DNA of 64,000 bases from Candidatus Spongiisociaceae bacterium. GTDB lineage: Bacteria > Actinomycetota > Acidimicrobiia > Spongiisociales > Spongiisociaceae. Numbering within the stretch: the stretch's first letter is position 1; each line of letters begins with the position of its first letter. Positions 1 through 64,000 of the stretch are shown here, one piece after another. Location: positions 2,432,001-2,496,000 of the forward strand of contig CBDCOH010000002.1 in the NCBI GenBank assembly GCA_965219685.1, in the 5' to 3' direction. Made by a program: the position numbers and the translations under genes. The notes under the pieces are model-generated. The model saw only the letters and a program-made list of their open reading frames with translations, was not told the DNA's origin and searched no databases.

Positions 1-406
1 CCCTCTCCGAGATCGTCCAGCACCAGTGCGAACGGGAGGGACACACGGGTGAGGATCCTGCAATGGCGCGGCGAAAGGTCCAGGGCCACTCCGTTGGCCA
101 GGGCACATAATGCCGCAACGGTTAGGCAACCGGTGTAATGGCGGGTCAGCCGTGAGACGGCGATCCGCAGATCGATGTCCACCTCTGAGCGGTCATCCAG
201 ATGATCCGCCGGATCCGCGAACAGCAACTCGCGGTCCACCGTATGGGACGCGGCGATCGCCCGTCGCAGGAAGTCCGGTTCGAAGTAGCGAGTGGCCGGA
301 ACGGCCTCTGGAGACGCCGGGTCGTCGAGTAGGTAACGCCCCTCGAACCAACGCCCGAGCCGTCCGATGCCGTCCGCCAGGGACCGCTTCCAATCCTCGG
401 TCGGCA

Positions 407-1654
407 TCAGAGCGTAGCGAGCAGGCCACCGCCGGCCGCGGTCAGGATGACGACCAGCCAAGGGGGAAGTTTCCAGAAAGCCAGGAGCCCCAGCGCGACG
501 AGCGCGAGCCCGAAGTCCTCGGGACCGAGGATGGCGCTCGACCAGAGAGGATCGTACAGGGCGGCCAGCAGGACCCCCACCACTGCTGCGTTGACCCCGC
601 GCAGGACTGCCTGCACCTCGGGGCGTGCGCGGAGGGCCCCGAAGGTGGGGAGGGTGGCGACCACTATGAGGAAGGAGGGCAGGAAGATGGCCAGGAGGGC
701 CAGGAGAGCACCACCGACCCCGTTCGGCTCGGTACCAAGGGAGGCGCCGAGATAGGCCGAGAACGTGAATATGGGCCCCGGCACAGCTTGGGCCGCACCG
801 AATCCGGCGATGAAGGTCTCATCGTCGACCCAACCCGGTCCGACCACCTCGCTCTCGAGCAAGGGCAGGACGACAGGGCCTCCGCCGAACACCAGTGCCC
901 CGGAACCGTAGAAGGCGTCAGCCGTCCCGATGGCCGGAGCGTCGAACGCCGCCCTGGCCACCGGCAGCAGGGCCAACAGCGCGAAGAACAGGACCGCGCT
1001 GACAATCGCAGCCCGGCGTCCTGATCCGAGTTGGTACGAGCGGGCAGCAGCGGCTTCCCGGCGCAGGAAGAACCAGCCCACGATCCCGCCCAGGATGATG
1101 ACGACCACGATCGTGGTCCGCGCCGACGAGGGAAAGGCGATCACCGCCAGCGTTGCCAGGACCGCCATCGAACTGCGGAACCGGTCCGGCGCCAGCTGGC
1201 GCCACAGCTTCCACACCGCCAGGCCGACCACGGGAACGGCCACCACCACCAGCCCGTGGATCCACCCGGCCGCCTCCTCGGTGAGACGCGAAGCCGTCAG
1301 GCCCAGCACCGTCATGATCACGGCCGAGGGCAAGGTGAACCCGAGCCAGGCGATGACCCCGCCCCACAGACCACCCCGAGCCATCCCGATGGCCATGCCC
1401 AGCTTGCTGCTACCGGCGCCCGGGAACGCCTGCGAGAGGGCAACGAGGTCGGCGAAGGTCTCCTCATCGACCCAGCGGCGCCGCTGGACGTACTCGTCCT
1501 GGAAGTAGCCGATGTGGGCGATTGGGCCACCGAAGGAGGTGAGCCCGAGGCGCAGAGCCACCCAGAAGATCTCGACCAGCGGCCCTCGTTCCGGGATGAA
1601 AGTAGCCGGGGCAGGGCCGGCGTGGTGGTCGTTCGGGTTGCTATCGTCCGTCAC
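407..1654 (-). CDS. chrA: Chromate efflux transporter (CHR family, long form)
   Basis: 415-aa hydrophobic ORF with two homologous halves carrying CHR motifs: LGLTSFGGPIAHIGYF...SQAFPG and GALVFGGGPVVLPLL...AQAVPGP. Confidence 0.92.
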   Translation of the reverse strand: MTDDSNPNDHHAGPAPATFIPERGPLVEIFWVALRLGLTSFGGPIAHIGYFQDEYVQRRRWVDEETFADLVALSQAFPGAGSSKLGMAIGMARGGLWGGVIAWLGFTLPSAVIMTVLGLTASRLTEEAAGWIHGLVVVAVPVVGLAVWKLWRQLAPDRFRSSMAVLATLAVIAFPSSARTTIVVVIILGGIVGWFFLRREAAAARSYQLGSGRRAAIVSAVLFFALLALLPVARAAFDAPAIGTADAFYGSGALVFGGGPVVLPLLESEVVGPGWVDDETFIAGFGAAQAVPGPIFTFSAYLGASLGTEPNGVGGALLALLAIFLPSFLIVVATLPTFGALRARPEVQAVLRGVNAAVVGVLLAALYDPLWSSAILGPEDFGLALVALGLLAFWKLPPWLVVILTAAGGGLLATL

Positions 1655-1681
1655 CGGTATCCCCTAGTCATGCATCGCGGG

Positions 1682-1699
1682 CCAATATCGGGCTACGAT
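1682..1699 (+). promoter_or_regulatory. Operator variant CCAATATCGG followed by -10-like TACGAT (padR/chrA divergent region)
   Basis: 1682-1700 CCAATATCGGGCTACGATA differs by one base from 3139-3157 CCGATATCGGGCTACGATA. Confidence 0.6.
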
Positions 1700-1752
1700 A
1701 CCAGGCATCCGAATGGCGAACCGCGACGGACCAGCGACGAACAGGCGGCCAG

Positions 1753-2130
1753 ATGAGCAGGACCGACCGAATCGAGGGCCATCCCACCTTCGAGGCCCAT
1801 AGCAGGCTCTTCCGCGACATCCTGCTGGGTTTCGTTAGGGTGCATGTGCTCCACTGCGCCAGTAGAGGTCCCGTCTACGGGGTGGCGCTCAACGAGGAAC
1901 TCGCGGTCCACGGCTACAACCTGTCGCCGGGAACCCTCTATCCACTCCTCCACGGACTCGAGGACATCGGGTTTCTCGAGCGGACTCCGGAAGTCGTCGG
2001 CGGCAAGGTACGGAAGTACTACTCGCTGACCGACCGGGGACACCAGGCGCTTGAGGATCTCCGTTACAAGATTCGCGAGTTGGTCAGCGATGTGCTGGAT
2101 GGCGAGACCGTACCGGCGGGCTCCCGGTAG
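1753..2130 (+). CDS. PadR-family transcriptional regulator
   Basis: PadR wHTH signature: VLHCASRGPVYG...LSPGTLYPLLHGLEDIGFL...GKVRKYYSLTDRG. Confidence 0.92.
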   Translation: MSRTDRIEGHPTFEAHSRLFRDILLGFVRVHVLHCASRGPVYGVALNEELAVHGYNLSPGTLYPLLHGLEDIGFLERTPEVVGGKVRKYYSLTDRGHQALEDLRYKIRELVSDVLDGETVPAGSR

Positions 2131-2193
2131 CCCTACCGGACCGGGGCAGCGCCCGATGGGGAGCGGTCGGCTTCCCGAACGCCGGAGTCTCCT

Positions 2194-3132
2194 ATGAGGA
2201 TCGGGCTGATGGCATCGATCTCTGCTGCCGGCGAGCCGACCCTCGAGAACATCACGGCAACCATCGTCCGGGCTGAAGCAACCGGGTTCGACACCGTTTG
2301 GACTTCGGGACGGATGGACGCCCTGACGCAACTGGCTCTCGCCTCGGTACGCACTAACCGTGTCGAGCTTGGCACGGCCATCGTGCCCACCTATCCCCGC
2401 CATCCGCACGCCTTGGTCCAGCAGGCCCTGACAGTCCAGATCGCCTGCGGCGGCAGACTGGCGCTCGGCGTTGGGGTGAGCCATGACACTTCGATGTCAT
2501 CCCTTGGTTTCGACTGGTCTGCGCCGGTCCGCCACGCCCGCGAGTACCTGAGCGGTCTGAATGGGTTGCTGGCAGGAGCGGAGGTTACGTTCGAAGGGAC
2601 CGACTTCTCCCTCTCGAATGCAACCGCGCCGCTCGCCCACCTGACGGCCGTCCCCCCGGTTCTCCTGGCTGCGCTGGGTCCGCAGATGCTGCGGGTGGCC
2701 GGAACGCTTTCCGACGGGACCGTCCTCTGGCTCAGCGGCGCGCGCTATGTGAGAACGGTGGCGGTGCCGGAGATCGCGGCCGCGGCGAAACGAGCCGGCA
2801 AACCCCCGCCGCGGGTGGTGGCAGGAGGTCCGGTGTGCGTGACCGACGATGCGAAGGCATCCTACGAACGCGCCGAACGCGTCCTGCACGCCATCGGGAA
2901 CAGGCCGGTCTACCGGTCGGTACTGGACCTCGACGGTTCGGCCAGCCCGGCCCAGGTAGCCCTGATCGGCGACGAAGCCCTCGTCGGTGAACGTCTTGAC
3001 GAGTTGGCCGAGGCAGGCGCCACCGACTTCGCCGCCCAGATCCTCGCCGCCTCTCCCGAGGAGTACGAGCGGACCCATGCCTTCCTGGCGGGCCGCGCCG
3101 GGACTGGTCACCGTGCCGGCACGGGTCGGTGA
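2194..3132 (+). CDS. LLM-class (luciferase-like), probably F420-dependent oxidoreductase
   Basis: Motifs ELGTAIVPTYPRHP, GRLALGVGVSH and AALGPQMLRVAG are typical of actinobacterial F420-dependent LLM proteins. Confidence 0.85.
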   Translation: MRIGLMASISAAGEPTLENITATIVRAEATGFDTVWTSGRMDALTQLALASVRTNRVELGTAIVPTYPRHPHALVQQALTVQIACGGRLALGVGVSHDTSMSSLGFDWSAPVRHAREYLSGLNGLLAGAEVTFEGTDFSLSNATAPLAHLTAVPPVLLAALGPQMLRVAGTLSDGTVLWLSGARYVRTVAVPEIAAAAKRAGKPPPRVVAGGPVCVTDDAKASYERAERVLHAIGNRPVYRSVLDLDGSASPAQVALIGDEALVGERLDELAEAGATDFAAQILAASPEEYERTHAFLAGRAGTGHRAGTGR

Positions 3133-3156
3133 CAGCTGCCGATATCGGGCTACGAT
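3129..3156 (+). promoter_or_regulatory. Promoter GTGACA-N16-TACGAT with palindromic operator CCGATATCGG (3139-3148) in the spacer
   Basis: Perfect 10-bp palindrome between -35-like and -10-like hexamers, upstream of the ORF at 3203. Confidence 0.65.
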
Positions 3157-3202
3157 AACGGTTGGACGGCAGTCAAGGTGAGAGAAAGCGAGGAGGCCGG
3201 TT

Positions 3203-3616
3203 GTGGATTGGGATCTGTTCGTGGTGCATTGGCTTCACGTCGCCTTCGGGATCTTCTGGGCCGGGTCGATCGCGTTCACGAGGGTGACCCTGTTCCCGGC
3301 CCTGGCCACGCTTCCCAAGGAACAGGCAGTGGCGGCGAGGAACACCCTGTTGACGGGGAATGCGAAGCGGATCACGTTGATCACGGCCGCCGGGACGGTG
3401 ACAACCGGGATCCTGCGGGGCCTCATGACCGGTGTATTGGATCAGTTGGACACGTCCTACGGATGGATCTACATACTGTCGGGCGTCATCGCGATCCTGA
3501 TGTTCCTCTTCCTGCTCGACTGGTCACCCAAACCGGCCGTCCTACGGCACATCTACCTCGCAGCCTTTCCGGTGCTCTTCACGATGATGGTGCTGATGCG
3601 TTTCGGAGGGTTCTAG
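3203..3616 (+). CDS. Small 4-TM membrane protein (CopD/DUF2269-like N-terminus)
   Basis: 137 aa, four hydrophobic segments, N-terminal WLHVAFGIFWAG motif; GGAGG upstream of the GTG start. Confidence 0.65.
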   Translation: MDWDLFVVHWLHVAFGIFWAGSIAFTRVTLFPALATLPKEQAVAARNTLLTGNAKRITLITAAGTVTTGILRGLMTGVLDQLDTSYGWIYILSGVIAILMFLFLLDWSPKPAVLRHIYLAAFPVLFTMMVLMRFGGF

Positions 3617-4854
3617 GAGGCTGGTGGCCGGTCGAGCGTTTCCTCCTCCACCCGGCCGGCCATCAGGCACAAGGGGAGGGCGACCGCCGACGCTACCAAG
3701 AAGCCGAGCGACAGGAATGTCACCGTACCGTCATAGGCGCGGTCGATCAGCGATCCCAGTAGCGCCCCTCCTCCGGTCGATGTTGCCCCGATGATCGACC
3801 CGGCGGTTCCTGCCTGCCCGGCCATCGGATCGAGGGCCAGGCTGTTCAGGTTGGCGACAACCAGGCCGTGCATGGCGGCGAGCACCGATAGACATACCAG
3901 GAAAAGTGCGAACGTCGGCCTTCCCTCCCCTACCCAGGTTGCGGTCGTCAATGTGAGCGCGGCCGCCAAGTAGATCACGAGGATCCCGACAACCACCCGC
4001 TCGGTCGTAAGCGTCTCGACCAACGCCGCGTTGGCGATCATGGCCGTGGCCATGATCGCGGTAATCCCCCCGTATATCCAGGGGAACTGCTGGGCGCGAC
4101 CGAAGATGTCGGAGAAGATCAGTTCGGAACTCGCCATGTACGAGAAGAAGGCGCCGAAGCTGAACGCCATAGCGACCGTGTAGAAGACCGTGTTGCGGTT
4201 GCGGAGAACCCGCAGGACGGAATTGCCTAGACGGGACACCGACCACCCGACGGCTGGCCGGACCGCCCGCGTCTCGCCGAGCCGGGTCGCCCAAACAGCC
4301 ACCACCGCCGCGAGCCCCACGGCCAACCAGAACACTCCGTGCCAGGAGGTGACATCCGCGATGGTGGCGCCCGCAACGGGAGCGAAGACAGGAACGATGG
4401 TGAAGACGGCGAACACCGACGACATGATCCTCGCCAGGCGATCCCCGTCGAACAGGTCCCTCACGATGGCCAGCGCCACGATCCGGGGCCCGGCCGCCCC
4501 CACACCCCAGAGAGCCTGAGTCGCCAGGAGCAGCGAGAGAGAACCTACGCTCCCCGCGAGTACCGACCCGGCAGCCCCGAGCGCATAGATCGAGAAGCCG
4601 ATCCTCAGCGCCGGCTTCCTCCCCAAAGCATCCGACAACGGCCCGTAGACCAGCCCGCCGACGGACAGACCGACGATGTAGGCCGTGATCGCCCCTGCGA
4701 GGCGGTTCGAGTCCTCGGCCAGCCCGAGAACCTGGCGCATCTCCCCGAACGCAGGCAGGATGAGCCCCACGAGCGCTGAAAGCGCCATCGCAGAGGACAG
4801 GAGCACGATCAGTTCCCCTTCGCGCATGCTCCTTGCGGGTGGGGTCAGGGTCAC
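3613..4854 (-). CDS. MFS transporter, Bcr/CflA (DHA1) drug-efflux family
   Basis: About 12 TM segments; motif A GPLSDALGRKP; AIVRDLFDGDRLARIMS; APVAG. Confidence 0.88.
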   Translation of the reverse strand: MTLTPPARSMREGELIVLLSSAMALSALVGLILPAFGEMRQVLGLAEDSNRLAGAITAYIVGLSVGGLVYGPLSDALGRKPALRIGFSIYALGAAGSVLAGSVGSLSLLLATQALWGVGAAGPRIVALAIVRDLFDGDRLARIMSSVFAVFTIVPVFAPVAGATIADVTSWHGVFWLAVGLAAVVAVWATRLGETRAVRPAVGWSVSRLGNSVLRVLRNRNTVFYTVAMAFSFGAFFSYMASSELIFSDIFGRAQQFPWIYGGITAIMATAMIANAALVETLTTERVVVGILVIYLAAALTLTTATWVGEGRPTFALFLVCLSVLAAMHGLVVANLNSLALDPMAGQAGTAGSIIGATSTGGGALLGSLIDRAYDGTVTFLSLGFLVASAVALPLCLMAGRVEEETLDRPPAS

Positions 4855-4933
4855 GGCTCCTCCCGGCGGTCCGTCGCCAGAAGGCGGGGCACTCAGGCCT
4901 GGCCAGGATGACCGTTTCAGGCGAAGTCGGCTA

Positions 4934-4950
4934 CCGATATCGGATAATAT
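4934..4950. promoter_or_regulatory. Operator CCGATATCGG (4934-4943) next to -10-like TAATAT, between the divergent MFS and CCG genes
   Basis: Perfect palindrome in a short divergent intergenic region, 1 nt before TAATAT (4945-4950). Confidence 0.7.
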
Positions 4951-4979
4951 AAGGGTGGCCTGCCGGATGGAGAGACCTC

Positions 4980-6077
4980 GTGATCGACAAGACGAAGTTC
5001 GATGTAAAGGGCTACTACACGGCCATGGCCGAGAGCAAGTCGCTTCTGATCGCCCGCGACGACCTCAAGTGGACCGAGCGGTGGGTGGAGCCCGACCGTC
5101 CCTACGACGCACTGCTCGCCTACGGTTGCGCGGTCCAGCATACGCCACACCTGATGCAGGAGGCCGCCAACGTCCTCGACGTGCTGGGCGTCGACTACTT
5201 CGCGGTCACCGGCCGACAGTTCTGCTGCGGCCGGCCGTTCGAGAAGATGGGCAAGGACGGCGCGGTCGCCGACCGCATCTCCGACAAGTCCTACCGGCGG
5301 TTCATGTCCTACCGCCCCAAAGTCGCGGTGCAGTGGTGCGGCGCCTGCATGCGCCAATACCTCGACACGATCAGCGCCCAGCAGGATCCCCCGTTCGCGG
5401 TGGTCCACGTCACCAAGTTCCTTGCCGACCTGCTCGAGGCGAGAGCCGCCGAGGTCCCCTGGGTTAGAGAGGTGAAGACGCGGGTCCTGCTGGAGGCCCA
5501 CCACGACCATGCCCAAGCCGACATAGACACCGCCTCGATTCTCCGCATCTTCGAGATGGTTCCCGGTGTCGACTTCGCCGGGTTCGTCGAGCCGCCGTCC
5601 GCCGGCACCCCGTGCGACCTCGAGGGTCCCAAGGCTGTGGGGGTACTCAACAAGGTCGACACCGAGACCTTCCAGCGCGCCATCACGGAACTGGAGGACC
5701 AGTTGGAGAAGGCAGGGGCAGACACCTTGGTGACCCCCTACCACAAGTGCCAGATGGAGTGGTCGAAGCTCTCCACGAAGAAGCTGGCTATCCGCGAGTG
5801 GATCTCACTGGTTGCGGAAGCGATGGGGGTGGGCGTCCAGGACCGCTACACCATGTACTGGCATCTGGGCGATCCCGAGAGAATCGCCGAGGAGGCTCGG
5901 CCGCAGTGGGAGACCTGGGGCTGGTCCGAGGAGCAGGCGATCGAGGCCGCCCGGCGGCACTTTGTTCCAGAATACGCTATCGACGTGCACCACTGCGACT
6001 GCGGCGGCAGCGGCTGCGGGAGCGAGGGAGCCGACCTGCTCTGGCCGGGACTCGTCGACGTGGCCTCCCTAGTCTGA
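4980..6077 (+). CDS. Stand-alone CCG-domain (HdrB/GlcF-like) Fe-S protein
   Basis: YGC...QFCCGRP...WCGAC forms one CCG repeat; a degenerate second repeat (PCD...PYHKC); Cys/His-rich tail HHCDCGGSGCG. Confidence 0.75.
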   Translation: MIDKTKFDVKGYYTAMAESKSLLIARDDLKWTERWVEPDRPYDALLAYGCAVQHTPHLMQEAANVLDVLGVDYFAVTGRQFCCGRPFEKMGKDGAVADRISDKSYRRFMSYRPKVAVQWCGACMRQYLDTISAQQDPPFAVVHVTKFLADLLEARAAEVPWVREVKTRVLLEAHHDHAQADIDTASILRIFEMVPGVDFAGFVEPPSAGTPCDLEGPKAVGVLNKVDTETFQRAITELEDQLEKAGADTLVTPYHKCQMEWSKLSTKKLAIREWISLVAEAMGVGVQDRYTMYWHLGDPERIAEEARPQWETWGWSEEQAIEAARRHFVPEYAIDVHHCDCGGSGCGSEGADLLWPGLVDVASLV

Positions 6078-6105
6078 GCCCAGGGCCCTATCGATCGAAT
6101 CGGGT

Positions 6106-6464
6106 TCACAGCCGCACCGAGGGCAGCCGCCTCAACTCGCGGTTGACGGGATCGACATGGATTCCAGCAGACTCCAGCGCAGTGGCGCCCAACAGCGGCT
6201 CGGAGTGGGGTTTGCCGAAGATCACGGTCGCGCCGACCGTCTCTCCCATGATCTCGAACTCGGCAACCGTGACATCGAACCGGACTCTGTACCGTCGGCA
6301 AGCTCGTACCCGCGAGTGCTCCGTGGCGTCAGGCCTATGGATTCGAGCCACGGTCCGGGAACCGACGAGTCGATGGCTCCCGTGTCGACCAGAAACCGAC
6401 CTCGCCACTCCTGCTCCGGCGCGCCAGGATTCCGTACGATGATGTTTGCGTAGGTCATGCCCAT
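6106..6464 (-). pseudogene. Clan AA (retroviral-like) aspartic protease, frameshifted near 6285
   Basis: The N-half (FLVDTGA...YELADGTE) and C-half (VRFDVT...PLLGATALE...VDPVNRELRR) lie in different frames. Adding one base at ~6285 gives a ~119-aa intact protein. RBS AAAGGAG precedes ATG 6464. Confidence 0.8.
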
Positions 6465-6703
6465 GGACTCTCCTTTGGGGTAGCGACTATAATGCAGTTA
6501 ATCAGATATCAACAATTGCAGAATACTGTTACAACCGGGTCGTAAGGCTCGATTACTCAAACGACAACCAGCAATGACCCCCGGGCGCTGTTGCTCGTGC
6601 TGCCCTATCGATGCGGGTTCGAGCGCGCCGTCCGGTCGGCGACCGGACGGCCTCGCGTACCGGGATAGGCGCCGCCCCGCTATCGAACTCGGTATGGGGC
6701 CGG

Positions 6704-7528
6704 CTACAGAGCGAAGCCGAAGTCGCGGGCGGCCTCCATCAACTCCAGCTTGTCGTCGTGCGCGCCGGAGCGCCTACCGATGATGAGAGCGCAGTTCACC
6801 TCGAATGTTCCACCGGGGAACTCCCGCGTCCGGCTGCCCGGTATCACGATCGATCGCGGCGGGACCTCCCCTTTGTGGGTGACAACGGGGTTCTGAGTCA
6901 CATCGATCACATGGGTGGATCCCGTGATCGAGTTCTGGGCGGCGATGACCGCTCCTTCGCCGACGATGACTCCCTCCACGATGATCGAGCGGGATCCGAT
7001 GAAGGCGTCATCCTCAACGATCACCGGCCTCGCCCCGGCGGGCTCCAGCACGCCCCCGATACCGACCCCGCCCGAGAGGTGCACCCTGCGGCCGATCTGC
7101 GCGCCGCTGCCGACCGTTGCCCAGGTGTCCACCAGCGTGCCCGTGCCCACGTAGGCGCCGATGTTGACGAAGCTGGGCATCATCACCACGCCGGGCTCCA
7201 GGTGGCTCCCGTAGCGGGCGATACCGCCGGCCACCACCCGGTTGCCCCGGGCCTCGTAGTCGTGCTTGAGGGGAAGTCGGTCGTAGAACTCGAGCGGCCC
7301 GGCGTGCAGGGTCTCCATCTCGGTGACTCGGAAGTAGAGGTTGATGGCCTGCTGGATCCAGGCGTGAACGATCCAATCGCCGTCGACCTTCTCCGCCAGC
7401 CTGAGCGCACCCTGGTCGAGGAGAGCCACGGTCTGCTCGACGGCATCGACTTCGTGGTCCTCCATGGCAGACGGGTGCCGCGCGGCCGCGCCGATGGTCC
7501 GCTCGAGGTGGGTGACGGTCGTGCTCAT
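6704..7528 (-). CDS. dapD: 2,3,4,5-tetrahydropyridine-2,6-dicarboxylate N-succinyltransferase (E. coli-type DapD)
   Basis: Hallmark MPSFVNIGAYVGTGTLVDTWATVGSGAQIGRRVHLSGGVGIGGVLEP; RBS GAAGGAGG. Confidence 0.93.
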   Translation of the reverse strand: MSTTVTHLERTIGAAARHPSAMEDHEVDAVEQTVALLDQGALRLAEKVDGDWIVHAWIQQAINLYFRVTEMETLHAGPLEFYDRLPLKHDYEARGNRVVAGGIARYGSHLEPGVVMMPSFVNIGAYVGTGTLVDTWATVGSGAQIGRRVHLSGGVGIGGVLEPAGARPVIVEDDAFIGSRSIIVEGVIVGEGAVIAAQNSITGSTHVIDVTQNPVVTHKGEVPPRSIVIPGSRTREFPGGTFEVNCALIIGRRSGAHDDKLELMEAARDFGFAL

Positions 7529-7546
7529 CGGTCCTCCTTCCGTGCT

Positions 7547-9256
7547 TTACTCGGCGTTCACCGGCGGAGCCCCACGAGTGGGTTGGTCGAGAACGACATC
7601 GACGACGTAGGGCGTCGCGGCGTCCATCCCCCGCCGGATGGCCGACCCTAGGTCTCTCGCCGTATCCACCCTCTCGCCCGGCACTCCCAAGGAACCGGCA
7701 AGGGCGACGAAGTCCACCCCCGGCCCTTCGATGTCGATACCCGGTAGGTCCGACCCGCCTTCGCTCCAAGGTCCACCCATGCGGTTGACGATCAGTTCGA
7801 GAACCCGGTAGCCGCCGTTGTTGAGGATGACCGCGAGTACCGGTAGCCCGCGGTTCGCTAGGTTCCAGAGAGCGTGGGGATAGTAGAGAAAGGACCCGTC
7901 TCCCACTGCGACCACGATCTTGCGATCGGGCAGCCCGAGTTGAAGCCCGGCCGCGACGCCCACGGAGAATCCGAGCGATATCCCGTTCGCTCCCATGTAG
8001 GAGAGAGGATCGGCGAACTCGAGCACGTTCACGAACCAGGGCCGGTTCGAAATCGTCTCATCGACGAAGACCCCTCCGGCCGGGAGCGTATCCCGGATCG
8101 CCTTCGCCACCGCGCCCGTGGTCGGCCTCCGCTCGCGGGCCACTTGATCGACTCTCCGATCCCACGCCGCGCGGCGGGTATCAGCATCCGCGCGCACCAT
8201 CCTGGTTCTGGCAGCAACGGATCCGGGAACTCCCGGCCTCCTCTGGAGTGCGGTACAGAGGCGGCGCAGGTTCGATCCGACATCACCGAGCAGGGCTACC
8301 GACGCAGGGTGGTTCTTACCGAGTTCGCCGGGATGGTCGTCGACAGCCACCGTTCGCACATCGAATGGGATCAAGGGTCCGCCGCCGTCGTAGCGTGAGA
8401 CCGGCGCCGCCGCGGTGACACCGCACAGGAGCACGACGTCGGATCGGGCAAATCTGTCCCGCATCTCGGCCGCCAGGTTGGGCATCGGTCCCAGGTACAA
8501 GGGGTGGCGGGAGGGATAGTTCCAGAGCGTCGCATAGCCTTCGGTGTAGACGCGGGCCCCCAGGGCCTCGGCTATGGTCACGACCTTGTCCCATGCGCGG
8601 GCGTGGCCCACCCCGTCGCCGGCCACGATCATCGGCCTCTCGGCCGAGGCGAGCAAGTCGGCAGCTTCCCGGATCCCCGCTTCGTCCGCCATCGAAGCGG
8701 TCGGCGTGGTGACCCTCGCCTGGCCGAGACCGTCGTGCTTCTCCAGAAGGACGTTGGGCGGGACCGACACGAAGACCGGTGCGAACGGTGGGGTGACCAA
8801 CTCCTTGAAGGCCCGCTGCATGACCATCGGCAACTCCTCGAGGAAACGAACCTCGTAGGACCATTTGGTGAACTGCCCGACGATGGCGCGAAGGTCCGAG
8901 GTCAGGATGGGATCCTGGACCAGTAGACCGGTGTGATGCTGGCCGGCGGCTACCAGGAGAGGGACGCGGGCTCGATGGGCGTTGTAGAGGTTGCCGAGAC
9001 CATGAGCGACACCTGGGGTGACGTGGAGGTTCACCACGCCGACCTTGCCCGACGCTCGCGCATACCCGATGGCTTGGGCGACTGCGACGTCCTCGTGAAG
9101 GGAGAGGACGTACTCAATCGACGGGTAGTCGTTGCATCCGTCCACGAGGGGCAATTCCGTGGTGCCCGGGTTGCCGAAGATGTAGCGGACATCCTGGCAG
9201 ACCAGGTATTCGAAGAAGATATCCCGTCCGAGGGCTGTAGGCCGGCTACCCGTCAC
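7547..9256 (-). CDS. TPP-dependent 2-oxoacid decarboxylase (benzoylformate decarboxylase-like)
   Basis: IFGNPGTTELP, LHE, NLH and the TPP motif GDGSFLY...ILNNGGY; 569 aa. Confidence 0.85.
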   Translation of the reverse strand: MTGSRPTALGRDIFFEYLVCQDVRYIFGNPGTTELPLVDGCNDYPSIEYVLSLHEDVAVAQAIGYARASGKVGVVNLHVTPGVAHGLGNLYNAHRARVPLLVAAGQHHTGLLVQDPILTSDLRAIVGQFTKWSYEVRFLEELPMVMQRAFKELVTPPFAPVFVSVPPNVLLEKHDGLGQARVTTPTASMADEAGIREAADLLASAERPMIVAGDGVGHARAWDKVVTIAEALGARVYTEGYATLWNYPSRHPLYLGPMPNLAAEMRDRFARSDVVLLCGVTAAAPVSRYDGGGPLIPFDVRTVAVDDHPGELGKNHPASVALLGDVGSNLRRLCTALQRRPGVPGSVAARTRMVRADADTRRAAWDRRVDQVARERRPTTGAVAKAIRDTLPAGGVFVDETISNRPWFVNVLEFADPLSYMGANGISLGFSVGVAAGLQLGLPDRKIVVAVGDGSFLYYPHALWNLANRGLPVLAVILNNGGYRVLELIVNRMGGPWSEGGSDLPGIDIEGPGVDFVALAGSLGVPGERVDTARDLGSAIRRGMDAATPYVVDVVLDQPTRGAPPVNAE

Positions 9257-9283
9257 CGGAGGGTGTCTCCTTGAACTCGCGAA

Positions 9284-9325
9284 CCGATATCGGAGGACGT
9301 TACCGATGCACTAGGGTGGTGTCAA
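9284..9325 (-). promoter_or_regulatory. Sigma70-type promoter TTGACA-N17-TAACGT with operator CCGATATCGG (9284-9293) over the start site
   Basis: Minus strand: TTGACA (9325-9320), 17 nt, TAACGT (9302-9297); the perfect palindrome covers the predicted +1. Confidence 0.8.
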
Positions 9326-9371
9326 TCGGCGTCCGCCGGGCACGATCATCGCCGAACCAAAGGGTAGGACC

Positions 9372-10556
9372 ATGGAAGCATCGCGACGCGCCGGCCCCTT
9401 CGAGCTCACCGATGAACAGCAACAACTTCGAGCCCTGGCAGGCGACCTAGCGCGGACGATCTATGCGCCCCGCGCACGGGAATGGGATGCGGCCGAGGCC
9501 CACCTGCCCGATGAGGAGCGGCGGCGACTCGGCGAACTCGGATTGCTCGGTATCACGCTTCCCGAAGAGCACGGAGGGATGGGACGGCCGCTGATCGACG
9601 CCCTGATCGTGATCGAAGAACTGGCCAAGGCCACCCAGGTGGCCGCCTGGCCGGTGTTCGAAGCCACCACCGGACCCGCCCGCGTCATAGACCTGTTCGG
9701 CACCGAAGAGCAGAAGCGCCGCTGGCTCCCTCCGGTCTGTCGAGGAGAGAAGACGATCGCGGTTTCCATCTCCGAGCCGGATGCCGGTTCGGCCGCCACC
9801 GACATGTCCACCCGGGCGCGGGTCGACGGCGACGAGATCGTGATCGACGGCATGAAGCGATGGTGCTCCGGGGCCGGCTACTCCGAACAGTACCTCGTAT
9901 ACGTACGACTCGGGGAGGAACTCGGCTCCCGTGGCATCGGCGCCGTCGTCGTCGATCAGGACACACCCGGTCTCGAGTTCGGACCGCAGGAACGGCTGAT
10001 GGGGTTCCGGGGTATCGGATCGGCCGACATGTTCTTCAACGGGGTGCGGATTCCTCGTGAGGACCTGCTGGTCGCCAAGGGCGGATTCTCGAAGCTGTTC
10101 ACCGCGTTCTCCATCGAGCGTCTCGGCAACGCCACGATGGCCCTCGCGATCGGGCAGACGGCTTTGGACCGATCCGCCCGCTACGTACAGGAGCGACGCC
10201 AATTCGGACGGCCCGTCGCCGAGTTCCAACTCGTGCAGGCGGCCATCGCCGACATGGTCATGCAGGTCGAGGCGGCGCGGCTGCTCATCCATCGGGCTGC
10301 GATCTCGGCCGGGAGGGGAGCACCTCCGGCCTTGGAGGCGTCGGTGGCCAAGTGCTACGCCAACGAGATGGCCAAGCGGGTCTCCGATCTCGGCATCCAG
10401 CTACACGGCGGCTACGGCTACTCAGTCGAGTTCGACATGGAGCGCCTCCACCGGGATGCGCACGGTTGGGCTCTCGCCGGCGGTACCACCAACATCCAGC
10501 GGGTGAGGATCGCGTCGGAGTACCTGGGACGCCGCTTCGGCCAACGCAGGAACTGA
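9372..10556 (+). CDS. Acyl-CoA dehydrogenase family protein
   Basis: ISEPDAGS, GMKRWCSG, ERRQFGRPVAEFQ, QLHGGYGY, RDA...AGGT. Confidence 0.92.
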   Translation: MEASRRAGPFELTDEQQQLRALAGDLARTIYAPRAREWDAAEAHLPDEERRRLGELGLLGITLPEEHGGMGRPLIDALIVIEELAKATQVAAWPVFEATTGPARVIDLFGTEEQKRRWLPPVCRGEKTIAVSISEPDAGSAATDMSTRARVDGDEIVIDGMKRWCSGAGYSEQYLVYVRLGEELGSRGIGAVVVDQDTPGLEFGPQERLMGFRGIGSADMFFNGVRIPREDLLVAKGGFSKLFTAFSIERLGNATMALAIGQTALDRSARYVQERRQFGRPVAEFQLVQAAIADMVMQVEAARLLIHRAAISAGRGAPPALEASVAKCYANEMAKRVSDLGIQLHGGYGYSVEFDMERLHRDAHGWALAGGTTNIQRVRIASEYLGRRFGQRRN

Positions 10557-10562
10557 CGCTGG

Positions 10563-11747
10563 TCAGGGAAGGAGCGCGTCGGCGGCCGCTTCGATACGTT
10601 CCATCGCCTCGTCGAGGCGGGCATCGGGAATGGTGAGGGAGAACCTGACGTAACCCTCGCCGTAGCGGCCGTAGCCGATTCCCGGGATCGCCACCACCGC
10701 GGTGTGCTCGAGTAACCGGGTGAAGAAGTCCATGCTGCCGATCCCTGTGGGGAGGGGCGCCCACACGTAGAAGGTTCCGGGAGGCGGATCCACCTCCAGG
10801 CCGATCCGGCGCAGGGTGGCCACCACCCTGTCGCGTCTCCGCCGGTAGATAGTCATCTTGGCCCGTAACACGGAGTCGGGAGTCCCGAGGGCGACGATAG
10901 AAGCCTGCTGGACGGCGCCGAACACGCCGGCGTCCGTGTTCAGCTTCATGCTCCGGATCATGCCGACGATCTCGGGATTGCCGACCGCCATCCCGCTGCG
11001 CCACCCGGTCATGTTGTAGGACTTGGACAGGCTGTTGAACTCGACGGCGACGTCCTTGGCCCCGTCGACGGACAGGACACTGGGCGCCGGAACGCTTCCG
11101 AACGTGATATCTGCGTAGGGGTTGTCGCTCACCAGGATGGTGCCCGTCCGGCGGGCGAACTCCACCGCTTTCGCGAAGAACTCGAGCGAGGCGACCGCCG
11201 CAGTCGGATTGTTCGGATAGGAGATCCAGATGGCCCTTGCGCTGGTCGCGAGGTCCCGGGGAATCGAGTCGAAATCGATGAGGAATCCGTTCTCGGCCAG
11301 GAGCGGCACCTTTCGCACCTCGGCCCCCGCCAGGATGGCGGCCGCCTCGTAGGCGGGGAAGGCAGGATCGGGAACAAGGACCACATCCCCCGGGTTGAGG
11401 GCACCCATACAGAAGTGGAGGTTTGCCTCCTTGCTGCCCATCAAAGGCAGCACATCGGTTTCGGGATCGACGGCGACATCGAACCGGCGCTCGTACCAGG
11501 CGGAGATCGCGGAGCGGAACTCCGGCAACCCGCGGGCCAGGCCATGGGGATACTGGTGGTTCACCGGATCCTGGGCCGCTTCCAGGAGAGCCTCCACCAC
11601 ATGCGGCGGGGTCGGGAGGTCGGGGTCGCCCTTCCCCAGGTCTATCACATCCCGACCCGCCTGGAGGGCCTCCGACACCCGGCGATGTATCTCCACGTAG
11701 ACATAAGGCGGTAGGGATTCGAGGCGCTGAGATCTGGCCAGGTCCAT
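10563..11747 (-). CDS. Class I/II PLP aminotransferase, LL-diaminopimelate aminotransferase-like
   Basis: RLESLPPYVY, DLGKGDPD, GSKE, YPNNPT and PLP-lysine motif SLSKSYNMTGWR; start moved to ATG 11747. Confidence 0.85.
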   Translation of the reverse strand: MDLARSQRLESLPPYVYVEIHRRVSEALQAGRDVIDLGKGDPDLPTPPHVVEALLEAAQDPVNHQYPHGLARGLPEFRSAISAWYERRFDVAVDPETDVLPLMGSKEANLHFCMGALNPGDVVLVPDPAFPAYEAAAILAGAEVRKVPLLAENGFLIDFDSIPRDLATSARAIWISYPNNPTAAVASLEFFAKAVEFARRTGTILVSDNPYADITFGSVPAPSVLSVDGAKDVAVEFNSLSKSYNMTGWRSGMAVGNPEIVGMIRSMKLNTDAGVFGAVQQASIVALGTPDSVLRAKMTIYRRRRDRVVATLRRIGLEVDPPPGTFYVWAPLPTGIGSMDFFTRLLEHTAVVAIPGIGYGRYGEGYVRFSLTIPDARLDEAMERIEAAADALLP

Positions 11748-11782
11748 CGGCAGGTCCACGGAGTCGGCGGTCCCGGTGAGGC

Positions 11783-11804
11783 TAGCATCGAGACCCGATA
11801 TCGG
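11783..11804. promoter_or_regulatory. -10-like TAGCAT plus operator CCGATATCGG (11795-11804), between the divergent aminotransferase and PrpD genes
   Basis: Perfect palindrome begins at the predicted +1 of the plus-strand promoter. Confidence 0.7.
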
Positions 11805-11830
11805 TACACGAAACCGGGTGAGGAGCGGCG

Positions 11831-13225
11831 ATGGGGACGGGTGGGGTAGGCCATGGACAGCTGGAGCGAAGCGGCCGCGACTTCGCCCCGGTGCCTTACC
11901 CGACCCAGACCGAACGGCTCGCCGCACATGTGGTGGGGCTCCGTTACGACGACATCCCGCGACCCGCCGTGGACAAGATGAAGGACCACATCGTCCATCA
12001 CCTCGGACTGGCCCTGCGGGGTCTCGGCACCGGAGAAGGCCGCCAAGCCATCCGGATCGCCGAGTCCTTCCGCCATGGGGGATCTGCCACCATCGTCGGC
12101 AGGCGAACCCGGACGGCTCCCCTGGAGGCCACCTTCGCCAACACGACCCTCATGCGTTCCGACTTCCTCGACGATGTGCTCTTTCCCGCCGGTGTCCACG
12201 CCGCTCTCGTGACCCTCCCACCTGCGCTGGCCGTCGCAGAGGAACGCCATCGGTCCGGAAAGGAGTTGCTCACCGCCCTGGTCGCCGCCTACGACGTGAT
12301 CGGCAAGCTGGGAAACGCGGCCGGAATACGCTCGGCGAGGGCGCCGAGAAGACCGACAATTCCCTTCGGACCCTTCGGCGGCGCGGCGGCGGTCGCCCGC
12401 CTGCTCGGCTTGTCGAAACACCCGACCGCCCACGCCCTGGGCTACGCGGCGCACTCGGGCATGGGCCTCAGCGAGGGTGATTTCGTCACTCACTACTACA
12501 GCCTGGTGGCCAGGAACGGCCTGATGGCAGCGCTGGCGGCCGACCATGGGGGGCAAGCGGCCCTGGCGGTGATGGAGGGTCGGTTCGGCTTCTGGAACAC
12601 ATTCTTCACGGGAGTTCCCCCGACCCTGGACGACTCGCTCGCCACCTTGGGTAAGGAGTTCGAGATCATGAACGCCACGACCAAGCGTTACCCGGGTACG
12701 GGGCTGAATATCGTCCCGATCGAACTCACCACCCACTTGGTGGAGGACCATTCCCTGACCGTTGCGAATACCCGCTCGGTGACCGTGTTCCTGCCCGCCG
12801 AGCGGGAGAGCTTCGTCACGGGCCACATGCAGCCCCCCTTCGAAAGCGAAGCGGCGGCCCGCAGCTCGCTGGTTCTGGCCATCGCCACCATCCTCGCGAC
12901 CGGCCGGATCGACCCGGCGCTTGTCAAGCAGTACGCCCGTCCGGATCTGGTGGAACTCTGCAGCCGGATCCGCGTGGTCCTGGAGGAGGGCCATCCCATC
13001 CGCTACGCCCGGATCGAGATCGCCACCCGCGACGGACGCTCGCTAGCCGCCCAGGGACATGACCACTCCTTCGATCCGGCGGAGTGGCTCCGCTGGATCT
13101 CCATCGGCGGAACCGATGTCCTCGGACGCGATGCGCTCGCCGCGCTGGTGGAGACAATGGATCGCCTCGAAGACCTTGACGACGTAGCCGACTTGACAAC
13201 CTTGCTCCGACCTCCCGATAGTTGA
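11831..13225 (+). CDS. MmgE/PrpD family protein
   Basis: LRYDDIPRPAVDKMK, ATFANTTL...DFLDD...GVH, SGKELLTALVAAYDV, MEGRFGF, KRYPG; exact start uncertain. Confidence 0.85.
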   Translation: MGTGGVGHGQLERSGRDFAPVPYPTQTERLAAHVVGLRYDDIPRPAVDKMKDHIVHHLGLALRGLGTGEGRQAIRIAESFRHGGSATIVGRRTRTAPLEATFANTTLMRSDFLDDVLFPAGVHAALVTLPPALAVAEERHRSGKELLTALVAAYDVIGKLGNAAGIRSARAPRRPTIPFGPFGGAAAVARLLGLSKHPTAHALGYAAHSGMGLSEGDFVTHYYSLVARNGLMAALAADHGGQAALAVMEGRFGFWNTFFTGVPPTLDDSLATLGKEFEIMNATTKRYPGTGLNIVPIELTTHLVEDHSLTVANTRSVTVFLPAERESFVTGHMQPPFESEAAARSSLVLAIATILATGRIDPALVKQYARPDLVELCSRIRVVLEEGHPIRYARIEIATRDGRSLAAQGHDHSFDPAEWLRWISIGGTDVLGRDALAALVETMDRLEDLDDVADLTTLLRPPDS

Positions 13226-13251
13226 TAGATGATAGTTGATAATTGATAGTT
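13217..13251 (+). repeat. G/T-rich heptamer array (GATAGTT-type) x5
   Basis: GATAGTT GATAGAT GATAGTT GATAATT GATAGTT; contains the PrpD stop codon. Confidence 0.85.
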
Positions 13252-13305
13252 TCCGTTAGATCGGATCATTCACCATCCTCAATAGCAAGGCACTATCCAT
13301 CGATG

Positions 13306-13359
13306 AGCCACCAGCCATTAGCAAAACTCACAACTACTAACTAATAACTACCAACTATT
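13306..13359 (-). repeat. C/A-rich degenerate heptamer array (AGCCAYY x2, AACT-led x5)
   Basis: AGCCACC AGCCATT ... AACTCAC AACTACT AACTAAT AACTACC AACTATT; contains the racemase stop codon. Confidence 0.75.
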
Positions 13360-14082
13360 AAGTAGCTCCCGTCCGAACAGTGACTGATGGGTCGACGTCA
13401 CCAGGGAGTAGAGATCGAAGATGGGGAGGCCGGTCGCGCGCCGCATCGCGTTGCCCCAAGGAACGAAGTTCGTGCACTCGAGGACGATCGCGCCCACATC
13501 AGGATGCTCCTCGACCTGGCGGCGAGCCAGCGCCACCAGCTCTGCCTCCAGCACGGCGGTGTCGGCGACAACCGTCTGGTCGATGTACACCTGTGGGAAG
13601 ACGGCATCCCTCGGCATGGATGTGACGACCGTGTCGACTTCCCCCGGTTGCCAGCCCATGCCGACGAAGTGGCGGTCGGTGAGGTGCGGGCGTTCGGTCA
13701 GGATCCCGACCTTCCGTCCCGGCCCGACGAGCCGGCCCGCCAACGGGACCTGGAGCAGGGCGGAGGTGAGCATCGGGACGCCGACGCTCGCCTGCATCGC
13801 CCGGTGGAAGACCGATAGGAAACCACAGCTGGTGGTGATCGCCCTCACTCCCTTCGCCTCCAACTCTCTCGCGCCTTCGATGAAGGGGGCGAGCAGCGTC
13901 GGGTCGGGCTCCGAACCCATGATCCTGCTCGTGTCGGCCCCCTTCACGACCTTGTAGAGAACCGGGAACGGCCACGTCAGGGCGTTTCCCACGTCGCCGG
14001 GTGGTCTGGGACAGGTCGTGTCGAGCATGAGGATCCCGATGTCGTGGCCGTAAACGGTACGGCCGCCTTTCACTATCGCCAT
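13348..14082 (-). CDS. Asp/Glu/hydantoin racemase family protein (paralog 1)
   Basis: Two-Cys motifs ITTSCGF and LECTN; N-terminal GILMLDT..PR.PGDVGNA.TWPFPV; RBS AAGGAGG. Confidence 0.85.
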   Translation of the reverse strand: MAIVKGGRTVYGHDIGILMLDTTCPRPPGDVGNALTWPFPVLYKVVKGADTSRIMGSEPDPTLLAPFIEGARELEAKGVRAITTSCGFLSVFHRAMQASVGVPMLTSALLQVPLAGRLVGPGRKVGILTERPHLTDRHFVGMGWQPGEVDTVVTSMPRDAVFPQVYIDQTVVADTAVLEAELVALARRQVEEHPDVGAIVLECTNFVPWGNAMRRATGLPIFDLYSLVTSTHQSLFGRELLNSW

Positions 14083-14151
14083 CGCCCTCCTTCAGCCACG
14101 GGCGCCAGACCCCCACTCGGGAGCCCGAGACTATCAACCTGATTACGAACC

Positions 14152-14161
14152 CCGATATCAT
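14152..14161. promoter_or_regulatory. Operator variant CCGATATCAT between the divergent racemase and aconitase X genes
   Basis: 8/10 match to the palindrome, in the divergent intergenic region. Confidence 0.5.
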
Positions 14162-14198
14162 GATCCGAGTTCGAGTTTCGTCACCGGAACGGAGCGCG

Positions 14199-15476
14199 AT
14201 GAGGCTCACATACGAAGACCTCGAGATGCTGGACGGCAAGCAGGGAGAGGCCCGGCGCCGGGCGATGGAGGGACTCGTCCAGTTGGGCGCGGCCTTCGGG
14301 GCGGAAGACCTGGTGTCGATCGGGTACGCCCACGTGCATCCGGGCATGGCCATGTACGCCCAGGATGTGGAGTTGCTCGAGGAATTGGTGGATCTCGGCG
14401 GGCAGGTTGTGGTCCCGACCACGGCCAACGTCACCAACGTCGACACGGAGAACTGGAGGCAGACGGGAGCCCCCGAATCGCTGGCCCGGCTCCACATGCG
14501 GGGGGTACGAGCCCACAAGGCTCTCGGCTGCGTGAGCGCCATGACCTGTACACCCTATTGGGCCGGGCATTGGCCGACGTGGAACATGCACATGACCTCG
14601 ATCGAGTCCGGGGTCACGGTGTTCTGCAACTCGGTGCTCGGCGCCCGCTCGAACCGGGACGGTTTCTTCAGCGTCTACGCGGCATTGACCGGCCGCTATC
14701 CCCGCTTCGGCTACCACCTCGACGAGAACCGGGCGGGCACGCATCTGGTTACGGTGGAGACCCCCCTGGACAACACGACCGACTTCAGTTGCCTGGGCTA
14801 CCACCTGGGACCGCTGGTCGGGACCGGCGTACCGGTCTTCACCGGCTTCTCCAGGCGTCCCTCACTCGACGAACTGGACGCTTTGGGAGCGGGTCTCGCC
14901 ACAACCGGAGGCGTATCCATGTTCATCGTCCCCGGCATCACACCCCCGTACCAGTCGAAGAGCCAGGCCATGGCGGGCAATCGGGCTCCGGTGGAGATCC
15001 GCGTAGGGCCTCCCGACATCGACCGGGTATACGACTCCTTCTCCTCGTCTCCAGCCGGATCCCGGATCGACTTCGTCCATATCGGATGTCCCCATGCCTC
15101 CTTCCAGGAGATGAAGGAGTACACTGCGCTGCTCTCCGGACGGACCGTCCACCCCGACGTGGAACTGTGGATCACCACCAGCGGCGCCGTCAAGGCCCTG
15201 TGCGCACGGGAAGGATTGATCGACACGCTCACCGATGCAGGCGCCAAGGTCATAACCGACACCTGCCCGATGTCATGCCATTTCGCGCGGACAACCTCGC
15301 CGGATCCCGGGATCGTGCTTCCCGAGCCCCACATCCGCCGGATGGTCGTGGACTCCGCCAAACAGGCCAAGTACAGCCGCGACATGATCATGTGCGAGAC
15401 CCTCCTGGCAACGACCACCTCCGCAGTCGCGACCGCAATCTCCGGGCGGCTCGTGACAGGGAGGGCCCACCCGTGA
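14199..15476 (+). CDS. Aconitase X large (catalytic) subunit, DUF521
   Basis: MLDGKQGEARRRAM, MTCTPY, ES..FCNSVLGARSNR, AALTGRYP.FGYHLDENR, IGCPH, DTC; start at ATG 14199 after GGAG. Confidence 0.9.
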   Translation: MRLTYEDLEMLDGKQGEARRRAMEGLVQLGAAFGAEDLVSIGYAHVHPGMAMYAQDVELLEELVDLGGQVVVPTTANVTNVDTENWRQTGAPESLARLHMRGVRAHKALGCVSAMTCTPYWAGHWPTWNMHMTSIESGVTVFCNSVLGARSNRDGFFSVYAALTGRYPRFGYHLDENRAGTHLVTVETPLDNTTDFSCLGYHLGPLVGTGVPVFTGFSRRPSLDELDALGAGLATTGGVSMFIVPGITPPYQSKSQAMAGNRAPVEIRVGPPDIDRVYDSFSSSPAGSRIDFVHIGCPHASFQEMKEYTALLSGRTVHPDVELWITTSGAVKALCAREGLIDTLTDAGAKVITDTCPMSCHFARTTSPDPGIVLPEPHIRRMVVDSAKQAKYSRDMIMCETLLATTTSAVATAISGRLVTGRAHP

Positions 15477-15910
15477 ACGGTCGGTACCGGATCGCGGCGC
15501 GTGGCATCGTCCCCGGCAAGGCGTCGGGCCCCGCCCTCGTCTCGACCGAAGGCCTCTCCTTCCTGGGGGATCTCGACATCAGGAGCGGCCGGGTCGTGAA
15601 CAGGACGCACGAGATGCGGGGCCGCAGCGTGACCGGGACGGTTCTGGTGCTCCCGCACAGCGTGGGTTCGGCGGGGGCATGGCGTTTCCTCTACCAGTTG
15701 CAGGTACACGGCACGCACCCGGTGGCAATCGTCCAGAACGCTCTGCCCGACTCCTCGCTCGTCCAGGGCGCCATCCTCGGCGGTATACCGGTGGTATGCG
15801 AGCCCGAAGTGGACGTGACCACCGCGATCCGTTCGGGGGACACAGTCGAGGTAGACGGCGGGACGGGCGTCGTGAGCATATGGCCGGGACTATCGGGGGT
15901 ACCGGCATGA
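15473..15910 (+). CDS. Aconitase X small (swivel) subunit, DUF126
   Basis: GKASGPALVSTEGLSFLGDLD...GRSVTGTVLVLPHSVGS...IRSGDTVEVDGGTG; GTGA overlap with the large subunit. Confidence 0.88.
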   Translation: MNGRYRIAARGIVPGKASGPALVSTEGLSFLGDLDIRSGRVVNRTHEMRGRSVTGTVLVLPHSVGSAGAWRFLYQLQVHGTHPVAIVQNALPDSSLVQGAILGGIPVVCEPEVDVTTAIRSGDTVEVDGGTGVVSIWPGLSGVPA

Positions 15911-16635
15911 TCGACGGAGGACGAACGGTCTACGGCTTCGAACTCGGAGTCCTGATGCTGGACACCGTATTCCCACGGCTGGTCGGGGATGTGGGGAATG
16001 CCGGCACCTGGCCCTTTCCGGTCCGGTACCGGGTCGTACGGGGGGCGACCTCCCGCCGGGTCGTCCAGGAACCGGACGACGCGCTACTCGGCCTGTTCAT
16101 AGACGGCGCCAGGGATCTCGAGCGGGACGGAGTGCGGATGATCACCACCAGTTGCGGATTCCTCGCCCTTTACCAGAAGGAACTAGCGGCAGCCGTCTCC
16201 GTCCCGTTCCTCTCCTCTTCCCTGCTCCAGGTACCCGATGCCGCCCGGCTCATCGGGCCCGATCGCAAGGTCGGCATCCTGACCATGAGCCGGGACGACC
16301 TCACCGAGGCACACTATGCGGCGCTCGGGTGGTCATCGACCGACCTACCGGTGATCGTGTCGTCCTCCGCCCCCGGGGCACTGTTCTGGGAGACCTATCT
16401 GGTGGGCCGCCCGAGTGTCGATCCCGCGGCCCTCGAGGGGGAACTGGTCGACCTCTGTGGCGACCTCGTGGCCGGCAATCCCGAGGTGGGGGCTCTGGTT
16501 CTGGAGTGCACCAACTTCGGCCCGTTCGCTCCGGCTCTCCGCAAGGAGTTCGGTCTTCCGGTCTATGACCTGGCAACGCTCGTACTCCAGACCCGCATGG
16601 CGATATCGGGCGCCGGATTCGAGGCCATCCGATGA
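15907..16635 (+). CDS. Asp/Glu/hydantoin racemase family protein (paralog 2)
   Basis: Same ITTSCGF / LECTN motifs and N-terminus as 13348-14082; ATGA overlap at 15907. Confidence 0.85.
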   Translation: MIDGGRTVYGFELGVLMLDTVFPRLVGDVGNAGTWPFPVRYRVVRGATSRRVVQEPDDALLGLFIDGARDLERDGVRMITTSCGFLALYQKELAAAVSVPFLSSSLLQVPDAARLIGPDRKVGILTMSRDDLTEAHYAALGWSSTDLPVIVSSSAPGALFWETYLVGRPSVDPAALEGELVDLCGDLVAGNPEVGALVLECTNFGPFAPALRKEFGLPVYDLATLVLQTRMAISGAGFEAIR

Positions 16636-17705
16636 TCCCTGGACCTGATCAGACGCCCGACGGCATGGTCCTCGTCGCCGCGTCCCATCTGGAGGGATTC
16701 GCCTCGCGGGTCTTCCGGTCGCTGGGCATGGACAGCGACCATGCCGCGTTGATGGCGGAGCAGATCACCTGGGCCCATGCGCGGGGGCACTCCTGGCTGG
16801 GCGCACCCAAGATCATCCAGTACGGATCCAGGATCCGTACTGGGGCCACCTCACCGGTGGGCGAACCCCGGGTGATCTCGGAGACGGGTGCGTTCACGCT
16901 GCTCGACGCAGGCAACACGTTCAGCCAGATCTCCGGGGTCCGGGCCATGGACCTCGCCATCCGCAAGGCCGGGGAGATGGGCGCCGCCGTCTCGGTGCTG
17001 CGCAACACCACGTCAGCCGGAGCGCTCGGTTACTTCGCCATGCGTGCTGCCGACCGGAGGATGATCGGCATGGCCAACAACAACGCTCCTGCCCTGATGC
17101 CTCCGTGGGGGGGCACCACCAAGCTCATCGGCAACCAGGCCTTCGCCATCGCCAGCCCGGCCGGGAGGCACCAACCGGTCCTGCTCGACATGGCCCTGTC
17201 GGAGATGACCCTGGTCCGGTACCACGAGTACGAGGAACGCGGGGAGCAGCTTCCGGCAGGAGTCGCCCTCGATGCGTCGGGCCTGCCCACGACCGATCCG
17301 GCCGAGGCCCTCAAGGGCATGATGGTTCCGATGGGAGACCACCGCGGCTACGGGCTGGCGGTCATGTGGGAAGTGATCACGGGGGTGCTCTCGGGTTCGT
17401 TGCGATTCCTCGACGAGGTGACGATGCCGGACGTGTTCGACCGCCCGCAGGCGGTGAGCATGTTCTTTCTCGCGCTCAACCCGGAGATGTCGATGCCGTT
17501 CGAAGAATTCGCCGGGCGGGTCGACGGGCTCGTCGACGCCATGCACGGTTCCCCGCCGGCGCCCGGCGTGGAGCGCGTCTACGTCCCGGGAGAGCGGAGC
17601 GCCGAACTCGCCGGGGAACGCATGCGCAGCGGCATACCCATGCCCAGGGCTCTCATCGGCCGGTTGGAGGGCTTCGGTAACGAGGTGGGAGTGCCATGGG
17701 CCTGA
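16632..17705 (+). CDS. Ldh_2 (type 2 malate/L-lactate dehydrogenase, DpkA/AllD/ComC-like) oxidoreductase 1
   Basis: AMDLAIRKA, PPWGG, LLDMA, LDASGLPTTDP, GDHRGYGL, VYVPGE. Confidence 0.85.
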   Translation: MIPGPDQTPDGMVLVAASHLEGFASRVFRSLGMDSDHAALMAEQITWAHARGHSWLGAPKIIQYGSRIRTGATSPVGEPRVISETGAFTLLDAGNTFSQISGVRAMDLAIRKAGEMGAAVSVLRNTTSAGALGYFAMRAADRRMIGMANNNAPALMPPWGGTTKLIGNQAFAIASPAGRHQPVLLDMALSEMTLVRYHEYEERGEQLPAGVALDASGLPTTDPAEALKGMMVPMGDHRGYGLAVMWEVITGVLSGSLRFLDEVTMPDVFDRPQAVSMFFLALNPEMSMPFEEFAGRVDGLVDAMHGSPPAPGVERVYVPGERSAELAGERMRSGIPMPRALIGRLEGFGNEVGVPWA

Positions 17706-17781
17706 GACCGGCGCTGGTGGGCCCTTGGCACGGCACCCTTTGTCCACCATCCTTGCACGCCGGTGCCGGCCGGAGGCCGGT

Positions 17782-18837
17782 ATGAGCCCGCCGCCGGTCC
17801 GGATTCCGGCTGAACAGCTCCACGGCCTGGGCCTGGCACTCCTCGAGGCCATCGGTATGCCGCCCGCCGATGCCGCCATCGCGGCCGGGGCGATGGTATG
17901 GAACGAGTTGCGGGGGGCGGCCGGGCACGGCCTGGGGCGGATCCTCCAGATTCAGGAAAGGTCGGGAGCGGGCGGTCTGAATCTCGAAGTGGATTGGACG
18001 CCCATTCGCGAGTCACCTGCCACGGCGCTGATCGACGCGCAGAACGGATGGGGGGTGGTCGCGGGCACGAGGGCCATGCGGATCGCAATCGACAAGGCTC
18101 GGCTGAACGGGGTCGGGACCGTGGTGGTGCGCAACAGCGACGTCACATCCGCCATGGGCTACTACCCCTACGTGGCGACGGAGGCCGAGATGGTCGGGCT
18201 CGCCGTCACCAACTCGGTGCCGCTGATGCCGCCCTGGGGTGGTAGCGAAGTCCTGCTGGGAAACCAGGCCTTCGCGATCGGGGTCCCGGCAAGGATCCAC
18301 CCGCCTCTGATCTTCGACTCGTCGACTAGCGCCTACAACATGGGAAAGATGCGCCAAGCGGCTGTCTCGGGCGAGAGGCTGCCTCCCGGCGTAGCCCTCG
18401 ACGAAACCGGAGAGGAGACGGACGATGCAGAAGCCGCGCTCGCCGCGTTGCGCCTCCTGCCGATGGGCGGTCACCGCGGGGGAGGTCTGGCGATCATGTG
18501 GGAGGTCTTCACCGGCATCCTCGCCGGTGGGAGGTCCACAACCGAGGTCGTGGGCATGCAGCACCTGGACAGGACCCAGGGTCTGAGCCTCTACGTGCAG
18601 GCTCTCGATCCGCGCAGCTTCCTGCCATACGAGGAGTTCCTGTCCAGAGTTGACCGGTTGATCGGCCAGATCCACTCCAACCCGCCCCGAGAGGGCTTCG
18701 GCCAGGTGCGGGTACCGGGCGAGCGCAAGGCCGGGTTCGAAGCCGAGTACCGGACGCGGGGCGTGCCGTTCCCCACCGAGAACCTCGAACGCCTCCGGGC
18801 ACTGTGCCTGGATCGCGGGGTGGTATGGCCGTGGTGA
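17782..18837 (+). CDS. Ldh_2 family oxidoreductase 2
   Basis: ELRGAAGHG, AMRIAIDKA, PPWGG, GGHRGGGL, VRVPGE; ATG 17782 follows GGAGG. Confidence 0.85.
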   Translation: MSPPPVRIPAEQLHGLGLALLEAIGMPPADAAIAAGAMVWNELRGAAGHGLGRILQIQERSGAGGLNLEVDWTPIRESPATALIDAQNGWGVVAGTRAMRIAIDKARLNGVGTVVVRNSDVTSAMGYYPYVATEAEMVGLAVTNSVPLMPPWGGSEVLLGNQAFAIGVPARIHPPLIFDSSTSAYNMGKMRQAAVSGERLPPGVALDETGEETDDAEAALAALRLLPMGGHRGGGLAIMWEVFTGILAGGRSTTEVVGMQHLDRTQGLSLYVQALDPRSFLPYEEFLSRVDRLIGQIHSNPPREGFGQVRVPGERKAGFEAEYRTRGVPFPTENLERLRALCLDRGVVWPW

Positions 18838-19925
18838 GGTCGCAGCCGGGCAACCGGCCACCGGACGACCAGACTCTTCCGACCGTCGACGCCGGCGACC
18901 TGCGGCGGTTCGCGGCCGCGGTCCTGCAGGCCCAGGGAGTGGCGCCTGCGGACGCGGCCCTCGCTGCCGATGCCATGGTCTGGGCCGACCTCAGGGGAAG
19001 GTACGCTCACGGAACGAGCAGCAAGCTTCCCCAATGTGTATCCCGGATCCGGGCCGGTGGGACATCCACATCTGGCGAGTTGCCCTTCGTCTCGGAGACT
19101 GCTGCGACCTTCGTGCTCGACGGGCGCCACTCTTGGGGTCAGATCGCAGCTTCGAAGGCGATGATGGCGGCCGTGGAGAAGGCTCGGTCCGTTGGCGTGT
19201 CCGTCGGCGTCGTGCGCGACTGCAGTTCCGCAGCCGCGATGGGTTACTACCCCCTGCTGGCAGTGGCCGAGGGCATGATCGGCCTCGCCGTCACCAACGG
19301 ACCTCCCCTCATCGCTCCTTCCGGGGGTTCCACCAGACTGTTGGGAAACCAGGCCCACGCGATAGGCTGCCCGGCCAACCGCCACCATCCGATCGTGTTC
19401 GACGCGGCGACCACCGCCATGTCCACCTCCGAGATGGATCTCGTCCACGAGCGCGGCGAGCTACTCCCGGAAGGAGTCCTGTACACCGCCGACGGAACAC
19501 CGACCAGAGATCCCTCGCTCTGGGTTGACGGCCTCCTGGCCCCGGCGGGAGGTCACCGTGGCTACGGGTTGTCGCTGATGTTCGAGATTCTCACGGGTGT
19601 GCTGGCGGGAGGCGCGAGGCTCGCTCCTGATGTAGGGCATCCGTTCGACAGCCGGGAACCCCAGGGCGTATCCCTGTTCGTGGTGGCGATCGACCCCGAG
19701 CACTCGATCGGATACGGAGAGTTGACGCGGCGGGTCGACTCGCTGATCGACCGGCTGCACGCCTCTGGGACCGCCCCCGGCATCGAGAGGATCTACGTAC
19801 CCGGTGAACGGAGCTTCATCCTGGCCGAGAGGCGGGAACGGGACGGAATTCCGATGCCGGTGGAGCGGCTGGAGGCCCTCCGCCGGATCGGTTCGGAGTC
19901 GGGCCTGACGCTTGCTAGTTGGTAG
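18825..19925 (+). CDS. Ldh_2 family oxidoreductase 3
   Basis: ADLRGRYAHG, AVEKA, FDAATT, GGHRGYGL, IYVPGE; start at 18825 or 18834. Confidence 0.85.
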   Translation: MAVVRSQPGNRPPDDQTLPTVDAGDLRRFAAAVLQAQGVAPADAALAADAMVWADLRGRYAHGTSSKLPQCVSRIRAGGTSTSGELPFVSETAATFVLDGRHSWGQIAASKAMMAAVEKARSVGVSVGVVRDCSSAAAMGYYPLLAVAEGMIGLAVTNGPPLIAPSGGSTRLLGNQAHAIGCPANRHHPIVFDAATTAMSTSEMDLVHERGELLPEGVLYTADGTPTRDPSLWVDGLLAPAGGHRGYGLSLMFEILTGVLAGGARLAPDVGHPFDSREPQGVSLFVVAIDPEHSIGYGELTRRVDSLIDRLHASGTAPGIERIYVPGERSFILAERRERDGIPMPVERLEALRRIGSESGLTLASW

Positions 19926-19959
19926 TTTGTAGTAGTGCCCACTGACCACTGACCGCAAC
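19916..19959. repeat. Inward-facing short heptamer arrays: TAGT-led x3 and CCACTGA x2
   Basis: TAGTTGG TAGTTTG TAGTAGT (includes the stop codon), then CCACTGA CCACTGA CCGCAAC; lies between convergent genes. Confidence 0.65.
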
Positions 19960-19964
19960 CCCTC

Positions 19965-20663
19965 CTAGCTGGTTGCGTCTTCCTCCTGGTTGACCGACCG
20001 GATCAGGTCTACAACGGCGCGCATGCCCAGGACAGCCACCACATTCGTGTCCACCGCGGGGTCGCGGTCATCCTCCGGTGAAAGGATTCCCACCGCCCCC
20101 TTGGTCTTGATCGGTTGGCGGCCAAGGACCACACCGGCCAGCGTCGGCACATCGCCCGCGGTGGCAGACAGCACGGGCCCTCCCACCATTCCGGGGTTGA
20201 ACGAACCATCGATGTAGAACGTCGGGTCGTCCTCTCCCGATACCGCGGCCACCGAACCCCCGAGAACGAAGGGAACGTTGCCAGCTCCGCCGAGACCCCG
20301 GATCCCCCGCAGGTACCCGAGCGAGAAGACCGGCTGGGAAGCCGCCGGCAACCAGTCCAGAGGGGGGATGTCGAGAGAGGGGATGAAGTTTGCGGATGTG
20401 ACCCCGCAGACAACGGCCCGGCCCGCTCCGACAACTCCGAGGCGGGCGACGTCGAGAATACGGTTCGCCTGTTCGAAGGTCACCAGTAGCCGCTGGGTAC
20501 TCTTCCCCACTACCTCGGCCGCGGTCAACAGGAACGGGGTTTCTCCCACTTCGACGACGAAGCCGCTGGCCTGCGCGCTCGGGCTTGTTGTCCTCACCAC
20601 CCGAGCGAGGAACTCCCCCGGAACGGTAGGACCGAAGCGGTCCTGCGCTCGACCGGGTGTCAA
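19965..20663 (-). CDS. Trypsin-like peptidase-fold protein, catalytic His and Ser apparently substituted
   Basis: ASGFVV, LLTAAEVV (cf. LTAAHVV), DVARL, LGY, IDGSFNPGMVGGPVL (cf. NPGNSGGP). Confidence 0.65.
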   Translation of the reverse strand: MTPGRAQDRFGPTVPGEFLARVVRTTSPSAQASGFVVEVGETPFLLTAAEVVGKSTQRLLVTFEQANRILDVARLGVVGAGRAVVCGVTSANFIPSLDIPPLDWLPAASQPVFSLGYLRGIRGLGGAGNVPFVLGGSVAAVSGEDDPTFYIDGSFNPGMVGGPVLSATAGDVPTLAGVVLGRQPIKTKGAVGILSPEDDRDPAVDTNVVAVLGMRAVVDLIRSVNQEEDATS

Positions 20664-20699
20664 CGTGGCCTCTTCGCGGTCAGGAGCCGGCGGGGAGGC

Positions 20700-21362
20700 T
20701 CAAACCTTGCGGGCGAACAGAACCCCGTCTCCGATCGGGAGCAGCGACACGTCGACCCGGGGATCCCGCGCGGCCCTCCCGTTGAGTGCACGCAAAGTGG
20801 CGGTGATGTCATCGGTGCGCTCCTGATTCGCTACATGGCCTCCCCAGAGAGCATTGTCAACGAGCAGCAGGCCCCCGCTCCTCAGGAGTTGCAGGCAGCG
20901 GTCGTAGTAACGGGGGTAATTCAGCTTGTCGGCGTCGATGAAGGCGAAGTCGAAGGTCCCGGTCTGGCCCTGCCCGATCATCCTGTCGAGGGTTTCCATC
21001 GCCGGACCTATCCGTAGATCGATCTTGGCGGCCACGCCCGCCCGTTCCCAGTAGCGGCGGGCGATGTCGGTGTACTCGACGCTGATGTCACAAGCCACCA
21101 GCAAGCCGTCCTCGGGGAGCGCCCGGGCCACGCACAGGCTGCTGTATCCGGTGAACACACCGACCTCGATGGCGCGGGATGCGCCGGCCAACCTCACGAG
21201 CATGCCCATGAACTGGCCCTGATCGGATGAGATCTGCATCCTTCCCTCCGACATGCGGGCCGTCTCCTCCCGCAGGTCGGAGAGCACCGGATCATCCCGG
21301 AGAGTGGTGGACAGGATGTACTCGTAGAGATCGGGGTCGATGAACGCGTTGTCTCTGCTCAT
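20700..21362 (-). CDS. Class I SAM-dependent O-methyltransferase (caffeoyl-CoA OMT-like)
   Basis: IEVGVFTGYS, FDFAFIDADK, DNALWGG, LPIGDG; start at ATG 21362. Confidence 0.92.
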   Translation of the reverse strand: MSRDNAFIDPDLYEYILSTTLRDDPVLSDLREETARMSEGRMQISSDQGQFMGMLVRLAGASRAIEVGVFTGYSSLCVARALPEDGLLVACDISVEYTDIARRYWERAGVAAKIDLRIGPAMETLDRMIGQGQTGTFDFAFIDADKLNYPRYYDRCLQLLRSGGLLLVDNALWGGHVANQERTDDITATLRALNGRAARDPRVDVSLLPIGDGVLFARKV

Positions 21363-21482
21363 GGCTGAATAACCACCTCCCCCACGGATGATCGCGCGGC
21401 GCGGATCGCTGTCGTTACCCGCTCTCCCCGCCCGCACCGCCGTTGCGTCCGGTCGTAGACGAGTATACGTCCCCGGTTGCTG

Positions 21483-22559
21483 TCAGGTCTCCGCGTCCAG
21501 ACTGGTGAACAGCCAGGCGAGGACAAGCCTGGGTCGTTGGTTCCGGCGTAGCTGGACGGCTGCGTCCAGAACGAGTTCCGCACACCGGACAGCCCGCCCG
21601 GGGGCGGTGCGGGTCAATTCGGTCGGTCTGAGGTCCGGATTGCGGAGCGGCCCACCGTACTGGGCCGAGGCAGAGTCGAGATACCACGACGCCAGCATCT
21701 CGAGACCCGTCACCACCAGAGCGTTCCCGGTTCGCTTGAGGGCTCGATCATGGCGGTCCACCAAGGCTTTCGGGACCGGATAGCCGCGCGCCTTGATCTC
21801 GTCGATCTCCTTCTGCCTCCGCTCCTTGACCGCATCAAGCAGGGGACGGTGCGCCGCCAGCATCTCATCAGCGAGGCGGAACCCGTCGCCGGGCCTGGAG
21901 GAGACCTTGGTAGGAACTCCCAGCCAGCGTCGCCGGAAGTCCCCTACCCCGCGATCGGCCACGAGATCGAGCGCCAGGCCCGGGCTGCCGGCGGCGATCC
22001 GGGCGGTCATCGCAGCGCGCTCGACTTCCACACCCATGGCTACCAGCGCGGTCGAGACTTCGGTCTCGGGAACGCGCCCGAACCGTATCACCCGGCACCT
22101 GCTCACCACCGTGGCGGGAAGATCGTCCTCGGACTCGGCCACGAGGACGAACACTGTACGCGCCGGGGGCTCCTCGAGGGTCTTGAGCAGGGCATTGGCC
22201 GCTGCCTCGGTCATCAGCGAGGCGTCGTCGAAGATAGTCACCTTGCGGTCGCTCTCGACCGGCCGAAGGCTGGCGCCGGAGATGGCCCGGCGAGCCTGGT
22301 CGACACCGAGCATCGCCCTGCCCTCCGGCCCGACGACGGATACGTCCGGGTGAACGTGACGCATCACCCTGGACCGGCCGCCTTCCGAGATGGCGACAAG
22401 CGCGGCCGCGAAGATCAGGGCCACCGTGGCTTTGCCCACGTTGGACGGGCCCACGAACAGGTAGCTGTGGGAGGGCTCTCGGACCTCTCGTTCCAGGGAC
22501 GCCAGGACGGACCCGTGGCCGATGATCCCATCCGCGGACATCCCGGTCATCCCGCTCAT
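21483..22559 (-). CDS. holB: DNA polymerase III subunit delta'
   Basis: HSYLFVGPSNVGK, HPDV, AANALLKTLEEP, TVVSRC; ATGA-coupled to tmk. Confidence 0.88.
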   Translation of the reverse strand: MSGMTGMSADGIIGHGSVLASLEREVREPSHSYLFVGPSNVGKATVALIFAAALVAISEGGRSRVMRHVHPDVSVVGPEGRAMLGVDQARRAISGASLRPVESDRKVTIFDDASLMTEAAANALLKTLEEPPARTVFVLVAESEDDLPATVVSRCRVIRFGRVPETEVSTALVAMGVEVERAAMTARIAAGSPGLALDLVADRGVGDFRRRWLGVPTKVSSRPGDGFRLADEMLAAHRPLLDAVKERRQKEIDEIKARGYPVPKALVDRHDRALKRTGNALVVTGLEMLASWYLDSASAQYGGPLRNPDLRPTELTRTAPGRAVRCAELVLDAAVQLRRNQRPRLVLAWLFTSLDAET

Positions 22560-23149
22560 CGCTGGACGGCCGCCCATGCTTGATCCACAACCAGTCCCAG
22601 CGGTTGTTCCGCGTCGATGACCACGAACCGGTCAGGTTCTTGGGAGGCCAGACGCTCGAAGGCCTCCGCCACCGATGCGAGAAGTGCGCTCCCCTCCGAT
22701 CCGATGCGATCCGCCTTCTCCTGGCGGGCCAACCCTGCCTCCGGCGCAACTACCAGAAGCATCACCAGGTCGGGCCACGTACCCGATAGACCAGGCTCGT
22801 TTATCTGACGGACCCGGCCAACCCCCAAGCCCCGTCCGGCGCCCTGATAGGCGAGCGAGGAGTAGACGGAGCGGTCGCTCAATACCCAGGCGGATCTTGC
22901 CAGCGCCGGACGCACCACCTCCTCGACCAACTGCGCCCGGTCCGCGGCGAACATGAGAGCTTCAGCCCAGGCGGACATGGGCGGCCCCTCCAGCAGGAGA
23001 GCACGGAGGGACCCGCCGACGGCCGTGCCTCCCGGTTCCCGCACGCACACCACCTCATGTCCGGCGGCCTCGAGCCGTTCCGCCAGTGCAACCAGCACAC
23101 TCGTCTTGCCGGCGCCGTCGATACCTTCCAAGGCTACGTAGCGACTCAT
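22556..23149 (-). CDS. tmk: Thymidylate kinase
   Basis: LEGIDGAGKT, REPGGT, DRSVYSSLAYQG. Confidence 0.95.
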   Translation of the reverse strand: MSRYVALEGIDGAGKTSVLVALAERLEAAGHEVVCVREPGGTAVGGSLRALLLEGPPMSAWAEALMFAADRAQLVEEVVRPALARSAWVLSDRSVYSSLAYQGAGRGLGVGRVRQINEPGLSGTWPDLVMLLVVAPEAGLARQEKADRIGSEGSALLASVAEAFERLASQEPDRFVVIDAEQPLGLVVDQAWAAVQR

Positions 23150-23172
23150 CCCTTTGACCGTACCGGCGGCCG

Positions 23173-24567
23173 TCAGCCGTCACTGTCGCGTTTCGCGACC
23201 CGGCGCTTCTCGTTGATCCAGCCCACCGCACGCGAAGCGTCCCTGATCGAGCGCCGGACCTGCGGCGGTATCTCGTGGTGGATCAGAGCCGAGCGGATAG
23301 CCACCACCGAGAGCAGGCCCGTTCCCAGGATCAGGACCCCGGCCAGGGCGAACAGGTTCCTTATACCGTTGTCAAGGGGCGGGGGGAACAGGCCGTCGAG
23401 CGTGGAGGCGGCCAGCACCGCCAGCGTGAAGGAAACCAGCATGGCCGTTCTCACCAGCGCGAAGAGCGCCGCGAAGGTGCGACCCCGCAACGTGTCGTCG
23501 ACGGCGCCGTGCAGATGCGTGAATCCCATCACGTAGGCGAAGCCGGTGCCGACGCCGGCTACCAGCACCCAACCAGCCGCTCCGGTCACCGTCCCCGCGA
23601 AGGCTGCAAGGCCGATCGACAGACCGGCCACACCGAGGCTCAGGGCGTAGGTCAGGTCGTAGCGGGTGCGCTCGGTGCTGAAGGCCGCCACTCCCAGCAT
23701 TCCGAGTCCCACCCCGACTCCCAGAGCGGTGACCAGGACACCGAAGCCCGTGTCGCCGCCGCCGAGCACGTCCCGGGCGAAGGACTGGCCAAGGGGCAGC
23801 AACGCGCTCCCGCCGAACAAGGCTACCGCCATCCCCAGGACCACTCTCCGGACCGGGCGGGTCCTCGTGACGAAGACGAAGCCCTCCACCAGATCACGGA
23901 AGGGCTGGCGCCAGTCTCCCTGAGCAACCGGGTCATGAGCGGCCCGGTCGGCGAGGGTGGGTTTGGGCACGGCGATGGTCGCCACGATCGCTCCGGAGAC
24001 CACGAAGGTGACCGCGTCCAGGGCGAAGGCCAGGTCGGGCCCGCGGTCGATGGGACCGAGGACACCGACAACGGAGAAGAGGGCTGCCAGTCCGGCCCAC
24101 GCAGCGGCTCCCAGAGGAGCGGTGCCGTATGCGGCCGCAGCCGAGAAGCTGTTGGCCCGCACCAGTTCGTCCCCTTTCACGAGGGTTGGAACCGCCGCCT
24201 CCCTTGCCGGCTGGCGGATCATGGTGAGGATCTCGAGGACCGAGGAGATCACCGCGATCTCCACGAGGTCGTCGGCGAACACGAGCCCGAGCACCACGAC
24301 CCCCCGACCCACGTCGGAGAGCACCATCACCCACTTGCGGTCGAGGCGGTCGGCGACCACCCCAGCCAGCGAACCGAGCAGCAACCCTGGGACGATCCTG
24401 CTCATCAGGGGGACCAGGGCCGCGCTGCTGCCGCCGATGTGGCTGGCGAGGGCCAGCGTTGCGAAGAAGGTTATCCAGTCACCCCAGGAAGACGCGGCAC
24501 TCGCCCACCACAGCCTCGAAAAGGGCCCTCTGCGTAAGAGTTCGATCTACAACCCCCGCCCGGTCAT
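23173..24567 (-). CDS. MFS transporter upstream of tmk; in-frame TAG at 24547-24549 near the N-terminus
   Basis: GVVADRLDRK motif A and about 12 TMs. The frame extends upstream of ATG 24405 through a typical TM1 (FSRLWWASAASSWGDW) to a TAG, with MTGRGL in frame beyond it. Confidence 0.75.
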
Positions 24568-24646
24568 CCGGCGACACTCTCGGAGCCTCACGGGCCCGAA
24601 CCGCCCCGGAAGAGGATGTCGGGCCTGTCCGTCAGACCCGCTCATC

Positions 24647-24677
24647 TTGACAGGCTCGCCCCCCCTAGGGTAATCAT
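24647..24677 (+). promoter_or_regulatory. Putative topA promoter (perfect TTGACA, weak -10)
   Basis: TTGACA at 24647-24652; TAATCAT 18 nt downstream, just before ATG 24683. Confidence 0.4.
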
Positions 24678-24682
24678 GCATC

Positions 24683-27277
24683 ATGCCTAGACCTCTCATC
24701 ATCGTCGAGTCGGCGACCAAGGCACGCACGATCGCCGGCTATCTGGGGCGCGGATACCGTGTGGAGTCCTCCCAGGGCCACATCCGTGATCTACCCAACA
24801 ACGCCAAACAGATCCCGGCCAAGTTCAAGGACCAACGTTGGGCCAGGGACTGGGGCGTGAACGTGGATCGTGACTTCAAGCCCCTGTACGTCGTTCCGCC
24901 TGAGAGCCGCAAGACGGTCCAGACCCTCAAGCGCCTGGTCAAGGAGGCCTCCGAGTTGTACCTCGCAACTGACGAGGACCGAGAGGGCGAGGCGATCGCG
25001 TGGCACCTCAAGAAGGTGCTCAAACCAAACGTGCCGATGCACCGGATGGTGTTCCACGAGATAACCCGCGCGGCGATCCGAACAGCGCTCGAGAATCCGA
25101 GAGAAATCAACAGCGATCTGGTCGACGCCCAGGAAGCCCGCCGCACCCTAGACCGCCTGGTCGGCTACGGCCTGTCGCCCGTGCTCTGGAGGAAGGTGAA
25201 GCGCGGCCTGTCCGCGGGACGCGTGCAGAGCGTCGCGGTCAGGCTGATCGTGGAACGGGAGCGACGACGCATCGCCTTCCGCTCGGCGGGCTTCTGGAGC
25301 ATCGAGGGACTGTTCGCCACAGAACGTGGTGAGACGTTCACCGCCTCTCTCACAGCAATCGACGGGACGCGCCCGGCCGGGAGCAGGGACTTCAATGAAC
25401 GCGGCGAACTCACGACCTCGAAGGTCGTACGGCTCGACGAGACCCGCGCACGCGATGTCTCAGCCGGGATCGAAGGCTGCCATCTCGCGGTGCGGTCCGT
25501 CGTTGCCAAGCCGTACAGCAGGAATCCCTACGCCCCGTTCCGTACCTCGACACTCCAGCAGGAAGCGTCCCGGAAGCTGCGGTTCGCCGCGTCCAGGACG
25601 ATGAACGCCGCGCAGCGGTTGTACGAGCGCGGTCACATCACCTACATGCGTACAGACAGCACCAACCTCTCGGAAACGGCGCTGAAGACGGCCCGGGCGG
25701 AGATCCTCAAGCGCTACGGATCCCGGTACCTGGCCGCCAAGCCGCGGCGCTACGCCAACAAGGTCAAGAACGCCCAGGAGGCGCACGAGGCGATCCGCCC
25801 GGCCGGCGACTCGTGGCGAACACCCCAGCAGCTGTCGAAGCTCGTCAACGACCGGGACCAGCAACGCGTCTACCGCCTGATCTGGACCCGCACCCTGGCG
25901 TCGCAGATGGCCCCCGCTCGGGGCGAGAGCACCCGGGTCCGGCTCGGTGGGACGATCCAAGGAGGGACCGATGTGGAATTCGGGGCCACCGGCAGGACGG
26001 TCACCTTCGCAGGGTTTCTCCGGGTCTACGTGGAAGGGCAGGACGACCCCGACAGGGAAGTCGACGACCGCGAGCGCCATCTCCCGGCCTTGGCCGTCGA
26101 TGATCGGGTCCTGGCCCGGGATGTCACGGCGAAAGGGCGCCAGACGCAGCCCCCGCACCGTTTCACCGAGGCCTCGCTCATCAAGCAACTGGAGGACATG
26201 GGTATCGGCCGGCCCTCGACCTACGCCTCGATAATCGCAACGGTGATCGGGCGCGGCTACGTGTTCAAGAAGGGGAACGCCCTCATCCCCTCGATCACCG
26301 GGTTCGCCACCACCCAGCTGCTCGAACGCCACTTCGAGGACCTGGTTGACTTCGGCTTCACCGCACGGATGGAGGACGACCTCGACAAGATCGCCAGGGG
26401 TGAGACGGAGAAGGTTCCCTGGCTCCGACGCTTCTTCCACGGCAACGGGGCTCCGGGCCTGTACCGCCTGGTGTCGGGCGAGCATGTCGACGGCATCGAC
26501 CCGCGCCAGATCTTCCTTGATCTGGGGAAGGACGAGCAGGGCGAGCCGGTGATGGTACGGGTCGGCAGGTACGGTCCCTACGTCGCCAGGGGTGACGATC
26601 GGGCATCGGTGCCGGAGGACATCCCGCCCGACGAGTTGTCCGTGGAGCGGGCCGTGGAGATGTTGGAAGCGCCGCAGGGGGACAAGATCCTGGGCACGGA
26701 TCCCGACTCGGGTCTCACCGTGCTGGCTCGAATCGGTCGATACGGACCGTACGTGCAACTGGGCGAGGACGCGAAGGGAGCAGGAAAGCCCAAGCGTGCC
26801 TCCCTTCTCCGCAACATGGTCATCGATGAGTTGGCGCTTGACGACGCCCTGAAGCTGCTCTCCCTTCCCCGCCAGGTCGGCGCTCATCCGGAGACGGGCG
26901 AGATGATCGTGGCGGGTAACGGACGCTACGGCCCATATCTCAAGATGGGCAAGGCCTACCGGAACCTCGACAACCCGCAACGCCTGTTCGACATCACGCT
27001 CGGGGAGGCCGTCAAGGTGATGAACGCCCCCAAGCAGACCAGACGCCGGGGAGCCGCCCCCCCACTGAAGGAACTCGGGAAGGATCCGGTATCGGGAGGC
27101 ACGGTCCTACTCAGGACCGGACGCTACGGACCCTACGTGACCGACGGCGCCGTCAACGCCTCCGTGCGCGAGGATGCCATCCCGGACCTCAGCCTCGAAC
27201 AGGCCGCCGTCCTGCTGGCACGCCGGAGAGAGAAGCTCAAGGAGCAAGGCAAGTGGCCTCCCAAGAAGAGACGTTAG
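24683..27277 (+). CDS. topA: DNA topoisomerase I (actinobacterial type)
   Basis: IIVES, LATDEDREGE, SAGRVQS, ITYMRTDS, AQEAHEAIRP, GIGRPSTY and four C-terminal GRYGPY repeats. Confidence 0.97.
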   Translation: MPRPLIIVESATKARTIAGYLGRGYRVESSQGHIRDLPNNAKQIPAKFKDQRWARDWGVNVDRDFKPLYVVPPESRKTVQTLKRLVKEASELYLATDEDREGEAIAWHLKKVLKPNVPMHRMVFHEITRAAIRTALENPREINSDLVDAQEARRTLDRLVGYGLSPVLWRKVKRGLSAGRVQSVAVRLIVERERRRIAFRSAGFWSIEGLFATERGETFTASLTAIDGTRPAGSRDFNERGELTTSKVVRLDETRARDVSAGIEGCHLAVRSVVAKPYSRNPYAPFRTSTLQQEASRKLRFAASRTMNAAQRLYERGHITYMRTDSTNLSETALKTARAEILKRYGSRYLAAKPRRYANKVKNAQEAHEAIRPAGDSWRTPQQLSKLVNDRDQQRVYRLIWTRTLASQMAPARGESTRVRLGGTIQGGTDVEFGATGRTVTFAGFLRVYVEGQDDPDREVDDRERHLPALAVDDRVLARDVTAKGRQTQPPHRFTEASLIKQLEDMGIGRPSTYASIIATVIGRGYVFKKGNALIPSITGFATTQLLERHFEDLVDFGFTARMEDDLDKIARGETEKVPWLRRFFHGNGAPGLYRLVSGEHVDGIDPRQIFLDLGKDEQGEPVMVRVGRYGPYVARGDDRASVPEDIPPDELSVERAVEMLEAPQGDKILGTDPDSGLTVLARIGRYGPYVQLGEDAKGAGKPKRASLLRNMVIDELALDDALKLLSLPRQVGAHPETGEMIVAGNGRYGPYLKMGKAYRNLDNPQRLFDITLGEAVKVMNAPKQTRRRGAAPPLKELGKDPVSGGTVLLRTGRYGPYVTDGAVNASVREDAIPDLSLEQAAVLLARRREKLKEQGKWPPKKRR

Positions 27278-27308
27278 GTGTTTGGTATTAGGTGTTAGGT
27301 GTTGGGCG
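27274..27308 (+). repeat. G/T-rich heptamer array (TTAGGTG-type) x5
   Basis: TTAGGTG TTTGGTA TTAGGTG TTAGGTG TTGGGCG; begins at the topA stop codon. Confidence 0.8.
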
Positions 27309-27330
27309 GCTTCTACCACGTTGTAATATG

Positions 27331-27400
27331 TCACCATTCACCATTCACCATTCACCATTCACCATTCACCATTCACCACTCACCACTCACCACTCACCAC
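27331..27400 (-). repeat. Heptamer array (TCACCAT)6(TCACCAC)4
   Basis: Ten tandem units directly after the stop codon of 27403-28578. Confidence 0.95.
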
Positions 27401-27402
27401 TC

Positions 27403-28578
27403 CTAACCCCCAGCCACCATCAAACGCCACAGATTCCTTCCCCTCCTCGCGCGGGCGCCCGCCCCCATCGCTAGCACTACCAGACCGACTGCCGCCCCTA
27501 CGGAGGGGAACAGAAGGATGAGCAACTCCAAGGGAAGCAGCGGCAGGACGAATGCTCCGTAGACACCCAACCGGTTACGGCTCGCGAAGCGCCCCAGGAA
27601 GACCAGGACGGGTAGCGGCGCCGTCGCTATCAGTAACAGCAGGGCCACCAGCAGCACCGGGATCGCCGCCAGGCCGACAAGCGTCAGACCCGCCGCCATC
27701 CTCGGCGATCCCCAAACCACCCCCGCGATCGGAACGGCGACCGGTAGAGCCAGCATGGCCAGGCGGACCAGACCTATGCCGAAACATTTGACCGGGTGGC
27801 TCCGCAGGTTGGCGACCGAACGTTCCAACTGCTCGGGGGCATACCAGATCCGGAGAAGACCGTAGGCGAGTAGAAGCAGGAACGCGACGACTCCGTACAT
27901 CAGGGCGCCAGCTTTGAAGCGGAAGTCGGGAGCCAGGGGAAGCCGCCGAACCGCGGTGCCGCCGATGACGGCCTCCGGGTGGACGGTCGCCGCTCGGGCG
28001 CTGCGGTAGCCGAGATCCTCTACAACGTGCGCACCGTCGAGAACCACCATGCTCCCGACGGTCATCTCCACATCCCTTCCGACCGTCCCGGAGATGACCG
28101 TACGGCCGAAGGTGCGCCCTCCCATGTCGTGACCTACGTCGCCGCCCATGATCAGCGATCGGGACCAGACGAGGCTATCCACGCCGATCGACCCTCCGAG
28201 GTAGACATCACGCCCCAGCCCGACCACATCGCGCCCCACCTCGCCGCCAATGTCGAGGTCGACACCCACCAGCCGGACCGATCCGGTCACCACACCGGTG
28301 ACGCTGGCGGTGGTGGCGACCCCGATGATGTCGCCCTCCACCCGGCCCGACACGTCCAGATGCTCCCCTGCCAGGACGACGAGATCCCCCTCGATCGTCC
28401 CCGCCATCCTCACGACAGACGCCGCCACGTAGAGGCTCTCCTCCACCACCTCCCCCTCGCGGATCAGGAAGATGCCGGCCGACGCTGTCCGGAGGGCTTG
28501 CGGTGCGTCGGCGGCGACGAGGAGAACCATCGCCAAACCCAGTCCGACAAGACCGGCAAGGCGCTTGGGCTCAACCAC
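27403..28578 (-). CDS. Membrane protein with bactofilin-like (polymer-forming) beta-helix repeats
   Basis: Signal-like N-terminus; repeated [IV]xGxVxGD/RD units; C-terminal multi-TM region; overlaps the nuoN stop codon. Confidence 0.7.
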   Translation of the reverse strand: MVEPKRLAGLVGLGLAMVLLVAADAPQALRTASAGIFLIREGEVVEESLYVAASVVRMAGTIEGDLVVLAGEHLDVSGRVEGDIIGVATTASVTGVVTGSVRLVGVDLDIGGEVGRDVVGLGRDVYLGGSIGVDSLVWSRSLIMGGDVGHDMGGRTFGRTVISGTVGRDVEMTVGSMVVLDGAHVVEDLGYRSARAATVHPEAVIGGTAVRRLPLAPDFRFKAGALMYGVVAFLLLLAYGLLRIWYAPEQLERSVANLRSHPVKCFGIGLVRLAMLALPVAVPIAGVVWGSPRMAAGLTLVGLAAIPVLLVALLLLIATAPLPVLVFLGRFASRNRLGVYGAFVLPLLPLELLILLFPSVGAAVGLVVLAMGAGARARRGRNLWRLMVAGG

Positions 28579-30013
28579 CAGCCCGGGTCAGCAAGTCCAT
28601 GAGCGGACCGGGAAAGACCCCGAACGCGATCGTGATGGCGGTCGAGGCGAGCAGTACGCCCCGTACGTGCAAGGCGGGAGACACCTCGGCCCCGCTCCCG
28701 TCGCCGGAACGGAAGTACATCAGCACCACCAGGCGAAGGTAGAAGAAGAAAGCGGCCACCGACGAGAGCAGACCGACGATCACCAGCCACCCGTACCCTC
28801 CGTCCCATGCCGCGCTGAACACCTGGAACTTGCCGATGAAACCGGTGGTGAGGGGCATCCCGGACATGGCGATCATCAGGGTGGCCAGCACGGCTGCCAC
28901 GACCGGGGACCGGCTGCCCAGACCTCGGTAGTCGTCGAACGCGCTGCCGGACGAGGCGGGACCGCTCACCGCGGTAACAGCTGCGAAGGCCCCGACAAGC
29001 ATCACAGAGTAGGTGGCCAGATAGAACAGCACGCCATCGGTCCCGGCCAGGCCGGCCGTGATCCCGGTGAGTATGAAACCTGCGTGCGCCACACCCGAGT
29101 AGGCCAGCATGCGCCGGACGTCGGACTGCTGGATCGCCAGCAGGGTCCCGAACACCACCGAGACAGCTGCGAGCACCGCCAAGCCGTCCGCCCATGCCCT
29201 CTGGTACCTGTCGAAGCCGATGATCAGGATGTTGATGAGGGCCGCGAACCCGCCCACCTTGGCCGCGGCCGCCATGAAACCTACGACGCCGGCCGGCGCC
29301 CCTTGGTAGACATCCGGCGCCCAGGAGTGGAACGGAGCAGCCGTGACCTTGAATCCCATCCCGACAACCAGCAACGCCATGCCTATCAGGAGCACCGCCG
29401 GGCGCGCCACGTGGTAGGCGCCCAGCACACCGCCTGTCTCCACCAGGTTGGTGGTTCCGGTTCCCGCATAGGCAAGCGCGCCACCGTAGATGAAGATCGC
29501 GGATGCGAAGGCCCCCAGGAGGAAGTACTTCATGGCCGCCTCGTCACCTGCAGTGGAGTTGCGCACTATCCCGGCCAGCACGTAGAGGGCTATGGAACCG
29601 ACCTCCAGCGCCACGAACACCATGACGAGGTCCGCCGACGCCCCCATCAGCATGAAACCGGCGGTCGAGACGAGGACCAGGCTGATGCCCTCAGCCATCC
29701 TGCGCCCGAGCCCGACGAGCATCTCCCAGGCGGTGACCGTGCCCAGCACGGCCACGACCAGCAGCACGATACGGGCGGACACGGAGAGGTTGTGCAGGAA
29801 GAGGGTCCCTCCGAAGGAGGTTCCCACACCGTCGATCCCGACCCGGTGCCATTGCCCTCCGATCGCCACAGCCACTGCCACGAACGTGACCGCGGCGATC
29901 CACCCGTGCACTCGTGGCCGCGGGTGGACGAACACATCCACCATGAGTACCGCCACCGCCCCCACCAGCAGGAGGAGTTCGGGAGCGATGGCGAGGTACG
30001 AGACGTCTATCAC
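28571..30013 (-). CDS. nuoN: NADH-quinone oxidoreductase subunit N
   Basis: EAAMKYFLLGAFAS, GFKVTAAPFHSWAPDVYQGAP, RRMLAYS; GTG start overlaps the nuoM stop. Confidence 0.95.
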   Translation of the reverse strand: MIDVSYLAIAPELLLLVGAVAVLMVDVFVHPRPRVHGWIAAVTFVAVAVAIGGQWHRVGIDGVGTSFGGTLFLHNLSVSARIVLLVVAVLGTVTAWEMLVGLGRRMAEGISLVLVSTAGFMLMGASADLVMVFVALEVGSIALYVLAGIVRNSTAGDEAAMKYFLLGAFASAIFIYGGALAYAGTGTTNLVETGGVLGAYHVARPAVLLIGMALLVVGMGFKVTAAPFHSWAPDVYQGAPAGVVGFMAAAAKVGGFAALINILIIGFDRYQRAWADGLAVLAAVSVVFGTLLAIQQSDVRRMLAYSGVAHAGFILTGITAGLAGTDGVLFYLATYSVMLVGAFAAVTAVSGPASSGSAFDDYRGLGSRSPVVAAVLATLMIAMSGMPLTTGFIGKFQVFSAAWDGGYGWLVIVGLLSSVAAFFFYLRLVVLMYFRSGDGSGAEVSPALHVRGVLLASTAITIAFGVFPGPLMDLLTRAGG

Positions 30014-31554
30014 TCGCCGCCTCCGGAGAGGATCAACCCGGGTCCGCCGGGGTCGGGCGCTTCGTAGCCGGTGGTGGCTTCGATCCTGGCAAGCACCGCG
30101 TCGGTGGACGGCCCGATCACGTCCAGCGCCACCTTCGGGTATACCCCGAGCAGGATGATCAGGGCCACCAGTGGGACGAACACCAGAGTCTCGCCGATCG
30201 AGAGATCCGCCACCCCGTGGTTGGCGGGATCGGTCGGCTTCCCGGTGAAGACCCGCTCGTACGCCCACAGGAGATAGACCGCGGCGAGGATCACGCCGAC
30301 CGCGGCGATGACCGTGTAGACCGGCAGGGTGGGGTAACTACCCATCAGGATGAGGAACTCTCCGACGAAGCCGTTGAGGCCGGGAAGGCCGATGGAGGCG
30401 AAGGCTATGAACAGGAACATCCCCGCGAACACCGGCATCGACGAGGCCAGTCCTCCGAAGTCGGCGATCAGCTTGGTGTGGCGGCGCTCGTAGATGATCC
30501 CCACCAGGAGGAACAGAGCGCCCGTGGTGAGCCCGTGGTTGATCATCTGCACGACTCCGCCCTGGAGGCTCTGGGAGGTCAGGGCGAAGGTGCCGAGCAC
30601 GATGAAGCCCAAGTGGCTGACCGATGAGTAGGCGACCAGTTTCTTCAGATCGGGCTGGACGATCGCCACCACCGCCCCGTAGATCACCCCCACCACGGCC
30701 AGGGTGGCCAGCAGGGGGACGAAGTCGAGCGTGGCTTCGGGGAACAGCGGCAGGTTGAAGCGGAGCAGCCCGTAGGTGCCGAGCTTCAGCAACACCCCCG
30801 CCAGGAGGACCGAGCCCGCAGTGGGCGCCTCGACGTGGGCGTCGGGCAGCCAGGTGTGGAACGGGAAGACGGGCACCTTGATGGCGAAGGCCAGGGCGAA
30901 AGCCCCGAACAGCCATCTCTGCGTTGTGACGCCCAGATCGAGATCGAGCATCGCCAGGTACGAGAATCCGAACTCGCCGGTCTGGTCCCTATGGATGAAT
31001 GCCAGCGCGATGATGCCGGCCAGCATCAACGCCGAACCGAACGCCGTGTAGAGGAAGAACTTGATCGCCGCGTAGATGCGGTTCTCGCTTCCCCATATGC
31101 CGATGATGAAGGCCATGGGGATCAGGATCACCTCGAAGAACACGAAGAAGAGGAACAGGTCGAGCGAGAGGAACACCCCGATGAGGCCGGCTTCGAGGAG
31201 CAGGTTCATAGCCACGAAGAGCCTCACCCTGTGATCCACGCCCATGGATGCCCCGAGGGCCACCGGAACCAGCACGGTGGTGAGCACCACGAGCAGGAGG
31301 GATATGCCGTCCACGCCCAGATGCCAGGCCACGCCGAGTTGTTCGATCCAGACCACCCGCTCGACGAACTGGAATCCGGCCCGGCCCCGCTCGAACTCGA
31401 GGAACAGGACCCCGGCCGGCGCAACCGGTAGAAGGCTCAGGATCACCCCCAACGGGCGAACCAACTCGCGACGCCGCTCGGGGATCAGCATGACCACCAC
31501 CGCCGCCAGCGCGGGAACCAGGATCAGTGCGCTGAGCGTCGAGAAGCCGCTCAT
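30010..31554 (-). CDS. nuoM: NADH-quinone oxidoreductase subunit M
   Basis: LGVDGIS, KVPVFPFHTWLPDAHVEAPT, KKLVAYSSVSH, GLPGLNGFVGE. Confidence 0.96.
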   Translation of the reverse strand: MSGFSTLSALILVPALAAVVVMLIPERRRELVRPLGVILSLLPVAPAGVLFLEFERGRAGFQFVERVVWIEQLGVAWHLGVDGISLLLVVLTTVLVPVALGASMGVDHRVRLFVAMNLLLEAGLIGVFLSLDLFLFFVFFEVILIPMAFIIGIWGSENRIYAAIKFFLYTAFGSALMLAGIIALAFIHRDQTGEFGFSYLAMLDLDLGVTTQRWLFGAFALAFAIKVPVFPFHTWLPDAHVEAPTAGSVLLAGVLLKLGTYGLLRFNLPLFPEATLDFVPLLATLAVVGVIYGAVVAIVQPDLKKLVAYSSVSHLGFIVLGTFALTSQSLQGGVVQMINHGLTTGALFLLVGIIYERRHTKLIADFGGLASSMPVFAGMFLFIAFASIGLPGLNGFVGEFLILMGSYPTLPVYTVIAAVGVILAAVYLLWAYERVFTGKPTDPANHGVADLSIGETLVFVPLVALIILLGVYPKVALDVIGPSTDAVLARIEATTGYEAPDPGGPGLILSGGGE

Positions 31555-31596
31555 GGTCCACCGGTCCACACGGTGCGATCCCTACGGGTGCCCATC

Positions 31597-33498
31597 TCAA
31601 AGACCCCGGGCGACTATCCAGGCCACGATCCCGACCGCGCCCGCCGCCAGCACCGCACCGTACGACCGCACGAATCCTGACTGCAGGGGGCGTAGCCGCC
31701 GGCCCAGTCGCCGGACGGCCGCCCCGACCCCGTTCACGAGACCGTCGATGGTTCTCTGATCGACGGCCCCTGCGCTCCACAGGGCGATCCTCATACCCGG
31801 CTTGACGATCAGGGTGCCGTAGACATCGTCCACCCAGTAACCGTTCTCCCACGCCATGAGCGGTCGCCGCACCTTGCCCAGGAGGCGCTCCCGTGTCTCC
31901 TCGGAGGCATGGCGATAGAGAAGGAAGGCGATGGCGATGCCCACCACCCCGGCGGCGACCGAGACCAGGGCCAGCGCGCCGAGCAGGAACCCGTCCTCCG
32001 GCGCATGGGCCAGGTAGACACCTTCGAAGGCCGGTTCGAGGAAGTGCTCGAAGCTGAGCCGGAACGGGGTGTTGACAAATCCGATCAGCACGGTGAGCAC
32101 CCCCAGGACGACCAGCGGACCGGTCATGATCTTGGGAGACTCGTGCGGATGTACTCCGTCGTCCCAGCGAGCCTTCCCGTCGAATACCAGGAAGTACTGG
32201 CGAGCCATGTAGAAGGCGGTCAGCAGCGCGGTCAGCAGCCCGATCCCCCAGAGGAGGGTGTAGTACCCGCCCTTGGCGAACAGGACGGCCAGTATCTCGT
32301 CCTTGGACCAGAACCCGGCCAGGGGTGGGATGCCCGCTATCGAGAGGGTCGCCACCAGCATCGTCGCATGGGTGACGGGCATCTTGGACCGCAACCCTCC
32401 CATCCGGGTCATGTCCTGCTCATCAGCCAGGGCGTGGATGACCGAGCCCGCCCCGAGAAACAGCAGCGCCTTGAAGACGGCATGGGTGACCAGGTGGAAC
32501 AGGCCGGCCACGTAGCCGCCGATCCCCACAGCCATGAACATGTAACCGAGTTGGCTGATCGTCGAGTAGGCCAGCACCCGCTTGATGTCCCGCTGAGCGA
32601 TGGCGATGGTGGCGGCGAGGAGAGCGGTCAGCGCGCCCACCGTCGCGACTACCCCGCCGGCCACATCCGAGAGCCCGTAGATGGCGCCGGTCCGGGCAAC
32701 CATGTAGACACCGGCGGTGACCATGGTGGCGGCGTGGATCAGCGCGGACACGGGTGTGGGGCCCTCCATGGCGTCGGGCAGCCAGACGTAGAGCGGGAGC
32801 TGAGCCGACTTGCCCGCTGCGCCGACCAGCAGCAGCAGCCCGATGGCGGTGGCGGTGGTCGCTCCGATCACCTGTCCCGGTTCGTGCAGCACCTCCGTGT
32901 AGGAGAGGGTTCCGAACGAGGTGAACACCAGCATCAGCGCCACCATGAAACCGAAGTCGCCGATCCGGTTGACTACGAACGCCTTCTTTCCGGCCGCGGC
33001 GGCCTCGGGACGCGTGTACCAGAAGGATATGAGCAGGTACGAGCAGAGTCCCACCAACTCCCAACCGACGAACAGCAGGGCGAAGTTGTTGGCCAGCACC
33101 AGGATCAGCATCGACGCGATGAACAGGTTGAGGTACGTGAAGAACCGGCTGAACCGCGGGTCGCCGTGCATGTAACCCACCGCGTAGATGTGGATGAGGG
33201 CGCCCACCCCGGTCACCACGAGCGTCATCGTGGCCGACAGGGGATCCCAGAGCAGCTCCGCCGTGGCGCCGAGTCCCGGCATCCAGTCGAAGAGGTGGAC
33301 GACGGTGATCGCCTCTGCGGAGGCGCTCTCCGAGAGGAAGAAGTGGCGGGCGGCCACCGCTGCGTACGCGAAGGCGCCGACCACCGCCAGCACCGCGGGT
33401 CCGGCCGCACGCGGTTCGCCCATTCGACGACCGGCGAAGTGGTTGAGGAGGGCCGCCGCCAGAGGAAGGGCGATGACGATCCAGAGATAGTCGGTCAC
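31597..33498 (-). CDS. nuoL: NADH-quinone oxidoreductase subunit L
   Basis: GKSAQLPLYVWLPDAMEGPTPVSALIHAATMV, DIKRVLAYST. Confidence 0.97.
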   Translation of the reverse strand: MTDYLWIVIALPLAAALLNHFAGRRMGEPRAAGPAVLAVVGAFAYAAVAARHFFLSESASAEAITVVHLFDWMPGLGATAELLWDPLSATMTLVVTGVGALIHIYAVGYMHGDPRFSRFFTYLNLFIASMLILVLANNFALLFVGWELVGLCSYLLISFWYTRPEAAAAGKKAFVVNRIGDFGFMVALMLVFTSFGTLSYTEVLHEPGQVIGATTATAIGLLLLVGAAGKSAQLPLYVWLPDAMEGPTPVSALIHAATMVTAGVYMVARTGAIYGLSDVAGGVVATVGALTALLAATIAIAQRDIKRVLAYSTISQLGYMFMAVGIGGYVAGLFHLVTHAVFKALLFLGAGSVIHALADEQDMTRMGGLRSKMPVTHATMLVATLSIAGIPPLAGFWSKDEILAVLFAKGGYYTLLWGIGLLTALLTAFYMARQYFLVFDGKARWDDGVHPHESPKIMTGPLVVLGVLTVLIGFVNTPFRLSFEHFLEPAFEGVYLAHAPEDGFLLGALALVSVAAGVVGIAIAFLLYRHASEETRERLLGKVRRPLMAWENGYWVDDVYGTLIVKPGMRIALWSAGAVDQRTIDGLVNGVGAAVRRLGRRLRPLQSGFVRSYGAVLAAGAVGIVAWIVARGL

Positions 33499-33565
33499 GC
33501 CATGTCCTCGAGCGGGGAACCGTCCGTCGGACGTGACCCCGCGCGGGTCACGAGGATGTCCACCC

Positions 33566-33871
33566 TCATCCCGACAGCTCCGACAGGTCGTCCACGGAGG
33601 CCGTCTGGCGGGAACGGAAGATCGACACGATGATCGCCAGGCCCACCGCTACCTCGGCCGCCGCCACCACCAGCACGAACAGCACCGCCATCTGCCCGCC
33701 GATGTCACCGTGGGCGCGGGCTGCCGCCACGAACGTCAGGTTCACCGCGTTGAGCATCAACTCCACCGACATGAACATCACCAGGGCGTTGTTCCGCAGG
33801 AGCAATCCGGCCGCGCCCACCAGGAAGAGGACCGCCGCCAGGGTCATGTACCAGTCCGCCGTTACGATCAC
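33566..33871 (-). CDS. nuoK: NADH-quinone oxidoreductase subunit K
   Basis: [12 protein letters not shown]...[11 protein letters not shown] at the end of the long ORF; GTGA overlap with nuoJ. Confidence 0.93.
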
Positions 33872-34464
33872 GTCGAGCGCTGTCCCCGGTCGGGGCCGCC
33901 GCCGGCCGCGTCCTCCCCGTCCTTGCGACGCGGGCGATAGAAGGCGAGGGATATGGCTCCCACCGCCGCCACGACCAGCAGAAGCGAGGTCGCTTCGAAG
34001 GGCAGCAGCCATCGAGAGGCCCGCTGCCCGGCCGCCGAATCGGCGGAGATGAGGTTGGAACCGATCTCCTCCACCGTCCCCCGGACTTCGGCTGCCTCCC
34101 CCGATGTGATCACCCAGTCGAAACGGTCCGTCACCACCAGGACTCCGGCCAGGACCACCACGCCGACGAGGACCACCAGCGCGACGGGGCGCTGGACGAC
34201 CAGCTTCTCCGTCAGGCGTTCGGCGCGGTCGACGCCCACGAACATGATGACGAACAGGAACAGTGTTATCACGGCCCCGGCGTAGACGATCACCTGCACG
34301 GCCGCCACGAAGTGGGCCAGGTGGACCACGTAGAACACGGCCAGGGCGAACAGTGTCGCCATGAGTCCCATCGCTCCGTATACCGGGTTCCGGGCTCTGA
34401 CCACCGCGATCGCGCCGCCCAGGGTCACCGCCCCCATGAGGATGAAGACGACCAACTCGACCAT
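33868..34464 (-). CDS. nuoJ: NADH-quinone oxidoreductase subunit J
   Basis: [27 protein letters not shown]. Confidence 0.94.
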
Positions 34465-35123
34465 CAGCCGTCGTCCTCACTCGAAGGCTGTTCGGTCTCC
34501 GCGGCCTCCGACTGGCCGACCTCCGGGGGTCGTACCCCCACACCGGCAGATCCGGACCAGGCGACCGAGCCCTCGTAGGCCGCCCGCCCCTGGGGCGCGG
34601 TGGCCCGCATCCATCCGTCGGCATCGGCCAACTCCTCGAAGTCGGCGAACCGGTCTGCCTCGAACATATGGTTGGGCCGACCGTCCTCGTCGACCAGCAA
34701 CTCCGTCTTCGTGTAGATGGCGTCCGACCGGTTGGTGGTGGACATCTCGAACAGGCGGGTGTGCGTGATGGCCTCGGTGGGGCAGGCCTCGACGCACAGC
34801 CCGCAGAAGATGCACCTCAGCATGTTGATCTCGTAGACGAACCCGTAGCGCTCCCCGGGGCTGACCGGGTCGTCGATCGGGTTGTCCGCGCCCCGCACGT
34901 AGATGCAACTGGCCGGGCACGCGCCGGCACAGAGCTCGCAGCCGATGCACTTCTCCATGCCGTCCTCGTAGCGGTTGAGCACATGGCGGCCGTGGAAGCG
35001 CTGGGGCTTCTCCCGCATCACCTTCGGGTACTTGGTGGTGACCAGACCCTTCCCGAACACGGTCGCGACGAACTGCCGCCCGGTTACCGCCATGCCCTTG
35101 ATGAACGCTTCTACAGGTCCCAT
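34464..35123 (-). CDS. nuoI: NADH-quinone oxidoreductase subunit I
   Basis: Two ferredoxin motifs: [12 protein letters not shown] and [12 protein letters not shown]. Confidence 0.96.
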
Positions 35124-35124
35124 A

Positions 35125-36210
35125 TCAACTCCACGGAAGGCCGAAATTGCGGAAGGCCAGCGCCCCACCGATGCAGAACAGCCAGACCAGGGACGCGGGA
35201 ATCAACCGCTTCCACCCGAGGGTCATAAGTTGGTCGTAGCGGAGCCGGGGAAGCGTCGCCCTCAGCCATACGAACAGGAACAGGAACACCACCACCTTGA
35301 GGAAGAACCAGACGGTCGGGAGCAGCCCGCTGACCAGTACCGGAAGGGACCCGTCCCAGGTGGGCCCCGACCAGCCGCCCAGGAACAGCGTCACCGCCAG
35401 AGCCGACATGGTGAAGATGTTGATGTACTCGGCGAGGAAGAACAGGGCGAAACGGAGGCCCGAGTACTCGGTGTGGAACCCGCCCACGATCTCCTGTTCC
35501 GCCTCGACCAGATCGAACGGGGCCCGGTTGGTCTCCGCTACCGCAGCCACGAAGAAGATCAGGAAGGAGGGCGCCAGCACGAACAGGTTCCAAGCGGGCA
35601 GCCCGAATGCCTGCCCCAGGAAGGTGAGCGTCGAGGACTGGGCAGCCACGATCTCCGATATGCGCAGAGATCCCGTGTAGAGCACCACCGGGACCAGCGA
35701 AAGACCCATGGCCGCTTCGTAGGAGATCGCCTGGGCGGTCGCCCTGACCCCACCGAGGAGCGGGTACTTGGATCCGGAGGACCACCCTGCCAGCACCACG
35801 GCGTAGACGGCCACCGAGGACATGGCGAGGATGTAGAGCAGGCCTACGTTGAGGTCGGCGCCCTGGAGGGGCACCCGCCTCGTCTCTCCCCCGAGCGTTA
35901 TCTCGAAAGGCCGGCCGAACGGGACCACCATGAACATGAGGAAGGCGGGGATGGCGGCCAGCATGGGGGCGGCAAGGTAGAGACCCAACTCGACCTTGCG
36001 GGGCGTCACCTGCTCCTTGAAGAACAGCTTGAGACCGTCGGCCAGGGTCTGGAGGACCCCCCATGGCCCGGCCCGGTCCGGTCCCACGCGGTTCTGCATG
36101 TCGGCGACGATCTTCCGCTCGAACCAGATCAGCAGGATGGTCACCACCAGCAGCAGCGCGAAGACCACGATCACCCGTGCAACCACCAGAACGAGATCGA
36201 TCCAGTCCAT
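35125..36210 (-). CDS. nuoH: NADH-quinone oxidoreductase subunit H
   Basis: [48 protein letters not shown]. Confidence 0.97.
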
Positions 36211-38639
36211 CAGGACCCGTCCCCGATCTCGAAGCTGCTTCCCAGCGGCGGCACACCCGGCTGGTTGAAAGGCACGTACACGGTGCCGTCGTGGAGGGTC
36301 GGGTCGACGCGGACGGGCAGCGTCACCGAACGGCTCCCGAGGCCGAGACTGATCTCATCGCCGTCGCGCAACCGCAACGATGCCGCATGCGCGGGAGTGA
36401 TATGGGCGGCGGCACCGGGTGCCTGGCCGGACAGCGACGGGCTGTGCCGGAGCAGAACCCCGTCGTCGTACATGGTGCGGGCCAGATGGAGCGTGTACGC
36501 GCCGACCACTCCGCTGGAGTGGCGGTCCCGGGGCTCGTACTGCAGCGGCTGCACCGCCCCCGGGATGGGGACGACCGCGCCGTCGGGAGCATCCCACTCG
36601 AGGTAGTCCCAGGTGACCCCGGCATAGGCCGGCGCAACCCTCGAGATCTCGTCCGCGATGGCCTTCTCCGAGGTCAGACCGATCGGACGACCCATCCTCG
36701 CGGCCAGATCGTCGAGGATCGACCAGTCGGCTCGGGCCTGGCCGGGTCCGGGCACCAAGCGGTTGACCTTCTGCACCCGGCCCTCGAGGTTGGTGACGGT
36801 TCCCTTCTTCTCGGCAAACCCCAGCGCCGGGAGAACGACGTCCGCCCGCCTCGAGGAGTCGGTCAGGAACAGGTCGATCGCAACCACGAACCCGGCTCCG
36901 CCCAGGGCCGCACTCCCGTCGAAGCCGACCATGTCCCGGACCGGGTCGGCGCCGCACAGGATGAGGCACCCGATCCGGCCGGCCACCGACGAGGCAGCGA
37001 TCTCCAGCGCCCCCATGCCCGCCTCGGACGGGACGGGGCCCCAGGTCGACAACAGCTTGCCGGCTTCTCCATTCGCCGGGAGCGCGACGCGGCCCGGCAG
37101 GAGGTCCGGCGCCATCCCCATATCCAGCGCGCCGAAGGTGTTGCCGCGATGGACCAGCGGGAGGACGGTGGCGCCCAGGCCTCGGCTGAAGGCGGCCACC
37201 GACTCGGCCAGGCGAGGATCCTCCGCCAGGCCGGCACGGCCGACCAGCGCCACCACCGGGCCCTCGTCCAGGGCCTCCCTGACCGCACGGTGCGTTCCCT
37301 CACCTGCTTCGAGGCGCTGGAGCAACTCGGACCCGGTTCCCGGCCGGTAGGTGATCTTGTGAGCGGCGCGGTCATCCAGACCGGTGGCCCGGGGGTGGAC
37401 GACGATCAGGGTTGCGCCCAACTCCTGCGCGGCGCGGCGCACCCTCAGGTAGAGGATCGGATGCGTCTCCTTGAGGTCGGGACCCCACAGAAGGATTGTC
37501 CTGGCCGAATCCAGGTCGTCGATCCGGCCGCGCCCGACCAGCCCCGCCAGGAGTGCCGCTTCGAGACCGTCGCCGAGTTGAGCGTCGAGGTTGTTGGAAC
37601 CCACCGCCACCCGCATGAACTTGGACAGCGCGTAGGCGTCCTCGTTGGTTCCCCTGGCCCCGCCGAGAGCGGCCACGGCTTGAACTCCCCGGTCCGCGAT
37701 CACCGACCGCAGACGGTCCGCAACCACGTCCAGGGCCTCTCCCCAACCTGCCTCCCTGAAGCCGGAGCCCTCCTTGATCAACGGCGTCGTCAGACGATCG
37801 GGCGAACCGATGAACTCGAACAGGAAACGCTCCTTGTCCGATAGCCATCCCTGGTTGGTGGCTCCGTTGTCGACACCGAGAAGCCGCAACACCCGGTTAT
37901 GGGAAGAATGCACCGCGACGCTGCTCCCCTCCGTGTGGATCACGCCGGTGCTCTGGGCGACGCGCAGGTCCCAGGGCCGTGCCCTGAAACGGTACGGGAC
38001 GGCGGTGAGCGCCCCTACCGGACAGATCTGGACCGTGTTGCCGGAGAAGTAGGAGTTGAACGGTTCGTCGGGGAAGGTGAGCACCTGGGTGGTGTTGCCC
38101 CGGTTCTGGAACTCGATGAGCGGATCACCCGAGATCTCGTCGGAGAACCTGGTGCACCGGGCGCAGAGGATGCACCGCTCCCTGTCCAGGAGGACGAGGT
38201 CGCTGATCGGGATGGGCTTGGCGAAGTGCCGTTTCTCCTCGACGAAACGGCTCTCGCCCGGGCCGTAGGACATGGTCTGGTCCTGGAGAGGACACTCGCC
38301 GCCCTTGTCGCAGACCGGGCAGTCGAGCGGATGGTTGAGGAGGAGGAATTCGAGCACCCCCTCCTGGGCCTTCTTGGCGGCCTCGGACTCGGTGTGGGTG
38401 ACCATCCCGTCGGCGACCGGCTGCATGCAGGAGGGGACGATCAGCCGGCCCCTGGGGGTTTCGATCTCCACCAGGCACATCCGGCACATCCCGACGGGGT
38501 TCATGCGCGGGTGCCAGCAGAACCGCGGTATGTACGTGCCGTTGTCCTCGGCGGCCTTTATGAGAAGTTCGCCGGCCCGGGCCTCCACGTCCTGCCCGTC
38601 GATGGTGATGCGCACCTTGGGACGTTCCTGCGCGGTCAT
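36210..38639 (-). CDS. nuoG: NADH-quinone oxidoreductase subunit G
   Basis: IPRFCWH..GMCRMCLVE, HPLDCPVCDKGGECPLQD, RCILCARCTRF; ATG 38639 overlaps the upstream stop. Confidence 0.95.
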   Translation of the reverse strand: MTAQERPKVRITIDGQDVEARAGELLIKAAEDNGTYIPRFCWHPRMNPVGMCRMCLVEIETPRGRLIVPSCMQPVADGMVTHTESEAAKKAQEGVLEFLLLNHPLDCPVCDKGGECPLQDQTMSYGPGESRFVEEKRHFAKPIPISDLVLLDRERCILCARCTRFSDEISGDPLIEFQNRGNTTQVLTFPDEPFNSYFSGNTVQICPVGALTAVPYRFRARPWDLRVAQSTGVIHTEGSSVAVHSSHNRVLRLLGVDNGATNQGWLSDKERFLFEFIGSPDRLTTPLIKEGSGFREAGWGEALDVVADRLRSVIADRGVQAVAALGGARGTNEDAYALSKFMRVAVGSNNLDAQLGDGLEAALLAGLVGRGRIDDLDSARTILLWGPDLKETHPILYLRVRRAAQELGATLIVVHPRATGLDDRAAHKITYRPGTGSELLQRLEAGEGTHRAVREALDEGPVVALVGRAGLAEDPRLAESVAAFSRGLGATVLPLVHRGNTFGALDMGMAPDLLPGRVALPANGEAGKLLSTWGPVPSEAGMGALEIAASSVAGRIGCLILCGADPVRDMVGFDGSAALGGAGFVVAIDLFLTDSSRRADVVLPALGFAEKKGTVTNLEGRVQKVNRLVPGPGQARADWSILDDLAARMGRPIGLTSEKAIADEISRVAPAYAGVTWDYLEWDAPDGAVVPIPGAVQPLQYEPRDRHSSGVVGAYTLHLARTMYDDGVLLRHSPSLSGQAPGAAAHITPAHAASLRLRDGDEISLGLGSRSVTLPVRVDPTLHDGTVYVPFNQPGVPPLGSSFEIGDGS

Positions 38640-40645
38640 CTCACCCCCCCGATGGCTACCGGGACCAGGTTGGCTCTCCACAGGTGCTCCTCGACCTCGT
38701 CGCGGAAGTGGCGGAGCAGCGAGACCACCGGTGACACCGCCGAGGGTCCGAGAGCGCAGATCGTGGTCATGGCCGGTGGCCAGCGCAGGCCCGGCGAGAT
38801 GTTGTCGGACACGTCCAGGAGCAGGTCGGCGTCCACGGGACGTCCCTGCCCGTCCATCACCCTCCGCAGGATCATGTCCAGCCACACGGTCCCCTCCCGG
38901 CAGGGAGTGCACTGGCCGCAGGACTCGTGGGCGAAGAAACGGACCAGGCGCTCGGCGGCCGCCACCATGTCGGTCGTCTCGTCCATGACGATCACCGCTC
39001 CCGAGCCGGTCATCGAGCCGAGGCCGTCGATGGCCTCCTTGGTCACCTCTGTGTCCAGGTGCAGTTCCGGCACGAACCACGGCGAGGAGGCCCCGCCCGG
39101 GACCCACGCCTTCAGCCTGTTCCCGTCCCGGATCCCGCCGGCCAGGTCGAATATCAGGTCGCGCCACGAGAGACCCTCGACGATCTCGTAGTTGCCCGGC
39201 CGGTTGACATGACCGGAGATCGAACACATGCGGCGTCCGGGCGAGCCGCCCGGGCCGATCGCCGCGTAGGCCGCCCCTCCGTTGTTGATGATCCACGGAA
39301 CATTGGCGAGGGTCTCCACGTTGTTGACGATGGTGGGCATCATGTAAAGGCCCTTCGCCGCCGGGAAGTAGGGCGGCTTCAGCCGGGGCTCGCCCCGACG
39401 GCCCTCCAGGCTGTTGAGCAGGCCGGTCTCCTCTCCGCAGATGTAGGCGCCGGCCCCGAGGTGTACGGTGAGCTCGAGGTCGTAGCCGGACCCGAGGATG
39501 TCGCGGCCCAGGTACCCGGCCTCGTACGCCTCCTCCACCGCGGTCCTGACCCGGCGCGCCGCCTTCGGATACTCACCCCGGACATATATGAACGCGTGGT
39601 GGACCTCGCTTGCGTAGGAGGAGATGATCACGCCCTCGACCATCTGGTGGGGATCGCGTTCCATCAGTTGGCGGTCCTTGAATGTCCCCGGCTCGGACTC
39701 GTCGGCGTTCACGACCAGATAGGACGGGCGGGCGGGAGCGAGGAAACCCCACTTGACACCCGCCGGGAAACCGGCCCCTCCGCGGCCGCGGAGCATGGAG
39801 CCCTTCACCTCGGCCGTGATCTCCCCCGGGTCCATGCCGGGGTCGCCCAGGACCTTCCGCAATGCCGAGTACCCGCCGGTCGCCTCGTAGGTGAACAGGG
39901 TGTTGCTGGTACCGGGATGCTCGTTCATCCGGGCGGTCAGGATCATCGGCGCGTCCCCGTTGCCGGAGGTCGGGACAGAGTCGTCGACGGGCGTAGGCCC
40001 GGCCGAAGGAAACGCCACCTCGGTCCCGAGCGGCGAGAAGGAGGGAACCGGCCCGGCGACCCCCACCGGGTCGGGGATCGCCCAGGGGAAGGAGGTGCGA
40101 CTCCCGAAACGAGCCTGCAGGTCATCGCCCGATACCGACTCGGGGCGATCAGATCGCAACCATCGCACCAGGTCCCGGGCCTTCTCCGGTGTCACCCCCT
40201 CCACGAACTCGTAGTTCACCTGGACGACGGGCGCCGCCCCGCAGGCGCCGATGCACTCGACGTGTTCGGGGGAGACCAGGCCGTCGGCGTCGGTGTGGCC
40301 GGAGGGTGTCCCCGCCTCGTCCTCCACCGCGTGCAGGACGTCGTCGGAGCCGCCCAGCCAGCATGAGATGGATGTGCACACCGACACCAGGTAGCGACCC
40401 ACCGGGCTCCGCTTGTACATCGTGTAGAAGCTGGCCACCGCCGACACCTGCGCCGGCGTCACGCCCACCAGTTCCGCCACCTTGCGCATGCCGTCGTCCG
40501 TGAGGCGATCGTTCCCCTGATCGAGGTCCTCGCGCATCGCTATGTACAGGAGCGGCATCATGGCGGAGCGGCGTTCGGGATACGCGGAGAGGACCGCGAG
40601 GGCACGTTGTTCCGCCACGGCCGACCAGGTGTAGGGCATATCCAC
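38636..40645 (-). CDS. nuoE-nuoF: Fused NADH-quinone oxidoreductase subunits E and F
   Basis: NuoE motifs (CTSISC, ECIGAC) and NuoF motifs (GRGGAGFP, NADESEPG, GAGAYICGEET, ESCGQCTPCREG) in one 669-aa frame. Confidence 0.9.
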   Translation of the reverse strand: MDMPYTWSAVAEQRALAVLSAYPERRSAMMPLLYIAMREDLDQGNDRLTDDGMRKVAELVGVTPAQVSAVASFYTMYKRSPVGRYLVSVCTSISCWLGGSDDVLHAVEDEAGTPSGHTDADGLVSPEHVECIGACGAAPVVQVNYEFVEGVTPEKARDLVRWLRSDRPESVSGDDLQARFGSRTSFPWAIPDPVGVAGPVPSFSPLGTEVAFPSAGPTPVDDSVPTSGNGDAPMILTARMNEHPGTSNTLFTYEATGGYSALRKVLGDPGMDPGEITAEVKGSMLRGRGGAGFPAGVKWGFLAPARPSYLVVNADESEPGTFKDRQLMERDPHQMVEGVIISSYASEVHHAFIYVRGEYPKAARRVRTAVEEAYEAGYLGRDILGSGYDLELTVHLGAGAYICGEETGLLNSLEGRRGEPRLKPPYFPAAKGLYMMPTIVNNVETLANVPWIINNGGAAYAAIGPGGSPGRRMCSISGHVNRPGNYEIVEGLSWRDLIFDLAGGIRDGNRLKAWVPGGASSPWFVPELHLDTEVTKEAIDGLGSMTGSGAVIVMDETTDMVAAAERLVRFFAHESCGQCTPCREGTVWLDMILRRVMDGQGRPVDADLLLDVSDNISPGLRWPPAMTTICALGPSAVSPVVSLLRHFRDEVEEHLWRANLVPVAIGGVR

Positions 40646-42001
40646 CTACCGGTCCACGTCGCCCATCACGGGATCGAGCGAGGCGATACAGGCCACGGAG
40701 TCGGCGACCAGCGAGTCGGCCATCATGACCGGCAAGGCCTGGAGGTTCGAGAAGGACGGCGCCCTGGTGTGCATGCGCAGCGGCTTCCCGCCCCCGTCGG
40801 AGACGAGGTAGCAGCCCAACTCCCCGCGTGGGGACTCGATGGCCACGTAGGTCTCCCCGGCGGGCACCTTGAACCCCTCCGTGTAGATCTTGAAGTGGTG
40901 GATCAGCGCCTCCATGGACTCGTCGATCCGGCGCCTCGGGGGCGGGGACACCTTGCGGTCACCGGTCTTGTAGTCGCCCCGCGGCATGCCGTTCGCCACC
41001 TGCTCCACGATCCGCAACGACTGGCGCATCTCGCCGATGCGGACGCGGTAACGGTCGTAGACGTCACCATGCCGCCCGGTGACCACGTCGAACTCGTAGT
41101 CGTCGATGCCCGAGTACGGCTGGGACACCCTGAGATCCCATCCGACCCCGGTCGCCCGCAGGGTCGGACCGGTGATCCCGTAGGCCAGGCACTCCTCGGA
41201 GGTGATGATTCCCACGCCCTGGGTGCGACCCTTCCAGATCGAGTTCTCCTTGAGCAGGTCCTCGTAGTCCTGCATCGCCAGCGGTATCCGTTCCAGGATC
41301 TCCTCGACGTCCTCCTCCCACCCGTCGGGGAGATCGGCGGCCACGCCTCCCGGCCGGATGTAGTTGTGGTTCATGCGCAGACCGGTGGTCTTCTCGAAGA
41401 AGGAGAGGATCAGCTCCCGCTCGCGGAACCCGTACATCATCATCGACAGGGCGCCGATGTCCATCCCGTTGGTGGCCGTGGCGACGAGGTGGGACGAGAC
41501 CCGGTTGAGTTCGGTCATCAGCAGCCGGATCGCCTGGGCACGCGGGGGTATGTCCACACCCAGCAACTTCTCCACCGCGAGGGAGTAGCACAGCTCGTTG
41601 TGGAGCGGAGCCAGGTAGTCCATGCGGGTCACGTTGGTCCCGCCCTGCAGGAACGTCAGGGCCTCGGCGGTCTTCTCCATGCCCGTGTGCAGATAACCGA
41701 TGATCGGTTTGATCCGCCGGACGATCTCGCCCTCGAGTTCCAGGTTGAGCCGCAGCACCCCGTGGGTGGACGGGTGTTGGGGACCCATGTTGACGATCAT
41801 CCGCTCGTCGTCGGCCACCGTGTCGTCTATGACCCAGTCGTCGACGACCCGGGCGCCCCGCTGCTCGACCACCCGGGCCCGGGTCTCGTCGCGGTCCATC
41901 TCCTGGGCGCCCTCGTCGGTGCCGGCCACCATCCACTCGGCCACTTCCGGGACCTCGGTTCCGGACACCCACATGTCGGTGCTGGTGGTCGGCCCGGCCA
42001 T
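40646..42001 (-). CDS. nuoD: NADH-quinone oxidoreductase subunit D
   Basis: NMGPQHPSTHGVLRL, GYLHTGMEK, RMDY, ESPRGELG, DPVMGDVDR. Confidence 0.96.
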   Translation of the reverse strand: MAGPTTSTDMWVSGTEVPEVAEWMVAGTDEGAQEMDRDETRARVVEQRGARVVDDWVIDDTVADDERMIVNMGPQHPSTHGVLRLNLELEGEIVRRIKPIIGYLHTGMEKTAEALTFLQGGTNVTRMDYLAPLHNELCYSLAVEKLLGVDIPPRAQAIRLLMTELNRVSSHLVATATNGMDIGALSMMMYGFRERELILSFFEKTTGLRMNHNYIRPGGVAADLPDGWEEDVEEILERIPLAMQDYEDLLKENSIWKGRTQGVGIITSEECLAYGITGPTLRATGVGWDLRVSQPYSGIDDYEFDVVTGRHGDVYDRYRVRIGEMRQSLRIVEQVANGMPRGDYKTGDRKVSPPPRRRIDESMEALIHHFKIYTEGFKVPAGETYVAIESPRGELGCYLVSDGGGKPLRMHTRAPSFSNLQALPVMMADSLVADSVACIASLDPVMGDVDR

Positions 42002-42501
42002 CACAGCACCCGGTGGGCTTCCTTGAACTGGACGGGTACGGCTCCCACGCCGAAGTCCCGCCTGAGGGGATGGCCCTCCCAGTCGTCGGGCATCAGGATC
42101 CGGGTCATGTCGGGATGACCGGTGAAGCTGATCCCGAACATGTCGTAGACCTCCCGCTCGAGGAAGTTCGCCCCCGGGTACACCGGCACCAGCGACGGAA
42201 CCAAGGGGTCGTCCTCGGGAACCGCCACCAGTATCCGGAGGCGCCGGTTGTGCGAGAGGGACAGAAGGTTGACCACCAACTCGAAACGGGTGCGGCGGAT
42301 GCCCTGGTAGTCCACGGCGGTGATGTCGGCGCACATCTCGAAACCGCTCGACCTGGCCGCGGCGGCCAGGTCGGCCAGAGAGGAGGGGGGCACCCGGATC
42401 ACGTCATCCCCCGCCGAAACATCCCGCTCGGACTCCGGCACCGCCTCCAGCAGACCGGACACCAAGTCGCCCGACCCTGAACCGTCGGTTCCAGCGGCCA
42501 T
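42001..42501 (-). CDS. nuoC: NADH-quinone oxidoreductase subunit C
   Basis: ITAVDY, EREVYDMFGISFTGHPDMTRILMPDDWEGHPLRRD. Confidence 0.95.
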   Translation of the reverse strand: MAAGTDGSGSGDLVSGLLEAVPESERDVSAGDDVIRVPPSSLADLAAAARSSGFEMCADITAVDYQGIRRTRFELVVNLLSLSHNRRLRILVAVPEDDPLVPSLVPVYPGANFLEREVYDMFGISFTGHPDMTRILMPDDWEGHPLRRDFGVGAVPVQFKEAHRVL

Positions 42502-42971
42502 CAGCGGGCCAACTCCCCCGCCATCACCTTGTCCTGGAGGGTGAGGATGCCGTGCATGAGCGACTGCGGACCGGGCGGGCACCCGGGCACGTACACATCC
42601 ACGGGAACTATCTGGTCGACACCCTGGACGAGGGCGTAGTTGTTGAACATCCCCCCGGTGGACGCGCAGGCGCCCATCGATATCACCCATTTCGGATCGG
42701 CCATCTGGTCGTAGACCTGGCGCAGCACCGGAGCCATCTTCTGGGAGACGCGCCCCGCCACGACCATGAGGTCGGCTTGGCGGGGGGACGCCCGGAACAC
42801 CTCCATACCGAACCGCGCCAGATCGTTGTGGGCCGTTCCCGTTGCCATCATCTCGATCGCGCAGCAAGCCAGCCCGAAGGTGGCAGGCCACATCGACCGG
42901 GTCTGTGCCCATCGCATGGCCAGCCCCAGGGTGGTCGTCAGCAAATGTGGAGGGGTTGACAGGCGCGCCAT
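42501..42971 (-). CDS. nuoB: NADH-quinone oxidoreductase subunit B
   Basis: [28 protein letters not shown]. Confidence 0.96.
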
Positions 42972-43387
42972 CAGGCGGCGTACTCCCTGACGGGCTGAGC
43001 GTCCGCCCGGTACCGGGACCGGCGGGAGACGTTCCAGTCCAGGGCGCCCCGCTTCCACACGTAACCCAGCGTCTCGACGATCAGCAGCGTGAAGAAGGCG
43101 ATGGCGATGACCCCCGGCCATCCGAGGTCACCGAACACCGAAGCCCAGGCGAACAGGAAAATGATCTCGACATCGAAGATCACGAACAGGATGGCGACGA
43201 GGTAGAACTTGACCGGGAACCGCTGGATCGGCTCCGCCTCGGTGACGATCCCGCACTCGTACGGCTCCAGCTTCTCGGGCGTCGGACGCTTGTAGGAGAT
43301 CAGGTAGGAGACCACCAGCGACACGCCGGCAAACGCAGCGGCCAGCACCAACATGACCGCGATTGGGAGATAATCGGAAAGCTCCAA
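42971..43387 (-). CDS. nuoA: NADH-quinone oxidoreductase subunit A
   Basis: [27 protein letters not shown]; TTG start. Confidence 0.94.
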
Positions 43388-43561
43388 CCCGCCCCTTCGT
43401 CAGGAATCTCAGCCTAGAAACACGGCCCGTCAGTGCCAAAACGACGGCGCCGCCCAAACAGCCCGACGCGGCCTCGAGAGAGGTCGGACACGCTACGCAA
43501 CAAGGGTCAGGTCCCACCAACCGCGCCCACCCCGGACACGCCGGACCGGGACCAGAACACG

Positions 43562-43596
43562 CAACTAGTAACTAACAACTAGCAACCAACAACCAA
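43562..43596 (-). repeat. C/A-rich heptamer array (YAACYAR) x5
   Basis: CAACTAG TAACTAA CAACTAG CAACCAA CAACCAA, just downstream of the DUF2237 stop codon. Confidence 0.8.
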
Positions 43597-43602
43597 TGTC
43601 TG

Positions 43603-43977
43603 TCAATCCGGAGAGATCGGCGGGGCCTCGTGGGCTCGGAGTTCGGCCAGGCTCGCCCACTCGAGGGTCCGGGCGTGAGTCGCCTCGAGTACCACGTCCG
43701 GCGCCATGCCGGCTTCGTTCGCCTCGACCCACCGGGAGGCACACAGACACCATCGGTCGCCCGCTCTCAGGCCCGGGAAGCGGAAGGCCGGTACCGGGGT
43801 GGACAGATCGTTACCAACCGAACGGGAGAATTCGAGGAACTCGTCGGTGACCACCACGCATACAGTGTGCACACCGTAATCCCGAGCGTCCGTGTTGCAG
43901 CACCCGTCCCGCAGCCACCCGGTCAGCGGGTCGAGCGAGCATTCCTCCAGTTCGCTACCCAGAACATTGCGCGCCAT
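43603..43977 (-). CDS. DUF2237 family protein
   Basis: RNVLG..LEECSLDPLTGWLRDGCC, HTVC, GNDLSTP, PGLRAGDRWCLCA.RW; the true start is ATG 43977. Confidence 0.9.
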   Translation of the reverse strand: MARNVLGSELEECSLDPLTGWLRDGCCNTDARDYGVHTVCVVVTDEFLEFSRSVGNDLSTPVPAFRFPGLRAGDRWCLCASRWVEANEAGMAPDVVLEATHARTLEWASLAELRAHEAPPISPD

Positions 43978-43989
43978 AGCCACATGATA

Positions 43990-44050
43990 GGTGGCTGGGT
44001 GGCTGGGTGGCTGGGTGGCTGGTGGATGGTGGATGGTGAATAGTGAATGG
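43990..44050 (+). repeat. G/T-rich array grading from 8-mer to 7-mer
   Basis: (GGTGGCTG)3 GGTGGCT GGTGGAT GGTGGAT GGTGAAT AGTGAAT GG. Confidence 0.85.
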
Positions 44051-44063
44051 CGGAGCCACGCAC

Positions 44064-44140
44064 CACCACTCACCACTCACCACTCACCACTCACCACTCA
44101 CCACTCACCACTCACCACTCACCACTCACCACTCACCACT
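44064..44140 (-). repeat. Perfect heptamer array (CACCACT)11
   Basis: Eleven perfect units, overlapping the stop codon of 44139-44501. Confidence 0.95.
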
Positions 44141-44501
44141 AAAAGCTTTGGCCGAAGCTGGAGATGCCGCGCAGGCCGAGACCCATCATGAATAGGAGGG
44201 CCAGGCCCCAGTAGAGGGTCGGGCGGTGCTCGAACTGCGCCCGGTAGATGTAGACGAACGTGAGAGTCAGCAGGATGACGATGCCGTAGAACATGTGGAT
44301 GCTCCCCGGTTCCAGATCCCGGGCGAACAGAAGCAGACCGATTCCCACCTGGAAGACCATGGCCACCACAGAGAGCAACACCACCCCTTTGAAGATACGG
44401 TCCGGACGGCGCCGTGAGAAGTGGTAGAACAGTCCGGTGACCCCGGCGAGCCCGCACACGATCACTGCCGCCCATCCCAGCCAGGTGTGAATCGATACCA
44501 C
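44139..44501 (-). CDS. Hypothetical 4-TM membrane protein
   Basis: 120 aa, four hydrophobic segments, His residues in IHTWLG and IHMFYG; follows 44515-45117 on the same strand. Confidence 0.65.
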   Translation of the reverse strand: MVSIHTWLGWAAVIVCGLAGVTGLFYHFSRRRPDRIFKGVVLLSVVAMVFQVGIGLLLFARDLEPGSIHMFYGIVILLTLTFVYIYRAQFEHRPTLYWGLALLFMMGLGLRGISSFGQSF

Positions 44502-44514
44502 GGCGCAAACTCCC

Positions 44515-45117
44515 CTACGTGCCGACCCGGCGGTTGCCGTTGATCGCCGGTCGTGCCATGTGGTTTCGAGCCGCCTCGGTCATCGCCGCCGTGAGGTCCG
44601 AGACCTTAACGGGGTCACGGCGTAGATCCCGACCTATCTCGATCTGGACACCTCCGTGCGGCGGGATGTTCACCGGGTTGCAGGGATGGGATCCGCGGAG
44701 ATAGCGCGGTATCAGATCGAGATCGTCAACCACATCGAGACCGGCAACCCGCATGGCCCGGCCCAACCGCGTGGCGAACGGGCGGTTGCTTCCTCCCAGG
44801 GCTACCTGCTCGTTCATGTCGCGGCGGTTCATCCCATGAACCGACAGCACGACCCGGACCCGCCCGAGGAACGCATCCAGAGCGGGCGACTCGGCTCTGT
44901 GGTAGAGAGTGGATGTCAGATGTCCCTCCTTGTCCCTATGGCCCGGTTGCACGACCGCGTACAGGCTCGCACCGATCGCGTCGGCCACCTTCTGGGCGAT
45001 CCTGAACGTGGGTGGCTCTATGCCTCCATGGAGCGCCATCAGACCCAGCGATCCCCGGATGACCACCACCTCGCGTACGTCCTCGTGCGCGAGGAGTTCC
45101 CGGAGGGAGCGTGTCAC
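44515..45117 (-). CDS. Poly-gamma-glutamate hydrolase family (YjqB/PghP-like) zinc peptidase
   Basis: ALHGGIEP, HLTST, SVHG, NPVN..GGVQIE. Confidence 0.75.
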   Translation of the reverse strand: MTRSLRELLAHEDVREVVVIRGSLGLMALHGGIEPPTFRIAQKVADAIGASLYAVVQPGHRDKEGHLTSTLYHRAESPALDAFLGRVRVVLSVHGMNRRDMNEQVALGGSNRPFATRLGRAMRVAGLDVVDDLDLIPRYLRGSHPCNPVNIPPHGGVQIEIGRDLRRDPVKVSDLTAAMTEAARNHMARPAINGNRRVGT

Positions 45118-45121
45118 CGGA

Positions 45122-46735
45122 TCACCCCATCAACCGGTCCGAGTACCGCTCACGGATCACCTTCTTGTCGAACTTGCCGGTGCCGGTCTTCGGAACCTCG
45201 TCGACGAACAGATACTCGTCGGGCAGCCACCAGCGGGCGACCTTGCCGGTCAGGTGCTCCGCCAACTCCTCCCCCGACAGCTGCCGCCCTGGAAGCGGCA
45301 CCACCAGCGCAAGCGGTCGCTCCTGCCACTTGGGGTGCGGCACGCCGACCACCGCAGCCTCAGCGACACCGGGATGCCCCATGATGATGTTCTCTACGTC
45401 TATTGACGATATCCACTCCCCGCCGGACTTGATCACATCCTTGGAACGGTCCGTGATCCGGATGTAGCCCTCCGGCGTGATCTTGCACACATCCCCGGTG
45501 CGCAGCCAGCCATCCACCATCGTCTCGCTGGTGCGGGGATCCCGGATGTACTCCGCAGCTGTCCACGGTCCCTGGATGAGCAGTTCCCCGAAGGCCTCAC
45601 CGTCCTGGGGCAGCTCGTTGCCCTCGTCGTCGACGATCTTGACACGCTGGCCGGGGATCGGCAGACCGGCGGTCTCGAGGAAGTCGAGTTGCCGTTCCCA
45701 GTCCCAGGATTCCATCTCGGGTCCGAGGTTGGCGATCGATGCGACAGGATTGGTCTCCGTCATCCCCCAACCCTGGACGACCTTGATACCGCGGCTCCGC
45801 CAGTACCAGTCGATCATTGCCCGAGGAACCGCCGAGCCGCCGCACACGAAGGAACGCACCGAGGAGGTATCGCGGTACGGGTTGGCCTCCAGGTAGTTCT
45901 GCATGCCCAGCCAGACGGTGGGGACCCCGGCCGAGAAGGTCACCCGTTCGGCTTCGATGAGGCCCGCGAGCGCGGGAGCGGAGAGATCGTGACCCGGGTA
46001 GGTGAGCTTGGCGCCCGCCGCGGTCGCCATGAAGGGATAGCCCCAAGCGGCGGCATGGAACATCGGCACCACCGGCATGACGTTGTCCGCCGCGGAGAGT
46101 GGCGTGAAGGCCATATTCGAAATGGTGTGCAGGTACGTGGAGCGCTGCGTGTAGGCCACTCCCTTGGGATTCCCGGTCGTGCCGGAGGTGTAGCAGTACA
46201 TGTGGGGCGACCCTTCGTCCAGCAGCGGCCAGTCGCCGACCGGCTCGGCATCGCAAATGAGGTCCTCGTAACGGATGGCTCCCGGGAGCGAGGTATCGGC
46301 GGGGTCACCGCCCAGCAGGATCCAGTTCGTCACGTTGGGCAGGCTGGGAGCCAACGGCTCAACCAACCCGACGAGGCTTCCCTCCACGAAGACCGCCCTG
46401 TCGCGTCCATGCTCGATGATGTAGTGGATCTGTTCGGGGAAGAGCCGGATGTTCACCGTGTGGCAGATACGCCCGGAGTTGGCGGTCGCCCAGTAGATCT
46501 CGTGGTGAAGGTGGGTATTCCATGCGAGGGTACCCACCGGGTCGCCGGAGTCGATCCCGAGGGCGTCCAGGGCCGCCGCCAGTTTGCGGACCCTGGCATC
46601 CGTCTCCCCGTAGGTGGTCCGGTGGAGTTGGCCATCGGGCCCGACCGACACGATCTCCCGGTGCGGATGGATCCGGACCGCCCGCTCGTACAACGTCGAC
46701 AGGAGGAGCGGGTAGTCCAGCATGTGCGGCGGCAT
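45122..46735 (-). CDS. Fatty-acid--CoA ligase (AlkK/DmdB-like)
   Basis: YTSGTTGNPKGV, VPMFHAAAWG, QGWGMTET, GWLRTGD, KSGGEWISS, PKTGTGK; GGAGGAG precedes ATG 46735. Confidence 0.92.
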   Translation of the reverse strand: MPPHMLDYPLLLSTLYERAVRIHPHREIVSVGPDGQLHRTTYGETDARVRKLAAALDALGIDSGDPVGTLAWNTHLHHEIYWATANSGRICHTVNIRLFPEQIHYIIEHGRDRAVFVEGSLVGLVEPLAPSLPNVTNWILLGGDPADTSLPGAIRYEDLICDAEPVGDWPLLDEGSPHMYCYTSGTTGNPKGVAYTQRSTYLHTISNMAFTPLSAADNVMPVVPMFHAAAWGYPFMATAAGAKLTYPGHDLSAPALAGLIEAERVTFSAGVPTVWLGMQNYLEANPYRDTSSVRSFVCGGSAVPRAMIDWYWRSRGIKVVQGWGMTETNPVASIANLGPEMESWDWERQLDFLETAGLPIPGQRVKIVDDEGNELPQDGEAFGELLIQGPWTAAEYIRDPRTSETMVDGWLRTGDVCKITPEGYIRITDRSKDVIKSGGEWISSIDVENIIMGHPGVAEAAVVGVPHPKWQERPLALVVPLPGRQLSGEELAEHLTGKVARWWLPDEYLFVDEVPKTGTGKFDKKVIRERYSDRLMG

Positions 46736-46863
46736 GAACTCCTCCACAGGTCCCGGGTGGGCCGGCCGACCGTTGCTGCAACGTTTCCGACGGCGCCGCC
46801 CCACCGCCCCGAGATGGTAGCCGCAGCCGGACCCCGCCTCCCGGCGGTTAGTCTGCGGGCATC

Positions 46864-48462
46864 ATGCGCCCCGTATACAGGACCGAGTTGACCCCCCTGT
46901 CCTTCCTCGAGCGCTCCTCGCTCGTGTACCCGGACAAGACGGCGATGGTGGACGGTGACCGGCGGATCACCTACCGGGAGATGGCCGATCAGGCTACCCG
47001 CCTGGCCAACGCCCTGGCAGCCTCCGGGATCGGACCGGGCGACCGGGTGGCCTTCCTCTGCCCGAACATCCCCGAGATGCTGCTGGCCCACTTCGCAGTC
47101 CCGCTGATCGGGGCAGTTCTCGTGGCGGTCAACACCCGCCTGTCCCCCCTGGAGGTCCGCTACATCCTCAGACATTCGGGATGCAAGATGCTGGTCGGGG
47201 AGACGGAGTTGCTGGCGCCCCTCGCCGGGGTGATAGACGATCTCCCGGAACTCCGCGAAGTGGTCTCGGTCGACCGCTCGGGGGCCGGGACCGGATACCC
47301 GACCACGCCGTACCGGCATTTCCTGGCCCGAGGGTCGGATCGTCAACTCCCGTGGACTGTGGACGATGAGGAGCGCACCATCTCGATCAACTACACGTCG
47401 GGAACCACCGGGCGGCCGAAAGGGGTCATGTACACGCACCGCGGGGCCTACCTGAACGCTCTCGGGGAGATCATCCACTCCCGACACTCACCGCGTTCCG
47501 TCTACCTGTGGACGCTTCCCATGTTCCACTGCAACGGCTGGTGCACCACCTGGGGCGTCACGGCGATCGGCGGGACCCACGTATGCCTGCCGCTCATCGA
47601 CCCGGCCGCCATATGGTCGCTCATCGACTCGCAGGGAGTCACCCACTTCAACGCGGCGCCGACCGTACTGATCAGCCTGGTGAACGCGCCCGAAGCGCAC
47701 CCCTTCCCCCGACCGGTGACCATCACCACCGGCGGAGCGCCGCCCAGCCCCACCCTGGTCGAGGCCTTGGAGGAACTCGGGGCGGAGATCGTCCACCTGT
47801 ACGGGCTGACGGAGACCTACGGACCCCACACCGTCTGCGAACTCCAGCCCGGTGTCGAGGACATGCCGGTCACGGAAAGAGCCGCCTTCATGGCTCGCCA
47901 GGGTGTGTCCTACATCATCGCCGACCCCATACGCGTGGTCGATGATGAGATGCAGAACGTCGCGACGGACGCGACCGCCATGGGCGAGGTGGTCATGAGG
48001 GGCAACAACGTGATGAAGGGCTACTTCGAGAGTCCGGAAGCCACCGGCGAGGCCTTCCGGGGCGGTTTCTTCCACTCCGGCGACATCGCCGTATGGCACC
48101 CCGACGGCTACATAGACCTCCGGGACCGCTCGAAGGACATCATCATCTCGGGTGGCGAGAACATATCCACGATCGAAGTCGAGAGGGCGATCGCCAACCA
48201 CCCGGCGGTCCTCGAGTGCGCGGTGGTGGCGGTCCCGCACGAGCGCTGGGGAGAACGTCCCAAGGCCTTCGTGGTCCTCAAGTCCGGCCAGAGCGCAGGG
48301 CCAGGGGAGATCATCGAACATGTGAGAGGGCGCCTGGCCCGCTTCAAGGCGCCGGACTCGGTGGAACTGGTCGAGGCGCTTCCCAAGACCTCGACCGGGA
48401 AGATCCAGAAATTCGTCCTCCGGGACAAGGAGTGGGAGGGCTGGAACCGCCGGATCAACTGA
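46864..48462 (+). CDS. Acyl-CoA synthetase (AMP-binding family)
   Basis: LTPLSFLERS, YTSGTTGRPKGV, LPMFHCNGW, YGLTETYG, ISGGENIS, PKTSTGKIQK. Confidence 0.93.
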   Translation: MRPVYRTELTPLSFLERSSLVYPDKTAMVDGDRRITYREMADQATRLANALAASGIGPGDRVAFLCPNIPEMLLAHFAVPLIGAVLVAVNTRLSPLEVRYILRHSGCKMLVGETELLAPLAGVIDDLPELREVVSVDRSGAGTGYPTTPYRHFLARGSDRQLPWTVDDEERTISINYTSGTTGRPKGVMYTHRGAYLNALGEIIHSRHSPRSVYLWTLPMFHCNGWCTTWGVTAIGGTHVCLPLIDPAAIWSLIDSQGVTHFNAAPTVLISLVNAPEAHPFPRPVTITTGGAPPSPTLVEALEELGAEIVHLYGLTETYGPHTVCELQPGVEDMPVTERAAFMARQGVSYIIADPIRVVDDEMQNVATDATAMGEVVMRGNNVMKGYFESPEATGEAFRGGFFHSGDIAVWHPDGYIDLRDRSKDIIISGGENISTIEVERAIANHPAVLECAVVAVPHERWGERPKAFVVLKSGQSAGPGEIIEHVRGRLARFKAPDSVELVEALPKTSTGKIQKFVLRDKEWEGWNRRIN

Positions 48463-48576
48463 GTCGGCACGGGCCCTTGGCGCTGATCCCCCCTCAGCAC
48501 CCATCCGATCCACAATCGCAACGGGCGCTCCCCGCCGTTGTTCCTATCTTGGCGATGCACGCCGTGGATAGCGATC

Positions 48577-48641
48577 GGGCGGAAAACGACAAACCCCGAG
48601 TGAGCCTCTCAGCCCTCTCGGGGTTGCCGTTCGTCTCGCCC
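48577..48641 (-). terminator. Intrinsic terminator hairpin (possibly bidirectional)
   Basis: Minus strand: AACGGCAACCCCGAG...CTCGGGGTTTGTCGTT, ending in a short T-tract. Confidence 0.65.
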
Positions 48642-49008
48642 GCACCGCTGCCTGAGCACCGGTCCGGCCAAGCCGTCGGAAGCACAGCCCTGAAGCTCGC
48701 TCCCTCCGCCACTCGTCGGCCTGTGGCAGCGCTACCACCTGCTTCCGGGTTGCGGTCTCCGTCGGGAACCGGAGTCCCCGCCGGAAGTGCGTTCCCCTCC
48801 TGGATGCATCGCTGCAACCGCTCAGGTCCCGCCGGGTCCTTCTCGTTCGGCGACCGGAGCCGCTTCCTGATCCGAGCCCTTGCACCCCGCCGAGAGACAT
48901 CGCTGCCGCTCCGCAGAGCGGACCTTTCCTGACTCAACGGCCCGGGTACCGGAGCACCCGTACCACTGATCCTGGTCCGGTCGCCGGTCGGGTTTCCCCT
49001 ACCGGTAT
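48580..49008 (-). ncRNA. Candidate ~430-nt structured non-coding RNA (possibly Ms1/6S-like)
   Basis: Bounded by a promoter and a terminator; no credible ORF; several stable hairpins with GAAA and UCCG loops; 5'/3' complementarity. Confidence 0.6.
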
Positions 49009-49014
49009 GTAGGA

Positions 49015-49043
49015 AAAGTACGCCCTTCGGGGACGGATAGCAA
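49015..49043 (-). promoter_or_regulatory. Sigma70-type promoter TTGCTA-N17-TACTTT
   Basis: Plus-strand tagcaa (49038-49043) and aaagta (49015-49020) are exactly 17 nt apart; an AT-rich tract lies upstream. Confidence 0.7.
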
Positions 49044-49164
49044 GGCTAGGGACCCCAAATATTTCGCGGCTCACCGATTCTTTTCGCGATTGTGGAACGT
49101 CGGCCCGATGCGACAGTTCGCGGAACCCGTCTTTCGGGATAAGCCGCAAGGGAGCACTGGCTTC

Positions 49165-49186
49165 TGTCACGAGTGACCCGTATAGT
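49165..49186 (+). promoter_or_regulatory. PafBC/RecA-NDp-like DNA-damage promoter TGTCAC-N10-TATAGT (leaderless)
   Basis: Same geometry as the mycobacterial TGTCGG-N10-TANNNT motif; ATG follows 7 nt after the -10. Confidence 0.65.
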
Positions 49187-49193
49187 TACAGCC

Positions 49194-50042
49194 ATGTCAT
49201 TAGCCACCAGGACCGATCAGTTACTCGACCGAACTCGAGCGGAGGCCTGCGGCCACGCCGTTGGCGAGACTACCCCTGAACCGAGACCCTCGACACTCGA
49301 GACCCTGTCACCGAGCCGTGCCGCCGATTTCAAGCAATGCCCGCGACTGTTCCGCTTCCGCAGCATCGACCGCATTCCGGAGACCCCGTCCACGTACCAG
49401 GCGCGGGGAACCGCGGCGCATCTGGCTCTCGAGCGATTGTTCGACCTTCCAGCAGCGCAACGTACCGCCGGCCGCCTGTTCGACCTGTTTCGAGAAGCCT
49501 GGACGAGCCTTCGCACGGAGACCGAGTACTCGGGACTGTTCGCGACCCTGGAGGAGGAGCGGGCCTGGGGTATCGAGAGCCTGGGGGTGATCGCCAACTA
49601 CCTGACCCTCGAGGACCCGGTATCGATCAGCCCGCTGGACAGCGAACTCGAGATGTCGGAAGAGGTCGGCGACATAATCATCCGCGGGATCCTCGACCGC
49701 CTAGACGAGCGGCCGGACGGCCACCTCGTGATAACCGACTACAAGACCGGCTCCGCTCCCCCCGAACGCTACGCTCTGACGGCTTTCTTCGCTCTCAAGA
49801 TCTACGCCTTGCTGGTCAGGAGCCGGTTCGGAAGGACGCCGGCGGAGATCCGCCTCATGTACCTCGGCAACTCCACGGTCTACTCGATCCCGGTCAGCGA
49901 CCGGATGCTGGACGGTATGGAACGGCAAATCCTGGCTCTGGCCACAGCGATCAGGCGCGCCATCTCCCGGTACGACTTCCCCCCCAGACCATCGGTCCTG
50001 TGCGGTTGGTGCTCGTTCCAGGACATCTGCCCGGCGTGGTGA
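49194..50042 (+). CDS. RecB-family PD-(D/E)XK exonuclease with 4Fe-4S staple
   Basis: LSPSRAADFKQCP, GTAAH, RGILDRLD, DYKTG, CGWCSFQDICP. Confidence 0.88.
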   Translation: MSLATRTDQLLDRTRAEACGHAVGETTPEPRPSTLETLSPSRAADFKQCPRLFRFRSIDRIPETPSTYQARGTAAHLALERLFDLPAAQRTAGRLFDLFREAWTSLRTETEYSGLFATLEEERAWGIESLGVIANYLTLEDPVSISPLDSELEMSEEVGDIIIRGILDRLDERPDGHLVITDYKTGSAPPERYALTAFFALKIYALLVRSRFGRTPAEIRLMYLGNSTVYSIPVSDRMLDGMERQILALATAIRRAISRYDFPPRPSVLCGWCSFQDICPAW

Positions 50043-50067
50043 ATGGTGAGTGGTGAATAGTGAATGG
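50037..50067 (+). repeat. G/T-rich heptamer array (TGGTGAA-type) x4
   Basis: TGGTGAA TGGTGAG TGGTGAA TAGTGAA TGG; contains the nuclease stop codon. Confidence 0.85.
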
Positions 50068-50122
50068 AAAGGTATTCTAGCGTACTAAATCGTTACTATA
50101 AGATCTTATTAGGCGTCCACCA

Positions 50123-50159
50123 CACCAGCTCACCACTCACCACTCACCACTCACCAGCT
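50123..50159 (-). repeat. C/A-rich array CACCAGCT(CACCACT)3CACCAGCT
   Basis: Directly abuts the gdh stop codon; faces the 50037 array across an AT-rich spacer of ~55 bp. Confidence 0.85.
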
Positions 50160-51456
50160 AGGGGTATACGCCACGGACCAGCTTGGCGTCCGCCACCCGT
50201 TTGATGCCCTTCATAAGAGCCGCGGTTCGTAGGTCGACCTTGTGTCTGATGCTCACCTCGAGCACCTCTTCGAAAGCCCGGATCATGATCTCCCGCAGCC
50301 TGCTCACGATCTCGTTCTCGGACCAGAAGTAGTTCTGGAGGTCCTGGACCCACTCGAAGTAGGAGACCGTCACTCCGCCGGCGTTGCAGAGCACATCGGG
50401 CACCACCAGCACACCTTCGTCCTGCAGCGCCTGGTCTGCCTCCAGGGTGGTGGGGTTGTTGGCGCCTTCGAGGATCAGCTTCGCCCTGATCCCGCCCACG
50501 TTGGCGCCCGTGATGACGCTACCGACCGCCGCAGGGATGAGCACGTCGCATTCCAGAGCGAAGAGCTCATCGTGGGTGATGGGATCGGCGCCCGCAAACC
50601 CCGCCACGCCTCCGGTCCGGTCGACATGGCGGGCGAGACGGCCCACTTCCAGACCGTTGCCGTTGTGGATGGCGCCGCTCAGGTCTTCCACCGCGATCAC
50701 TCGGCAGCCCAACTCCGCCGCTGCGATCGCCGCGTAGCGGCCTACGTTCCCGAATCCCTGGATGACCACTCGCGCCCCATCGACCGAGACACCGCACCGG
50801 AGAGCCGCTGACGGGAGCAGGCTGATGATGCCCCGGCCGGTGGCCTCCCGGCGAGCCACCGAGCCGCCGAGCGCGGGGGGCTTCCCGGTCACGACCGCGG
50901 GGACCGCATATCCCTGGTTCTGGCTGTAGGTGTCCATGATCCATGCCATGACCTGCTCGTCGGTTCCCAGGTCGGGGGCCGGGATGTCTTTCTGGGGTCC
51001 GATCATGTCGATCACCTCGGCGGTGTAGCGCCTCGTGACCCGTTGCAGCTCCGTCCTCGACAACTCGTGGGGATTGATCCTCACCCCGCCCTTGGCGCCA
51101 CCGAACGGGAGCCCGACCAGCGCGCACTTCCATGTCATGAGCATTGCCAGCGCGGCCACCTCGCCAAGATTCACATCGGGCGCGTACCTGATCCCACCCT
51201 TGGTGGGTCCCATGGTGAGCACGTGCTGGACCCTGTATCCGAACGCGGTCCGAACCTTCGAGTACTCGTCGGTGCGGTAGGGAAAGGTAACGACCAGCGA
51301 CCGCTGCGGCCTGGAGAGCCTCTCCCGGACGTTGTCGTCGAGATTCATCAGCTCTGCGACCTTCTCGAACTGGGCGGCCGCCTCCCGATACATCGCGGAG
51401 TCCCACTCCATCTCGTCGGTGATCGCGGCGTCATGTCCGGGGCCGGCGAGCGTCAC
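50158..51456 (-). CDS. gdhA: Glu/Leu/Phe/Val dehydrogenase (glutamate dehydrogenase)
   Basis: GPTKGGIRY, PFGGAKGG, DIPAPD, VTGKP, QGFGNVG, EGANNP, NAGGVTVSYFEWVQ. Confidence 0.92.
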   Translation of the reverse strand: MTLAGPGHDAAITDEMEWDSAMYREAAAQFEKVAELMNLDDNVRERLSRPQRSLVVTFPYRTDEYSKVRTAFGYRVQHVLTMGPTKGGIRYAPDVNLGEVAALAMLMTWKCALVGLPFGGAKGGVRINPHELSRTELQRVTRRYTAEVIDMIGPQKDIPAPDLGTDEQVMAWIMDTYSQNQGYAVPAVVTGKPPALGGSVARREATGRGIISLLPSAALRCGVSVDGARVVIQGFGNVGRYAAIAAAELGCRVIAVEDLSGAIHNGNGLEVGRLARHVDRTGGVAGFAGADPITHDELFALECDVLIPAAVGSVITGANVGGIRAKLILEGANNPTTLEADQALQDEGVLVVPDVLCNAGGVTVSYFEWVQDLQNYFWSENEIVSRLREIMIRAFEEVLEVSIRHKVDLRTAALMKGIKRVADAKLVRGVYP

Positions 51457-52772
51457 CTGTCGGGCCCTCCCTCATCCGCCCGACCTGGACGCGCGCCCGG
51501 AGCCGCTGCCGTGACATCCGTCCGGACCCAACGCACCACGAACAATCCCGAGCGGGGCTTGGGGGTGAACCACGTCGACTTGGGCGGCATCAGGCGACCC
51601 GCGTCGGCAACCCCCATGACATCTTCGATCTGGGCGGGATGCATGCTGAAACCCACACCACCAGGATACGCCGCCACGGAACGTTCGAGGCGCTCGGGCG
51701 AGTCCCCGCCTACCACGTAGGACAGGCGTGGGTCCTCGTAGGAGGGCACGCCGAAGACCGGCCCCAGGACCCGCTGGTGGAGCAGGCTCACATCCAGGCT
51801 CTCGACGGGATCCTCGGAGCGTTCGCCCCGGAAGGACAGCCGGTACCACACACCATCCAGCAGCATCACCAGGTCGCCTCTGGTCCTCGGCAGGTATTCG
51901 AGCCCACCGGCAGGGCCGAGTTCGGTCGCTTCCCAGTCGGACCCCAGCGATCTGGTCACCTGCTCGGCCGAAGGGACCTGATCCAGTCTGACCATCCGGT
52001 TGTACTCGAGGGCGTTCAAGTGATCGGCCGGGAACAGTATCGCCAGGAACCATCCGGGACCCACACCCGGCATCGATGCGGCGGCCACCCGGTGGTGACC
52101 GTCTGTGATGTACATGGCGCCGATCCGCTCGGTGGCCTCCCGGATCTCGACGAGATCCTCGGGGCCGTCCACCACCCAGAGCCTCTGCCTCACCCCGTCG
52201 ATTCCCGTGAAGTCTCTGATGGGAAGCCTCAAGGCGAGGCGCTCCATGAGCCGCCGCTGGTCTCGGTCCGCCTGGTATGCCAGCGCGACCGGGCTGGAGG
52301 CCAGCCGCGCGGCCCGCGAGAATGCGGCGAGATCCGCGACACGATCGCCGATGGTTCCTTCGTGTCCGATCACCCTTCCCTCGGCTACGCACGAGACCGG
52401 CACCCCACCCACGATCCCCAACTGGCGGTGCCCACCGGCGTCGAGTTGATACAGCAGGAACCCCTTGGTCGGCAGGGTCTCGAACAACCCCCTCTCCATC
52501 ATCCCCGCGAAGTGATCGGCGGCTCTCATCGCTACCTCGGACCTGGACGGCGCGGGCTCGGGAAAGTCCCTCACTGAGAGGGTGATGTTCACGAAGGAGT
52601 CAGGACGCTCGGCCGCGAACCGGTACCGTCCGGCCGGTGGTATCGCATCGTATTGGGGCGCCACGATGTCGGATGCCCGGTCGGCCCGGGCTACCAAGGC
52701 TTCGATCGGGATGGCGGCTCTCATAGGCACTCCGCGGTGGTCGTCGATTGATGCCGTAAGGATGGCCGACAC
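51453..52772 (-). CDS. DUF1015 family protein
   Basis: APQYD, HEGT, YITDGHHR, MPPKSTWFTPKPRSGL; start may be at 52724. Confidence 0.82.
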   Translation of the reverse strand: MSAILTASIDDHRGVPMRAAIPIEALVARADRASDIVAPQYDAIPPAGRYRFAAERPDSFVNITLSVRDFPEPAPSRSEVAMRAADHFAGMMERGLFETLPTKGFLLYQLDAGGHRQLGIVGGVPVSCVAEGRVIGHEGTIGDRVADLAAFSRAARLASSPVALAYQADRDQRRLMERLALRLPIRDFTGIDGVRQRLWVVDGPEDLVEIREATERIGAMYITDGHHRVAAASMPGVGPGWFLAILFPADHLNALEYNRMVRLDQVPSAEQVTRSLGSDWEATELGPAGGLEYLPRTRGDLVMLLDGVWYRLSFRGERSEDPVESLDVSLLHQRVLGPVFGVPSYEDPRLSYVVGGDSPERLERSVAAYPGGVGFSMHPAQIEDVMGVADAGRLMPPKSTWFTPKPRSGLFVVRWVRTDVTAAAPGARPGRADEGGPDR

Positions 52773-52921
52773 GGCTCGACAGCTTCGGTTAGGGCAACAT
52801 TACCGCTTCCCGATGCCCTTCCCGGCTCAAGGCCGACCGGGACCGGTGCAGGGCTTCCCGATGCCCGCCGCTCGGCGTATCATCGCGCGTGGCCGGCCCG
52901 GCAGTGGTTACTCGGCGTCTG

Positions 52922-52943
52922 TGTCACACCCCGTTGATAACTT
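52922..52943 (+). promoter_or_regulatory. PafBC/RecA-NDp-like promoter TGTCAC-N10-TAACTT (leaderless)
   Basis: Same architecture as 49165-49186; ATG 52951 follows 7 nt after the -10. Confidence 0.65.
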
Positions 52944-52950
52944 CGGAACC

Positions 52951-53094
52951 ATGAAGAAAGAACCGAGAGAAGAACAGACCAACGAGGTCCAGATCTTCGC
53001 CGAGGCCGAGCGCACGCTGCTCACGGCGGGGATCGGGTTTACCGTGGTCGAGGGACCGACCCCCCAGCCCGCCGAGCCACCCCTCGCAGCCTGA
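52951..53094 (+). CDS. Small 47-aa protein ending in -LAA
   Basis: MKKEPREEQTNEVQIFAEAERTLLTAGIGFTVVEGPTPQPAEPPLAA; GC3-rich codons; leaderless promoter geometry. Confidence 0.6.
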   Translation: MKKEPREEQTNEVQIFAEAERTLLTAGIGFTVVEGPTPQPAEPPLAA

Positions 53095-53233
53095 CGTCCT
53101 GCAGGTGGAGCGGGAGTACCGGCACCGGTACGAACGGCCGGCGACCGGGCGGCGTCTGAACGGGACCGAGTAGTCCGGCTCGTATCGGCCTCGCCTGCGA
53201 AGGATGGCGATGCAACGCCGGGGAGGATAGGGA

Positions 53234-56200
53234 ATGGGCGACGGTACGAGGACGGTGGCAGAGACGAGGCTCGCGGCTGGTCGACCAGACGTCCGGGAGC
53301 CGGACGCCGGCATCGTTGAGCGAATCCTCTCCCCGACGGAGTGGCCCGAGGCTGTGGCCACAACCGAAGGTCCGCAGTTGGTGGTGGCAGGCCCGGGCGC
53401 CGGCAAGACCGAGTTTCTGGTTCGGCGCGTCTCTCACCTCGTCGAAGAGCGCGGCCTGCCCGGTTCCCACATCCTCGCCCTCACGTTCTCGAGGCGATCT
53501 GCTGCGGACCTGCGCGAGCGCATCGGCTCGGCGACCGGCGGGGCCTGGGGAGCCGTAGCCGCTTCCACCTTCCACTCATTCGGTCATCGCCTTCTGGAAC
53601 TCTATGGATCCGACGCCTTCGGTTGGACCGAGGTGCCCTCGGTGCTCACCGGGCCCGAACAGGTCGACCTGGTCTCCGAACTGCTGTCAGCCGAACCTCC
53701 CGACCAGTGGCACCCGGCTCTGCGCAAACTTCTGGGCAGCAGGACCCTTGCCACCGAGGTAACCGAGTTCATCCTCAGAGCCCGGGAAGGAATGCTGACC
53801 ACGTCCGAGCTGCTGAGGCGAAGCGCCGAGCGCGACTACTGGGCGGCCCTGCCGGCCTTCGTGGCCAGCTACGACGCGGCGCTCGCACGGATCAACCGCC
53901 TCGACTACGGAACCCTGCTGACCAGGGCGATCATGGTCCTCGAGACCGAGGAGGCGCTGGAGACGATTCGGGAACAGTACCGGTACCTGCTCGTCGATGA
54001 ATACCAGGACACCACCCCGGTCCAGGCGACCCTCCTCAGAGTCCTGTCAAGGAGAAACCGCAACCTCACGGTGGCCGCCGATCCCTACCAGTCCATCTAC
54101 GCGTTCCGGGGAGCGGCTCTATCCAACGTCACCGGGTTCGTCGACGACCTCCCCCGGTCCGGATCCGAAACACTGCACAAGTGGATACTGGGAACCTCAT
54201 TCCGGCTGCCGCGAGAGATCCTCGAAGCCGCTGAACGACTCACCACCGGTGTATCCCTTCCGGGCGCCACCGGGCATGTCCAGCCGGCGCCCCATCCTGG
54301 TCTCGTGGAGATACGCGTCTTCGACCAGGAGTCGGAGGAGTCGGACTGGATCGCCGCGGAGGCTGGTCGCCTCCATCTCGAACAGGAGATCCCCTACCGG
54401 AGGATGGCCGTGCTGGTGCGGACCAAGCGGCGGCTGCTGAAGGAACTCTCCCGTGCCCTCGAACGGAGGGCGATCCCGCACGACCGTCCGGACAGGCGGT
54501 TGGTGGACCATCCTGCTGCCCGGATGGTCTTCGACCTGGCGCGAGCGGCCCGGGCGCCCGACCGGCGAGCCACAGGCCCGCCCGTCCGCCGCCTGTTGCT
54601 CGGACCCCTGTTCGACCTCGGCATCGGAAGGTTTCGCCAGATGGAGAGGGACATGGAGTCGGCGGACACGACCTGGCCCGCGATGATCCGCGGTGAGGTG
54701 GAAGGTGGGGAGCCTCTGGCAGCCCTCCTGGAGGATCCGGCCTGGACATGCCGTCGCGCGATCGACGCCTTCTGGCACGTGTGGACCCGGCTTCCCCAGT
54801 TCGGTCCGATGGTGACCGACCCGGACCGGGACGAGTTCCGCGCCGTGTGGACCAGCCTCGCGCAGACCCTCGTGAGCCTGGAGGAACGCAGTCCGGCCAC
54901 CACCCTCGCCGACTACATACGGATGGTCGAGTCGGACGACTTCGAGGCCAGCCCGCTCCTCAGCTACCGGAACCCCGCCGAGGACAGGATGTCCCTCACG
55001 ACCATGCACCAGGCCAAGGGTCTCGAGTTCGACATCGTGTTCATCGCCGACGCAGTGGAGGGAGTGCTACCCGATCTGCGGCGCAACCAGTCACTGCTGC
55101 AGACCGAACTGTTGGATCTCGAGAGTACCGGGGGACACGGCTCGGCAACCCGGCGCCTCGAGGAGGAGACCCGCCTCATGTACACGGCGATGACGCGGGC
55201 GCGCAGCCGCGTGGTGGTCACCGCCACCAGCGCCGGCTTCGACGAGGAGCACCGGCGCCCCAGCCGGTTCCTCGAGGCCGTAGCCGGGGACCGGCTGGTC
55301 ATCTCCACTGCCACGCCTCGCCGGGCGCGGCCCCTGACCATCAGGGAAACCGAGTCATGGCTCCGCACGGTCCTCGCCGATCCGGCCGAACCCGGCCATC
55401 GCCGCCTCGCCGCTGCCCGCGTGCTCGCCGCCGGCGCCGGCTTCGGGCTGCGAGAGCCCGCCCTCTACGCCCCGATACACCGTCCCGGCGCTGACACGGG
55501 TCTCGTGCAGTCCGGACGGCGCCTGTCTCCCTCCGACGCAGTCACCTACGACGCCTGTCCCAGGCAGTTCGCCTTGCAGAGGGTGTTGAAGGTGGACCGT
55601 CCCCCCGGCCCCTATCTCACATTCGGGATCCTCATCCACCAGGTGCTGGAGATGGTCGAGAGGCTCGCAAGCGAGGATGATCGCCGCTCCACCCTCGAAG
55701 AAGCGCTCGGGCGGTTGGACGAACTCTTCGGTGACTTCGACTTCGGGAGCGGGTCCATCAACGATGCCTGGCTGCGAAGGGCTCGCATGCTCCTGACCCG
55801 GTTGTACGAAGGCTGGCCCAATCCCGAAGCTGTCCCCGTGCTGCTCGAACACCCGGTAGGCGTGGAACTGGGCGGCATGGCCTGGCGGGGGCGCATCGAC
55901 CGCATAGAGCGTGACGCCGACGGCGCTCTTCGTATCGTCGACTACAAGACCGCCAAGACACCACCGCCATCCCGCGAGGCGGCCACGTCATTGCAACTCG
56001 GCTTCTACTCGGTGGCGGCTGGGGAGAACGAAACCGTGGAGATCCACGGACCGGTTACGGAGGCCGAGTTCTGGTACCCGCTGGCCGACTCGCCAACGCG
56101 CAGGACCCTCCGCTTCAACCGTTCCGCTCTCGAGACAACCCGGCGCCGCCTGGCGGACATCGCCCGGCGGATCGCCCGCGACGAGTGGGCCCCCAGGCCG

Positions 56201-56278
56201 GGCGGCGCCTGCGACCGGTGCCATGTCAGGCTGGTGTGCCCGGCCTGGCCGGAAGGGCAAGAGGCGTACCGGCGATGA
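53234..56278 (+). CDS. adnA: AdnA-like UvrD/SF1 helicase-nuclease
   Basis: AGPGAGKT, VDEYQD, DPYQSIYAFRGA, HQAKGLEF, YTAMTRA and a C-terminal nuclease (CP...RGRIDRIE..DYKT...CDRC...CP). Confidence 0.85.
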   Translation: MGDGTRTVAETRLAAGRPDVREPDAGIVERILSPTEWPEAVATTEGPQLVVAGPGAGKTEFLVRRVSHLVEERGLPGSHILALTFSRRSAADLRERIGSATGGAWGAVAASTFHSFGHRLLELYGSDAFGWTEVPSVLTGPEQVDLVSELLSAEPPDQWHPALRKLLGSRTLATEVTEFILRAREGMLTTSELLRRSAERDYWAALPAFVASYDAALARINRLDYGTLLTRAIMVLETEEALETIREQYRYLLVDEYQDTTPVQATLLRVLSRRNRNLTVAADPYQSIYAFRGAALSNVTGFVDDLPRSGSETLHKWILGTSFRLPREILEAAERLTTGVSLPGATGHVQPAPHPGLVEIRVFDQESEESDWIAAEAGRLHLEQEIPYRRMAVLVRTKRRLLKELSRALERRAIPHDRPDRRLVDHPAARMVFDLARAARAPDRRATGPPVRRLLLGPLFDLGIGRFRQMERDMESADTTWPAMIRGEVEGGEPLAALLEDPAWTCRRAIDAFWHVWTRLPQFGPMVTDPDRDEFRAVWTSLAQTLVSLEERSPATTLADYIRMVESDDFEASPLLSYRNPAEDRMSLTTMHQAKGLEFDIVFIADAVEGVLPDLRRNQSLLQTELLDLESTGGHGSATRRLEEETRLMYTAMTRARSRVVVTATSAGFDEEHRRPSRFLEAVAGDRLVISTATPRRARPLTIRETESWLRTVLADPAEPGHRRLAAARVLAAGAGFGLREPALYAPIHRPGADTGLVQSGRRLSPSDAVTYDACPRQFALQRVLKVDRPPGPYLTFGILIHQVLEMVERLASEDDRRSTLEEALGRLDELFGDFDFGSGSINDAWLRRARMLLTRLYEGWPNPEAVPVLLEHPVGVELGGMAWRGRIDRIERDADGALRIVDYKTAKTPPPSREAATSLQLGFYSVAAGENETVEIHGPVTEAEFWYPLADSPTRRTLRFNRSALETTRRRLADIARRIARDEWAPRPGGACDRCHVRLVCPAWPEGQEAYRR

Positions 56279-59200
56279 AGTTCGTTCCCTCCGCCGAGCA
56301 GTCGGCCATCATCGACCATGGACCGGAGCCGCTGCGGGTCGTCGCCGGCGCCGGGACCGGGAAGACCACCACGCTCGCCTACCGGGTGGTCCGACTGGAG
56401 GAACGCTTCGGCATCCTGCCGGCCGAGGTCCTTGGCGTAACGTTCACCAACAAGGCCGCCGGCGAACTGGCCCAGCGGATCCGCGAGGCCCGCTCGCGCC
56501 CCTTCACTCCGGGCCACGAGGTGGACGTGTTCACGTATCACGGTTTCGCCGGACACCTGCTGGGCACCTACGGCGCCCTGGTCGGATTCGAACGCGACAC
56601 CCGCATCATCACGCCCACCCGCACGCGCCAGATCCTGCGCGAATGCCTCCCCGGCGCCCGATTCGAGGCGGTGGACGTCACCCACACCTCCGGAGTGGTG
56701 GACCGCCTGGTCAGCCTGTCGAGCGAACTTGCCGATAACCTGATGCGACCTGCCGATCTGCTGGAGTTCCCCCCCGAGGAAGAGGTGGAGACACGCCGCG
56801 CAGAACTCGCCACGGCCCTCGTGCGATTCGAGAGGGCCAAGACCGAGTTGGGCGTCCGGGACTACGGTGACCTGATCCGTCTGGCGGTCGAACTGGTACG
56901 GGCGCATCCCGAGGTGGCGGAGCGGATCCGCAACCGTTACAGGTGCGTACTGCTCGACGAGTACCAGGACACCAATCCGGCCCAGAGGGAACTGTTCGCC
57001 GGCTTGTTCGGACGGCATGGGGCGGTCACGGCCGTCGGCGACACCGACCAGACCATCTACGAGTGGAGAGGCGCCAGCCCGGCCAACTTCGAAGGTTTCC
57101 CCGACCGGTTCCGCCGCGCGGACGGCTCCCGGGCGCGGACGCTCCGCCTGTCCTTCAACCGCCGCTCCGGGCAGCGGATCCTGGACGTGGCCAACCGTAT
57201 CCGGACCAGGATCTCCGCGCCCGGTAGGTCCGGGAGGCTGATGGCGCTGCCGGGCACGCCAACGGGAGAAGTTCACACCGCCTGGTACGCGGATGCGCGG
57301 CGCGAGTCCGAGGAGATCGCCCGTGAGCTGCACCGCCTCCACGAGACCGGGATGGAATGGTCGGAGATGGCAGTGCTGTTCCGCCGGAACCGCGACATGG
57401 AACTGGTGAGGTTGGCCCTGGAGGAACACGATGTGCCGGTGCAGGTAGCCGATCTCGGTGGGCTGATGCAGGTGCCGGAGATAGTCGAACTCCATGCGTG
57501 GCTCAGACTGCTGGCAGACCCCGAGGACAGCCCGGCTCTGGTCCGCATCCTGCTCGGCTCCCGGTTCCGGCTAGGAATGTCAGGCTTGTTACCCCTATCC
57601 CGATGGGTGCTCGAGCGCACCAGAACCGCCGGCGACGGCGGGGCCGTCCACACGCTTGTCGAAGCCCTCGAACACCTGGACGCCATGAACCTGGATGAGA
57701 GCACGCGTGAGTCACTCCGCGGTTTCCACCTCCTCTACCGTGCCCTCCTGGCCGAGTCGCAGGGCACGAGCCTCTCGGAGTTGACCCGCATGATCCTGTC
57801 GAGAACCGGCGCCTGGCAGGAGATTGACTCCATGCCGAGCCCCTCGGACATCTCCGCGCGGCTCAACGTGTACCGGTTTCTCGATTTCACCGAGCACTGG
57901 AATCCGCTCAAGGGCAGATCGTCCCTGGAAGCCTTTCTGGAACATCTGGAATTGCTGCAAGAGGATCCAGGCGAGCAGCTAGACACGGCAAGGATCGGCG
58001 ACGGCGACGCCGTGACCCTCATGACCGTCCACCGGGCGAAAGGACTCGAGTGGCGCGCGGTGTTCCTGCCCGCTTTGTTCCGTGGGAACTTCCCCGCCGG
58101 TCCCCGGCGGCTTCTGGACCCGTCGCGGTTCGAGTTCACCGTCCCGGCAAGGCTCCGGATCGATGCCGAGTACCGGACCAACCTGGATCCCTCGCTCGAC
58201 GCCGAGACACGGCGAGCATGGCTGCGCGCCCGGCACTACGACCAGGAGTGGCGGCTCGCCTATGTGGCCTGCACCAGAGCCAAGGAAATCCTGTACCTGA
58301 GCGGGGCGCACTGGTACGGGGTACCCCAGACGCGCAAGAACCCTTCAAAACCCGGCGAGCTTCTGGGGCTTGCCCGCCAGGTGGACGGGGTGGTGACCGC
58401 GGATGACTGGGCTTCCGAACCCCCGCCCCGACCCGAAGACCTCAGGTTCCCCCTCTCCCAACCCGGTCCTGACCCGGTGCTGGGGATGAGCTGGGAAGAG
58501 GCCCTCCACATCGTATCGGAGGATCAGGGCTGGGCGGCTCGCCGCGCCCACGACCTGGGCATCCAAGACCTATACGATGGGGCTGTGGACGAGTTCGAGT
58601 TGACCCTTCTTGATCTCCCGGAGCCCGCCGGTACCGATCCCCCGACGGACCGGTCCGCGGTGAGCGTCACGGGCCTGGTCACCTACGCGACCTGCCCCAA
58701 GCGCTACTACTGGACGGAGGTCGACCGGCTTCCCAGGCGACCGGGTCCATCCGCTCGCCGCGGCACCCGCCTTCACCGGAGGATCGAACTGCACAACCGG
58801 GGCATGGTCCCGTTCGACGACCTCGACCATGACCTGTACGACCGGTCGCCCGGCGAGGACTCTGCAGGCGACGGTGTCGCGGAGGGTCGCTGGGAGGCTT
58901 TCCTCGGATCGCCGTACGCGAACCGGACCCCCGTCCACGTGGAAGTTCCGTTCGAGATCAGCCTGGCGCCTGATGTCCGCATCCGGGGAAGGGTGGATGC
59001 GGTCTACCCGAGTGGTGATCACGGCTGGGAGATCGTCGATTTCAAATCCGGACGCCGTCCCCGTCCTGCCCCTGACGACATCCAACTGCAGGCGTACGCC
59101 GTAGCAGCCCGGGACGGCGGGTTCGGCGCGAAGGCTCCCGAGTCCCTGAGCGTCTCCTTCGTCTACCTGGGCGGCGGGTTGGATGTCATCGGCCAGGACG

Positions 59201-59364
59201 TGGACGAATCCTGGCTGCAGGCGGCGACGGACCGCATCCTCGAACTAGTAGGGGACATCCGCGCCGAGCAGTTCGATCCGGCGCCCTCCCCGGCCTGCCG
59301 CTCATGCGACTTTCGCCACGTCTGCCCCGAAGGCAAGGACTGGCTGGGGAGTGGTGAGTGGTGA
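56275..59364 (+). CDS. adnB: AdnB-like UvrD/SF1 helicase-nuclease
   Basis: AGAGTGKT, LDEYQD, GDTDQTIYEWRGA, TVHRAKGLEW, YVACTRA and a nuclease (RGRVDAV..DFKSG..QLQAY); ATGA-coupled to adnA. Confidence 0.87.
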   Translation: MKFVPSAEQSAIIDHGPEPLRVVAGAGTGKTTTLAYRVVRLEERFGILPAEVLGVTFTNKAAGELAQRIREARSRPFTPGHEVDVFTYHGFAGHLLGTYGALVGFERDTRIITPTRTRQILRECLPGARFEAVDVTHTSGVVDRLVSLSSELADNLMRPADLLEFPPEEEVETRRAELATALVRFERAKTELGVRDYGDLIRLAVELVRAHPEVAERIRNRYRCVLLDEYQDTNPAQRELFAGLFGRHGAVTAVGDTDQTIYEWRGASPANFEGFPDRFRRADGSRARTLRLSFNRRSGQRILDVANRIRTRISAPGRSGRLMALPGTPTGEVHTAWYADARRESEEIARELHRLHETGMEWSEMAVLFRRNRDMELVRLALEEHDVPVQVADLGGLMQVPEIVELHAWLRLLADPEDSPALVRILLGSRFRLGMSGLLPLSRWVLERTRTAGDGGAVHTLVEALEHLDAMNLDESTRESLRGFHLLYRALLAESQGTSLSELTRMILSRTGAWQEIDSMPSPSDISARLNVYRFLDFTEHWNPLKGRSSLEAFLEHLELLQEDPGEQLDTARIGDGDAVTLMTVHRAKGLEWRAVFLPALFRGNFPAGPRRLLDPSRFEFTVPARLRIDAEYRTNLDPSLDAETRRAWLRARHYDQEWRLAYVACTRAKEILYLSGAHWYGVPQTRKNPSKPGELLGLARQVDGVVTADDWASEPPPRPEDLRFPLSQPGPDPVLGMSWEEALHIVSEDQGWAARRAHDLGIQDLYDGAVDEFELTLLDLPEPAGTDPPTDRSAVSVTGLVTYATCPKRYYWTEVDRLPRRPGPSARRGTRLHRRIELHNRGMVPFDDLDHDLYDRSPGEDSAGDGVAEGRWEAFLGSPYANRTPVHVEVPFEISLAPDVRIRGRVDAVYPSGDHGWEIVDFKSGRRPRPAPDDIQLQAYAVAARDGGFGAKAPESLSVSFVYLGGGLDVIGQDVDESWLQAATDRILELVGDIRAEQFDPAPSPACRSCDFRHVCPEGKDWLGSGEW

Positions 59365-59432
59365 ATGGTGAATGGTGAATGGTGAATGGTGAATGGTGAA
59401 TGGTGAATGGTGAATGGTGAATGGTGAATGGT
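59352..59432 (+). repeat. Heptamer array TGGTGAG(TGGTGAA)10
   Basis: Supplies the last codons and the stop codon of adnB. Confidence 0.95.
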
Positions 59433-59441
59433 TGTCCGTTG

Positions 59442-59459
59442 GCCACAAGCCACAAGCAA
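59442..59459 (-). repeat. Short C/A-rich array (GCCACAA)2
   Basis: GCCACAA GCCACAA GCAA downstream of the dtd stop codon, facing the 59352 array. Confidence 0.5.
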
Positions 59460-59470
59460 CCGGCGACCGG

Positions 59471-59926
59471 TTAGACTACTCGGCCGCCGACGGTCTCCAC
59501 CATCAGCGTGAACGGCCCGTTGTTCCGTAGATCCAGCTCCATCATCGCGCCGAAGCGGCCACAACCGACCTCGACACCATACGACTCCACGGCGCTCACG
59601 AACTCGTCCACCAGGCGCTCGGCGTGATCGGGGCGAGCCGCCTCGGTGAAGCTGGGCCGGCGCCCCCTCCGCACATCGGCGAACAGCGTGAACTGGCTCA
59701 CCACCAGCATCGCTCCTCCGACATCCTGAAGAGATAGGTTGAACCTGCCCCGCTCATCCGGAAAGATCCTAAGACCCACTAGCTTCTTCGCCAGCGCCCC
59801 CACGTCGGTCTCGGTGTCGGCCCTACTCACGCCCACGAGCGCCACGAGACCATTGCCTACACGGCCGACCACCTGGCCATCGACCCTTACCGAAGCGTGG
59901 TCCACACGTTGGATGAGCGCTCGCAT
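59471..59926 (-). CDS. dtd: D-aminoacyl-tRNA deacylase
   Basis: [34 protein letters not shown]. Confidence 0.95.
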
Positions 59927-60028
59927 AGGGAGAATCTAGCGGTCGCATCACACCCCCAGCCCGACCGACGCGGACGAAGGCCGGGCCGACTCCTCCGGCC
60001 GGCAGCCCCATCCCTTAGAATCGATCGG

Positions 60029-61936
60029 GTGTCCGTTCCAAGATTCCGGTCGCGAACTGAATCACCTCAGGGACGCACCCGGCGCCCGGGATCCGCCCTC
60101 CGCCGCATCCGCCGGCCGGTTATGGAGGACTTCCTGGCGGACAGCGAATTCGGATCGGCCGTGGAGCGGATCGCCGGCGCGCAGCACCGAACCACCGACG
60201 AAGCACTCCGCAGCGCCGAGGGCTACTTGAAGGAGATCGCGGCCCGGCCGTCGCGGCTCATGGTGTGCGTCGCGGCCGTTCTGGGCCGTTTCCTCTACCG
60301 ACGGGCGTACGGCGTGATCCACTACGACCGTGACGCTCTGGCCGCTGTGTCCGAACTGAGCGCCCGCCACCCGGTGGTTTTCCTGCCCTGCCACAGGTCC
60401 AACCTGGACCGACCGGTCATGCACTACCTGCTCTGGAGAGACAGGCTCGGACCGAACTTCACCGCCGGGGGCATCAACATGAACTTCTTCCCCATCGGTC
60501 CGATATCCCGCCGGGCCGGGGTCTTCTTCATCAGACGGAGTTTCGCCAACCGTCCGGTCTACAAGCTGGTACTGCAGACCTATTTCGCTTACCTCGTGGA
60601 GCAACGCCTAGCCCTGGAGTGGTACATGGAGGGAGGCCGGAGCCGGACCGGCAAGCTCCGTTCCCCCCGCTACGGACTTCTGGGTTACGCGGCCGACGCG
60701 CTGGCAGCAGGCAAGAGCGAGGACATCTACCTGATCCCCACTTCGATCAACTACGACCACGTGCTCGAAGTCGGTGACTACGCGGCGCAGGAGTGCGGTT
60801 TCGCAAAGGAGAGGGAGACGTTCGGCTGGCTGGTCAAGAGCGTGCGTTCCCTCCGGAAACGCTACGGAGACATTCACGTCCGCTTCGGCGAGCCTCTGTC
60901 GATGGGCGCCATGATCGGTCGGGACCGGACCGGAAGCGAACGGCGGCAAGACCTGCAGCAACTGGCCACCACCGTCTGTCAACGCATCAACCAGGTCACA
61001 CCGATCACCCCGGCATCGCTGGTTGCGGTTGCGCTCCTGGCGGCGCCCGACGGCGGGACTCGCCGCCGCACCCTCGAGGCCACGGTTGCGGAACTCGTCG
61101 AGCATGTCGAGTCCCACAACCTCCCCACGAGCGAACCACTCTCCCCGCTCCGGACCCGCCAAGGCCTCGACGATGTGGTCGGAACCCTGGCCGACCTCGG
61201 AATCGCGGTGGTCGGGAACGAACAGCCGGGGTCGCAGGAGCTTGAGGCCTTCTACGGCATCGCCAAGGGACAGCGCCTCGCGGCCGCTTACTACCGGAAC
61301 ACCATCGTCCACTTCTTCCTAACGCCGGCGATCGCCGAATTGGCACTGGCCGCGGCTGCTCAGGATGGCACGGCCGGCGGGCCGGTCCAGACCTTCTACG
61401 AATACGTGGCCATGCTCAGGGATCTGCTGGCCAACGAGTTCTTCTTCGAGGAGTGCGACCACTTCCTCGACGAGGTAGTGACACAGCTCGATCGGCGCCT
61501 ACCCGGATGGCGGAACCGGCTCGCCGAGGGGAGCGGACCCGAGGCCGTGGCCAGCCTCCGGCCGCACAGAGCGCCATGGGCGCTCCGATCGTTCCTGCAG
61601 GCCTACCTGATCGCCGCGGAGAGCCTTGCCGAACTCCCGCCGGAACACCCTTGGAACAAGGGCTCGTTTCTGGCAGGGTGCCTCGATCGCGGGGCCGAGT
61701 ACGTGTCAGCGGGACGGATCGCAGCCGAATCATGCTCTCTCAGCCTGTTCTCCAACGCGGCGCGCGTTGCGGCGCGACGCGGCCTGCTCACACCGGGCCT
61801 GGAAAACCTGACCGACCGGCGAAGGTCCTTCGCCTCCGAGCTGGATCACCTCCTGGCATTGGCGGGCTCACTCGACTCGGCTCCACCATCCGGGACCGTC
61901 GCGGCATCCGGGGACAGACCTAGGATCCAGTCATGA
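60029..61936 (+). CDS. plsB: Glycerol-3-phosphate 1-O-acyltransferase (PlsB family)
   Basis: PCHRSNLD (HX4D), FFIRRSF, EGGRSRTGK, IPTSINY; GTG 60029 follows 7 nt after TAGAAT (alternative start ATG 60122). Confidence 0.85.
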   Translation: MSVPRFRSRTESPQGRTRRPGSALRRIRRPVMEDFLADSEFGSAVERIAGAQHRTTDEALRSAEGYLKEIAARPSRLMVCVAAVLGRFLYRRAYGVIHYDRDALAAVSELSARHPVVFLPCHRSNLDRPVMHYLLWRDRLGPNFTAGGINMNFFPIGPISRRAGVFFIRRSFANRPVYKLVLQTYFAYLVEQRLALEWYMEGGRSRTGKLRSPRYGLLGYAADALAAGKSEDIYLIPTSINYDHVLEVGDYAAQECGFAKERETFGWLVKSVRSLRKRYGDIHVRFGEPLSMGAMIGRDRTGSERRQDLQQLATTVCQRINQVTPITPASLVAVALLAAPDGGTRRRTLEATVAELVEHVESHNLPTSEPLSPLRTRQGLDDVVGTLADLGIAVVGNEQPGSQELEAFYGIAKGQRLAAAYYRNTIVHFFLTPAIAELALAAAAQDGTAGGPVQTFYEYVAMLRDLLANEFFFEECDHFLDEVVTQLDRRLPGWRNRLAEGSGPEAVASLRPHRAPWALRSFLQAYLIAAESLAELPPEHPWNKGSFLAGCLDRGAEYVSAGRIAAESCSLSLFSNAARVAARRGLLTPGLENLTDRRRSFASELDHLLALAGSLDSAPPSGTVAASGDRPRIQS

Positions 61937-62901
61937 CCCCGCTCCCGGATCCGCTATGTCTGGAACTCCATCACTGGATGAGGCTCACCCGAACATTCGA
62001 TGACCAACTGATCTCTTTGTGGAAGCAGGGGCGGGGCGTGGGAGCGACGTTCAACCAGAGGGGACACGAGGCGATCAGCGTCGGAGCAGGGGCTGCCCTC
62101 CGACCGGAGGATGTGGTAGCGCCGATGCATCGCGATCTCGGCTGCTACCTGATCCGCGGCATGACCCCCCGGCGCATCATGGCCAACCAACTCGGACGCT
62201 CGACCGGGGTTACCGGCGGTCGCGACGCCAACCTGCACGGATGCGGTGACCTATCGCTGAACATCATCGGATTCATCAGCCATCTCCCACAATCAATGCC
62301 TGTGGCCCTGGGGGCGGCCATGTCGTTCATCTACCGTGACGAACCCCGGGTGGCGATGACCTTCGCAGGAGACGGCTCCTCTTGTGCAGGCGTGTTCCAT
62401 GAGACCCTGAACCTCGCCGCCGTCTACGGAGCACCCTTCGTGGTGATCGTGGAGAACAACCAGTACGCCTACTCGACACCCCTCCGCCAACAGATGGCCA
62501 TCGACGACATCGCCCAGCGCGCAAACGCGCACGGGGTGCGATCCGAGATCGTCGACGGGAACGATGTGGAGGCGGTGTATCGAGCGACGGACGCAGCCAT
62601 CTGCCGGGCCCGCGAAGGCGGAGGCCCCAGCCTGATCGAAGCCAAGACAATGAGGATGCTGGGTCACGCCATCCACGACGGCGCCGAGTACGTACCTGCT
62701 CGATTGCTGGACGAGTGGCGATCGCTCGATCCGCTTCTGCGACTCGAGGAAACCATGCTGGCCCGTCGATTGGTCGACCGGGAGCAACTAGAGGAGGTGA
62801 CCGATGAGTGCCGGCAGATCGTCGCCGATGCGGTGCGGTTCGCCGAGTCGAGCCCGTGGCCCGATCGCAGCACGGTCAGGGAAGGGGTCTACGCACCTTG
62901 A
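61933..62901 (+). CDS. 2-oxoacid dehydrogenase E1 alpha subunit
   Basis: GHEA, TPP motif GDGSS...HETLN...ENNQYAYS, VDGND, RMLGHAIHD. Confidence 0.92.
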   Translation: MTPLPDPLCLELHHWMRLTRTFDDQLISLWKQGRGVGATFNQRGHEAISVGAGAALRPEDVVAPMHRDLGCYLIRGMTPRRIMANQLGRSTGVTGGRDANLHGCGDLSLNIIGFISHLPQSMPVALGAAMSFIYRDEPRVAMTFAGDGSSCAGVFHETLNLAAVYGAPFVVIVENNQYAYSTPLRQQMAIDDIAQRANAHGVRSEIVDGNDVEAVYRATDAAICRAREGGGPSLIEAKTMRMLGHAIHDGAEYVPARLLDEWRSLDPLLRLEETMLARRLVDREQLEEVTDECRQIVADAVRFAESSPWPDRSTVREGVYAP

Positions 62902-63953
62902 GGGGCGAGGAACGGCGGGAACGGAGCGAATTCGAGAGCATACCGCCGGAACCTATGGAGGGGGCGCGTCCTCCCGGTACCCGGAGGATGACGTACCTCG
63001 AGGCGATCAGCGATGGTCTGCGGACCGAGATGCGCCGGGATCCCAGCGTTCTGCTGATGGGTGAGGACATCGGTGGCGACTTCGGAGGCGCATTCAAAGT
63101 GACGAGGGGTTTCGAGGCTGAGTTCGGCGCCCACCGGGTCATCAACACGCCGATGGCTGAACTCGGCTTCATAGGAGCAGCAACCGGGATGGCGCTGATG
63201 GGACTGCGGCCCGTCATCGAGGTGCAGTTCGCCGACTTCATCTCGACCGGTTTCGACGCCATCGTGCAGTACGCAGCAACGACCCACTACCGCTGGGGGG
63301 GTTCGGTCCCCTGGGTGATCCGCGCTCCGGCTGACGGTGGCCTTCGTTCGGGCCCCTTCCACAGCCAGAACCCCGAAGCCTGGTTCGTGCACACCCCAGG
63401 CCTCAAGGTGGTGGCCCCGAGCACCCCCTCGGACGCCAAGGGCTTGCTGCTGGCCGCGATACGCGACAACAACCCGGTCATCTACTTCGAGTCGAAGCCC
63501 CTCTACCGGAGCCTCCGGGGGGAGGTTCCCCTGGGAGACGGTGCCGTTTCGATCGGAAAGGCCCGGATAGCCCGGGCCGGCTCCGACGTTACCGTTATCA
63601 GCTACGGCGAGATGGTGAGGCAGGCTGTTGCGGCGGCCGATCAGGTCAGCGCGGACATCTCAGCGGAAGTGATCGACATGCGCTCACTGAAACCGCTGGA
63701 CCGAGAGGCGATACTCAACTCGGTTCGCAGGACCGGCCGGGCAGTGGTGGTGCACGCCGCCAACCGGTTGAGCGGCATCGGGGCCGAGATCGCCGCCGAG
63801 TTGGGGGAACTTGCATTCGAGTACCTGGACGCGCCCATCAGCCGGTTGGGGGGTCTCGACATACCCGTTCCGTTCAGCCCGTCGTTGGAGGACGCCTATC
63901 GCCCCGATGCGGCCAGCATCGCCACCGCGATACGCGAGTCGGTCGCGTTCTAG
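62898..63953 (+). CDS. 2-oxoacid dehydrogenase E1 beta subunit
   Basis: MGEDIG, NTPMAE, QFADF, FHSQ, DAKGLL, DNNPV, IDMRSLKPLD, YLDAP; start uncertain (62898, 62955 or 62988). Confidence 0.92.
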   Translation: MRGEERRERSEFESIPPEPMEGARPPGTRRMTYLEAISDGLRTEMRRDPSVLLMGEDIGGDFGGAFKVTRGFEAEFGAHRVINTPMAELGFIGAATGMALMGLRPVIEVQFADFISTGFDAIVQYAATTHYRWGGSVPWVIRAPADGGLRSGPFHSQNPEAWFVHTPGLKVVAPSTPSDAKGLLLAAIRDNNPVIYFESKPLYRSLRGEVPLGDGAVSIGKARIARAGSDVTVISYGEMVRQAVAAADQVSADISAEVIDMRSLKPLDREAILNSVRRTGRAVVVHAANRLSGIGAEIAAELGELAFEYLDAPISRLGGLDIPVPFSPSLEDAYRPDAASIATAIRESVAF

Positions 63954-64000
63954 GCCGTTGCCCGTCGCCCGTGAACGGCTACCACACCTAATGGGGGTCC

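Follow-up and report, generated by a model that had tools for sequence, protein, structure and literature searches.

Gene content of the cluster

We analyzed a window of 64,000 nucleotides of DNA from Candidatus Spongiisociaceae bacterium (Acidimicrobiia). A metabolic cluster of ~20 kb at positions 407 to 19925 (Table 1), centered on an aconitase X (AcnX)-family dehydratase, probably encodes a real and still undescribed pathway, given that part of it reappears in other bacteria. All gene families named in a preliminary description of this DNA were located within these bounds. Its terms “TPP decarboxylase,” “DAP-type aminotransferase,” and “exporters” are names at the family level only, with predicted functions, and its “island” holds as a gene cluster and in no further sense (G+C content 0.648 to 0.681 across the cluster and 0.641 to 0.692 in the remaining window). 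The literature searched contains no description of this gene combination, in agreement with the preliminary description. In an NCBIfam profile search, DapD alone among the cluster genes reached the equivalog cut-off for a characterized pathway enzyme.

Table 1. Genes and operator sites of the cluster, in window coordinates. L001, L002, and L006 are loci of close relatives, with site positions in parentheses; scores are in bits, with cut-offs after “vs” or “<.”
Feature	Position	Strand	Evidence and context
ChrA-family (CHR) anion transporter	407..1654	-	PF02417 245; TIGR00937 307.8 vs 171.7; divergent from padR
O1, CCAATATCGG, 1 mismatch	1682..1691		Between chrA and padR
PadR-family regulator, presumed operator binder	1753..2130	+	PF03551 67.1
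F420-dependent LLM-class oxidoreductase	2194..3132	+	TIGR03564 270.2 vs 234.25
O2, exact CCGATATCGG	3139..3148		Kept in L002 (381)
137-aa membrane protein	3203..3616	+	No Pfam/NCBIfam match
MFS transporter, Bcr/CflA-like (DHA1 type)	3613..4854	-	PF07690 106; TIGR00710 166 < 200.9
O3, exact CCGATATCGG	4934..4943		MFS/CCG intergenic; kept in L001 (556), L002 (2195), L006 (2231)
CCG-domain Fe-S protein, heterodisulfide-reductase-related	4980..6077	+	PF02754 37.4, one domain
DapD-like tetrahydrodipicolinate N-succinyltransferase	6704..7528	-	NF008808 303.3 vs 204; TIGR00965 239.4 < 375.4; downstream of TPP gene
TPP-dependent enzyme, benzoylformate-decarboxylase-like	7547..9256	-	Three TPP domains; NF005485 325.8 < 493
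O4, exact CCGATATCGG	9284..9293		TPP/ACAD intergenic; kept in L001 (4976), L002 (5104), L006 (5138)
Acyl-CoA dehydrogenase (ACAD)	9372..10556	+	Four ACAD domains; every NCBIfam name below its cut-off
Class-I aminotransferase, DapL-like	10563..11747	-	PRK09276 508.4 vs 507; TIGR03540 514.9 < 593.25
O5, exact CCGATATCGG	11795..11804		Aminotransferase/PrpD intergenic
MmgE/PrpD-family protein	11831..13225	+	PF03972 164.9
RacA, two-Cys member of Asp/Glu racemase superfamily	13348..14082	-	PRK07475 273.1 vs 231
O6, CCGATATC then AT (variant CCGATATCAT)	14152..14159		~40 bp upstream of AcnX
AcnX large (catalytic) subunit	14199..15476	+	PF04412 370.9; start set from 425-aa database copy P0001
AcnX small (swivel) subunit	15473..15910	+	PF01989 72.7
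RacB, RacA paralogue (51% identical)	15907..16635	+	PRK07475 266.8 vs 231
Ldh_2 oxidoreductase 1	16632..17705	+	PF02615 314.7; own orthologous group incl. one L007 gene, support 96/98
Ldh_2 oxidoreductase 2	17725..18837	+	PF02615 314.1; own orthologous group, support 100/100
Ldh_2 oxidoreductase 3	18804..19925	+	PF02615 311.7; own orthologous group, support 100/99

A shared operator

Four exact copies of the palindrome CCGATATCGG (O2 to O5) lie in intergenic promoter regions, against a mean of 0.13 copies in shuffled sequences; four or more copies occurred in 0 of 100 shuffles. Each of the six promoter regions bears the palindrome or a near variant, and a further one-mismatch copy (16600) falls within the 3′ end of RacB. 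The motif GCTACGATA follows O1, an arrangement repeated at O2, which sits within the spacer of a promoter-like site (GTGACA-16-TACGAT, 3129-3156). At O6, L001, L002, L006, and L003 all preserve the block CCCGATATCAT amid divergent flanks.

Operator sites occupy orthologous intergenic positions in L001, L002, and L006, where the counterpart of O5 is exact in the first and has one mismatch in the other two. In a Chloroflexota genome (L007), CGATATC cores are found in three promoter regions: upstream of the LLM gene, between the aminotransferase and PrpD genes (as GCGATATCAGGATCC, in the region corresponding to O5), and upstream of AcnX. Because the operator is shared at orthologous sites in three loci and its core recurs in L007, we regard the genes as one co-regulated unit, as first proposed. 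PadR is the presumed binder; a 62% identical orthologue in L007 adjoins the LLM gene, itself 50% identical to that of the window (TIGR03564, 281.8 bits). Two observations count against the regulon that we favor below: a promoter-like match coincides with only one of the six sites, and L003 keeps the AcnX-proximal site with no PadR within 10 kb.

Conservation in other genomes

Our synteny survey covered 80 loci, many on short contigs, so that gene absences are weak evidence. The cluster has a nine-gene core comprising the aminotransferase, the PrpD-like protein, RacA, both AcnX subunits, RacB, and three Ldh_2 oxidoreductases. All of these except the aminotransferase are kept together in 5 of the 80 loci, from related Acidimicrobiia (L001, L002, L003, and L006) and Chloroflexota (L007), which bears out the co-occurrence on which the preliminary description had staked its pathway. 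The aminotransferase is present in four (82 to 87% identity in L001, L002, and L006; 55% in L007). L007 additionally carries PadR, the F420 reductase, and an MFS gene.

More widely, the AcnX subunits are paired with one racemase of the same family as RacA and RacB (42/80 loci, mostly Alphaproteobacteria). Their neighbors include an aspartate-dehydrogenase-like gene (58/80), DadA-like genes (33-35/80), and transporters of the TTT (19-21/80) and TRAP-TAXI (17-18/80) types; in the alphaproteobacterial AcnX-racemase loci, aspartate-dehydrogenase-like genes and acid uptake transporters lie close by. L004 and L005 each have a D-serine-dehydratase-type PLP enzyme, and L003 has a RidA-like gene. These neighborhoods fit the catabolism of acidic hydroxy-amino acids. 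The alphaproteobacterial clusters support the AcnX-racemase pair only, because their PrpD-like and TPP genes are just 23 to 33% identical to those of the window and their TPP enzyme belongs to a different, acetolactate-synthase-like subfamily.

The TPP, ACAD, and CCG genes occur in three of the 80 loci, all from close relatives (L001, L002, and L006). Identity there is 93 to 94% for the CCG protein, whose closest Atlas clusters are all CCG and which is found in no other loci among the 80, and 77 to 78% for the TPP enzyme, which scores ~200 bits against benzoylformate decarboxylases in the PDB. The DapD-like gene is shared with L001 only (1/80) and is missing from the CCG-TPP interval in L002 and L006; it is a lineage-specific addition rather than a conserved cluster member. 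The operator is the one link that places TPP, ACAD, and CCG in the same pathway. The decarboxylation and CoA-level oxidation step proposed earlier depends on genes that, among the other loci, are confined to the three closest relatives.

This patchy distribution raises the prospect of a mosaic, in which a PadR stress or detoxification regulon (ChrA, MFS, F420 reductase, and membrane protein) also covers, through promoter sharing, two unrelated modules, the AcnX core and TPP/ACAD/CCG/DapD. L003, which has the core without the second module and without the aminotransferase, agrees with such a mosaic. PadR regulators are frequently paired with efflux genes, and both cluster transporters look efflux-type by family. 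However, L007, from another phylum, combines PadR, LLM, and MFS with the AcnX core and lacks ChrA, TPP, and ACAD, and the operator is equally exact at TPP/ACAD, at aminotransferase/PrpD, and at the transporter genes. We therefore consider a mosaic unlikely.

Of the accessory genes, the MFS transporter is 76 to 77% identical in L001, L002, and L006, and L021 and L079 likewise have ChrA homologues no more than 10 kb from AcnX. The 137-amino acid membrane protein has 81% identical copies in L002 and L006; for it, the Atlas offers a mere lead to CopD-like proteins (score 0.88).

Enzymes and a proposed pathway

The racemases are two-Cys proteins, as previously stated: among 24 aligned sequences, C86 is invariant and C203 is present in 23. 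A search for a PDB sequence match to RacA found none. Its AF2 model (pLDDT 89.0) resembles arylmalonate decarboxylase and Glu/hydantoin racemases in Foldseek (TM 0.53 to 0.64, 12 to 19% identity). The Ldh_2 proteins form three separate, well-supported orthologous groups with one L007 gene in each (tree built without L006 and the fragment L076). They score 170 to 190 bits against type-2 malate dehydrogenase, 157 to 180 against sulfolactate dehydrogenase, and 86 to 119 against DpkA, which argues against the DpkA analogy drawn earlier. The PrpD-like protein reaches 32.9 bits against the 2-methylcitrate dehydratase model (cut-off 950), and in the PDB it comes closest to cis-aconitate decarboxylase (75.7 bits) and IDS epimerase (60.4 bits).

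Our preferred reading, held tentatively, is a single PadR-repressed regulon of six promoter regions, built around an old nine-gene nucleus and acting on an acidic 3-hydroxy, 2-amino or 2-hydroxy acid. We consider an acyclic di-acid a more likely substrate than a ring. We infer the reactions and their order as follows. The cofactor-free RacA and RacB would determine the C2 configuration of either two stereoisomers or two intermediates, and AcnX, as an Fe-S dehydratase, would remove water across C2-C3. The resulting enamine or enol would tautomerize to a 2-imino or 2-oxo acid, and the three Ldh_2 enzymes and the aminotransferase could interconvert 2-oxo, 2-hydroxy, and 2-amino forms. The PrpD-like protein might dehydrate, decarboxylate, or epimerize a polycarboxylate intermediate. 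The module added in this lineage (TPP enzyme, ACAD, CCG, and here DapD) may bring the product to the CoA level.

Some family names hint at an organosulfonate of the cysteate or sulfolactate type: the racemase would act on cysteate, the aminotransferase would yield sulfopyruvate, the Ldh_2 proteins would be sulfolactate dehydrogenases, the TPP enzyme would act on a sulfo-oxo acid, and ChrA would export sulfite or sulfate. By best NCBIfam name, all three Ldh_2 proteins would be L-sulfolactate dehydrogenases (172 to 200 bits), RacB would be the cysteate racemase CuyB (25.8 bits), and ACAD would be a 3-sulfinopropanoyl-CoA desulfinase (336.7 bits), and sulfoacetaldehyde acetyltransferase is among the matches of the TPP enzyme; however, all these scores are far below the cut-offs (500, 190, 600, and 620). 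The Ldh_2 score against ComC (2x06) almost equals that against malate dehydrogenase, and chromate/sulfate transport has been proposed for the CHR family. Against this, a TauE-type sulfite exporter, Xsc, SuyAB, and CuyA were not found in the window and six Pfam-annotated loci, and AcnX and PrpD are not known to have a role with sulfonates. A sulfonate substrate is thus very improbable.

The transporters also bear on direction. A profile search found no uptake transporter within the window's cluster, which counts against our preferred reading and would suit biosynthesis of an unusual amino or hydroxy acid, perhaps DAP-derived, exported through the efflux-type MFS or ChrA. DAP-pathway homologues have been recruited, and an FhuF-like gene lies within the Ldh_2 row of L007. 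We nonetheless judge biosynthesis to be quite unlikely: a Pfam search of the cluster found no ligase, synthetase, or other assembly enzyme, and the AcnX-racemase pair lies elsewhere beside uptake systems and GntR regulators, and in L003 beside ABC permeases.

The substrate of AcnX

The cluster AcnX keeps the catalytic residues Ser70, Glu292, Ser293, Lys530, and Tyr534 and the cysteines Cys273 and Cys508, and has a cysteine at the Ser449 position (residue roles from PMC8184944). Ser70 (small subunit) excepted, all of these positions, that of Ser449 included, are invariant or nearly so in 16 relatives. The small subunit scores 63 bits against that of TkAcnX. The mevalonate-phosphate pocket is missing, and the enzyme fits the uncharacterized Type-II subclasses of PMC8184944.

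The preliminary description had guessed at a hydroxylated piperidine or pyrrolidine carboxylate. On such a reading, AcnX would turn hydroxyproline, hydroxypipecolate, or a hydroxy-piperidine-dicarboxylate into tetrahydrodipicolinate or another cyclic imine, which the Ldh_2 enzymes would reduce and the DapL-like aminotransferase and DapD would process further. According to PMC5144071, the only bacterial AcnX with an assigned function yields a cyclic imine.

DpkA is a member of the Ldh_2 family, although it ranks last or near the bottom among the PDB matches of all three cluster enzymes. The DapL-like aminotransferase, just above its subfamily cut-off and conserved in 4/80 loci, including L007, where a true DapF (243.4 bits versus 114.65) adjoins it, and the DapD of the window, above one equivalog cut-off, point to tetrahydrodipicolinate and count against our preferred reading. 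The earlier DAP link is therefore hinted at by the aminotransferase and DapF, and is weakened by the rarity of DapD. Moreover, the L007 pair could be mere housekeeping lysine genes, and the best PDB matches of the aminotransferase are unnamed “probable aminotransferases,” not LL-DAP aminotransferases. The NF051439 score of 266 bits falls below its cut-off (700). In AtAcnX, four residues bind the pyrrolidine ring and its nitrogen, and all are changed here (Trp35 to Leu, Thr72 to Gly, Asp203 to His, and Ile206 to Met). This speaks against the ring substrate first guessed, and we regard a cyclic imino acid as doubtful.

The cluster AcnX shares its catalytic residues with AtAcnX, the cis-3-hydroxy-L-proline enzyme, but differs from it in all four substrate-holding residues. 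Its three-cysteine ligand set resembles that of the archaeal [4Fe-4S] enzyme.

Gene content of the cluster

The cluster at positions 407-19925 is very probably a real, conserved, and co-regulated set of genes organized around an unassigned AcnX. Genes were called from an ORF listing together with Pfam and NCBIfam scans of the window, which recovered in place each of the families named in the preliminary description. That description also called the region an island. It is one in the sense of a gene cluster, but not of foreign DNA, because its G+C content does not differ markedly from that of its surroundings and the remainder of the window is occupied by core genes, among them tmk, holB, topA, and those of the nuo operon and of AdnAB-like helicases. 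We rejected the reading as an island acquired by horizontal transfer, which has no compositional signal in its favor.

Genes and other features in and next to the cluster (window positions)
Feature	Position	Strand	Remark
chrA	407-1654	minus	
padR	1753-2130	plus	
F420-type LLM oxidoreductase	2194-3132	plus	
137-aa membrane protein	3203-3616	plus	several hydrophobic stretches
MFS	3613-4854	minus	166 bits, below the NCBI cut-off of 200.9
CCG protein (Fe-S)	4980-6077	plus	
Retropepsin-like aspartyl-protease fragment	6222-6464	minus	80 aa; PF13650, 25.1 bits
AT-rich promoter-like stretch	6464-6540		TGGACT-18-TATAAT; GATATC core at 6505; adjoins the retropepsin-like fragment
DapD-like	6704-7528	minus	THDPS_N_2 and hexapeptide domains
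TPP enzyme	7547-9256	minus	
ACAD (acyl-CoA dehydrogenase)	9372-10556	plus	under NCBI cut-offs in all models
DapL-like aminotransferase	10563-11747	minus	
PrpD-like	11831-13225	plus	
AT-rich spacer	13226-13347		122 bp; GATAGTT/GATAATT repeats; between convergent PrpD and RacA genes
RacA	13348-14082	minus	
AcnX large subunit	14199-15476	plus	start from 425-aa database copy
AcnX small subunit	15473-15910	plus	
RacB	15907-16635	plus	
GCGATATCGG	16600-16609		in the final codons of RacB, shortly before Ldh_2-1
Three Ldh_2 genes	up to 19925	plus	
Trypsin-like peptidase and class-I O-methyltransferase genes	19965-21437	minus	between cluster and holB; without operator

Judged by their scores, the names TPP enzyme, MFS, and ACAD are valid at family level only, and the ESM Atlas leads for the CCG protein likewise stop at the family. 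The TPP enzyme scores 325.8 bits against the benzoylformate decarboxylase equivalog NF005485, under its cut-off of 493; it belongs to the benzoylformate decarboxylase branch, with a reaction that the equivalog does not give. The DapD-like protein is above the cut-off for NF008808 (303.3 bits versus 204) and below that for TIGR00965 (239.4 versus 375.4). Similarly, the aminotransferase exceeds the cut-off of subfamily PRK09276 by one bit (508.4 versus 507) and falls below that of equivalog TIGR03540 (514.9 versus 593.25); its top PDB matches are unnamed aminotransferases. The PrpD-like protein exceeds the Pfam cut-off with the N-terminal family domain only and does not reach the 2-methylcitrate dehydratase equivalog NF042438 (32.9 bits; cut-off 950). 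Its closest PDB matches, cis-aconitate decarboxylase and IDS epimerase, score only 60-76 bits. No Pfam or NCBIfam family matched the 137-aa membrane protein, for which CopD-like proteins are a weak ESM Atlas lead (0.88). An Rfam scan of positions 1-24000 at E <= 1 found no riboswitch or other ligand-naming RNA.

Conservation across AcnX loci

We compared the window by tblastn with 80 loci surrounding AcnX homologues, all taken from a single scan of species-representative genomes. Genes were counted by tblastn, and six loci were annotated by Pfam scans of all long ORFs. In keeping with the single metabolic unit of the preliminary description, the core recurs elsewhere: in the three closest relatives (AcnX 93% identical to that of the window in L001, 89-90% in L002 and L006), in the Acidimicrobiia locus L003 (81%), where the aminotransferase is missing, and in the Chloroflexota locus L007 (Candidatus Limnocylindrales; 70%). 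The three closest relatives retain the row from the MFS gene to the third Ldh_2 gene, and their sequence stops before the expected position of padR and chrA. L003 retains only PrpD, RacA, AcnXLS (the large and small AcnX subunits), RacB, and three Ldh_2 genes, directly adjoining holB and tmk. Upstream of its core (L003:217-6819), genes for a RidA-like protein, two Opp/Dpp-type ABC permeases, a glycine/sarcosine/betaine-reductase-B-like protein, and an Amidohydro_2 protein stand where the aminotransferase, TPP, and ACAD genes would be. L007 carries LLM, PadR, MFS, the aminotransferase, PrpD, RacA, AcnXLS, RacB, and four Ldh_2 genes. Its extras (2905-5604, 5570-6388, and about 15800-16707) are a molybdopterin (bis-PGD type) oxidoreductase, a true DapF adjoining the aminotransferase, the fourth Ldh_2, and an FhuF-like gene within the Ldh_2 row.

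These gene orders point to a conserved nucleus of nine genes (DapL-like aminotransferase, PrpD-like, RacA, AcnX large, AcnX small, RacB, and three Ldh_2), with PadR, LLM, and an MFS gene travelling along across phyla. TPP, ACAD, and CCG genes are found in 3 of the 80 loci and DapD in 1; they are lineage-specific additions, tied to the cluster by the operator alone. We consider it unlikely that the cluster is a mosaic regulon of unrelated modules. L002 and L006 are without DapD. Together with the retropepsin-like fragment and the AT-rich stretch, DapD fills a gap that is missing between CCG and TPP in these two loci, and the segment therefore looks like a lineage-specific insertion.

At the far end, the peptidase and O-methyltransferase genes are present in L001, L002, and L006 and missing in L003, where the third Ldh_2 gene abuts holB. 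The spacer between PrpD and RacA has no Rfam match and does not align to the L001 or L002 spacers. Two further, unrelated loci, L021 and L079 (ChrA at L079:9315-10439), also have ChrA-family transporters no more than 10 kb from AcnX, so the window chrA may be more than a chance neighbor. In L079, a Chloroflexia contig, AcnX and PrpD are each broken into two or three ORFs (5055-6457 and 6852-8293), through either assembly frameshift errors or gene decay. A tblastn search of plasmids with AcnX returned just 3 records, at 33-39% identity.

A shared operator and its candidate regulator

The palindrome CCGATATCGG has four exact copies in the 64 kb (at 3139, 4934, 9284, and 11795), all intergenic. 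Shuffled sequence gave a mean of 0.13, and none of 100 shuffles reached four copies. With its sites retained at orthologous intergenic positions in L001, L002, and L006, the single operator by which the preliminary description had linked these genes is upheld. The chrA-padR intergenic region holds a further copy with one mismatch (1682), and a variant, CCGATATC followed by AT, lies at 14152, ~40 bp ahead of AcnX. Of the sites, the block next to AcnX, CCCGATATCAT, persists in L003 as well, with diverged flanks. The window has 13 GATATC hexamers, 10 of them within the first 20 kb, where 6 of the 10 fall in ~1.65 kb of intergenic DNA. A promoter-like match surrounds the operator at 3139, which falls in its spacer; none accompanies any of the remaining five sites. 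One exact copy belongs to the gene for the 137-aa membrane protein.

In L007, CGATATC cores lie upstream of LLM, between the aminotransferase and PrpD genes, and upstream of AcnX; its PadR is 62% identical to that of the window. Because a PadR orthologue and CGATATC sites occur together in both the window and L007, we infer that PadR binds the shared palindrome. L001 and L003 retain the GCGATATCGG sequence at the end of RacB; no copy turned up in L002 or L006. This sequence could serve as an operator copy inside the gene, or its conservation could simply reflect its being coding sequence.

The AcnX active site

Both AcnX domains are recognized at family level (PF04412 catalytic domain, 370.9 bits; PF01989 swivel domain, 72.7 bits). 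We mapped residues from printed alignments to AtAcnX, the hydroxyproline-type reference, and to the archaeal TkAcnX, with roles as given in PMC8184944. The catalytic residues so described (Ser70, Glu292, Ser293, Lys530, and Tyr534, AtAcnX numbering), plus Asn233, are identical in the window AcnX. Among 16 relatives, the Glu292, Lys530, and Tyr534 positions are invariant and the Ser293 position nearly so; Ser70 is a small-subunit residue, outside that alignment. The ring- and nitrogen-binding residues named in that text, by contrast, are replaced (Trp35 by Leu, Thr72 by Gly, Asp203 by His, and Ile206 by Met). The Asp203 and Ile206 replacements (His47 and Met50) and the adjoining Tyr43, His45, and Tyr53 are invariant in the 16 relatives, which are 61-93% identical. 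The NCBIfam equivalog NF051439 is not reached (large subunit 266 bits and small subunit 53, against a cut-off of 700).

The mevalonate-phosphate pocket, as outlined in the same source, is also replaced (Gly48-Val49-Ser50 by Pro-Gly-Met, Asn53 by Tyr, and small-subunit Thr63 by Ala). Of the [2Fe-2S] ligands listed there, Cys273 and Cys508 are present and Cys510 is Met. Cysteines at the AtAcnX Cys273, Ser449, and Cys508 positions correspond to invariant C117, C297, and C356 of the AcnX alignment. This three-cysteine pattern is that of the archaeal cubane-cluster enzyme.

Two AcnX reactions are known, and PMC8184944 describes bacterial subclasses IIc to IIf as having neither activity's landmark residues and leaves their function unassigned. 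The residues of the window AcnX match this description.

Racemases and Ldh_2 enzymes

RacA and RacB are 51% identical and exceed the PRK07475 cut-off of 231 bits (273 and 267, respectively). Cysteine C86 is invariant, and C203 is present in 23 of 24 aligned sequences. A PDB sequence search with RacA returned nothing at E <= 0.01. With the predicted RacA model (pLDDT 89.0, pTM 0.86), Foldseek matched arylmalonate decarboxylase and Glu, Asp, and hydantoin racemases at probability 1.00 and 12-19% identity. The modeled fold and conserved cysteines thus place both proteins in the two-Cys Asp/Glu/hydantoin racemase superfamily. The family is large and its members carry generic names: of 8,000 candidates scored, no fewer than 7,993 were relatives at E <= 1e-20.

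All three Ldh_2 proteins are family members (312-315 bits). In a tree of 16 Ldh_2 sequences, built without L006 and the fragment L076, each of three clades comprises one L007 and four Acidimicrobiia genes (support 96/98, 100/100, and 100/99). The paralogues are thus old and have been separately maintained. Among PDB entries, they score 170-190 bits with type-2 malate dehydrogenase, 157-180 with ComC (sulfolactate dehydrogenase, 2x06), and 86, 106, and 119 with the imine reductase DpkA (1wtj/2cwh), an order of similarity that does not fix the substrate. A sulfonate pathway is suggested by the best names, which are sub-threshold; because the supporting names all lie far under their cut-offs, we regard it as highly improbable. 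The ring or tetrahydrodipicolinate substrate of the preliminary description fits with the DapL-like gene, the DapF of L007, and the DapD of the window, but the changed AcnX pocket, the low ranking of DpkA, and the rarity of DapD make it doubtful.

AcnX neighborhoods in other bacteria

Genes beside AcnXLS among the 80 loci (tblastn with 32 annotated proteins; counts are lower bounds because many loci are short)
Gene	Loci	Remark
Aspartate-dehydrogenase-like	58/80	under equivalog cut-off
PrpD family (the loci's own)	54/80	
Acetolactate-synthase-like TPP enzyme	46/80	
PRK07475-family racemase, one	42/80	includes five core-keeping loci
DadA-like FAD oxidoreductase	33-35 of 80	
SDR	28-30 of 80	
GntR regulator	21/80	
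TTT transporter	19-21 of 80	
Glyoxalase_3	19/80	
MR/MLE enzyme	18/80	
TRAP-TAXI transporter	17-18 of 80	

A separate, widespread, and uncharacterized alphaproteobacterial AcnXLS cluster is seen at L051:4278-17829, L020:993-19497, L005:1577-18690, and ~50 more loci. It combines AcnXLS with aspartate-dehydrogenase-like, PrpD, TPP, racemase, DadA-like, SDR, MR/MLE, Glyoxalase_3, GntR, and TTT/TRAP genes. Its PrpD and TPP genes share only 23-33% identity with their window counterparts and are not orthologous to them, so the AcnX-racemase pair alone is truly common to both cluster types.

AcnX neighbors elsewhere process amino-acid nitrogen via dehydrogenases and oxidases and import organic acids, and L004 and L005 have an additional D-serine-dehydratase-type enzyme. 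Together, these genes point to catabolism of acidic hydroxy-amino acids rather than of ring compounds. It is improbable that the window cluster is instead a biosynthetic cluster with export.

A proposed pathway

We tentatively propose an undescribed pathway, possible rather than probable, in which a new AcnX class and two-Cys epimerases dehydrate a 3-hydroxylated acidic amino acid (e.g., 3-hydroxy-diaminopimelate or a compound of the 3-hydroxyaspartate type), yielding a 2-imino or 2-oxo acid. The product would enter the tetrahydrodipicolinate/2-oxo-acid pool and be worked up by the three dedicated Ldh_2 enzymes. Under the scheme that we favor, the substrate or an intermediate would release the PadR repressor, and RacA and RacB would epimerize C2. 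AcnX would then eliminate water across C2-C3 from a 3-hydroxy acid with an amino group or hydroxyl at C2, and its product would tautomerize to the 2-imino or 2-oxo acid. The three Ldh_2 enzymes and the aminotransferase could interconvert 2-oxo, 2-hydroxy, and 2-amino forms, while the PrpD-like protein might perform one step on a polycarboxylate. In the window lineage, an extension by TPP, ACAD, and CCG proteins (plus DapD) would follow. The scheme as a whole, from PadR release through this extension, falls a little short of probable.

If true, dehydration of a 3-hydroxylated acidic amino acid would be the third known AcnX reaction, and the undescribed pathway would assign a function to a large racemase family. 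That partner family abounds in environmental sequence data and is without a solved structure; a single named substrate would allow thousands of genes to be annotated. Handles for a third AcnX reaction include a defined, co-regulated, cross-phylum gene set, a candidate ligand-sensing regulator, and a simple operator usable as a reporter. Carriers of the AcnX-racemase pair can be cultured (Stella and several roseobacters); culturable carriers besides L020 and L051 include L040 (Stella vacuolata ATCC 43931) and L065 (Salipiger mucosus DSM 16094). The locus is a well-prepared target for function discovery, of moderate interest.

Comparison with known systems

Our literature search found no AcnX function past the two known reactions, nor any account of such a combination of genes. 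In the hydroxyectoine pathway EutABC, a racemase-like step is followed by a dehydratase and then a reductase, and the first enzyme is a member of the Asp/Glu-racemase superfamily; its dehydratase uses PLP, and its reductase belongs to the ornithine-cyclodeaminase type. The proposed pathway shares this logic of epimerization, dehydration, and reduction.

In the cis-3-hydroxy-L-proline pathway, as set out in PMC5144071 and PMC8184944, an AcnX dehydratase of Type-I/IIa (LhpI) is followed by pyrroline-2-carboxylate reductase. The window shares its dehydratase family (PF04412 and PF01989), the catalytic Ser, Glu, Ser, Lys, and Tyr, and the order of epimerase, dehydratase, and reductase. In contrast, the window epimerases belong to the Asp/Glu-racemase type rather than to the proline-racemase or enolase type, and there are three Ldh_2 paralogues, nearer to malate/sulfolactate dehydrogenase than to DpkA. 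The window AcnX is ~30% identical to AtAcnX (estimated by eye on the printed alignment, which scores 181 bits) and differs from it in having Cys at the Ser449 position and Met at Cys510.

The two-subunit architecture is that of Type-II enzymes. The archaeal phosphomevalonate dehydratase (Type-IIb; TkAcnX, 7cnr) is the best PDB match of both subunits (large 185.7 bits, small 63 bits) and shares the split subunits and the same three cubane-cluster cysteine positions. However, the window pocket residues are changed, and there are no mevalonate-pathway genes nearby.

The alphaproteobacterial clusters (for example, those of Pseudooceanicola pacificus, L051, and Stella sp. ATCC 35155, L020) resemble the window in their AcnX (51-71% identity in the large subunit, with a small subunit alongside), in a PRK07475 racemase 39-55% identical, and in nearby PrpD-family and TPP genes. 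They differ in having aspartate-dehydrogenase-like, DadA-like, SDR, MR/MLE, and Glyoxalase_3 genes in place of the Ldh_2 and aminotransferase genes, GntR in place of PadR, and TTT or TRAP uptake systems.

The cluster is otherwise an ordinary orphan metabolic cluster, not a new kind of system. Its AcnX subclass, partner racemase family, fixed Ldh_2 triple, and PadR operator are new, while its components all belong to known superfamilies and its logic resembles that of the hydroxyproline pathway.

Follow-up and report, generated by a model that had tools for sequence, protein, structure and literature searches.

The window analysed here, 64,000 nucleotides (64 kb) from a Candidatus Spongiisociaceae bacterium (GCA_965219685.1, CBDCOH010000002.1:2432001-2496000), carries an island of transport and metabolic genes beside a short regulator gene. 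The gene chrA, for a CHR-family (chromate-type) transporter (407..1654, minus strand; Pfam; TIGR00937, 307.8 bits), diverges across 98 bp from padR (1753..2130, plus strand), an adjacency of the ChrI type. Downstream of padR, in the same direction, lies a gene for an F420-dependent luciferase-like oxidoreductase (2194..3132), followed on the plus strand by that of a predicted 137-aa membrane protein without a family match (3203..3616). An MFS transporter gene (3613..4854, minus; best match of the Bcr/CflA efflux type, below the cut-off) faces away from one for a CCG-domain Fe-S oxidoreductase-like protein (4980..6077, plus), for which a homologue search returned only generic names (Fe-S oxidoreductase, heterodisulfide-reductase-related). 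Genes for a DapD-like succinyltransferase (6704-7528) and a TPP enzyme (7547-9256), both on the minus strand within 6704..9256, apparently form one operon. Beyond them are an acyl-CoA dehydrogenase gene (9372..10556, plus), an LL-diaminopimelate-aminotransferase-like gene (10563..11747, minus; start at 11747 chosen from the sequence), a gene of the MmgE/PrpD family (11831..13225, plus) and an Asp/Glu-racemase-like gene (PRK07475; 13348..14082, minus). The co-directional plus-strand genes at 14160..19925, encoding the large and swivel subunits of AcnX, a second racemase-like protein and three Ldh_2 paralogues, presumably share one operon.

The 125-aa product of padR is a winged-helix regulator that belongs to the PadR family by its match to Pfam PF03551 (residues 32-101, 67.1 bits versus a cut-off of 27) and by its size to the short one-domain subgroup (about 110-125 aa, winged helix plus a single C-terminal helix). 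Its nearest structure is Rv3488 (PDB 5zhc; E 2.4e-21, residues 20-124 on a 113-aa chain). The best NCBIfam model, the Rv3488 family equivalog NF053635, was matched at 95.1 bits against a cut-off of 140, so that the protein is a relative of Rv3488 and not an equivalog. Its subfamily is Rv3488/ChrI-like, with ChrA or an MFS transporter as the usual neighbour, and a chrA homologue is present in 35 of 80 PadR-homologue loci. The sequence-only reading had taken PadR for the only regulator in the island, and indeed no other regulator domain was found by Pfam among the 50 ORFs scanned in the window. We also considered the 137-aa protein behind the site at 3139 as a hidden regulator and rejected it, as it is hydrophobic, membrane-like and without a family match; an alternative control by a riboswitch or other RNA element was dropped after the whole window gave 0 Rfam matches at gathering thresholds.

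A palindromic 10-mer, CCGATATCGG, had been described in four perfect copies without another past 12 kb. Counting over the 64-kb window gives the same picture: the copies lie at 3139, 4934, 9284 and 11795 (4 versus 0.13 expected), all in promoter regions of a 12.5-kb island, none of 100 shuffled sequences reached four, and the remaining 50 kb hold no further perfect copy. The two reported variants are also in place, CCAATATCGG at 1682, with 18 of 19 bases in common with 3139, and CCGATATCAT at 14152. With one mismatch the 10-mer occurs 9 times versus 3.6 expected, which includes the four perfect copies and barely exceeds chance, and loose two-mismatch copies (51 versus 47 expected) are at chance level and were dropped as evidence; the 10-mer alone therefore lends no support to site 14152, for which the only support is a longer box, TTACG-N5-CGATA at 14143 (score 15.4). 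Another sequence, GCGATATCGG at 16600, within coding sequence and 30 nt upstream of an Ldh_2 gene, was absent from the 25 best hits of the matrix described below and was left out of the site count. As had been stated, divergent genes flank five of the sites; the exception, 3139, is found 7 nt past the stop of the luciferase-like gene and ahead of the co-directional membrane-protein gene. The statement that all sites are intergenic holds in general, but site 14152 reaches two bases into the predicted ATG start codon of AcnX (14160).

Comparison with PadR homologues indicates that the predicted recognition unit is not this 10-mer but a 15-bp inverted repeat, TATCG-N5-CGATA, the 10-mer being on this prediction the junction, or common centre, of two such boxes that overlap at an offset of 13 bp. 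In the window, the box with at most one mismatch occurs 5 times versus 0.93 expected, every time in the island. Across many phyla, 43 of 80 loci have an exact box between -160 and +30 relative to the start of the PadR-homologue gene, and 66 have a box near that gene whose core score is 10 or higher; in the other 14 there is none. Exact boxes number 45 in 15,083 bp near the gene versus 14 in 1,100,843 bp elsewhere, and most of those 14 are island sites or precede the first gene of the same cluster. The 5-bp spacer alone is enriched (near the gene, spacers of 0-4 and 6-10 gave no hits and a spacer of 11 gave 4), and the register is equally narrow: in the 74 distant loci, core boxes are paired 13 bp apart in 51 (59 pairs), 26 bp apart in 7 and 39 bp apart in 1, and only 2 pairs have any other offset. 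On a Hydrogenophaga plasmid, two boxes 13 bp apart stand at the padR start. The recognition-helix and wing motifs SPGTLYP and GGKVRKYY are common to our padR product and the box-bearing homologues. The family matrix shows no preference for the outermost C/G of CCGATATCGG (C 0.23), so the perfect 10-mer in four sites is not fully explained. The classical PadR/LmrR-type operator is ATGT-N8-ACAT, a motif that occurs 0 times in the 64-kb window (0.23 expected). A literature search confined to one library found no paper giving TATCG or CGATATCG as a PadR operator, and none on PadR, chromate and EMSA together.

We scanned the window with a matrix trained on 60 of the 74 distant loci, with the window and six close relatives left out. 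Its ten best hits in the 64 kb all fall within the six regions of the sequence-only reading, though the seed was the consensus already seen in the window and it is the training genomes that were others. They score 24.7, 23.4, 21.0, 17.5, 15.4, 13.4, 10.4, 8.8, 8.1 and 7.4, and nothing else in the window exceeds 4.8. Six hits reach a threshold of 12 versus 0.18 expected from 200 random sequences, whose maxima averaged 9.1 with a 95th percentile of 14.9.

In the window, each operator would be a composite of about 28 bp, composed of an outer half-site, N5, CGATATCG, N5 and a second outer half-site. Operator A, between chrA and padR (1673..1700, score 21.0), consists of CATCG-N5-CAATA overlapping TATCG-N5-CGATA; the exact box at 1686-1700 has its right half-site within a -10-like TACGAT (1694-1699). 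Operator B, ahead of the membrane-protein gene (3130..3157, score 24.7), contains the exact box TATCGggctaCGATA (3143-3157) and fills the spacer and -10 of a promoter-like GTGACA-N16-TACGAT (3129..3156, plus). Operator D, between the TPP-enzyme and acyl-CoA dehydrogenase genes (9275..9302, scores 23.4 and 10.4), has the box TATCGgaggaCGTTA at 9288-9302. The minus-strand TTGACA-N17-TAACGT reported at 9325-9297 was read correctly, and its -10 coincides with the CGTTA half-site of operator D; this promoter-like element of the TPP-enzyme operon (9297..9325) is below the threshold of the promoter tool, with 3 of 6 positions matched in the -10. Operator E, between the aminotransferase and MmgE/PrpD genes (11786..11813), combines CATCGagaccCGATA and TATCGgtacaCGAAA (17.5 and 13.4).

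Two of the composites score less well. Operator C, between the MFS and CCG-protein genes (4925..4952; AGTCG-N5-CGATATCG-N5-TATAA), is weak in the window itself, at 7.4 and 3.9 versus the mean random maximum, so that the case for it rests on relatives, where the orthologous site scores 21.3, 18.2 and 16.9 in loci L001-L003 and forms a perfect box in L004 (29.1). The stretch at 14143..14170, between the racemase-like and AcnX genes, is probably a further predicted operator, F, made up of TTACGaacccCGATA and TATCAtgatcCGAGT (15.4 and 8.1); its better score just exceeds the 95th percentile of random maxima, and the relatives' loci end before the site.

Four to six related genomes show the boxes as footprints amid diverging flanks, and the intergenic lengths around kept boxes vary from 83 to 383 bp. 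Conserved footprints upstream of orthologues, which had been proposed as a check, are thus found: a box is kept in all 7 orthologous chrA-padR regions, i.e. in padR's own promoter, in all 5 regions upstream of the membrane-protein gene, themselves otherwise unalignable, and in 5 of 5 each of the MFS-CCG and TPP-acyl-CoA dehydrogenase regions. The left box of operator E is kept in L002 and L003; the site is absent from L004, where the aminotransferase is degraded. Furthermore, in L006, from a different class, an exact box lies upstream of a CCG-protein homologue in a locus that also holds a PadR homologue.

We consider it likely that the PadR-family repressor encoded at 1753-2130 uses all six sites as its operators; it would be autoregulated and control about 18 genes. 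The earlier proposal of repressor sites bound by the adjacent PadR thus gains support from comparative evidence, namely the homologue promoters, the matrix from distant loci, the footprints and the overlap with promoters. Its extent calls for revision: all six regions are top hits of the matrix, but the predicted regulon is wider, reaching past the left edge of the window in relatives. A PadR dimer would read one 15-bp box, with half-site centres 10 bp apart, and boxes would overlap in arrays of fixed 13-bp register, two boxes sharing the palindrome CGATATCG and CCGATATCGG thereby forming their shared centre. We infer that the local PadR binds, that it represses rather than activates, and that two dimers occupy each composite. 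The composites lie over the -10/+1 or the spacer of predicted promoters, so that bound PadR would exclude RNA polymerase, blocking padR, the divergent chrA and about 10 further transcription units until released by a small-molecule ligand. The predicted switch is of an ordinary kind; what is unusual here is how large a block of transport and metabolic genes it would govern.

The operators might be real and yet be bound by another regulator, either a PadR-subfamily paralogue or an unrelated factor whose gene lies outside the window, with the local PadR controlling only its own promoter and chrA. The two exact boxes (1686 and 3143) are indeed the two nearest padR, the four remaining sites have the perfect 10-mer in common but degenerate outer half-sites, and the sites could be shared with, or taken over by, a paralogue from another part of the genome. 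We think this unlikely, as the matrix from distant PadR promoters also scores the boxes at 9288 and 11786 highly, the MFS-CCG box is perfect in L004 and the exact box of L006 shares its locus with a PadR homologue, and the ORF scan turned up no second regulator domain.

That the local PadR binds but activates, or acts dually, at some sites such as the acyl-CoA dehydrogenase promoter seems to us quite improbable. The box near the -35 of that promoter would also permit activation, and the box at 9284 is upstream of a plus-strand -10-like hexamer, TAGGGT; against this, the first box of the array starts 17-30 nt after an exact upstream TTGACA, over the -10/+1, in 15 of the 16 distant loci that have one, and at 3129-3156 the box fills spacer and -10. 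To our knowledge, characterised PadR proteins are repressors, which also speaks against activation. A non-regulatory origin of the palindrome, as a restriction or methylation target, a HIP-like dispersed repeat or a duplicated promoter cassette, is suggested by its perfect symmetry around GATATC, an EcoRV-type hexamer, and by the near-identity of sites 1682 and 3139, but is very hard to maintain given that GATATC occurs only 13 times in 64 kb, 5 of them within sites (the four perfect 10-mers and 14152), that the 10-mer is missing from the other 50 kb, that the flanks of the six sites are unrelated outside the box, and that the box tracks the regulator gene across phyla with fixed spacer and register.

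Repression by the local PadR would join about 18 genes of an uncultured Acidimicrobiia lineage in one predicted regulon and offer a handle on their common substrate or inducer. It would also provide a concrete operator, TATCG-N5-CGATA in arrays of 13-bp register, for a widespread, little-studied PadR subfamily that takes in relatives of Rv3488, the ChrI regulators of chromate transporters and the chrA-padR module of many enterobacterial plasmids. More tentatively, and as a possibility on which we would not yet rely, this Rv3488/ChrI-like subfamily may use one operator code across phyla and some archaea, its dimers tiling the box at the 13-bp register and sharing CGATATCG, and a local transporter switch may have been recruited in this lineage to act as master repressor over an island that spans 20 kb or more and has, in relatives, at least 7 operators. 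The larger island contains two sets of CHR-family transporters, several CCG Fe-S proteins and enzymes of the amino/imino-acid type; if this reading were true, the CHR transporters and their regulator would respond to something other than chromate.

Like classical PadR/LmrR operators, those predicted here would place a winged-helix dimer on an inverted repeat over the promoter, with autoregulation and a neighbouring transporter gene, but half-site and spacing differ, being TATCG-N5-CGATA, and we know of no overlapping-box arrays with a 13-bp register in the classical systems. The protein resembles Rv3488 of Mycobacterium tuberculosis (PDB 5zhc) in its short one-domain PadR architecture. The chrA-padR module of enterobacterial resistance plasmids (NZ_CP139796.1) encodes a PadR 41% identical to ours, and 1,906 plasmid records match this PadR. 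On the E. coli plasmid, the best box of a 5.3-kb stretch (24.0) stands just before chrA, about 55 nt ahead of the chrA-padR operon, as the operator adjoins chrA here; the plasmid module has a single operator and a two-gene operon on a mobile element, whereas here the genes are chromosomal, with six predicted operators in the window and more in relatives. According to the report on Bacillus cereus SJ1, chrI and chrA1 form one chromate-induced operon, and PadR-chrA pairs were noted in many genera (PMC2936356). ChrI is likewise a short PadR-family protein encoded beside a CHR-family transporter gene; in that report its operator is undefined, whereas here the two genes are divergent and an operator can be predicted (PMC2936356). 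Unlike in B. cereus SJ1, as far as that source goes, the predicted operator recurs here at five further promoters of metabolic genes (PMC2936356), and what is usually the regulator of a single transporter operon would have expanded into a multi-operon regulon.

The palindrome CCGATATCGG occurs in the window in exactly the four perfect copies listed by the sequence-only reading (at 3139, 4934, 9284 and 11795), against 0.13 expected in 64,000 bases, and four copies were reached in 0 of 100 dinucleotide-preserving shuffles; the remaining ~50 kb holds no copy. Its one-mismatch class has nine members in total (the four perfect copies and five more, one of them CCAATATCGG at 1682) against 3.6 expected, and the likeness of 18 out of 19 bases between the 1682 and 3139 sites was reproduced. 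Two-mismatch copies are at chance (51 against 47 expected in the window), and the site CCGATATCAT claimed at 14152 is therefore without support from the 10-mer alone, although it was recovered as TTACGaacccCGATA at 14143 (score 15.4) by the matrix described below. GATATC is found 13 times in the window, five of them within the six proposed sites (the four perfect 10-mers and 14152), and the 1682 variant lacks it.

Alignment of all six sites revealed a one-sided extension of five bases followed by a CGATA-like word. As TATCG and CGATA are reverse complements, the true element is an inverted repeat, TATCG-N5-CGATA (the box), whose left arm is contained in the 10-mer; exact copies lie at 1686 and 3143. 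The proposed binder, a 125-aa protein encoded at 1753-2130 on the plus strand (padR), is a PadR-domain protein by Pfam and, in line with the statement that it is the island's only regulator, has the sole regulator domain among 50 ORFs scanned with Pfam. We scanned it against 185,579 species-representative genomes and took the best 80 of 127 confirmed loci, which have the motifs H-[IV]-L-H-H-A, HGY, SPGTLYP and GGKVRKYY in common. One homologue (L001) is 99% identical and five others (L002-L005 and L025) are 75-89% identical, four of these five labelled Acidimicrobiia; further homologues, with 45-64% identity, come from Chloroflexota, Betaproteobacteria, Bacillota, Nitrospirota, Armatimonadota, Planctomycetota, Synergistota, two archaea and others.

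In 43 of these best 80 loci an exact box lies within -160 to +30 of the start of the PadR match, and box density near the gene is ~235 times that elsewhere (45 in 15,083 bp versus 14 in the remaining 1,100,843 bp). Control spacers of 0-4 and 6-10 gave zero matches near the gene in the same loci and a spacer of 11 gave four, while the everted arrangement gave none there except two at spacer 11. Six of the 14 boxes elsewhere belong to the orthologous sites in the islands of L001-L004, and most of the other boxes away from padR are upstream of the first gene in the same cluster. With a core-only score of at least 10, sites near the gene are found in 66 of the best 80 loci. Two archaeal genomes (L016, Methanobacteriota, and L074, Bathyarchaeum), in which the PadR homologue is followed by an MFS transporter gene, have box-like sites upstream, whose core scores are 14.9 and 16.2.

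A palindromic matrix was refined iteratively from upstream sequence of the 74 distant loci alone, 60 of which contributed a site. TATCG and CGATA carry 1.4-1.8 bits per position, and the weaker flanks are Y-R-A and T-Y-R, so that each arm tends toward CGATATCG. The ten top matches in the window, at 3143 (score 24.7), 9288 (23.4), 1686 (21.0), 11786 (17.5), 14143 (15.4), 11799 (13.4), 9275 (10.4), 3130 (8.8), 14156 (8.1) and 4925 (7.4), all fall within the six proposed regions, the 4934 site being weak in the window itself, and the best match elsewhere scores about 4.7. Six matches reach a threshold of 12, against 0.18 expected from 200 first-order random sequences, whose maxima had a mean of 9.1 and a 95th percentile of 14.9. 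A further candidate, GCGATATCGG at 16600-16609, inside the second racemase-like gene and ~30 nt upstream of the first Ldh_2 gene, was rejected as a site, having no usable outer half-sites and falling outside the best 25 matrix matches.

When core boxes scoring at least 9 out of 22 were paired in the 74 distant loci, the offset was 13 bp in 51 loci (59 pairs), 26 bp in seven and 39 bp in one, and any other offset up to 45 bp occurred in only two pairs; a Hydrogenophaga plasmid likewise has two boxes 13 bp apart at the start of padR. Boxes at this offset overlap by two bases and have CGATATCG in common, and the double form is present in all six window sites and in the sites of the relatives. The original palindrome is the shared centre of a ~28-bp composite, on which, judging from the 13-bp geometry, two dimers would sit.

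Genes were called by third-position G+C (the window has 66% G+C) and named with Pfam and NCBIfam. The island opens with chrA, encoding a CHR-family transporter (407-1654, minus), padR and a gene for an F420-type luciferase-like oxidoreductase (2194-3132, plus), followed by genes for a 137-aa membrane protein (3203-3616, plus), an MFS transporter (3613-4854, minus), a CCG-domain Fe-S protein (4980-6077, plus), a DapD-like acyltransferase with a TPP enzyme (6704-9256, minus), an acyl-CoA dehydrogenase (9372-10556, plus), a DapL-like aminotransferase (10563-11747, minus), an MmgE/PrpD protein (11831-13225, plus) and a racemase-like protein (13348-14082, minus). The last row (14160-19925, plus) begins with the genes for the large and swivel subunits of AcnX and also encodes a second racemase-like protein; behind the AcnX genes, three Ldh_2 paralogues (malate/L-lactate dehydrogenase type 2) stand in series at 16632-19925. 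Five of the six sites do lie between divergent genes, and the 3139 site is 7 nt past the oxidoreductase stop, upstream of the membrane-protein gene; strictly, 14152 is an exception to the statement that all are intergenic, as it reaches into the predicted start codon of AcnX.

Two heptamer arrays, GATAGTT x5 (13217-13251) and AACTACT x4.3 (13332-13361), lie ~80 bp apart in an A+T-rich gap where the PrpD and racemase-like genes converge. Each is approximately the reverse complement of the other, and the GATAGTT array contains two promoter-like matches. With a sub-cut-off score of 32 bits to TIGR03698, an 80-aa ORF at 6222-6464 (minus) resembles the first half of an aspartic protease of clan AA; related-looking sequence continues behind its stop (region 6100-6560), and the ORF may be a gene remnant. 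The neighbouring stretch is unusually rich in A+T and carries TGGACT-N18-TATAAT at 6464-6493. The remaining genes of the window are motif-free housekeeping genes (topoisomerase I, the nuo operon, AdnAB-like helicases), and Rfam had zero matches anywhere in the window. Some nuo genes (36210-42334) look fused, with NuoE-type and NuoF-type domains on one 669-aa ORF and a 49-kDa domain only at residues 292-562 of a 562-aa ORF, but ORF starts were set mechanically and overlaps may inflate both lengths.

The island is syntenic in L001-L004. Between chrA and padR, caaTATCGggctaCGATAcc is kept in 7/7 sequences and the other 60-110 bp are unalignable; upstream of the membrane-protein gene, in regions of 83 to 383 bp, the box and its immediate flanks are the sole common part (5/5). 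The sites between the TPP and acyl-CoA dehydrogenase genes and between the MFS and CCG genes are each kept in 5/5, the latter as a perfect double box in L004. The aminotransferase-PrpD site keeps its central 8-mer and left arm in L002 and L003 and is absent from L004, whose aminotransferase gene is degraded. Another regulator could act at the four degenerate sites, but the PadR matrix gives two of these four scores of 17-23, and L004 has a perfect box in place of the weak one. In a Jatrophihabitans locus of a different class (L006, 58% PadR identity), an exact box lies upstream of a CCG-protein homologue; 100 bp from this box, at 14940-15000, CCGATATCGG directly follows TTGACA-N18-TAACAT upstream of a peptide-type ABC permease operon. 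In L025 the padR orthologue is split over two frames (10001-10373, residues 1-64 and 60-124), and either a frameshift or an assembly error may be the cause. This locus lacks the island genes downstream and still keeps the chrA-padR box.

In close relatives the island extends left of chrA (L001 ~3600-8650, L002 ~70-8650, L004 580-607). There it encodes an FhuF-like protein, a DAO-type oxidase, a further two CCG proteins and a CHR transporter split into a pair, as well as paralogues of PrpD, the racemase-like protein and the 137-aa membrane protein, and an extra strong box (24.5-27.9) lies between the oxidase gene and a CCG gene. The window edge falls just left of chrA, and the window therefore probably covers only part of the regulon.

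A consensus scan found GTGACA-N16-TACGAT at 3129-3156, where the box occupies the spacer and -10, and the same TACGAT hexamer follows the padR box at 1694. The reported TTGACA-N17-TAACGT at 9325-9297 (minus) can be read in the sequence, its -10 formed by the CGTTA arm. An exact TTGACA occurs at most 70 nt upstream in 16 of the 60 box-bearing distant loci, and in 15 of these 16 the first box begins 17-30 nt past it, over -10 to +1. Relative to these predicted promoters, this is the placement of a repressor, and we consider it improbable that PadR activates at some of them instead.

Taken together, the distant-locus matrix, the footprints, the association of box and padR and the promoter overlap argue, at the level of sequence, that the six sites are operators of the adjacent PadR, as originally proposed. 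PadR dimers on the composites would block the promoters of padR-oxidoreductase and chrA, of the membrane-protein, MFS and CCG genes, and of the TPP operon and the acyl-CoA dehydrogenase, aminotransferase and PrpD genes, probably also those of the racemase-like gene and the AcnX-Ldh_2 row, and a ligand would free the repressor from DNA. The one inducer suggested for a relative is chromate; given the imino/amino-acid-type enzymes and Fe-S proteins, we speculate that another signal is at least as likely. It is barely credible that the palindrome is a methylation site, dispersed repeat or duplicated cassette, as the motif is missing from the other 50 kb, the flanks of the six sites are unrelated and the box follows the regulator gene across phyla.

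The nearest solved structure to PadR is Rv3488 of M. tuberculosis (E 2.4e-21), and the best NCBIfam model, that of the Rv3488 family, scores 95.1 bits, below its 140-bit cut-off, which makes PadR a relative of Rv3488 and not an equivalog. A chrA homologue is present in 35 of the best 80 loci, mostly adjoining the regulator; among the other 45, the neighbour is an MFS transporter in 15, an EB_dh-type protein in four and an ABC ATPase in three, with ChrB_N, a ChrR-like cupin, TauE and a cation-efflux protein at single loci. Furthermore, 1,906 plasmid records have a 41%-identical homologue annotated beside chrA. In one, E. coli plasmid NZ_CP139796.1 (14512-19823), the top matrix match of the 5.3-kb stretch (24.0) is ~55 nt before chrA; this chrA-padR pair, which is common among plasmids of enterobacteria, is flanked by sul1 on one side and IS6100/mph(A) on the other. 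The literature searched, including passages of PMC6624303 and PMC11566425, gave neither this operator and its 13-bp arrays nor a multi-operon regulon for this PadR subfamily; an earlier description, above all in work on Rv3488, is possible. The type of system, an autoregulated PadR repressor beside a transporter gene, is already textbook knowledge. In chrI-chrA1 of Bacillus cereus SJ1, a PadR gene and chrA are both chromate-induced, the passages of that study available to us giving no operator (PMC2936356), and there, as in the window, the PadR gene stands beside chrA.

Follow-up and report, generated by a model that had tools for sequence, protein, structure and literature searches.

Gene-end-anchored heptamer arrays as putative insulators in an acidimicrobial core chromosome

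The window analysed here is a 64-kb stretch of DNA with a GC content of 66%, whose nearest relatives are sponge-associated Acidimicrobiia. Its content is that of an ordinary core chromosome, including topA, the nuo operon, AdnAB and gdh. An earlier note had described six junctions (J1 to J6) in which a G/T-rich heptamer array faces a C/A-rich one across a short spacer. Tandem Repeats Finder (TRF), used as the array caller, recovered period-7 arrays at all six, and a seventh site at 43562-43596 was found in addition. Among the 48 TRF rows returned for the window, 18 fall in these seven sites, giving a total of 13 arrays (Table 1). For J3 right and J6 left the TRF calls cover 27331-27399 and 59352-59432, slightly less than the spans in the table. 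Copy number spans 2.3 to 11.6 and the longest array measures 88 nt, with strongly unequal arm lengths at J3 and J6, and with pure blocks of 10-11 copies adjoining decayed ones. Both arms of J2, at 3.1 and 2.3 copies, qualify only marginally as arrays, as does J6 right at 2.3.

All array counts are drawn from this single window, in which period 7 departs sharply from chance. Our own scan detected seven strong period-7 arrays against 0.27 expected from 30 Markov-2 simulations, and only 0-1 strong array for each of the other periods from 3 to 12. The spaced motif TAG-N4-TAG-N4-TAG matched five times (0.01 expected), and GGTG-N3-GGTG-N3-GGTG 31 times (0.07 expected).

Table 1. Heptamer arrays and spacers of the window, with the adjoining genes (positions within the window; left and right arms of junctions J1 to J6)
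Feature	Position	Strand	Unit and copies, or spacer	Context
J1 left	13217..13251	+	(GATAGTT)x5	Overlaps last codons and TGA (13223-13225) of MmgE/PrpD-family gene 11831-13225
J1 spacer	13252..13331	.	80 nt, 47% GC	Unique within the window and 80 loci
J1 right	13332..13361	-	(AGTAGTT/AGTTGGT)x4.3	Overlaps N-S-W and TAG (13348-13350) of racemase-family gene 13348-14082
J2 left	19912..19933	+	(TTGGTAG)x3.1	Gives A-S-W-TAG (19923-19925) of third Ldh_2 paralogue 18804-19925
J2 right	19939..19954	-	(TCAGTGG)x2.3	10 nt past TAG of trypsin-like gene 19965-20663; marginal
J3 left	27273..27303	+	(GTTAGGT)x4.4	First unit holds TAG of topA (24683-27277)
J3 right	27331..27402	-	(ATGGTGA)x6 then (GTGGTGA)x4	Directly after TAG (27403-27405) of gene 27403-28578, last gene of the nuo block
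Seventh site	43562..43596	-	(TTGGTTG/TTAGTTG)x4.6, CAACTAA-type	6 nt past TGA of DUF2237 gene 43603-43977; no partner arm
J4 left	43990..44054	+	(GGTGGCTG)x4, period 8, then (GGTGGAT/GGTGAAT)x~5	12 nt upstream of DUF2237 start codon (43975-43977, - strand)
J4 right	44064..44140	-	(AGTGGTG)x11, 100% pure	Starts at TAG (44139-44141) of hypothetical gene 44139-44501
J5 left	50037..50067	+	(TGGTGAA)x4.4	First unit is W codon and TGA (50040-50042) of PD-(D/E)XK nuclease 49173-50042
J5 spacer	50068..50122	.	55 nt, 36% GC	Unique
J5 right	50123..50159	-	(AGTGGTG)x4.7	Directly after native TAG (50158-50160) of gdh 50158-51456
J6 left	59345..59432	+	(AGTGGTG)x2 then (AATGGTG)x~10	Codes S-G-E-W-TGA (59362-59364) of AdnB 56185-59364
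J6 right	59442..59457	-	(TTGTGGC)x2.3	13 nt past TAA of dtd 59471-59926; marginal

Twelve of the 13 arrays lie on a stop codon or 0-14 nt from one, and in all 12 the C-poor strand is the sense strand of the gene that ends there (binomial p=0.0005). Read from flank to gap, the pooled composition of the 13 arrays is G251 T185 A104 C15, a C content of 15/555 nt (2.7%), which bears out the constant polarity described earlier. Array-free 3' flanks have no G>C skew, the values lying between -0.02 and -0.04 (n=16, 142 and 159 flanks), so that the skew is a property of the arrays. Of the 18 gene ends followed by 30 nt or more of non-coding DNA, 12 carry an array: all 10 that face a convergent gap, but only two of the eight that precede a co-directional gene (Fisher p=0.0015). 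No array was seen in the divergent gaps of the window. Each array belongs to the adjoining gene end, not to the junction. A G/T-rich array comes to face a C/A-rich one because two convergent genes each carry their own, which mostly accounts for the inward-facing appearance. The left array of J4, correctly reported as adjoining a gene start, is the only one beside a start codon instead of a stop; it is thus not a gene's own 3' array, and some further cause, for instance pairing in a hairpin, must be invoked for it.

At seven of the 12 stop-associated ends the array overlaps the end of the ORF and supplies its stop. The rewriting of gene ends proposed in the earlier note was borne out, the C-termini concerned being DS (the MmgE/PrpD-family gene), NSW, ASW, PAW and SGEW, although the PAW of the nuclease is native. 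AdnB ends in DWLG followed by SGEW and the stop, these last residues and the stop all being read from two array units, and the AdnB tails of relatives are unrelated to SGEW. The nuclease stops directly after a conserved ICPAW, and only the tail that follows it in relatives is missing here. The arrays have overwritten dispensable C-terminal codons in both genes. Beyond the stop, all three frames are closed within 49 nt at 10 of the 12 array-bearing ends, and the median distance to three-frame closure is 25 nt for array stops (n=12) against 470 nt for array-free ones (n=11; Mann-Whitney p=0.0003). Stops in all three frames are a real feature of these ends; the right arrays of J2 and J6 themselves hold no stop trinucleotide.

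Relatives offer a comparison at orthologous positions. The gdh and nuclease genes form a conserved convergent pair in 11 Acidimicrobiia loci, yet arrays occur between them only in the window (TGGTGAR), in L001 (TAGTTGG) and in L003 (CGCGATA and the exact reverse complement of this unit). In the remaining loci the two genes are about 8-180 nt apart, with no period-7 array between them. In some relatives, GC-rich inverted repeats can be read by eye at this junction. Array presence, though not sequence, is kept at 4/4 orthologous gene ends in L001, where the unit family differs from that of the window, so that local turnover fits better than inherited insertions. The hyp120 and DUF2237 ends of L001 carry short, unexpanded G/T-rich versions.

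With about even confidence, we regard the arrays as gene-end-anchored heptamer microsatellites of the poorly understood “heptameric intergenic repeat” class, and as probable insulators. Replication slippage would lengthen and shorten them, and they may invade every base that selection leaves undefended, dispensable C-terminal codons included. Only an orientation bearing TGA, TAG or TAA could overlie a stop codon and not lengthen the protein. Since these trinucleotides contain no C, such a stop-codon filter would fix the polarity. As a matter of sequence, the transcript tail closes all three frames within about 25 nt and lacks the cytosines on which Rho and actinobacterial RNase E depend. An opposing read-through transcript runs into a G-free, C-rich tract, and a long hairpin forms at J1, J4 and J5, whose two arms share a unit family. 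No canonical terminator of the hairpin-plus-U kind was found at any junction, and it is at such junctions that the arrays, judged from their sequence, probably act as gene-end insulators. The read-through insulation suggested in the earlier note has a measurable counterpart in the three-frame closure of 25 nt versus 470 nt, with the function itself a prediction. Any function would be dispensable, because the sister genome L068 and most Acidimicrobiia loci are without arrays. Nor is the stop-codon filter general, since the right arrays of J2 and J6 and the Xanthomonas unit GGGAATC, read directly, have no stop trinucleotide. The explanation does not account for a period of exactly 7.

The units themselves are not random. 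At least two families occur in this genome, a TAGTT type (family A: GATAGTT, AGTAGTT, TTAGTTG) and a GGTGA type; J2 and J3 combine both, and variant units occur inside single arrays. Unit pairs no more than one base apart number 21/78 against 4.6 expected, a count reached by 1 of 2000 simulations, and the exact TAGTTGG unit of L001 recurs in the window at another locus (chance 3.1%). Plain slippage of random seeds does not predict such clustering and sharing, which points to a sequence-selective factor, a template or a spreading mechanism. It is possible, if unlikely, that the arrays are binding-site arrays or selected 3'-UTR elements whose periodic G/U-rich heptamers are read by a lineage-specific RNA- or ssDNA-binding factor. 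Alternatively, the tails may be under selection to go unrecognised by Rho and RNase E, both C-dependent, their G-free, C-rich complement loading Rho onto antisense read-in. Both variants are consistent with two families beyond chance that recur in L001 at non-orthologous loci, with the retention at all four orthologous ends there, with a sense-strand C content of 2.7% and with arrays at every convergent-gap end. The G-free tracts of 69-88 nt (complements of J3 right, J4 right and J6 left) presumably resemble Rho loading sites in length and base content, which would favour the same view. Mycobacterial RNase E is described, in the available part of its source, as cleaving immediately 5' of cytidines (PMC10641625), although Rho and RNase E behaviour of this kind would be carried over from mycobacteria by analogy. 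Against selection for binding, no candidate protein is known, and a Pfam scan of 54 window proteins turned up neither HutP nor TRAP nor a comparable RNA-binding family. Copy number and arm length vary widely (2.3 to 11.6 copies; very unequal arms at J3 and J6), L068 and most relatives do without arrays, and the NAG-N4 motif, which suits family A and AGTGGTG, is not matched by TGGTGAA, the most abundant unit.

Rather unlikely, too, is that the junctions are bidirectional terminator hairpins, in which heptamer duplication extended the two arms of an ancestral inverted repeat and the hairpin stops transcription in both directions. Arm-to-arm hairpins fold on both strands at J4 (-71 and -82 kcal/mol, z about -7) and J5 (z -6.1 and -7.4), and moderately at J1 (z -2.8 and -3.6). 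At the L001 orthologue of J4, G/T-rich sequence leads into a short GGTGGC/GCCACC hairpin, the L003 array is paired with its exact reverse-complement unit, and the GC-rich inverted repeats of some relatives would suit this origin as well. Hairpins are, however, confined to these three of the six junctions, significant arm pairing being absent at J2 (z -0.4 and -1.5), J3 (z -1.8 and -0.8) and J6 (z -0.5, - strand). The arms of one junction are no more alike than those of different junctions (mean unit distance 2.33 within versus 2.18 between), the array at 43562 has no partner, and U-tracts are absent.

Spread as REP/BIME- or MITE-like elements, by a dedicated enzyme such as a RAYT/IS200-type transposase or by recombination, with landing at gene 3' ends, appears improbable. 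It would explain why unit families are common to several loci and species, why L003 carries a GC hairpin plus heptamer array three times within 16 kb, and why an 89-nt flank plus array is duplicated in L002 at 93% identity; the 3'-end location and inverted pairing we take to resemble REP doublets. But the window sites have only heptamers in common, their spacers and outer flanks being unique, and the units are tandem, not palindromic. No RAYT-type gene or palindromic REP-like unit was seen in the window, its 54 proteins include no transposase, and the orthologous L001 sites have a different unit family.

The origin put forward in the earlier note, a process that adds short repeats to DNA ends, which would amount to telomere-like healing of broken 3' ends followed by fusion, or else one that marks cassette insertion and excision sites, is very improbable. 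At 6/6 junctions the G/T-rich strands of both arms do point 5' to 3' toward the gap, even in the arm beside a gene start, the arms are mutually independent, gene tails are trimmed to conserved residues, and the spacers are unique and of lower GC. They are AT-rich only in a relative sense, with 47%, 52% and 36% GC at J1, J3 and J5 compared with 66% for the window. A fixed template would not, however, give two or more families and variant sub-blocks within arrays. Across the junctions, 11 Acidimicrobiia loci keep the same gene order, and the supposed cassettes between them prove to be core operons (nuo, topA, AdnAB). The Pfam scan of 54 window proteins yielded no reverse transcriptase, primase-polymerase, integrase or transposase, and nothing resembling a telomerase gene was seen in the window. 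Comparison of orthologous junctions did uncover foreign DNA in L068, a 6.3-kb low-GC island exactly between gdh and the nuclease, but this island has no arrays. The 43562 array has no partner arm, and arrays at 12/18 free ends would demand an implausible number of healed breaks.

We see very little probability in G-quadruplex-forming regulatory repeats, as suggested for the Xanthomonas and Nostoc heptamers, whose geometry in the available text equals that found here (PMC4692102): a two-tetrad (GG) quadruplex is possible in 6/13 arrays, but 7/13 fail the GG motif, four G3+ tracts occur in 0/13, and family A units have isolated G or at most GG. An assembly artefact is scarcely credible, for although copy numbers of short tandem repeats are prone to mis-assembly, the arrays are at most 88 nt long, have unique flanks, are read in frame with gene ends, and recur in the independent assemblies L001, L002, L003 and L012, in L001 at orthologous gene ends.

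Several known systems resemble these arrays in part. Enterobacterial REP/BIME elements are abundant, extragenic and sited at the 3' ends of genes and in convergent gaps, frequently in inverted pairs, and have proposed roles in mRNA 3'-end protection, in termination and, near stop codons, in translation. REPs are imperfect palindromes of 20-40 nt linked to RAYT transposases, whereas the window units, similarly placed, are tandem heptamers. Intrinsic terminators, including actinobacterial types lacking a U-tract, stand directly after transcription units. Their position is that of the arrays, and J1, J4 and J5 have stable hairpins readable on both strands, but the window has no U-tract, half of its junctions are unpaired, and the repeat-built stems contain periodic mismatches. 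Telomeric repeats and head-to-head interstitial fusions likewise have short T/G-rich units (6-8 nt) whose G-strand points 5' to 3' toward the end or gap; the window units, in contrast, vary between and within arrays, and their sites are internal, between intact core genes of conserved synteny.

The kinship with known heptameric repeats proposed earlier is apt. Cyanobacterial STRR, the TAACTGA repeats of Beggiatoaceae and cyanobacteria (PMC4679880) and Chloroflexus (GATAGRA)n (PMC6749651) are likewise genome-specific intergenic tandem heptamers, of unresolved origin and function in the available parts of these sources. TAACTGA and GATAGRA, read directly, also hold stop trinucleotides. Their hosts belong to other phyla, inverted pairing goes unreported in the same available parts, and TAACTGA lies mainly a few nt upstream of start codons, not on stops (PMC4679880). 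The closest parallel is provided by Xanthomonas GGGAATC and Nostoc GGGGAYT (Rehm et al. 2015; PMC4692102), which, in the available part of that account, occur genome-wide in non-coding DNA as 7-nt tandem units of 2-26 copies, with 70-75 inverted “convergent” pairs per genome. The 5' side of the G-rich strand is nearest the ORF whichever way the ORF runs, stop codons are overlapped, and arrays are rare between divergent ORFs. Position is conserved while length and sequence vary among related species, and the same text gives no mobile-element link and an unknown function (PMC4692102). This is the geometry of the window arrays, although the quadruplex rationale is inapplicable here because the window units have no G3 tracts. 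As far as that account extends, the window further differs in its high-GC acidimicrobial host, in its multiple unit families (two or more, as opposed to one), in units that are nearly free of C and mostly contain stop trinucleotides, and in an apparently much higher density of 13 arrays in 64 kb.

Tandem Repeats Finder reports period-7 arrays at six of the six junctions named in the earlier note (J1 to J6, between positions 13217 and 59459; L and R denote the left, plus-strand and right, minus-strand arrays), and adds a single seventh array that had been missed. Period 7 accounts for 14 of the 48 rows of this output, and these 14 rows all fall inside the seven sites. An independent scan gave seven strong period-7 arrays against 0.27 expected from 30 Markov-2 simulations, and zero to one array at each of the other periods within 3-12, an over-representation of the seven-nucleotide tandem unit that typifies the heptameric class of simple sequence repeats. 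The spaced motifs TAG-N4-TAG-N4-TAG (five matches in the window against 0.01 expected) and GGTG-N3-GGTG-N3-GGTG (31 against 0.07) are likewise far above expectation. Together, these three results confirm the arrays. J2L (3.1 copies), J2R (2.3 copies) and J6R (2.3 copies) are marginal cases.

The window has a GC content of 66% and its genes are of core functions only, including MmgE/PrpD, AcnX, three Ldh_2 paralogues, holB, tmk, topA, a complete nuo operon, two acyl-CoA ligases, a PD-(D/E)XK nuclease, gdh, AdnA/AdnB, dtd and a GPAT-type acyltransferase. Some subunits encoded by the nuo operon appear to be fused, with a 669-aa protein joining the NuoE and NuoF types, and the domain placement in the 562-aa protein suggests a NuoC-D fusion. 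The Ldh_2, AcnX and racemase genes may form a hydroxyproline or related catabolic cluster. A 710-nt intergenic stretch was considered as a possible array-linked RNA; its longest ORF has no Pfam match, the stretch has no Rfam match, and a 53-nt hairpin-like segment alone is conserved (81%) in the orthologous gap of L001, a Candidatus Spongiisocius variivorans MAG.

Features of the window and of loci of relatives (L numbers, from a set of 80 loci); positions refer to the window or to the locus named
Feature	Location	Positions	Strand	Description
Ldh_2 cluster	window	16632-19925		three tandem Ldh_2 (malate/L-lactate dehydrogenase) paralogues beside AcnX and two Asp/Glu racemase-family genes
Mini-ORF arrays	window	27331-27372; 59352-59432		three TGGTGAA units give the six-codon mini-ORF ATG GTG AAT GGT GAA TGG TGA
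669-aa nuo protein	window	38636-40645		both NuoE-type (2Fe-2S thioredoxin-like) and NuoF-type (51K) domains
562-aa nuo protein	window	40646-42334		NuoD (49 kDa) domain confined to residues 292-562
Seventh array	window	43562-43596	-	(TTGGTTG/TTAGTTG)x4.6; 6 nt past the DUF2237 stop; no partner arm
DUF2237 gene	window	43603-43977	-	flanks J4
Hypothetical gene hyp120	window	44139-44501	-	flanks J4
710-nt stretch	window	48463-49172		between acyl-CoA ligase and PD-(D/E)XK nuclease genes; no convincing ORF
Hairpin-like segment	window	~48591-48643		within the 710-nt stretch
Repeated flank and array	L002	8620-8715; 9000-9088		93% identical copies of a flank (89 nt) plus G/T-rich array
Hairpin and array	L003	9296-9360; 11333-11383; 13782-13831		GC-rich hairpin (GGGCC..CTCGCTTCGC..GGCCC) plus heptamer array, three times in 16 kb
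Inverted heptamer pair	L018	14178-14256		(AGTCCCA)x4.3 left, (TCGGGTC)x4.3 right
Island	L068	11264-17600		6.3 kb, 42-62% GC, exactly at the otherwise conserved gdh-nuclease junction

Five of the junctions (J1, J2, J3, J5 and J6) lie between convergent genes, and J4 lies between co-directional minus-strand genes, hyp120 and then DUF2237. Twelve of the 13 arrays begin on a stop codon or within 14 nt of one, and in 12 of 12 the sense strand of the stop-bearing gene is the C-poor one (binomial p=0.0005). An ORF boundary is found within 14 nt of all 13 arrays, with the G-rich strand always pointing outward, which bears out the constant polarity claimed in the earlier note. The 13 outward strands together contain G251 T185 A104 C15, or 2.7% C vs about 33% C in the genome. 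The exception is J4L (43990), which does adjoin a gene start, as had been stated; it is situated 12 nt upstream of the start codon, has no stop codon to belong to, and generates with J4R the most stable hairpin of the set. Array-free flanks have a G>C skew of -0.02 to -0.04, that is, none. Accordingly, the polarity belongs to the arrays and not to gene ends generally, and amplification by the arrays of a general post-stop G>C skew is ruled out.

The arrays are also fused to stops and rewrite gene ends, as first read: 12 are at stops and seven overlap an ORF end, covering the last codons and providing the stop. The array-coded ends are D-S-stop in PrpD, N-S-W-stop in the racemase and A-S-W-stop in Ldh_2; the topA TAG falls inside the first array unit, the nuclease ends in TGG-TGA, AdnB ends in S-G-E-W-stop read from two AGTGGTG units, and the TAG of hyp120 shares 2 nt with its array. 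Comparison with relatives shows that the ends of two of these genes were truly overwritten. AdnB orthologues have unrelated tails beyond a conserved C..G..W(L) motif, and nuclease orthologues extend with variable tails beyond a conserved ICPAW, at whose W codon the window array begins. The native ends of gdh and hyp120 are kept, with the array starting directly behind the stop. After array-bearing stops, a median of 25 nt suffices to close every reading frame (at most 49 nt at 10 of 12), as against 470 nt after array-free stops (n=11; Mann-Whitney p=0.0003), so that the three-frame stops of the first reading are borne out.

Non-coding 3' flanks of 30 nt or more follow 18 gene ends, of which 12 bear arrays, comprising 10 of 10 that face a convergent gap vs two of eight before a co-directional gene (Fisher p=0.0015). 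Three more convergent junctions (gap of at most 28 nt, or overlap) have no array, and none was seen in the divergent gaps of the window. A period-7, -8 or -14 array overlaps 13 of the 29 free 3' flanks in the window, compared with 5 of 147 across 30 loci from Acidimicrobiia and 4 of 163 across other loci of high GC content; these counts are approximate, since genes in the loci were called with a crude, own-made GC3-based caller.

Unit comparisons bear on whether facing arms form one element. Mean unit mismatches are 2.33 for arms within a junction vs 2.18 between junctions, and J2 and J3 each pair both unit families. Arms are no more alike within than between junctions, and arm-to-arm concerted evolution by quasi-palindrome correction is ruled out. 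The arrays thus behave as features of individual gene ends, and the two arms are only partly one structure. Of the original inward-facing picture, the six inverted pairs stand, together with one single array, and the facing orientation is largely expected from two convergent genes that each carry a sense-strand G/T-rich array.

The consensus units fall into a TAGTT-type family (J1L, J1R, J2L, J3L and the single array), a GGTGA-type family (J2R, J3R, J4L, J4R, J5L, J5R and J6L) and the outlier J6R. Array purity ranges from 100% (J4R, 11 copies) down to 76-86%, and J3R, J4L and J6L are built of homogeneous sub-blocks of variant units, the picture expected of birth, slippage expansion and decay. 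Unit pairs differing by at most one base under rotation number 21 of 78 vs 4.6 for random heptamers of the same composition, a count reached in 1 of 2000 simulations. Additionally, the main unit of L001, TAGTTGG, is identical to that of J2L at a different locus (chance 3.1%). This clustering and unit match, along with the repeated modules of L002 and L003, are not predicted by random local slippage alone. In the mini-ORF arrays, the TGA is directly followed by the next ATG, and long arrays are thus chains of back-to-back mini-ORFs.

Relatives were found by a genome-contig search with gdh as the query, and the nearest were sponge-associated Acidimicrobiia: L001 (84% identity to the query), L068, a Ca. 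Spongiisociaceae chromosome (81%), and other Acidimicrobiia MAGs (about 70%). The convergent gdh-nuclease pair is kept in 11 Acidimicrobiia loci, with arrays at this junction in three places only, namely the window (TGGTGAA facing AGTGGTG), L001 ((TAGTTGG)x5.6 fused to the gdh TAG, plus a decayed partner) and L003 ((CGCGATA)x4.3 facing its exact reverse complement). In the remaining loci the two genes lie about 8-180 nt apart with no period-7 array between them, and some of these array-free gaps hold GC-rich inverted repeats (read by eye). L001 has short G/T-rich stretches behind the hyp120 and DUF2237 stops, among them a small GGTGGC/GCCACC hairpin at the position of the 11-copy array of the window; presence is kept at four of four orthologous gene ends, and unit and length differ. 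No period-7 G/T arrays occur in 21 kb of L068. Alignment of this junction was proposed as a way to find extra genes between arrays; L068 does have an island there, yet no heptamer arrays at its borders. The island contains three large minus-strand ORFs (766, 501 and 791 aa), of which the last alone has a Pfam match, a weak one to matrixin. Separately, the inverted pair of L018 has the opposite polarity, C-rich on the left and G-rich on the right, in AT-rich non-coding DNA with no stop codon adjoining.

The best explanation, held with about even confidence, is that the arrays are stop-anchored, stop-oriented heptamer microsatellites of individual gene ends. They would expand by slippage into all unconstrained sequence, and their orientation would be fixed by having to contain the stop. 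In effect they would serve as three-frame stop pads and, at junctions with matching arms, as hairpins.

A doubtful alternative, but the one that survives best, is that the arrays are selected binding sites or 3'-UTR elements related to Rho or RNase E. Rho loads on C-rich, G-poor RNA, and a rut tract is an unstructured RNA of this composition, ~60-80 nt long, that precedes the site of termination. In the complements of J3R (72 nt), J4R (77 nt) and J6L (88 nt), an opposing read-through transcript would meet tracts that lack G and are rich in C; the other arrays are much shorter, and the tracts of J4 and J5 are sequestered in the hairpin. Periodic RNA sites of the HutP/TRAP type have three or more regularly spaced NAG triplets (NAG-N4 in the case of HutP) and a cognate protein. 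The AGTGGTG arrays give GAG-N4 and TGGTGAA gives GAA-N4, a fit to part of the arrays only, which leaves this reading as a lead; no HutP/TRAP domain is found among the 54 window proteins. The sense tails of the arrays are nearly devoid of cytosine (2.7%), and mycobacterial RNase E cuts immediately 5' of cytidines (PMC10641625).

It is unlikely that the arrays are expanded bidirectional terminator hairpins. J4 and J5 form long arm-to-arm hairpins on both strands (z -6.1 to -7.4) and J1 a moderate one (z -2.8 and -3.6); no arm-to-arm folding was found at J2, J3 or J6. None of the junctions has a canonical hairpin-plus-U terminator, and intrinsic terminators, with a GC-rich stem-loop and U-tract, were rejected there. 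Terminator-like sites across the scan are at shuffle level (4 vs 6.4, and 10 vs 6.6), and Rfam gave no match at gathering score anywhere in the window. A broader and speculative reading, also unlikely, is that C-free arrays are written exactly at translation ends, in this lineage of sponge-associated Acidimicrobiia, by a process that selects for sequence and is not random slippage, and that these arrays replace terminators as the standard gene-end signal. The mRNA tail would be invisible to C-dependent Rho and RNase E and would halt ribosomes in every frame, and the G-free, C-rich complement would load Rho onto polymerase entering from the far side. Were the arrays a working gene-end signal in a lineage without canonical terminators, they would represent a new solution to transcription-unit insulation.

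Dispersed elements of the REP or MITE kind are distinctly improbable. The hairpin and array of L003, whose three copies carry different array units, looks like a dispersed REP-like module. REP, BIME and REPIN elements have a palindromic 20-40-nt unit common to many loci, whereas the window sites have heptamer units alone in common. Spacers and flanks are unique, with no blastn-short match in the window or the 80 loci, which rules out a shared MITE-like spacer or flank, and no RAYT (IS200/IS605-like) transposase is among the 54 window proteins.

Telomere-like end addition and cassette scars, both raised in the earlier note, are very improbable. Telomerase-type repeats have a single faithful templated unit at ends or fusions, whereas seven or more different consensus units occur among the 13 arrays, J3R, J4L and J6L contain variant sub-blocks, and the sites lie between core genes with synteny conserved across 11 loci. 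Unlike integron/attC cassettes, which have an integrase, are promoterless and co-oriented and each end in an imperfect inverted repeat, the inter-junction blocks are divergent pairs of core operons (e.g. nuo, topA and AdnAB), and a Pfam scan of the 54 window proteins, covering the reverse transcriptase and primase-polymerase genes suggested earlier as well as integrases and transposases, found none of them. Quadruplex elements fare no better: a G3+ motif occurs in 0 of 13 window arrays and even a GG motif fails in seven, which argues against G-quadruplexes as the basis of the arrays. An assembly artefact is the least probable reading of all; arrays recur at the same junction in L001 and L003.

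Heptamers are an over-represented class of long microsatellites in many bacteria. A full-text literature search gave no account of heptamer arrays at gene ends in Acidimicrobiia or Actinomycetota, and for the nearest named relatives it yielded a single, unrelated paper on nomenclature. The window arrays belong, as a variant, to a known and unexplained kind of heptamer repeat, of which published examples are TAACTGA in Beggiatoaceae, cyanobacteria and Bacteroidetes (PMC4679880), (GATAGRA)n in Chloroflexus (PMC6749651), and GGGAATC in Xanthomonas and GGGGAYT in Nostoc (Rehm et al. 2015; PMC4692102). The last describes 70-75 inverted "convergent" pairs per genome, repeats that almost always have the closer ORF at the 5' end of their G-rich strand irrespective of ORF orientation, under-representation between divergent ORFs, and a conserved position with variable length across species. 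It reports no link to mobile elements and no function, considers the functional role still to be elucidated, and reads the repeats as quadruplex formers (PMC4692102). The window arrays resemble these in forming inverted pairs, in having a G-rich strand that runs away from the ORF, in overlapping stops and in being absent from divergent gaps; they differ in having two unit families plus outliers instead of one dominant G3+ quadruplex-capable unit. The same geometry in the absence of a G3+ motif weakens the quadruplex explanation of what is shared. By our own reading, the Xanthomonas unit GGGAATC has no stop trinucleotide, and a stop-codon filter therefore cannot be the whole story.

The window is thus a discriminating case, with the full heptamer geometry and units unable to form G3 quadruplexes, and attention moves to strand composition, here the absence of C, and to the translation stop. 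That the arrays rewrite protein C-termini and turn over at one junction between related species matters for the annotation of gene ends in such genomes. If the sequence-selective reading were true, the fact that the Xanthomonas and Nostoc repeats show this geometry with unrelated units would suggest a general and so far undescribed rule for how heptamer repeats of bacteria arise or are retained at the borders of ORFs.
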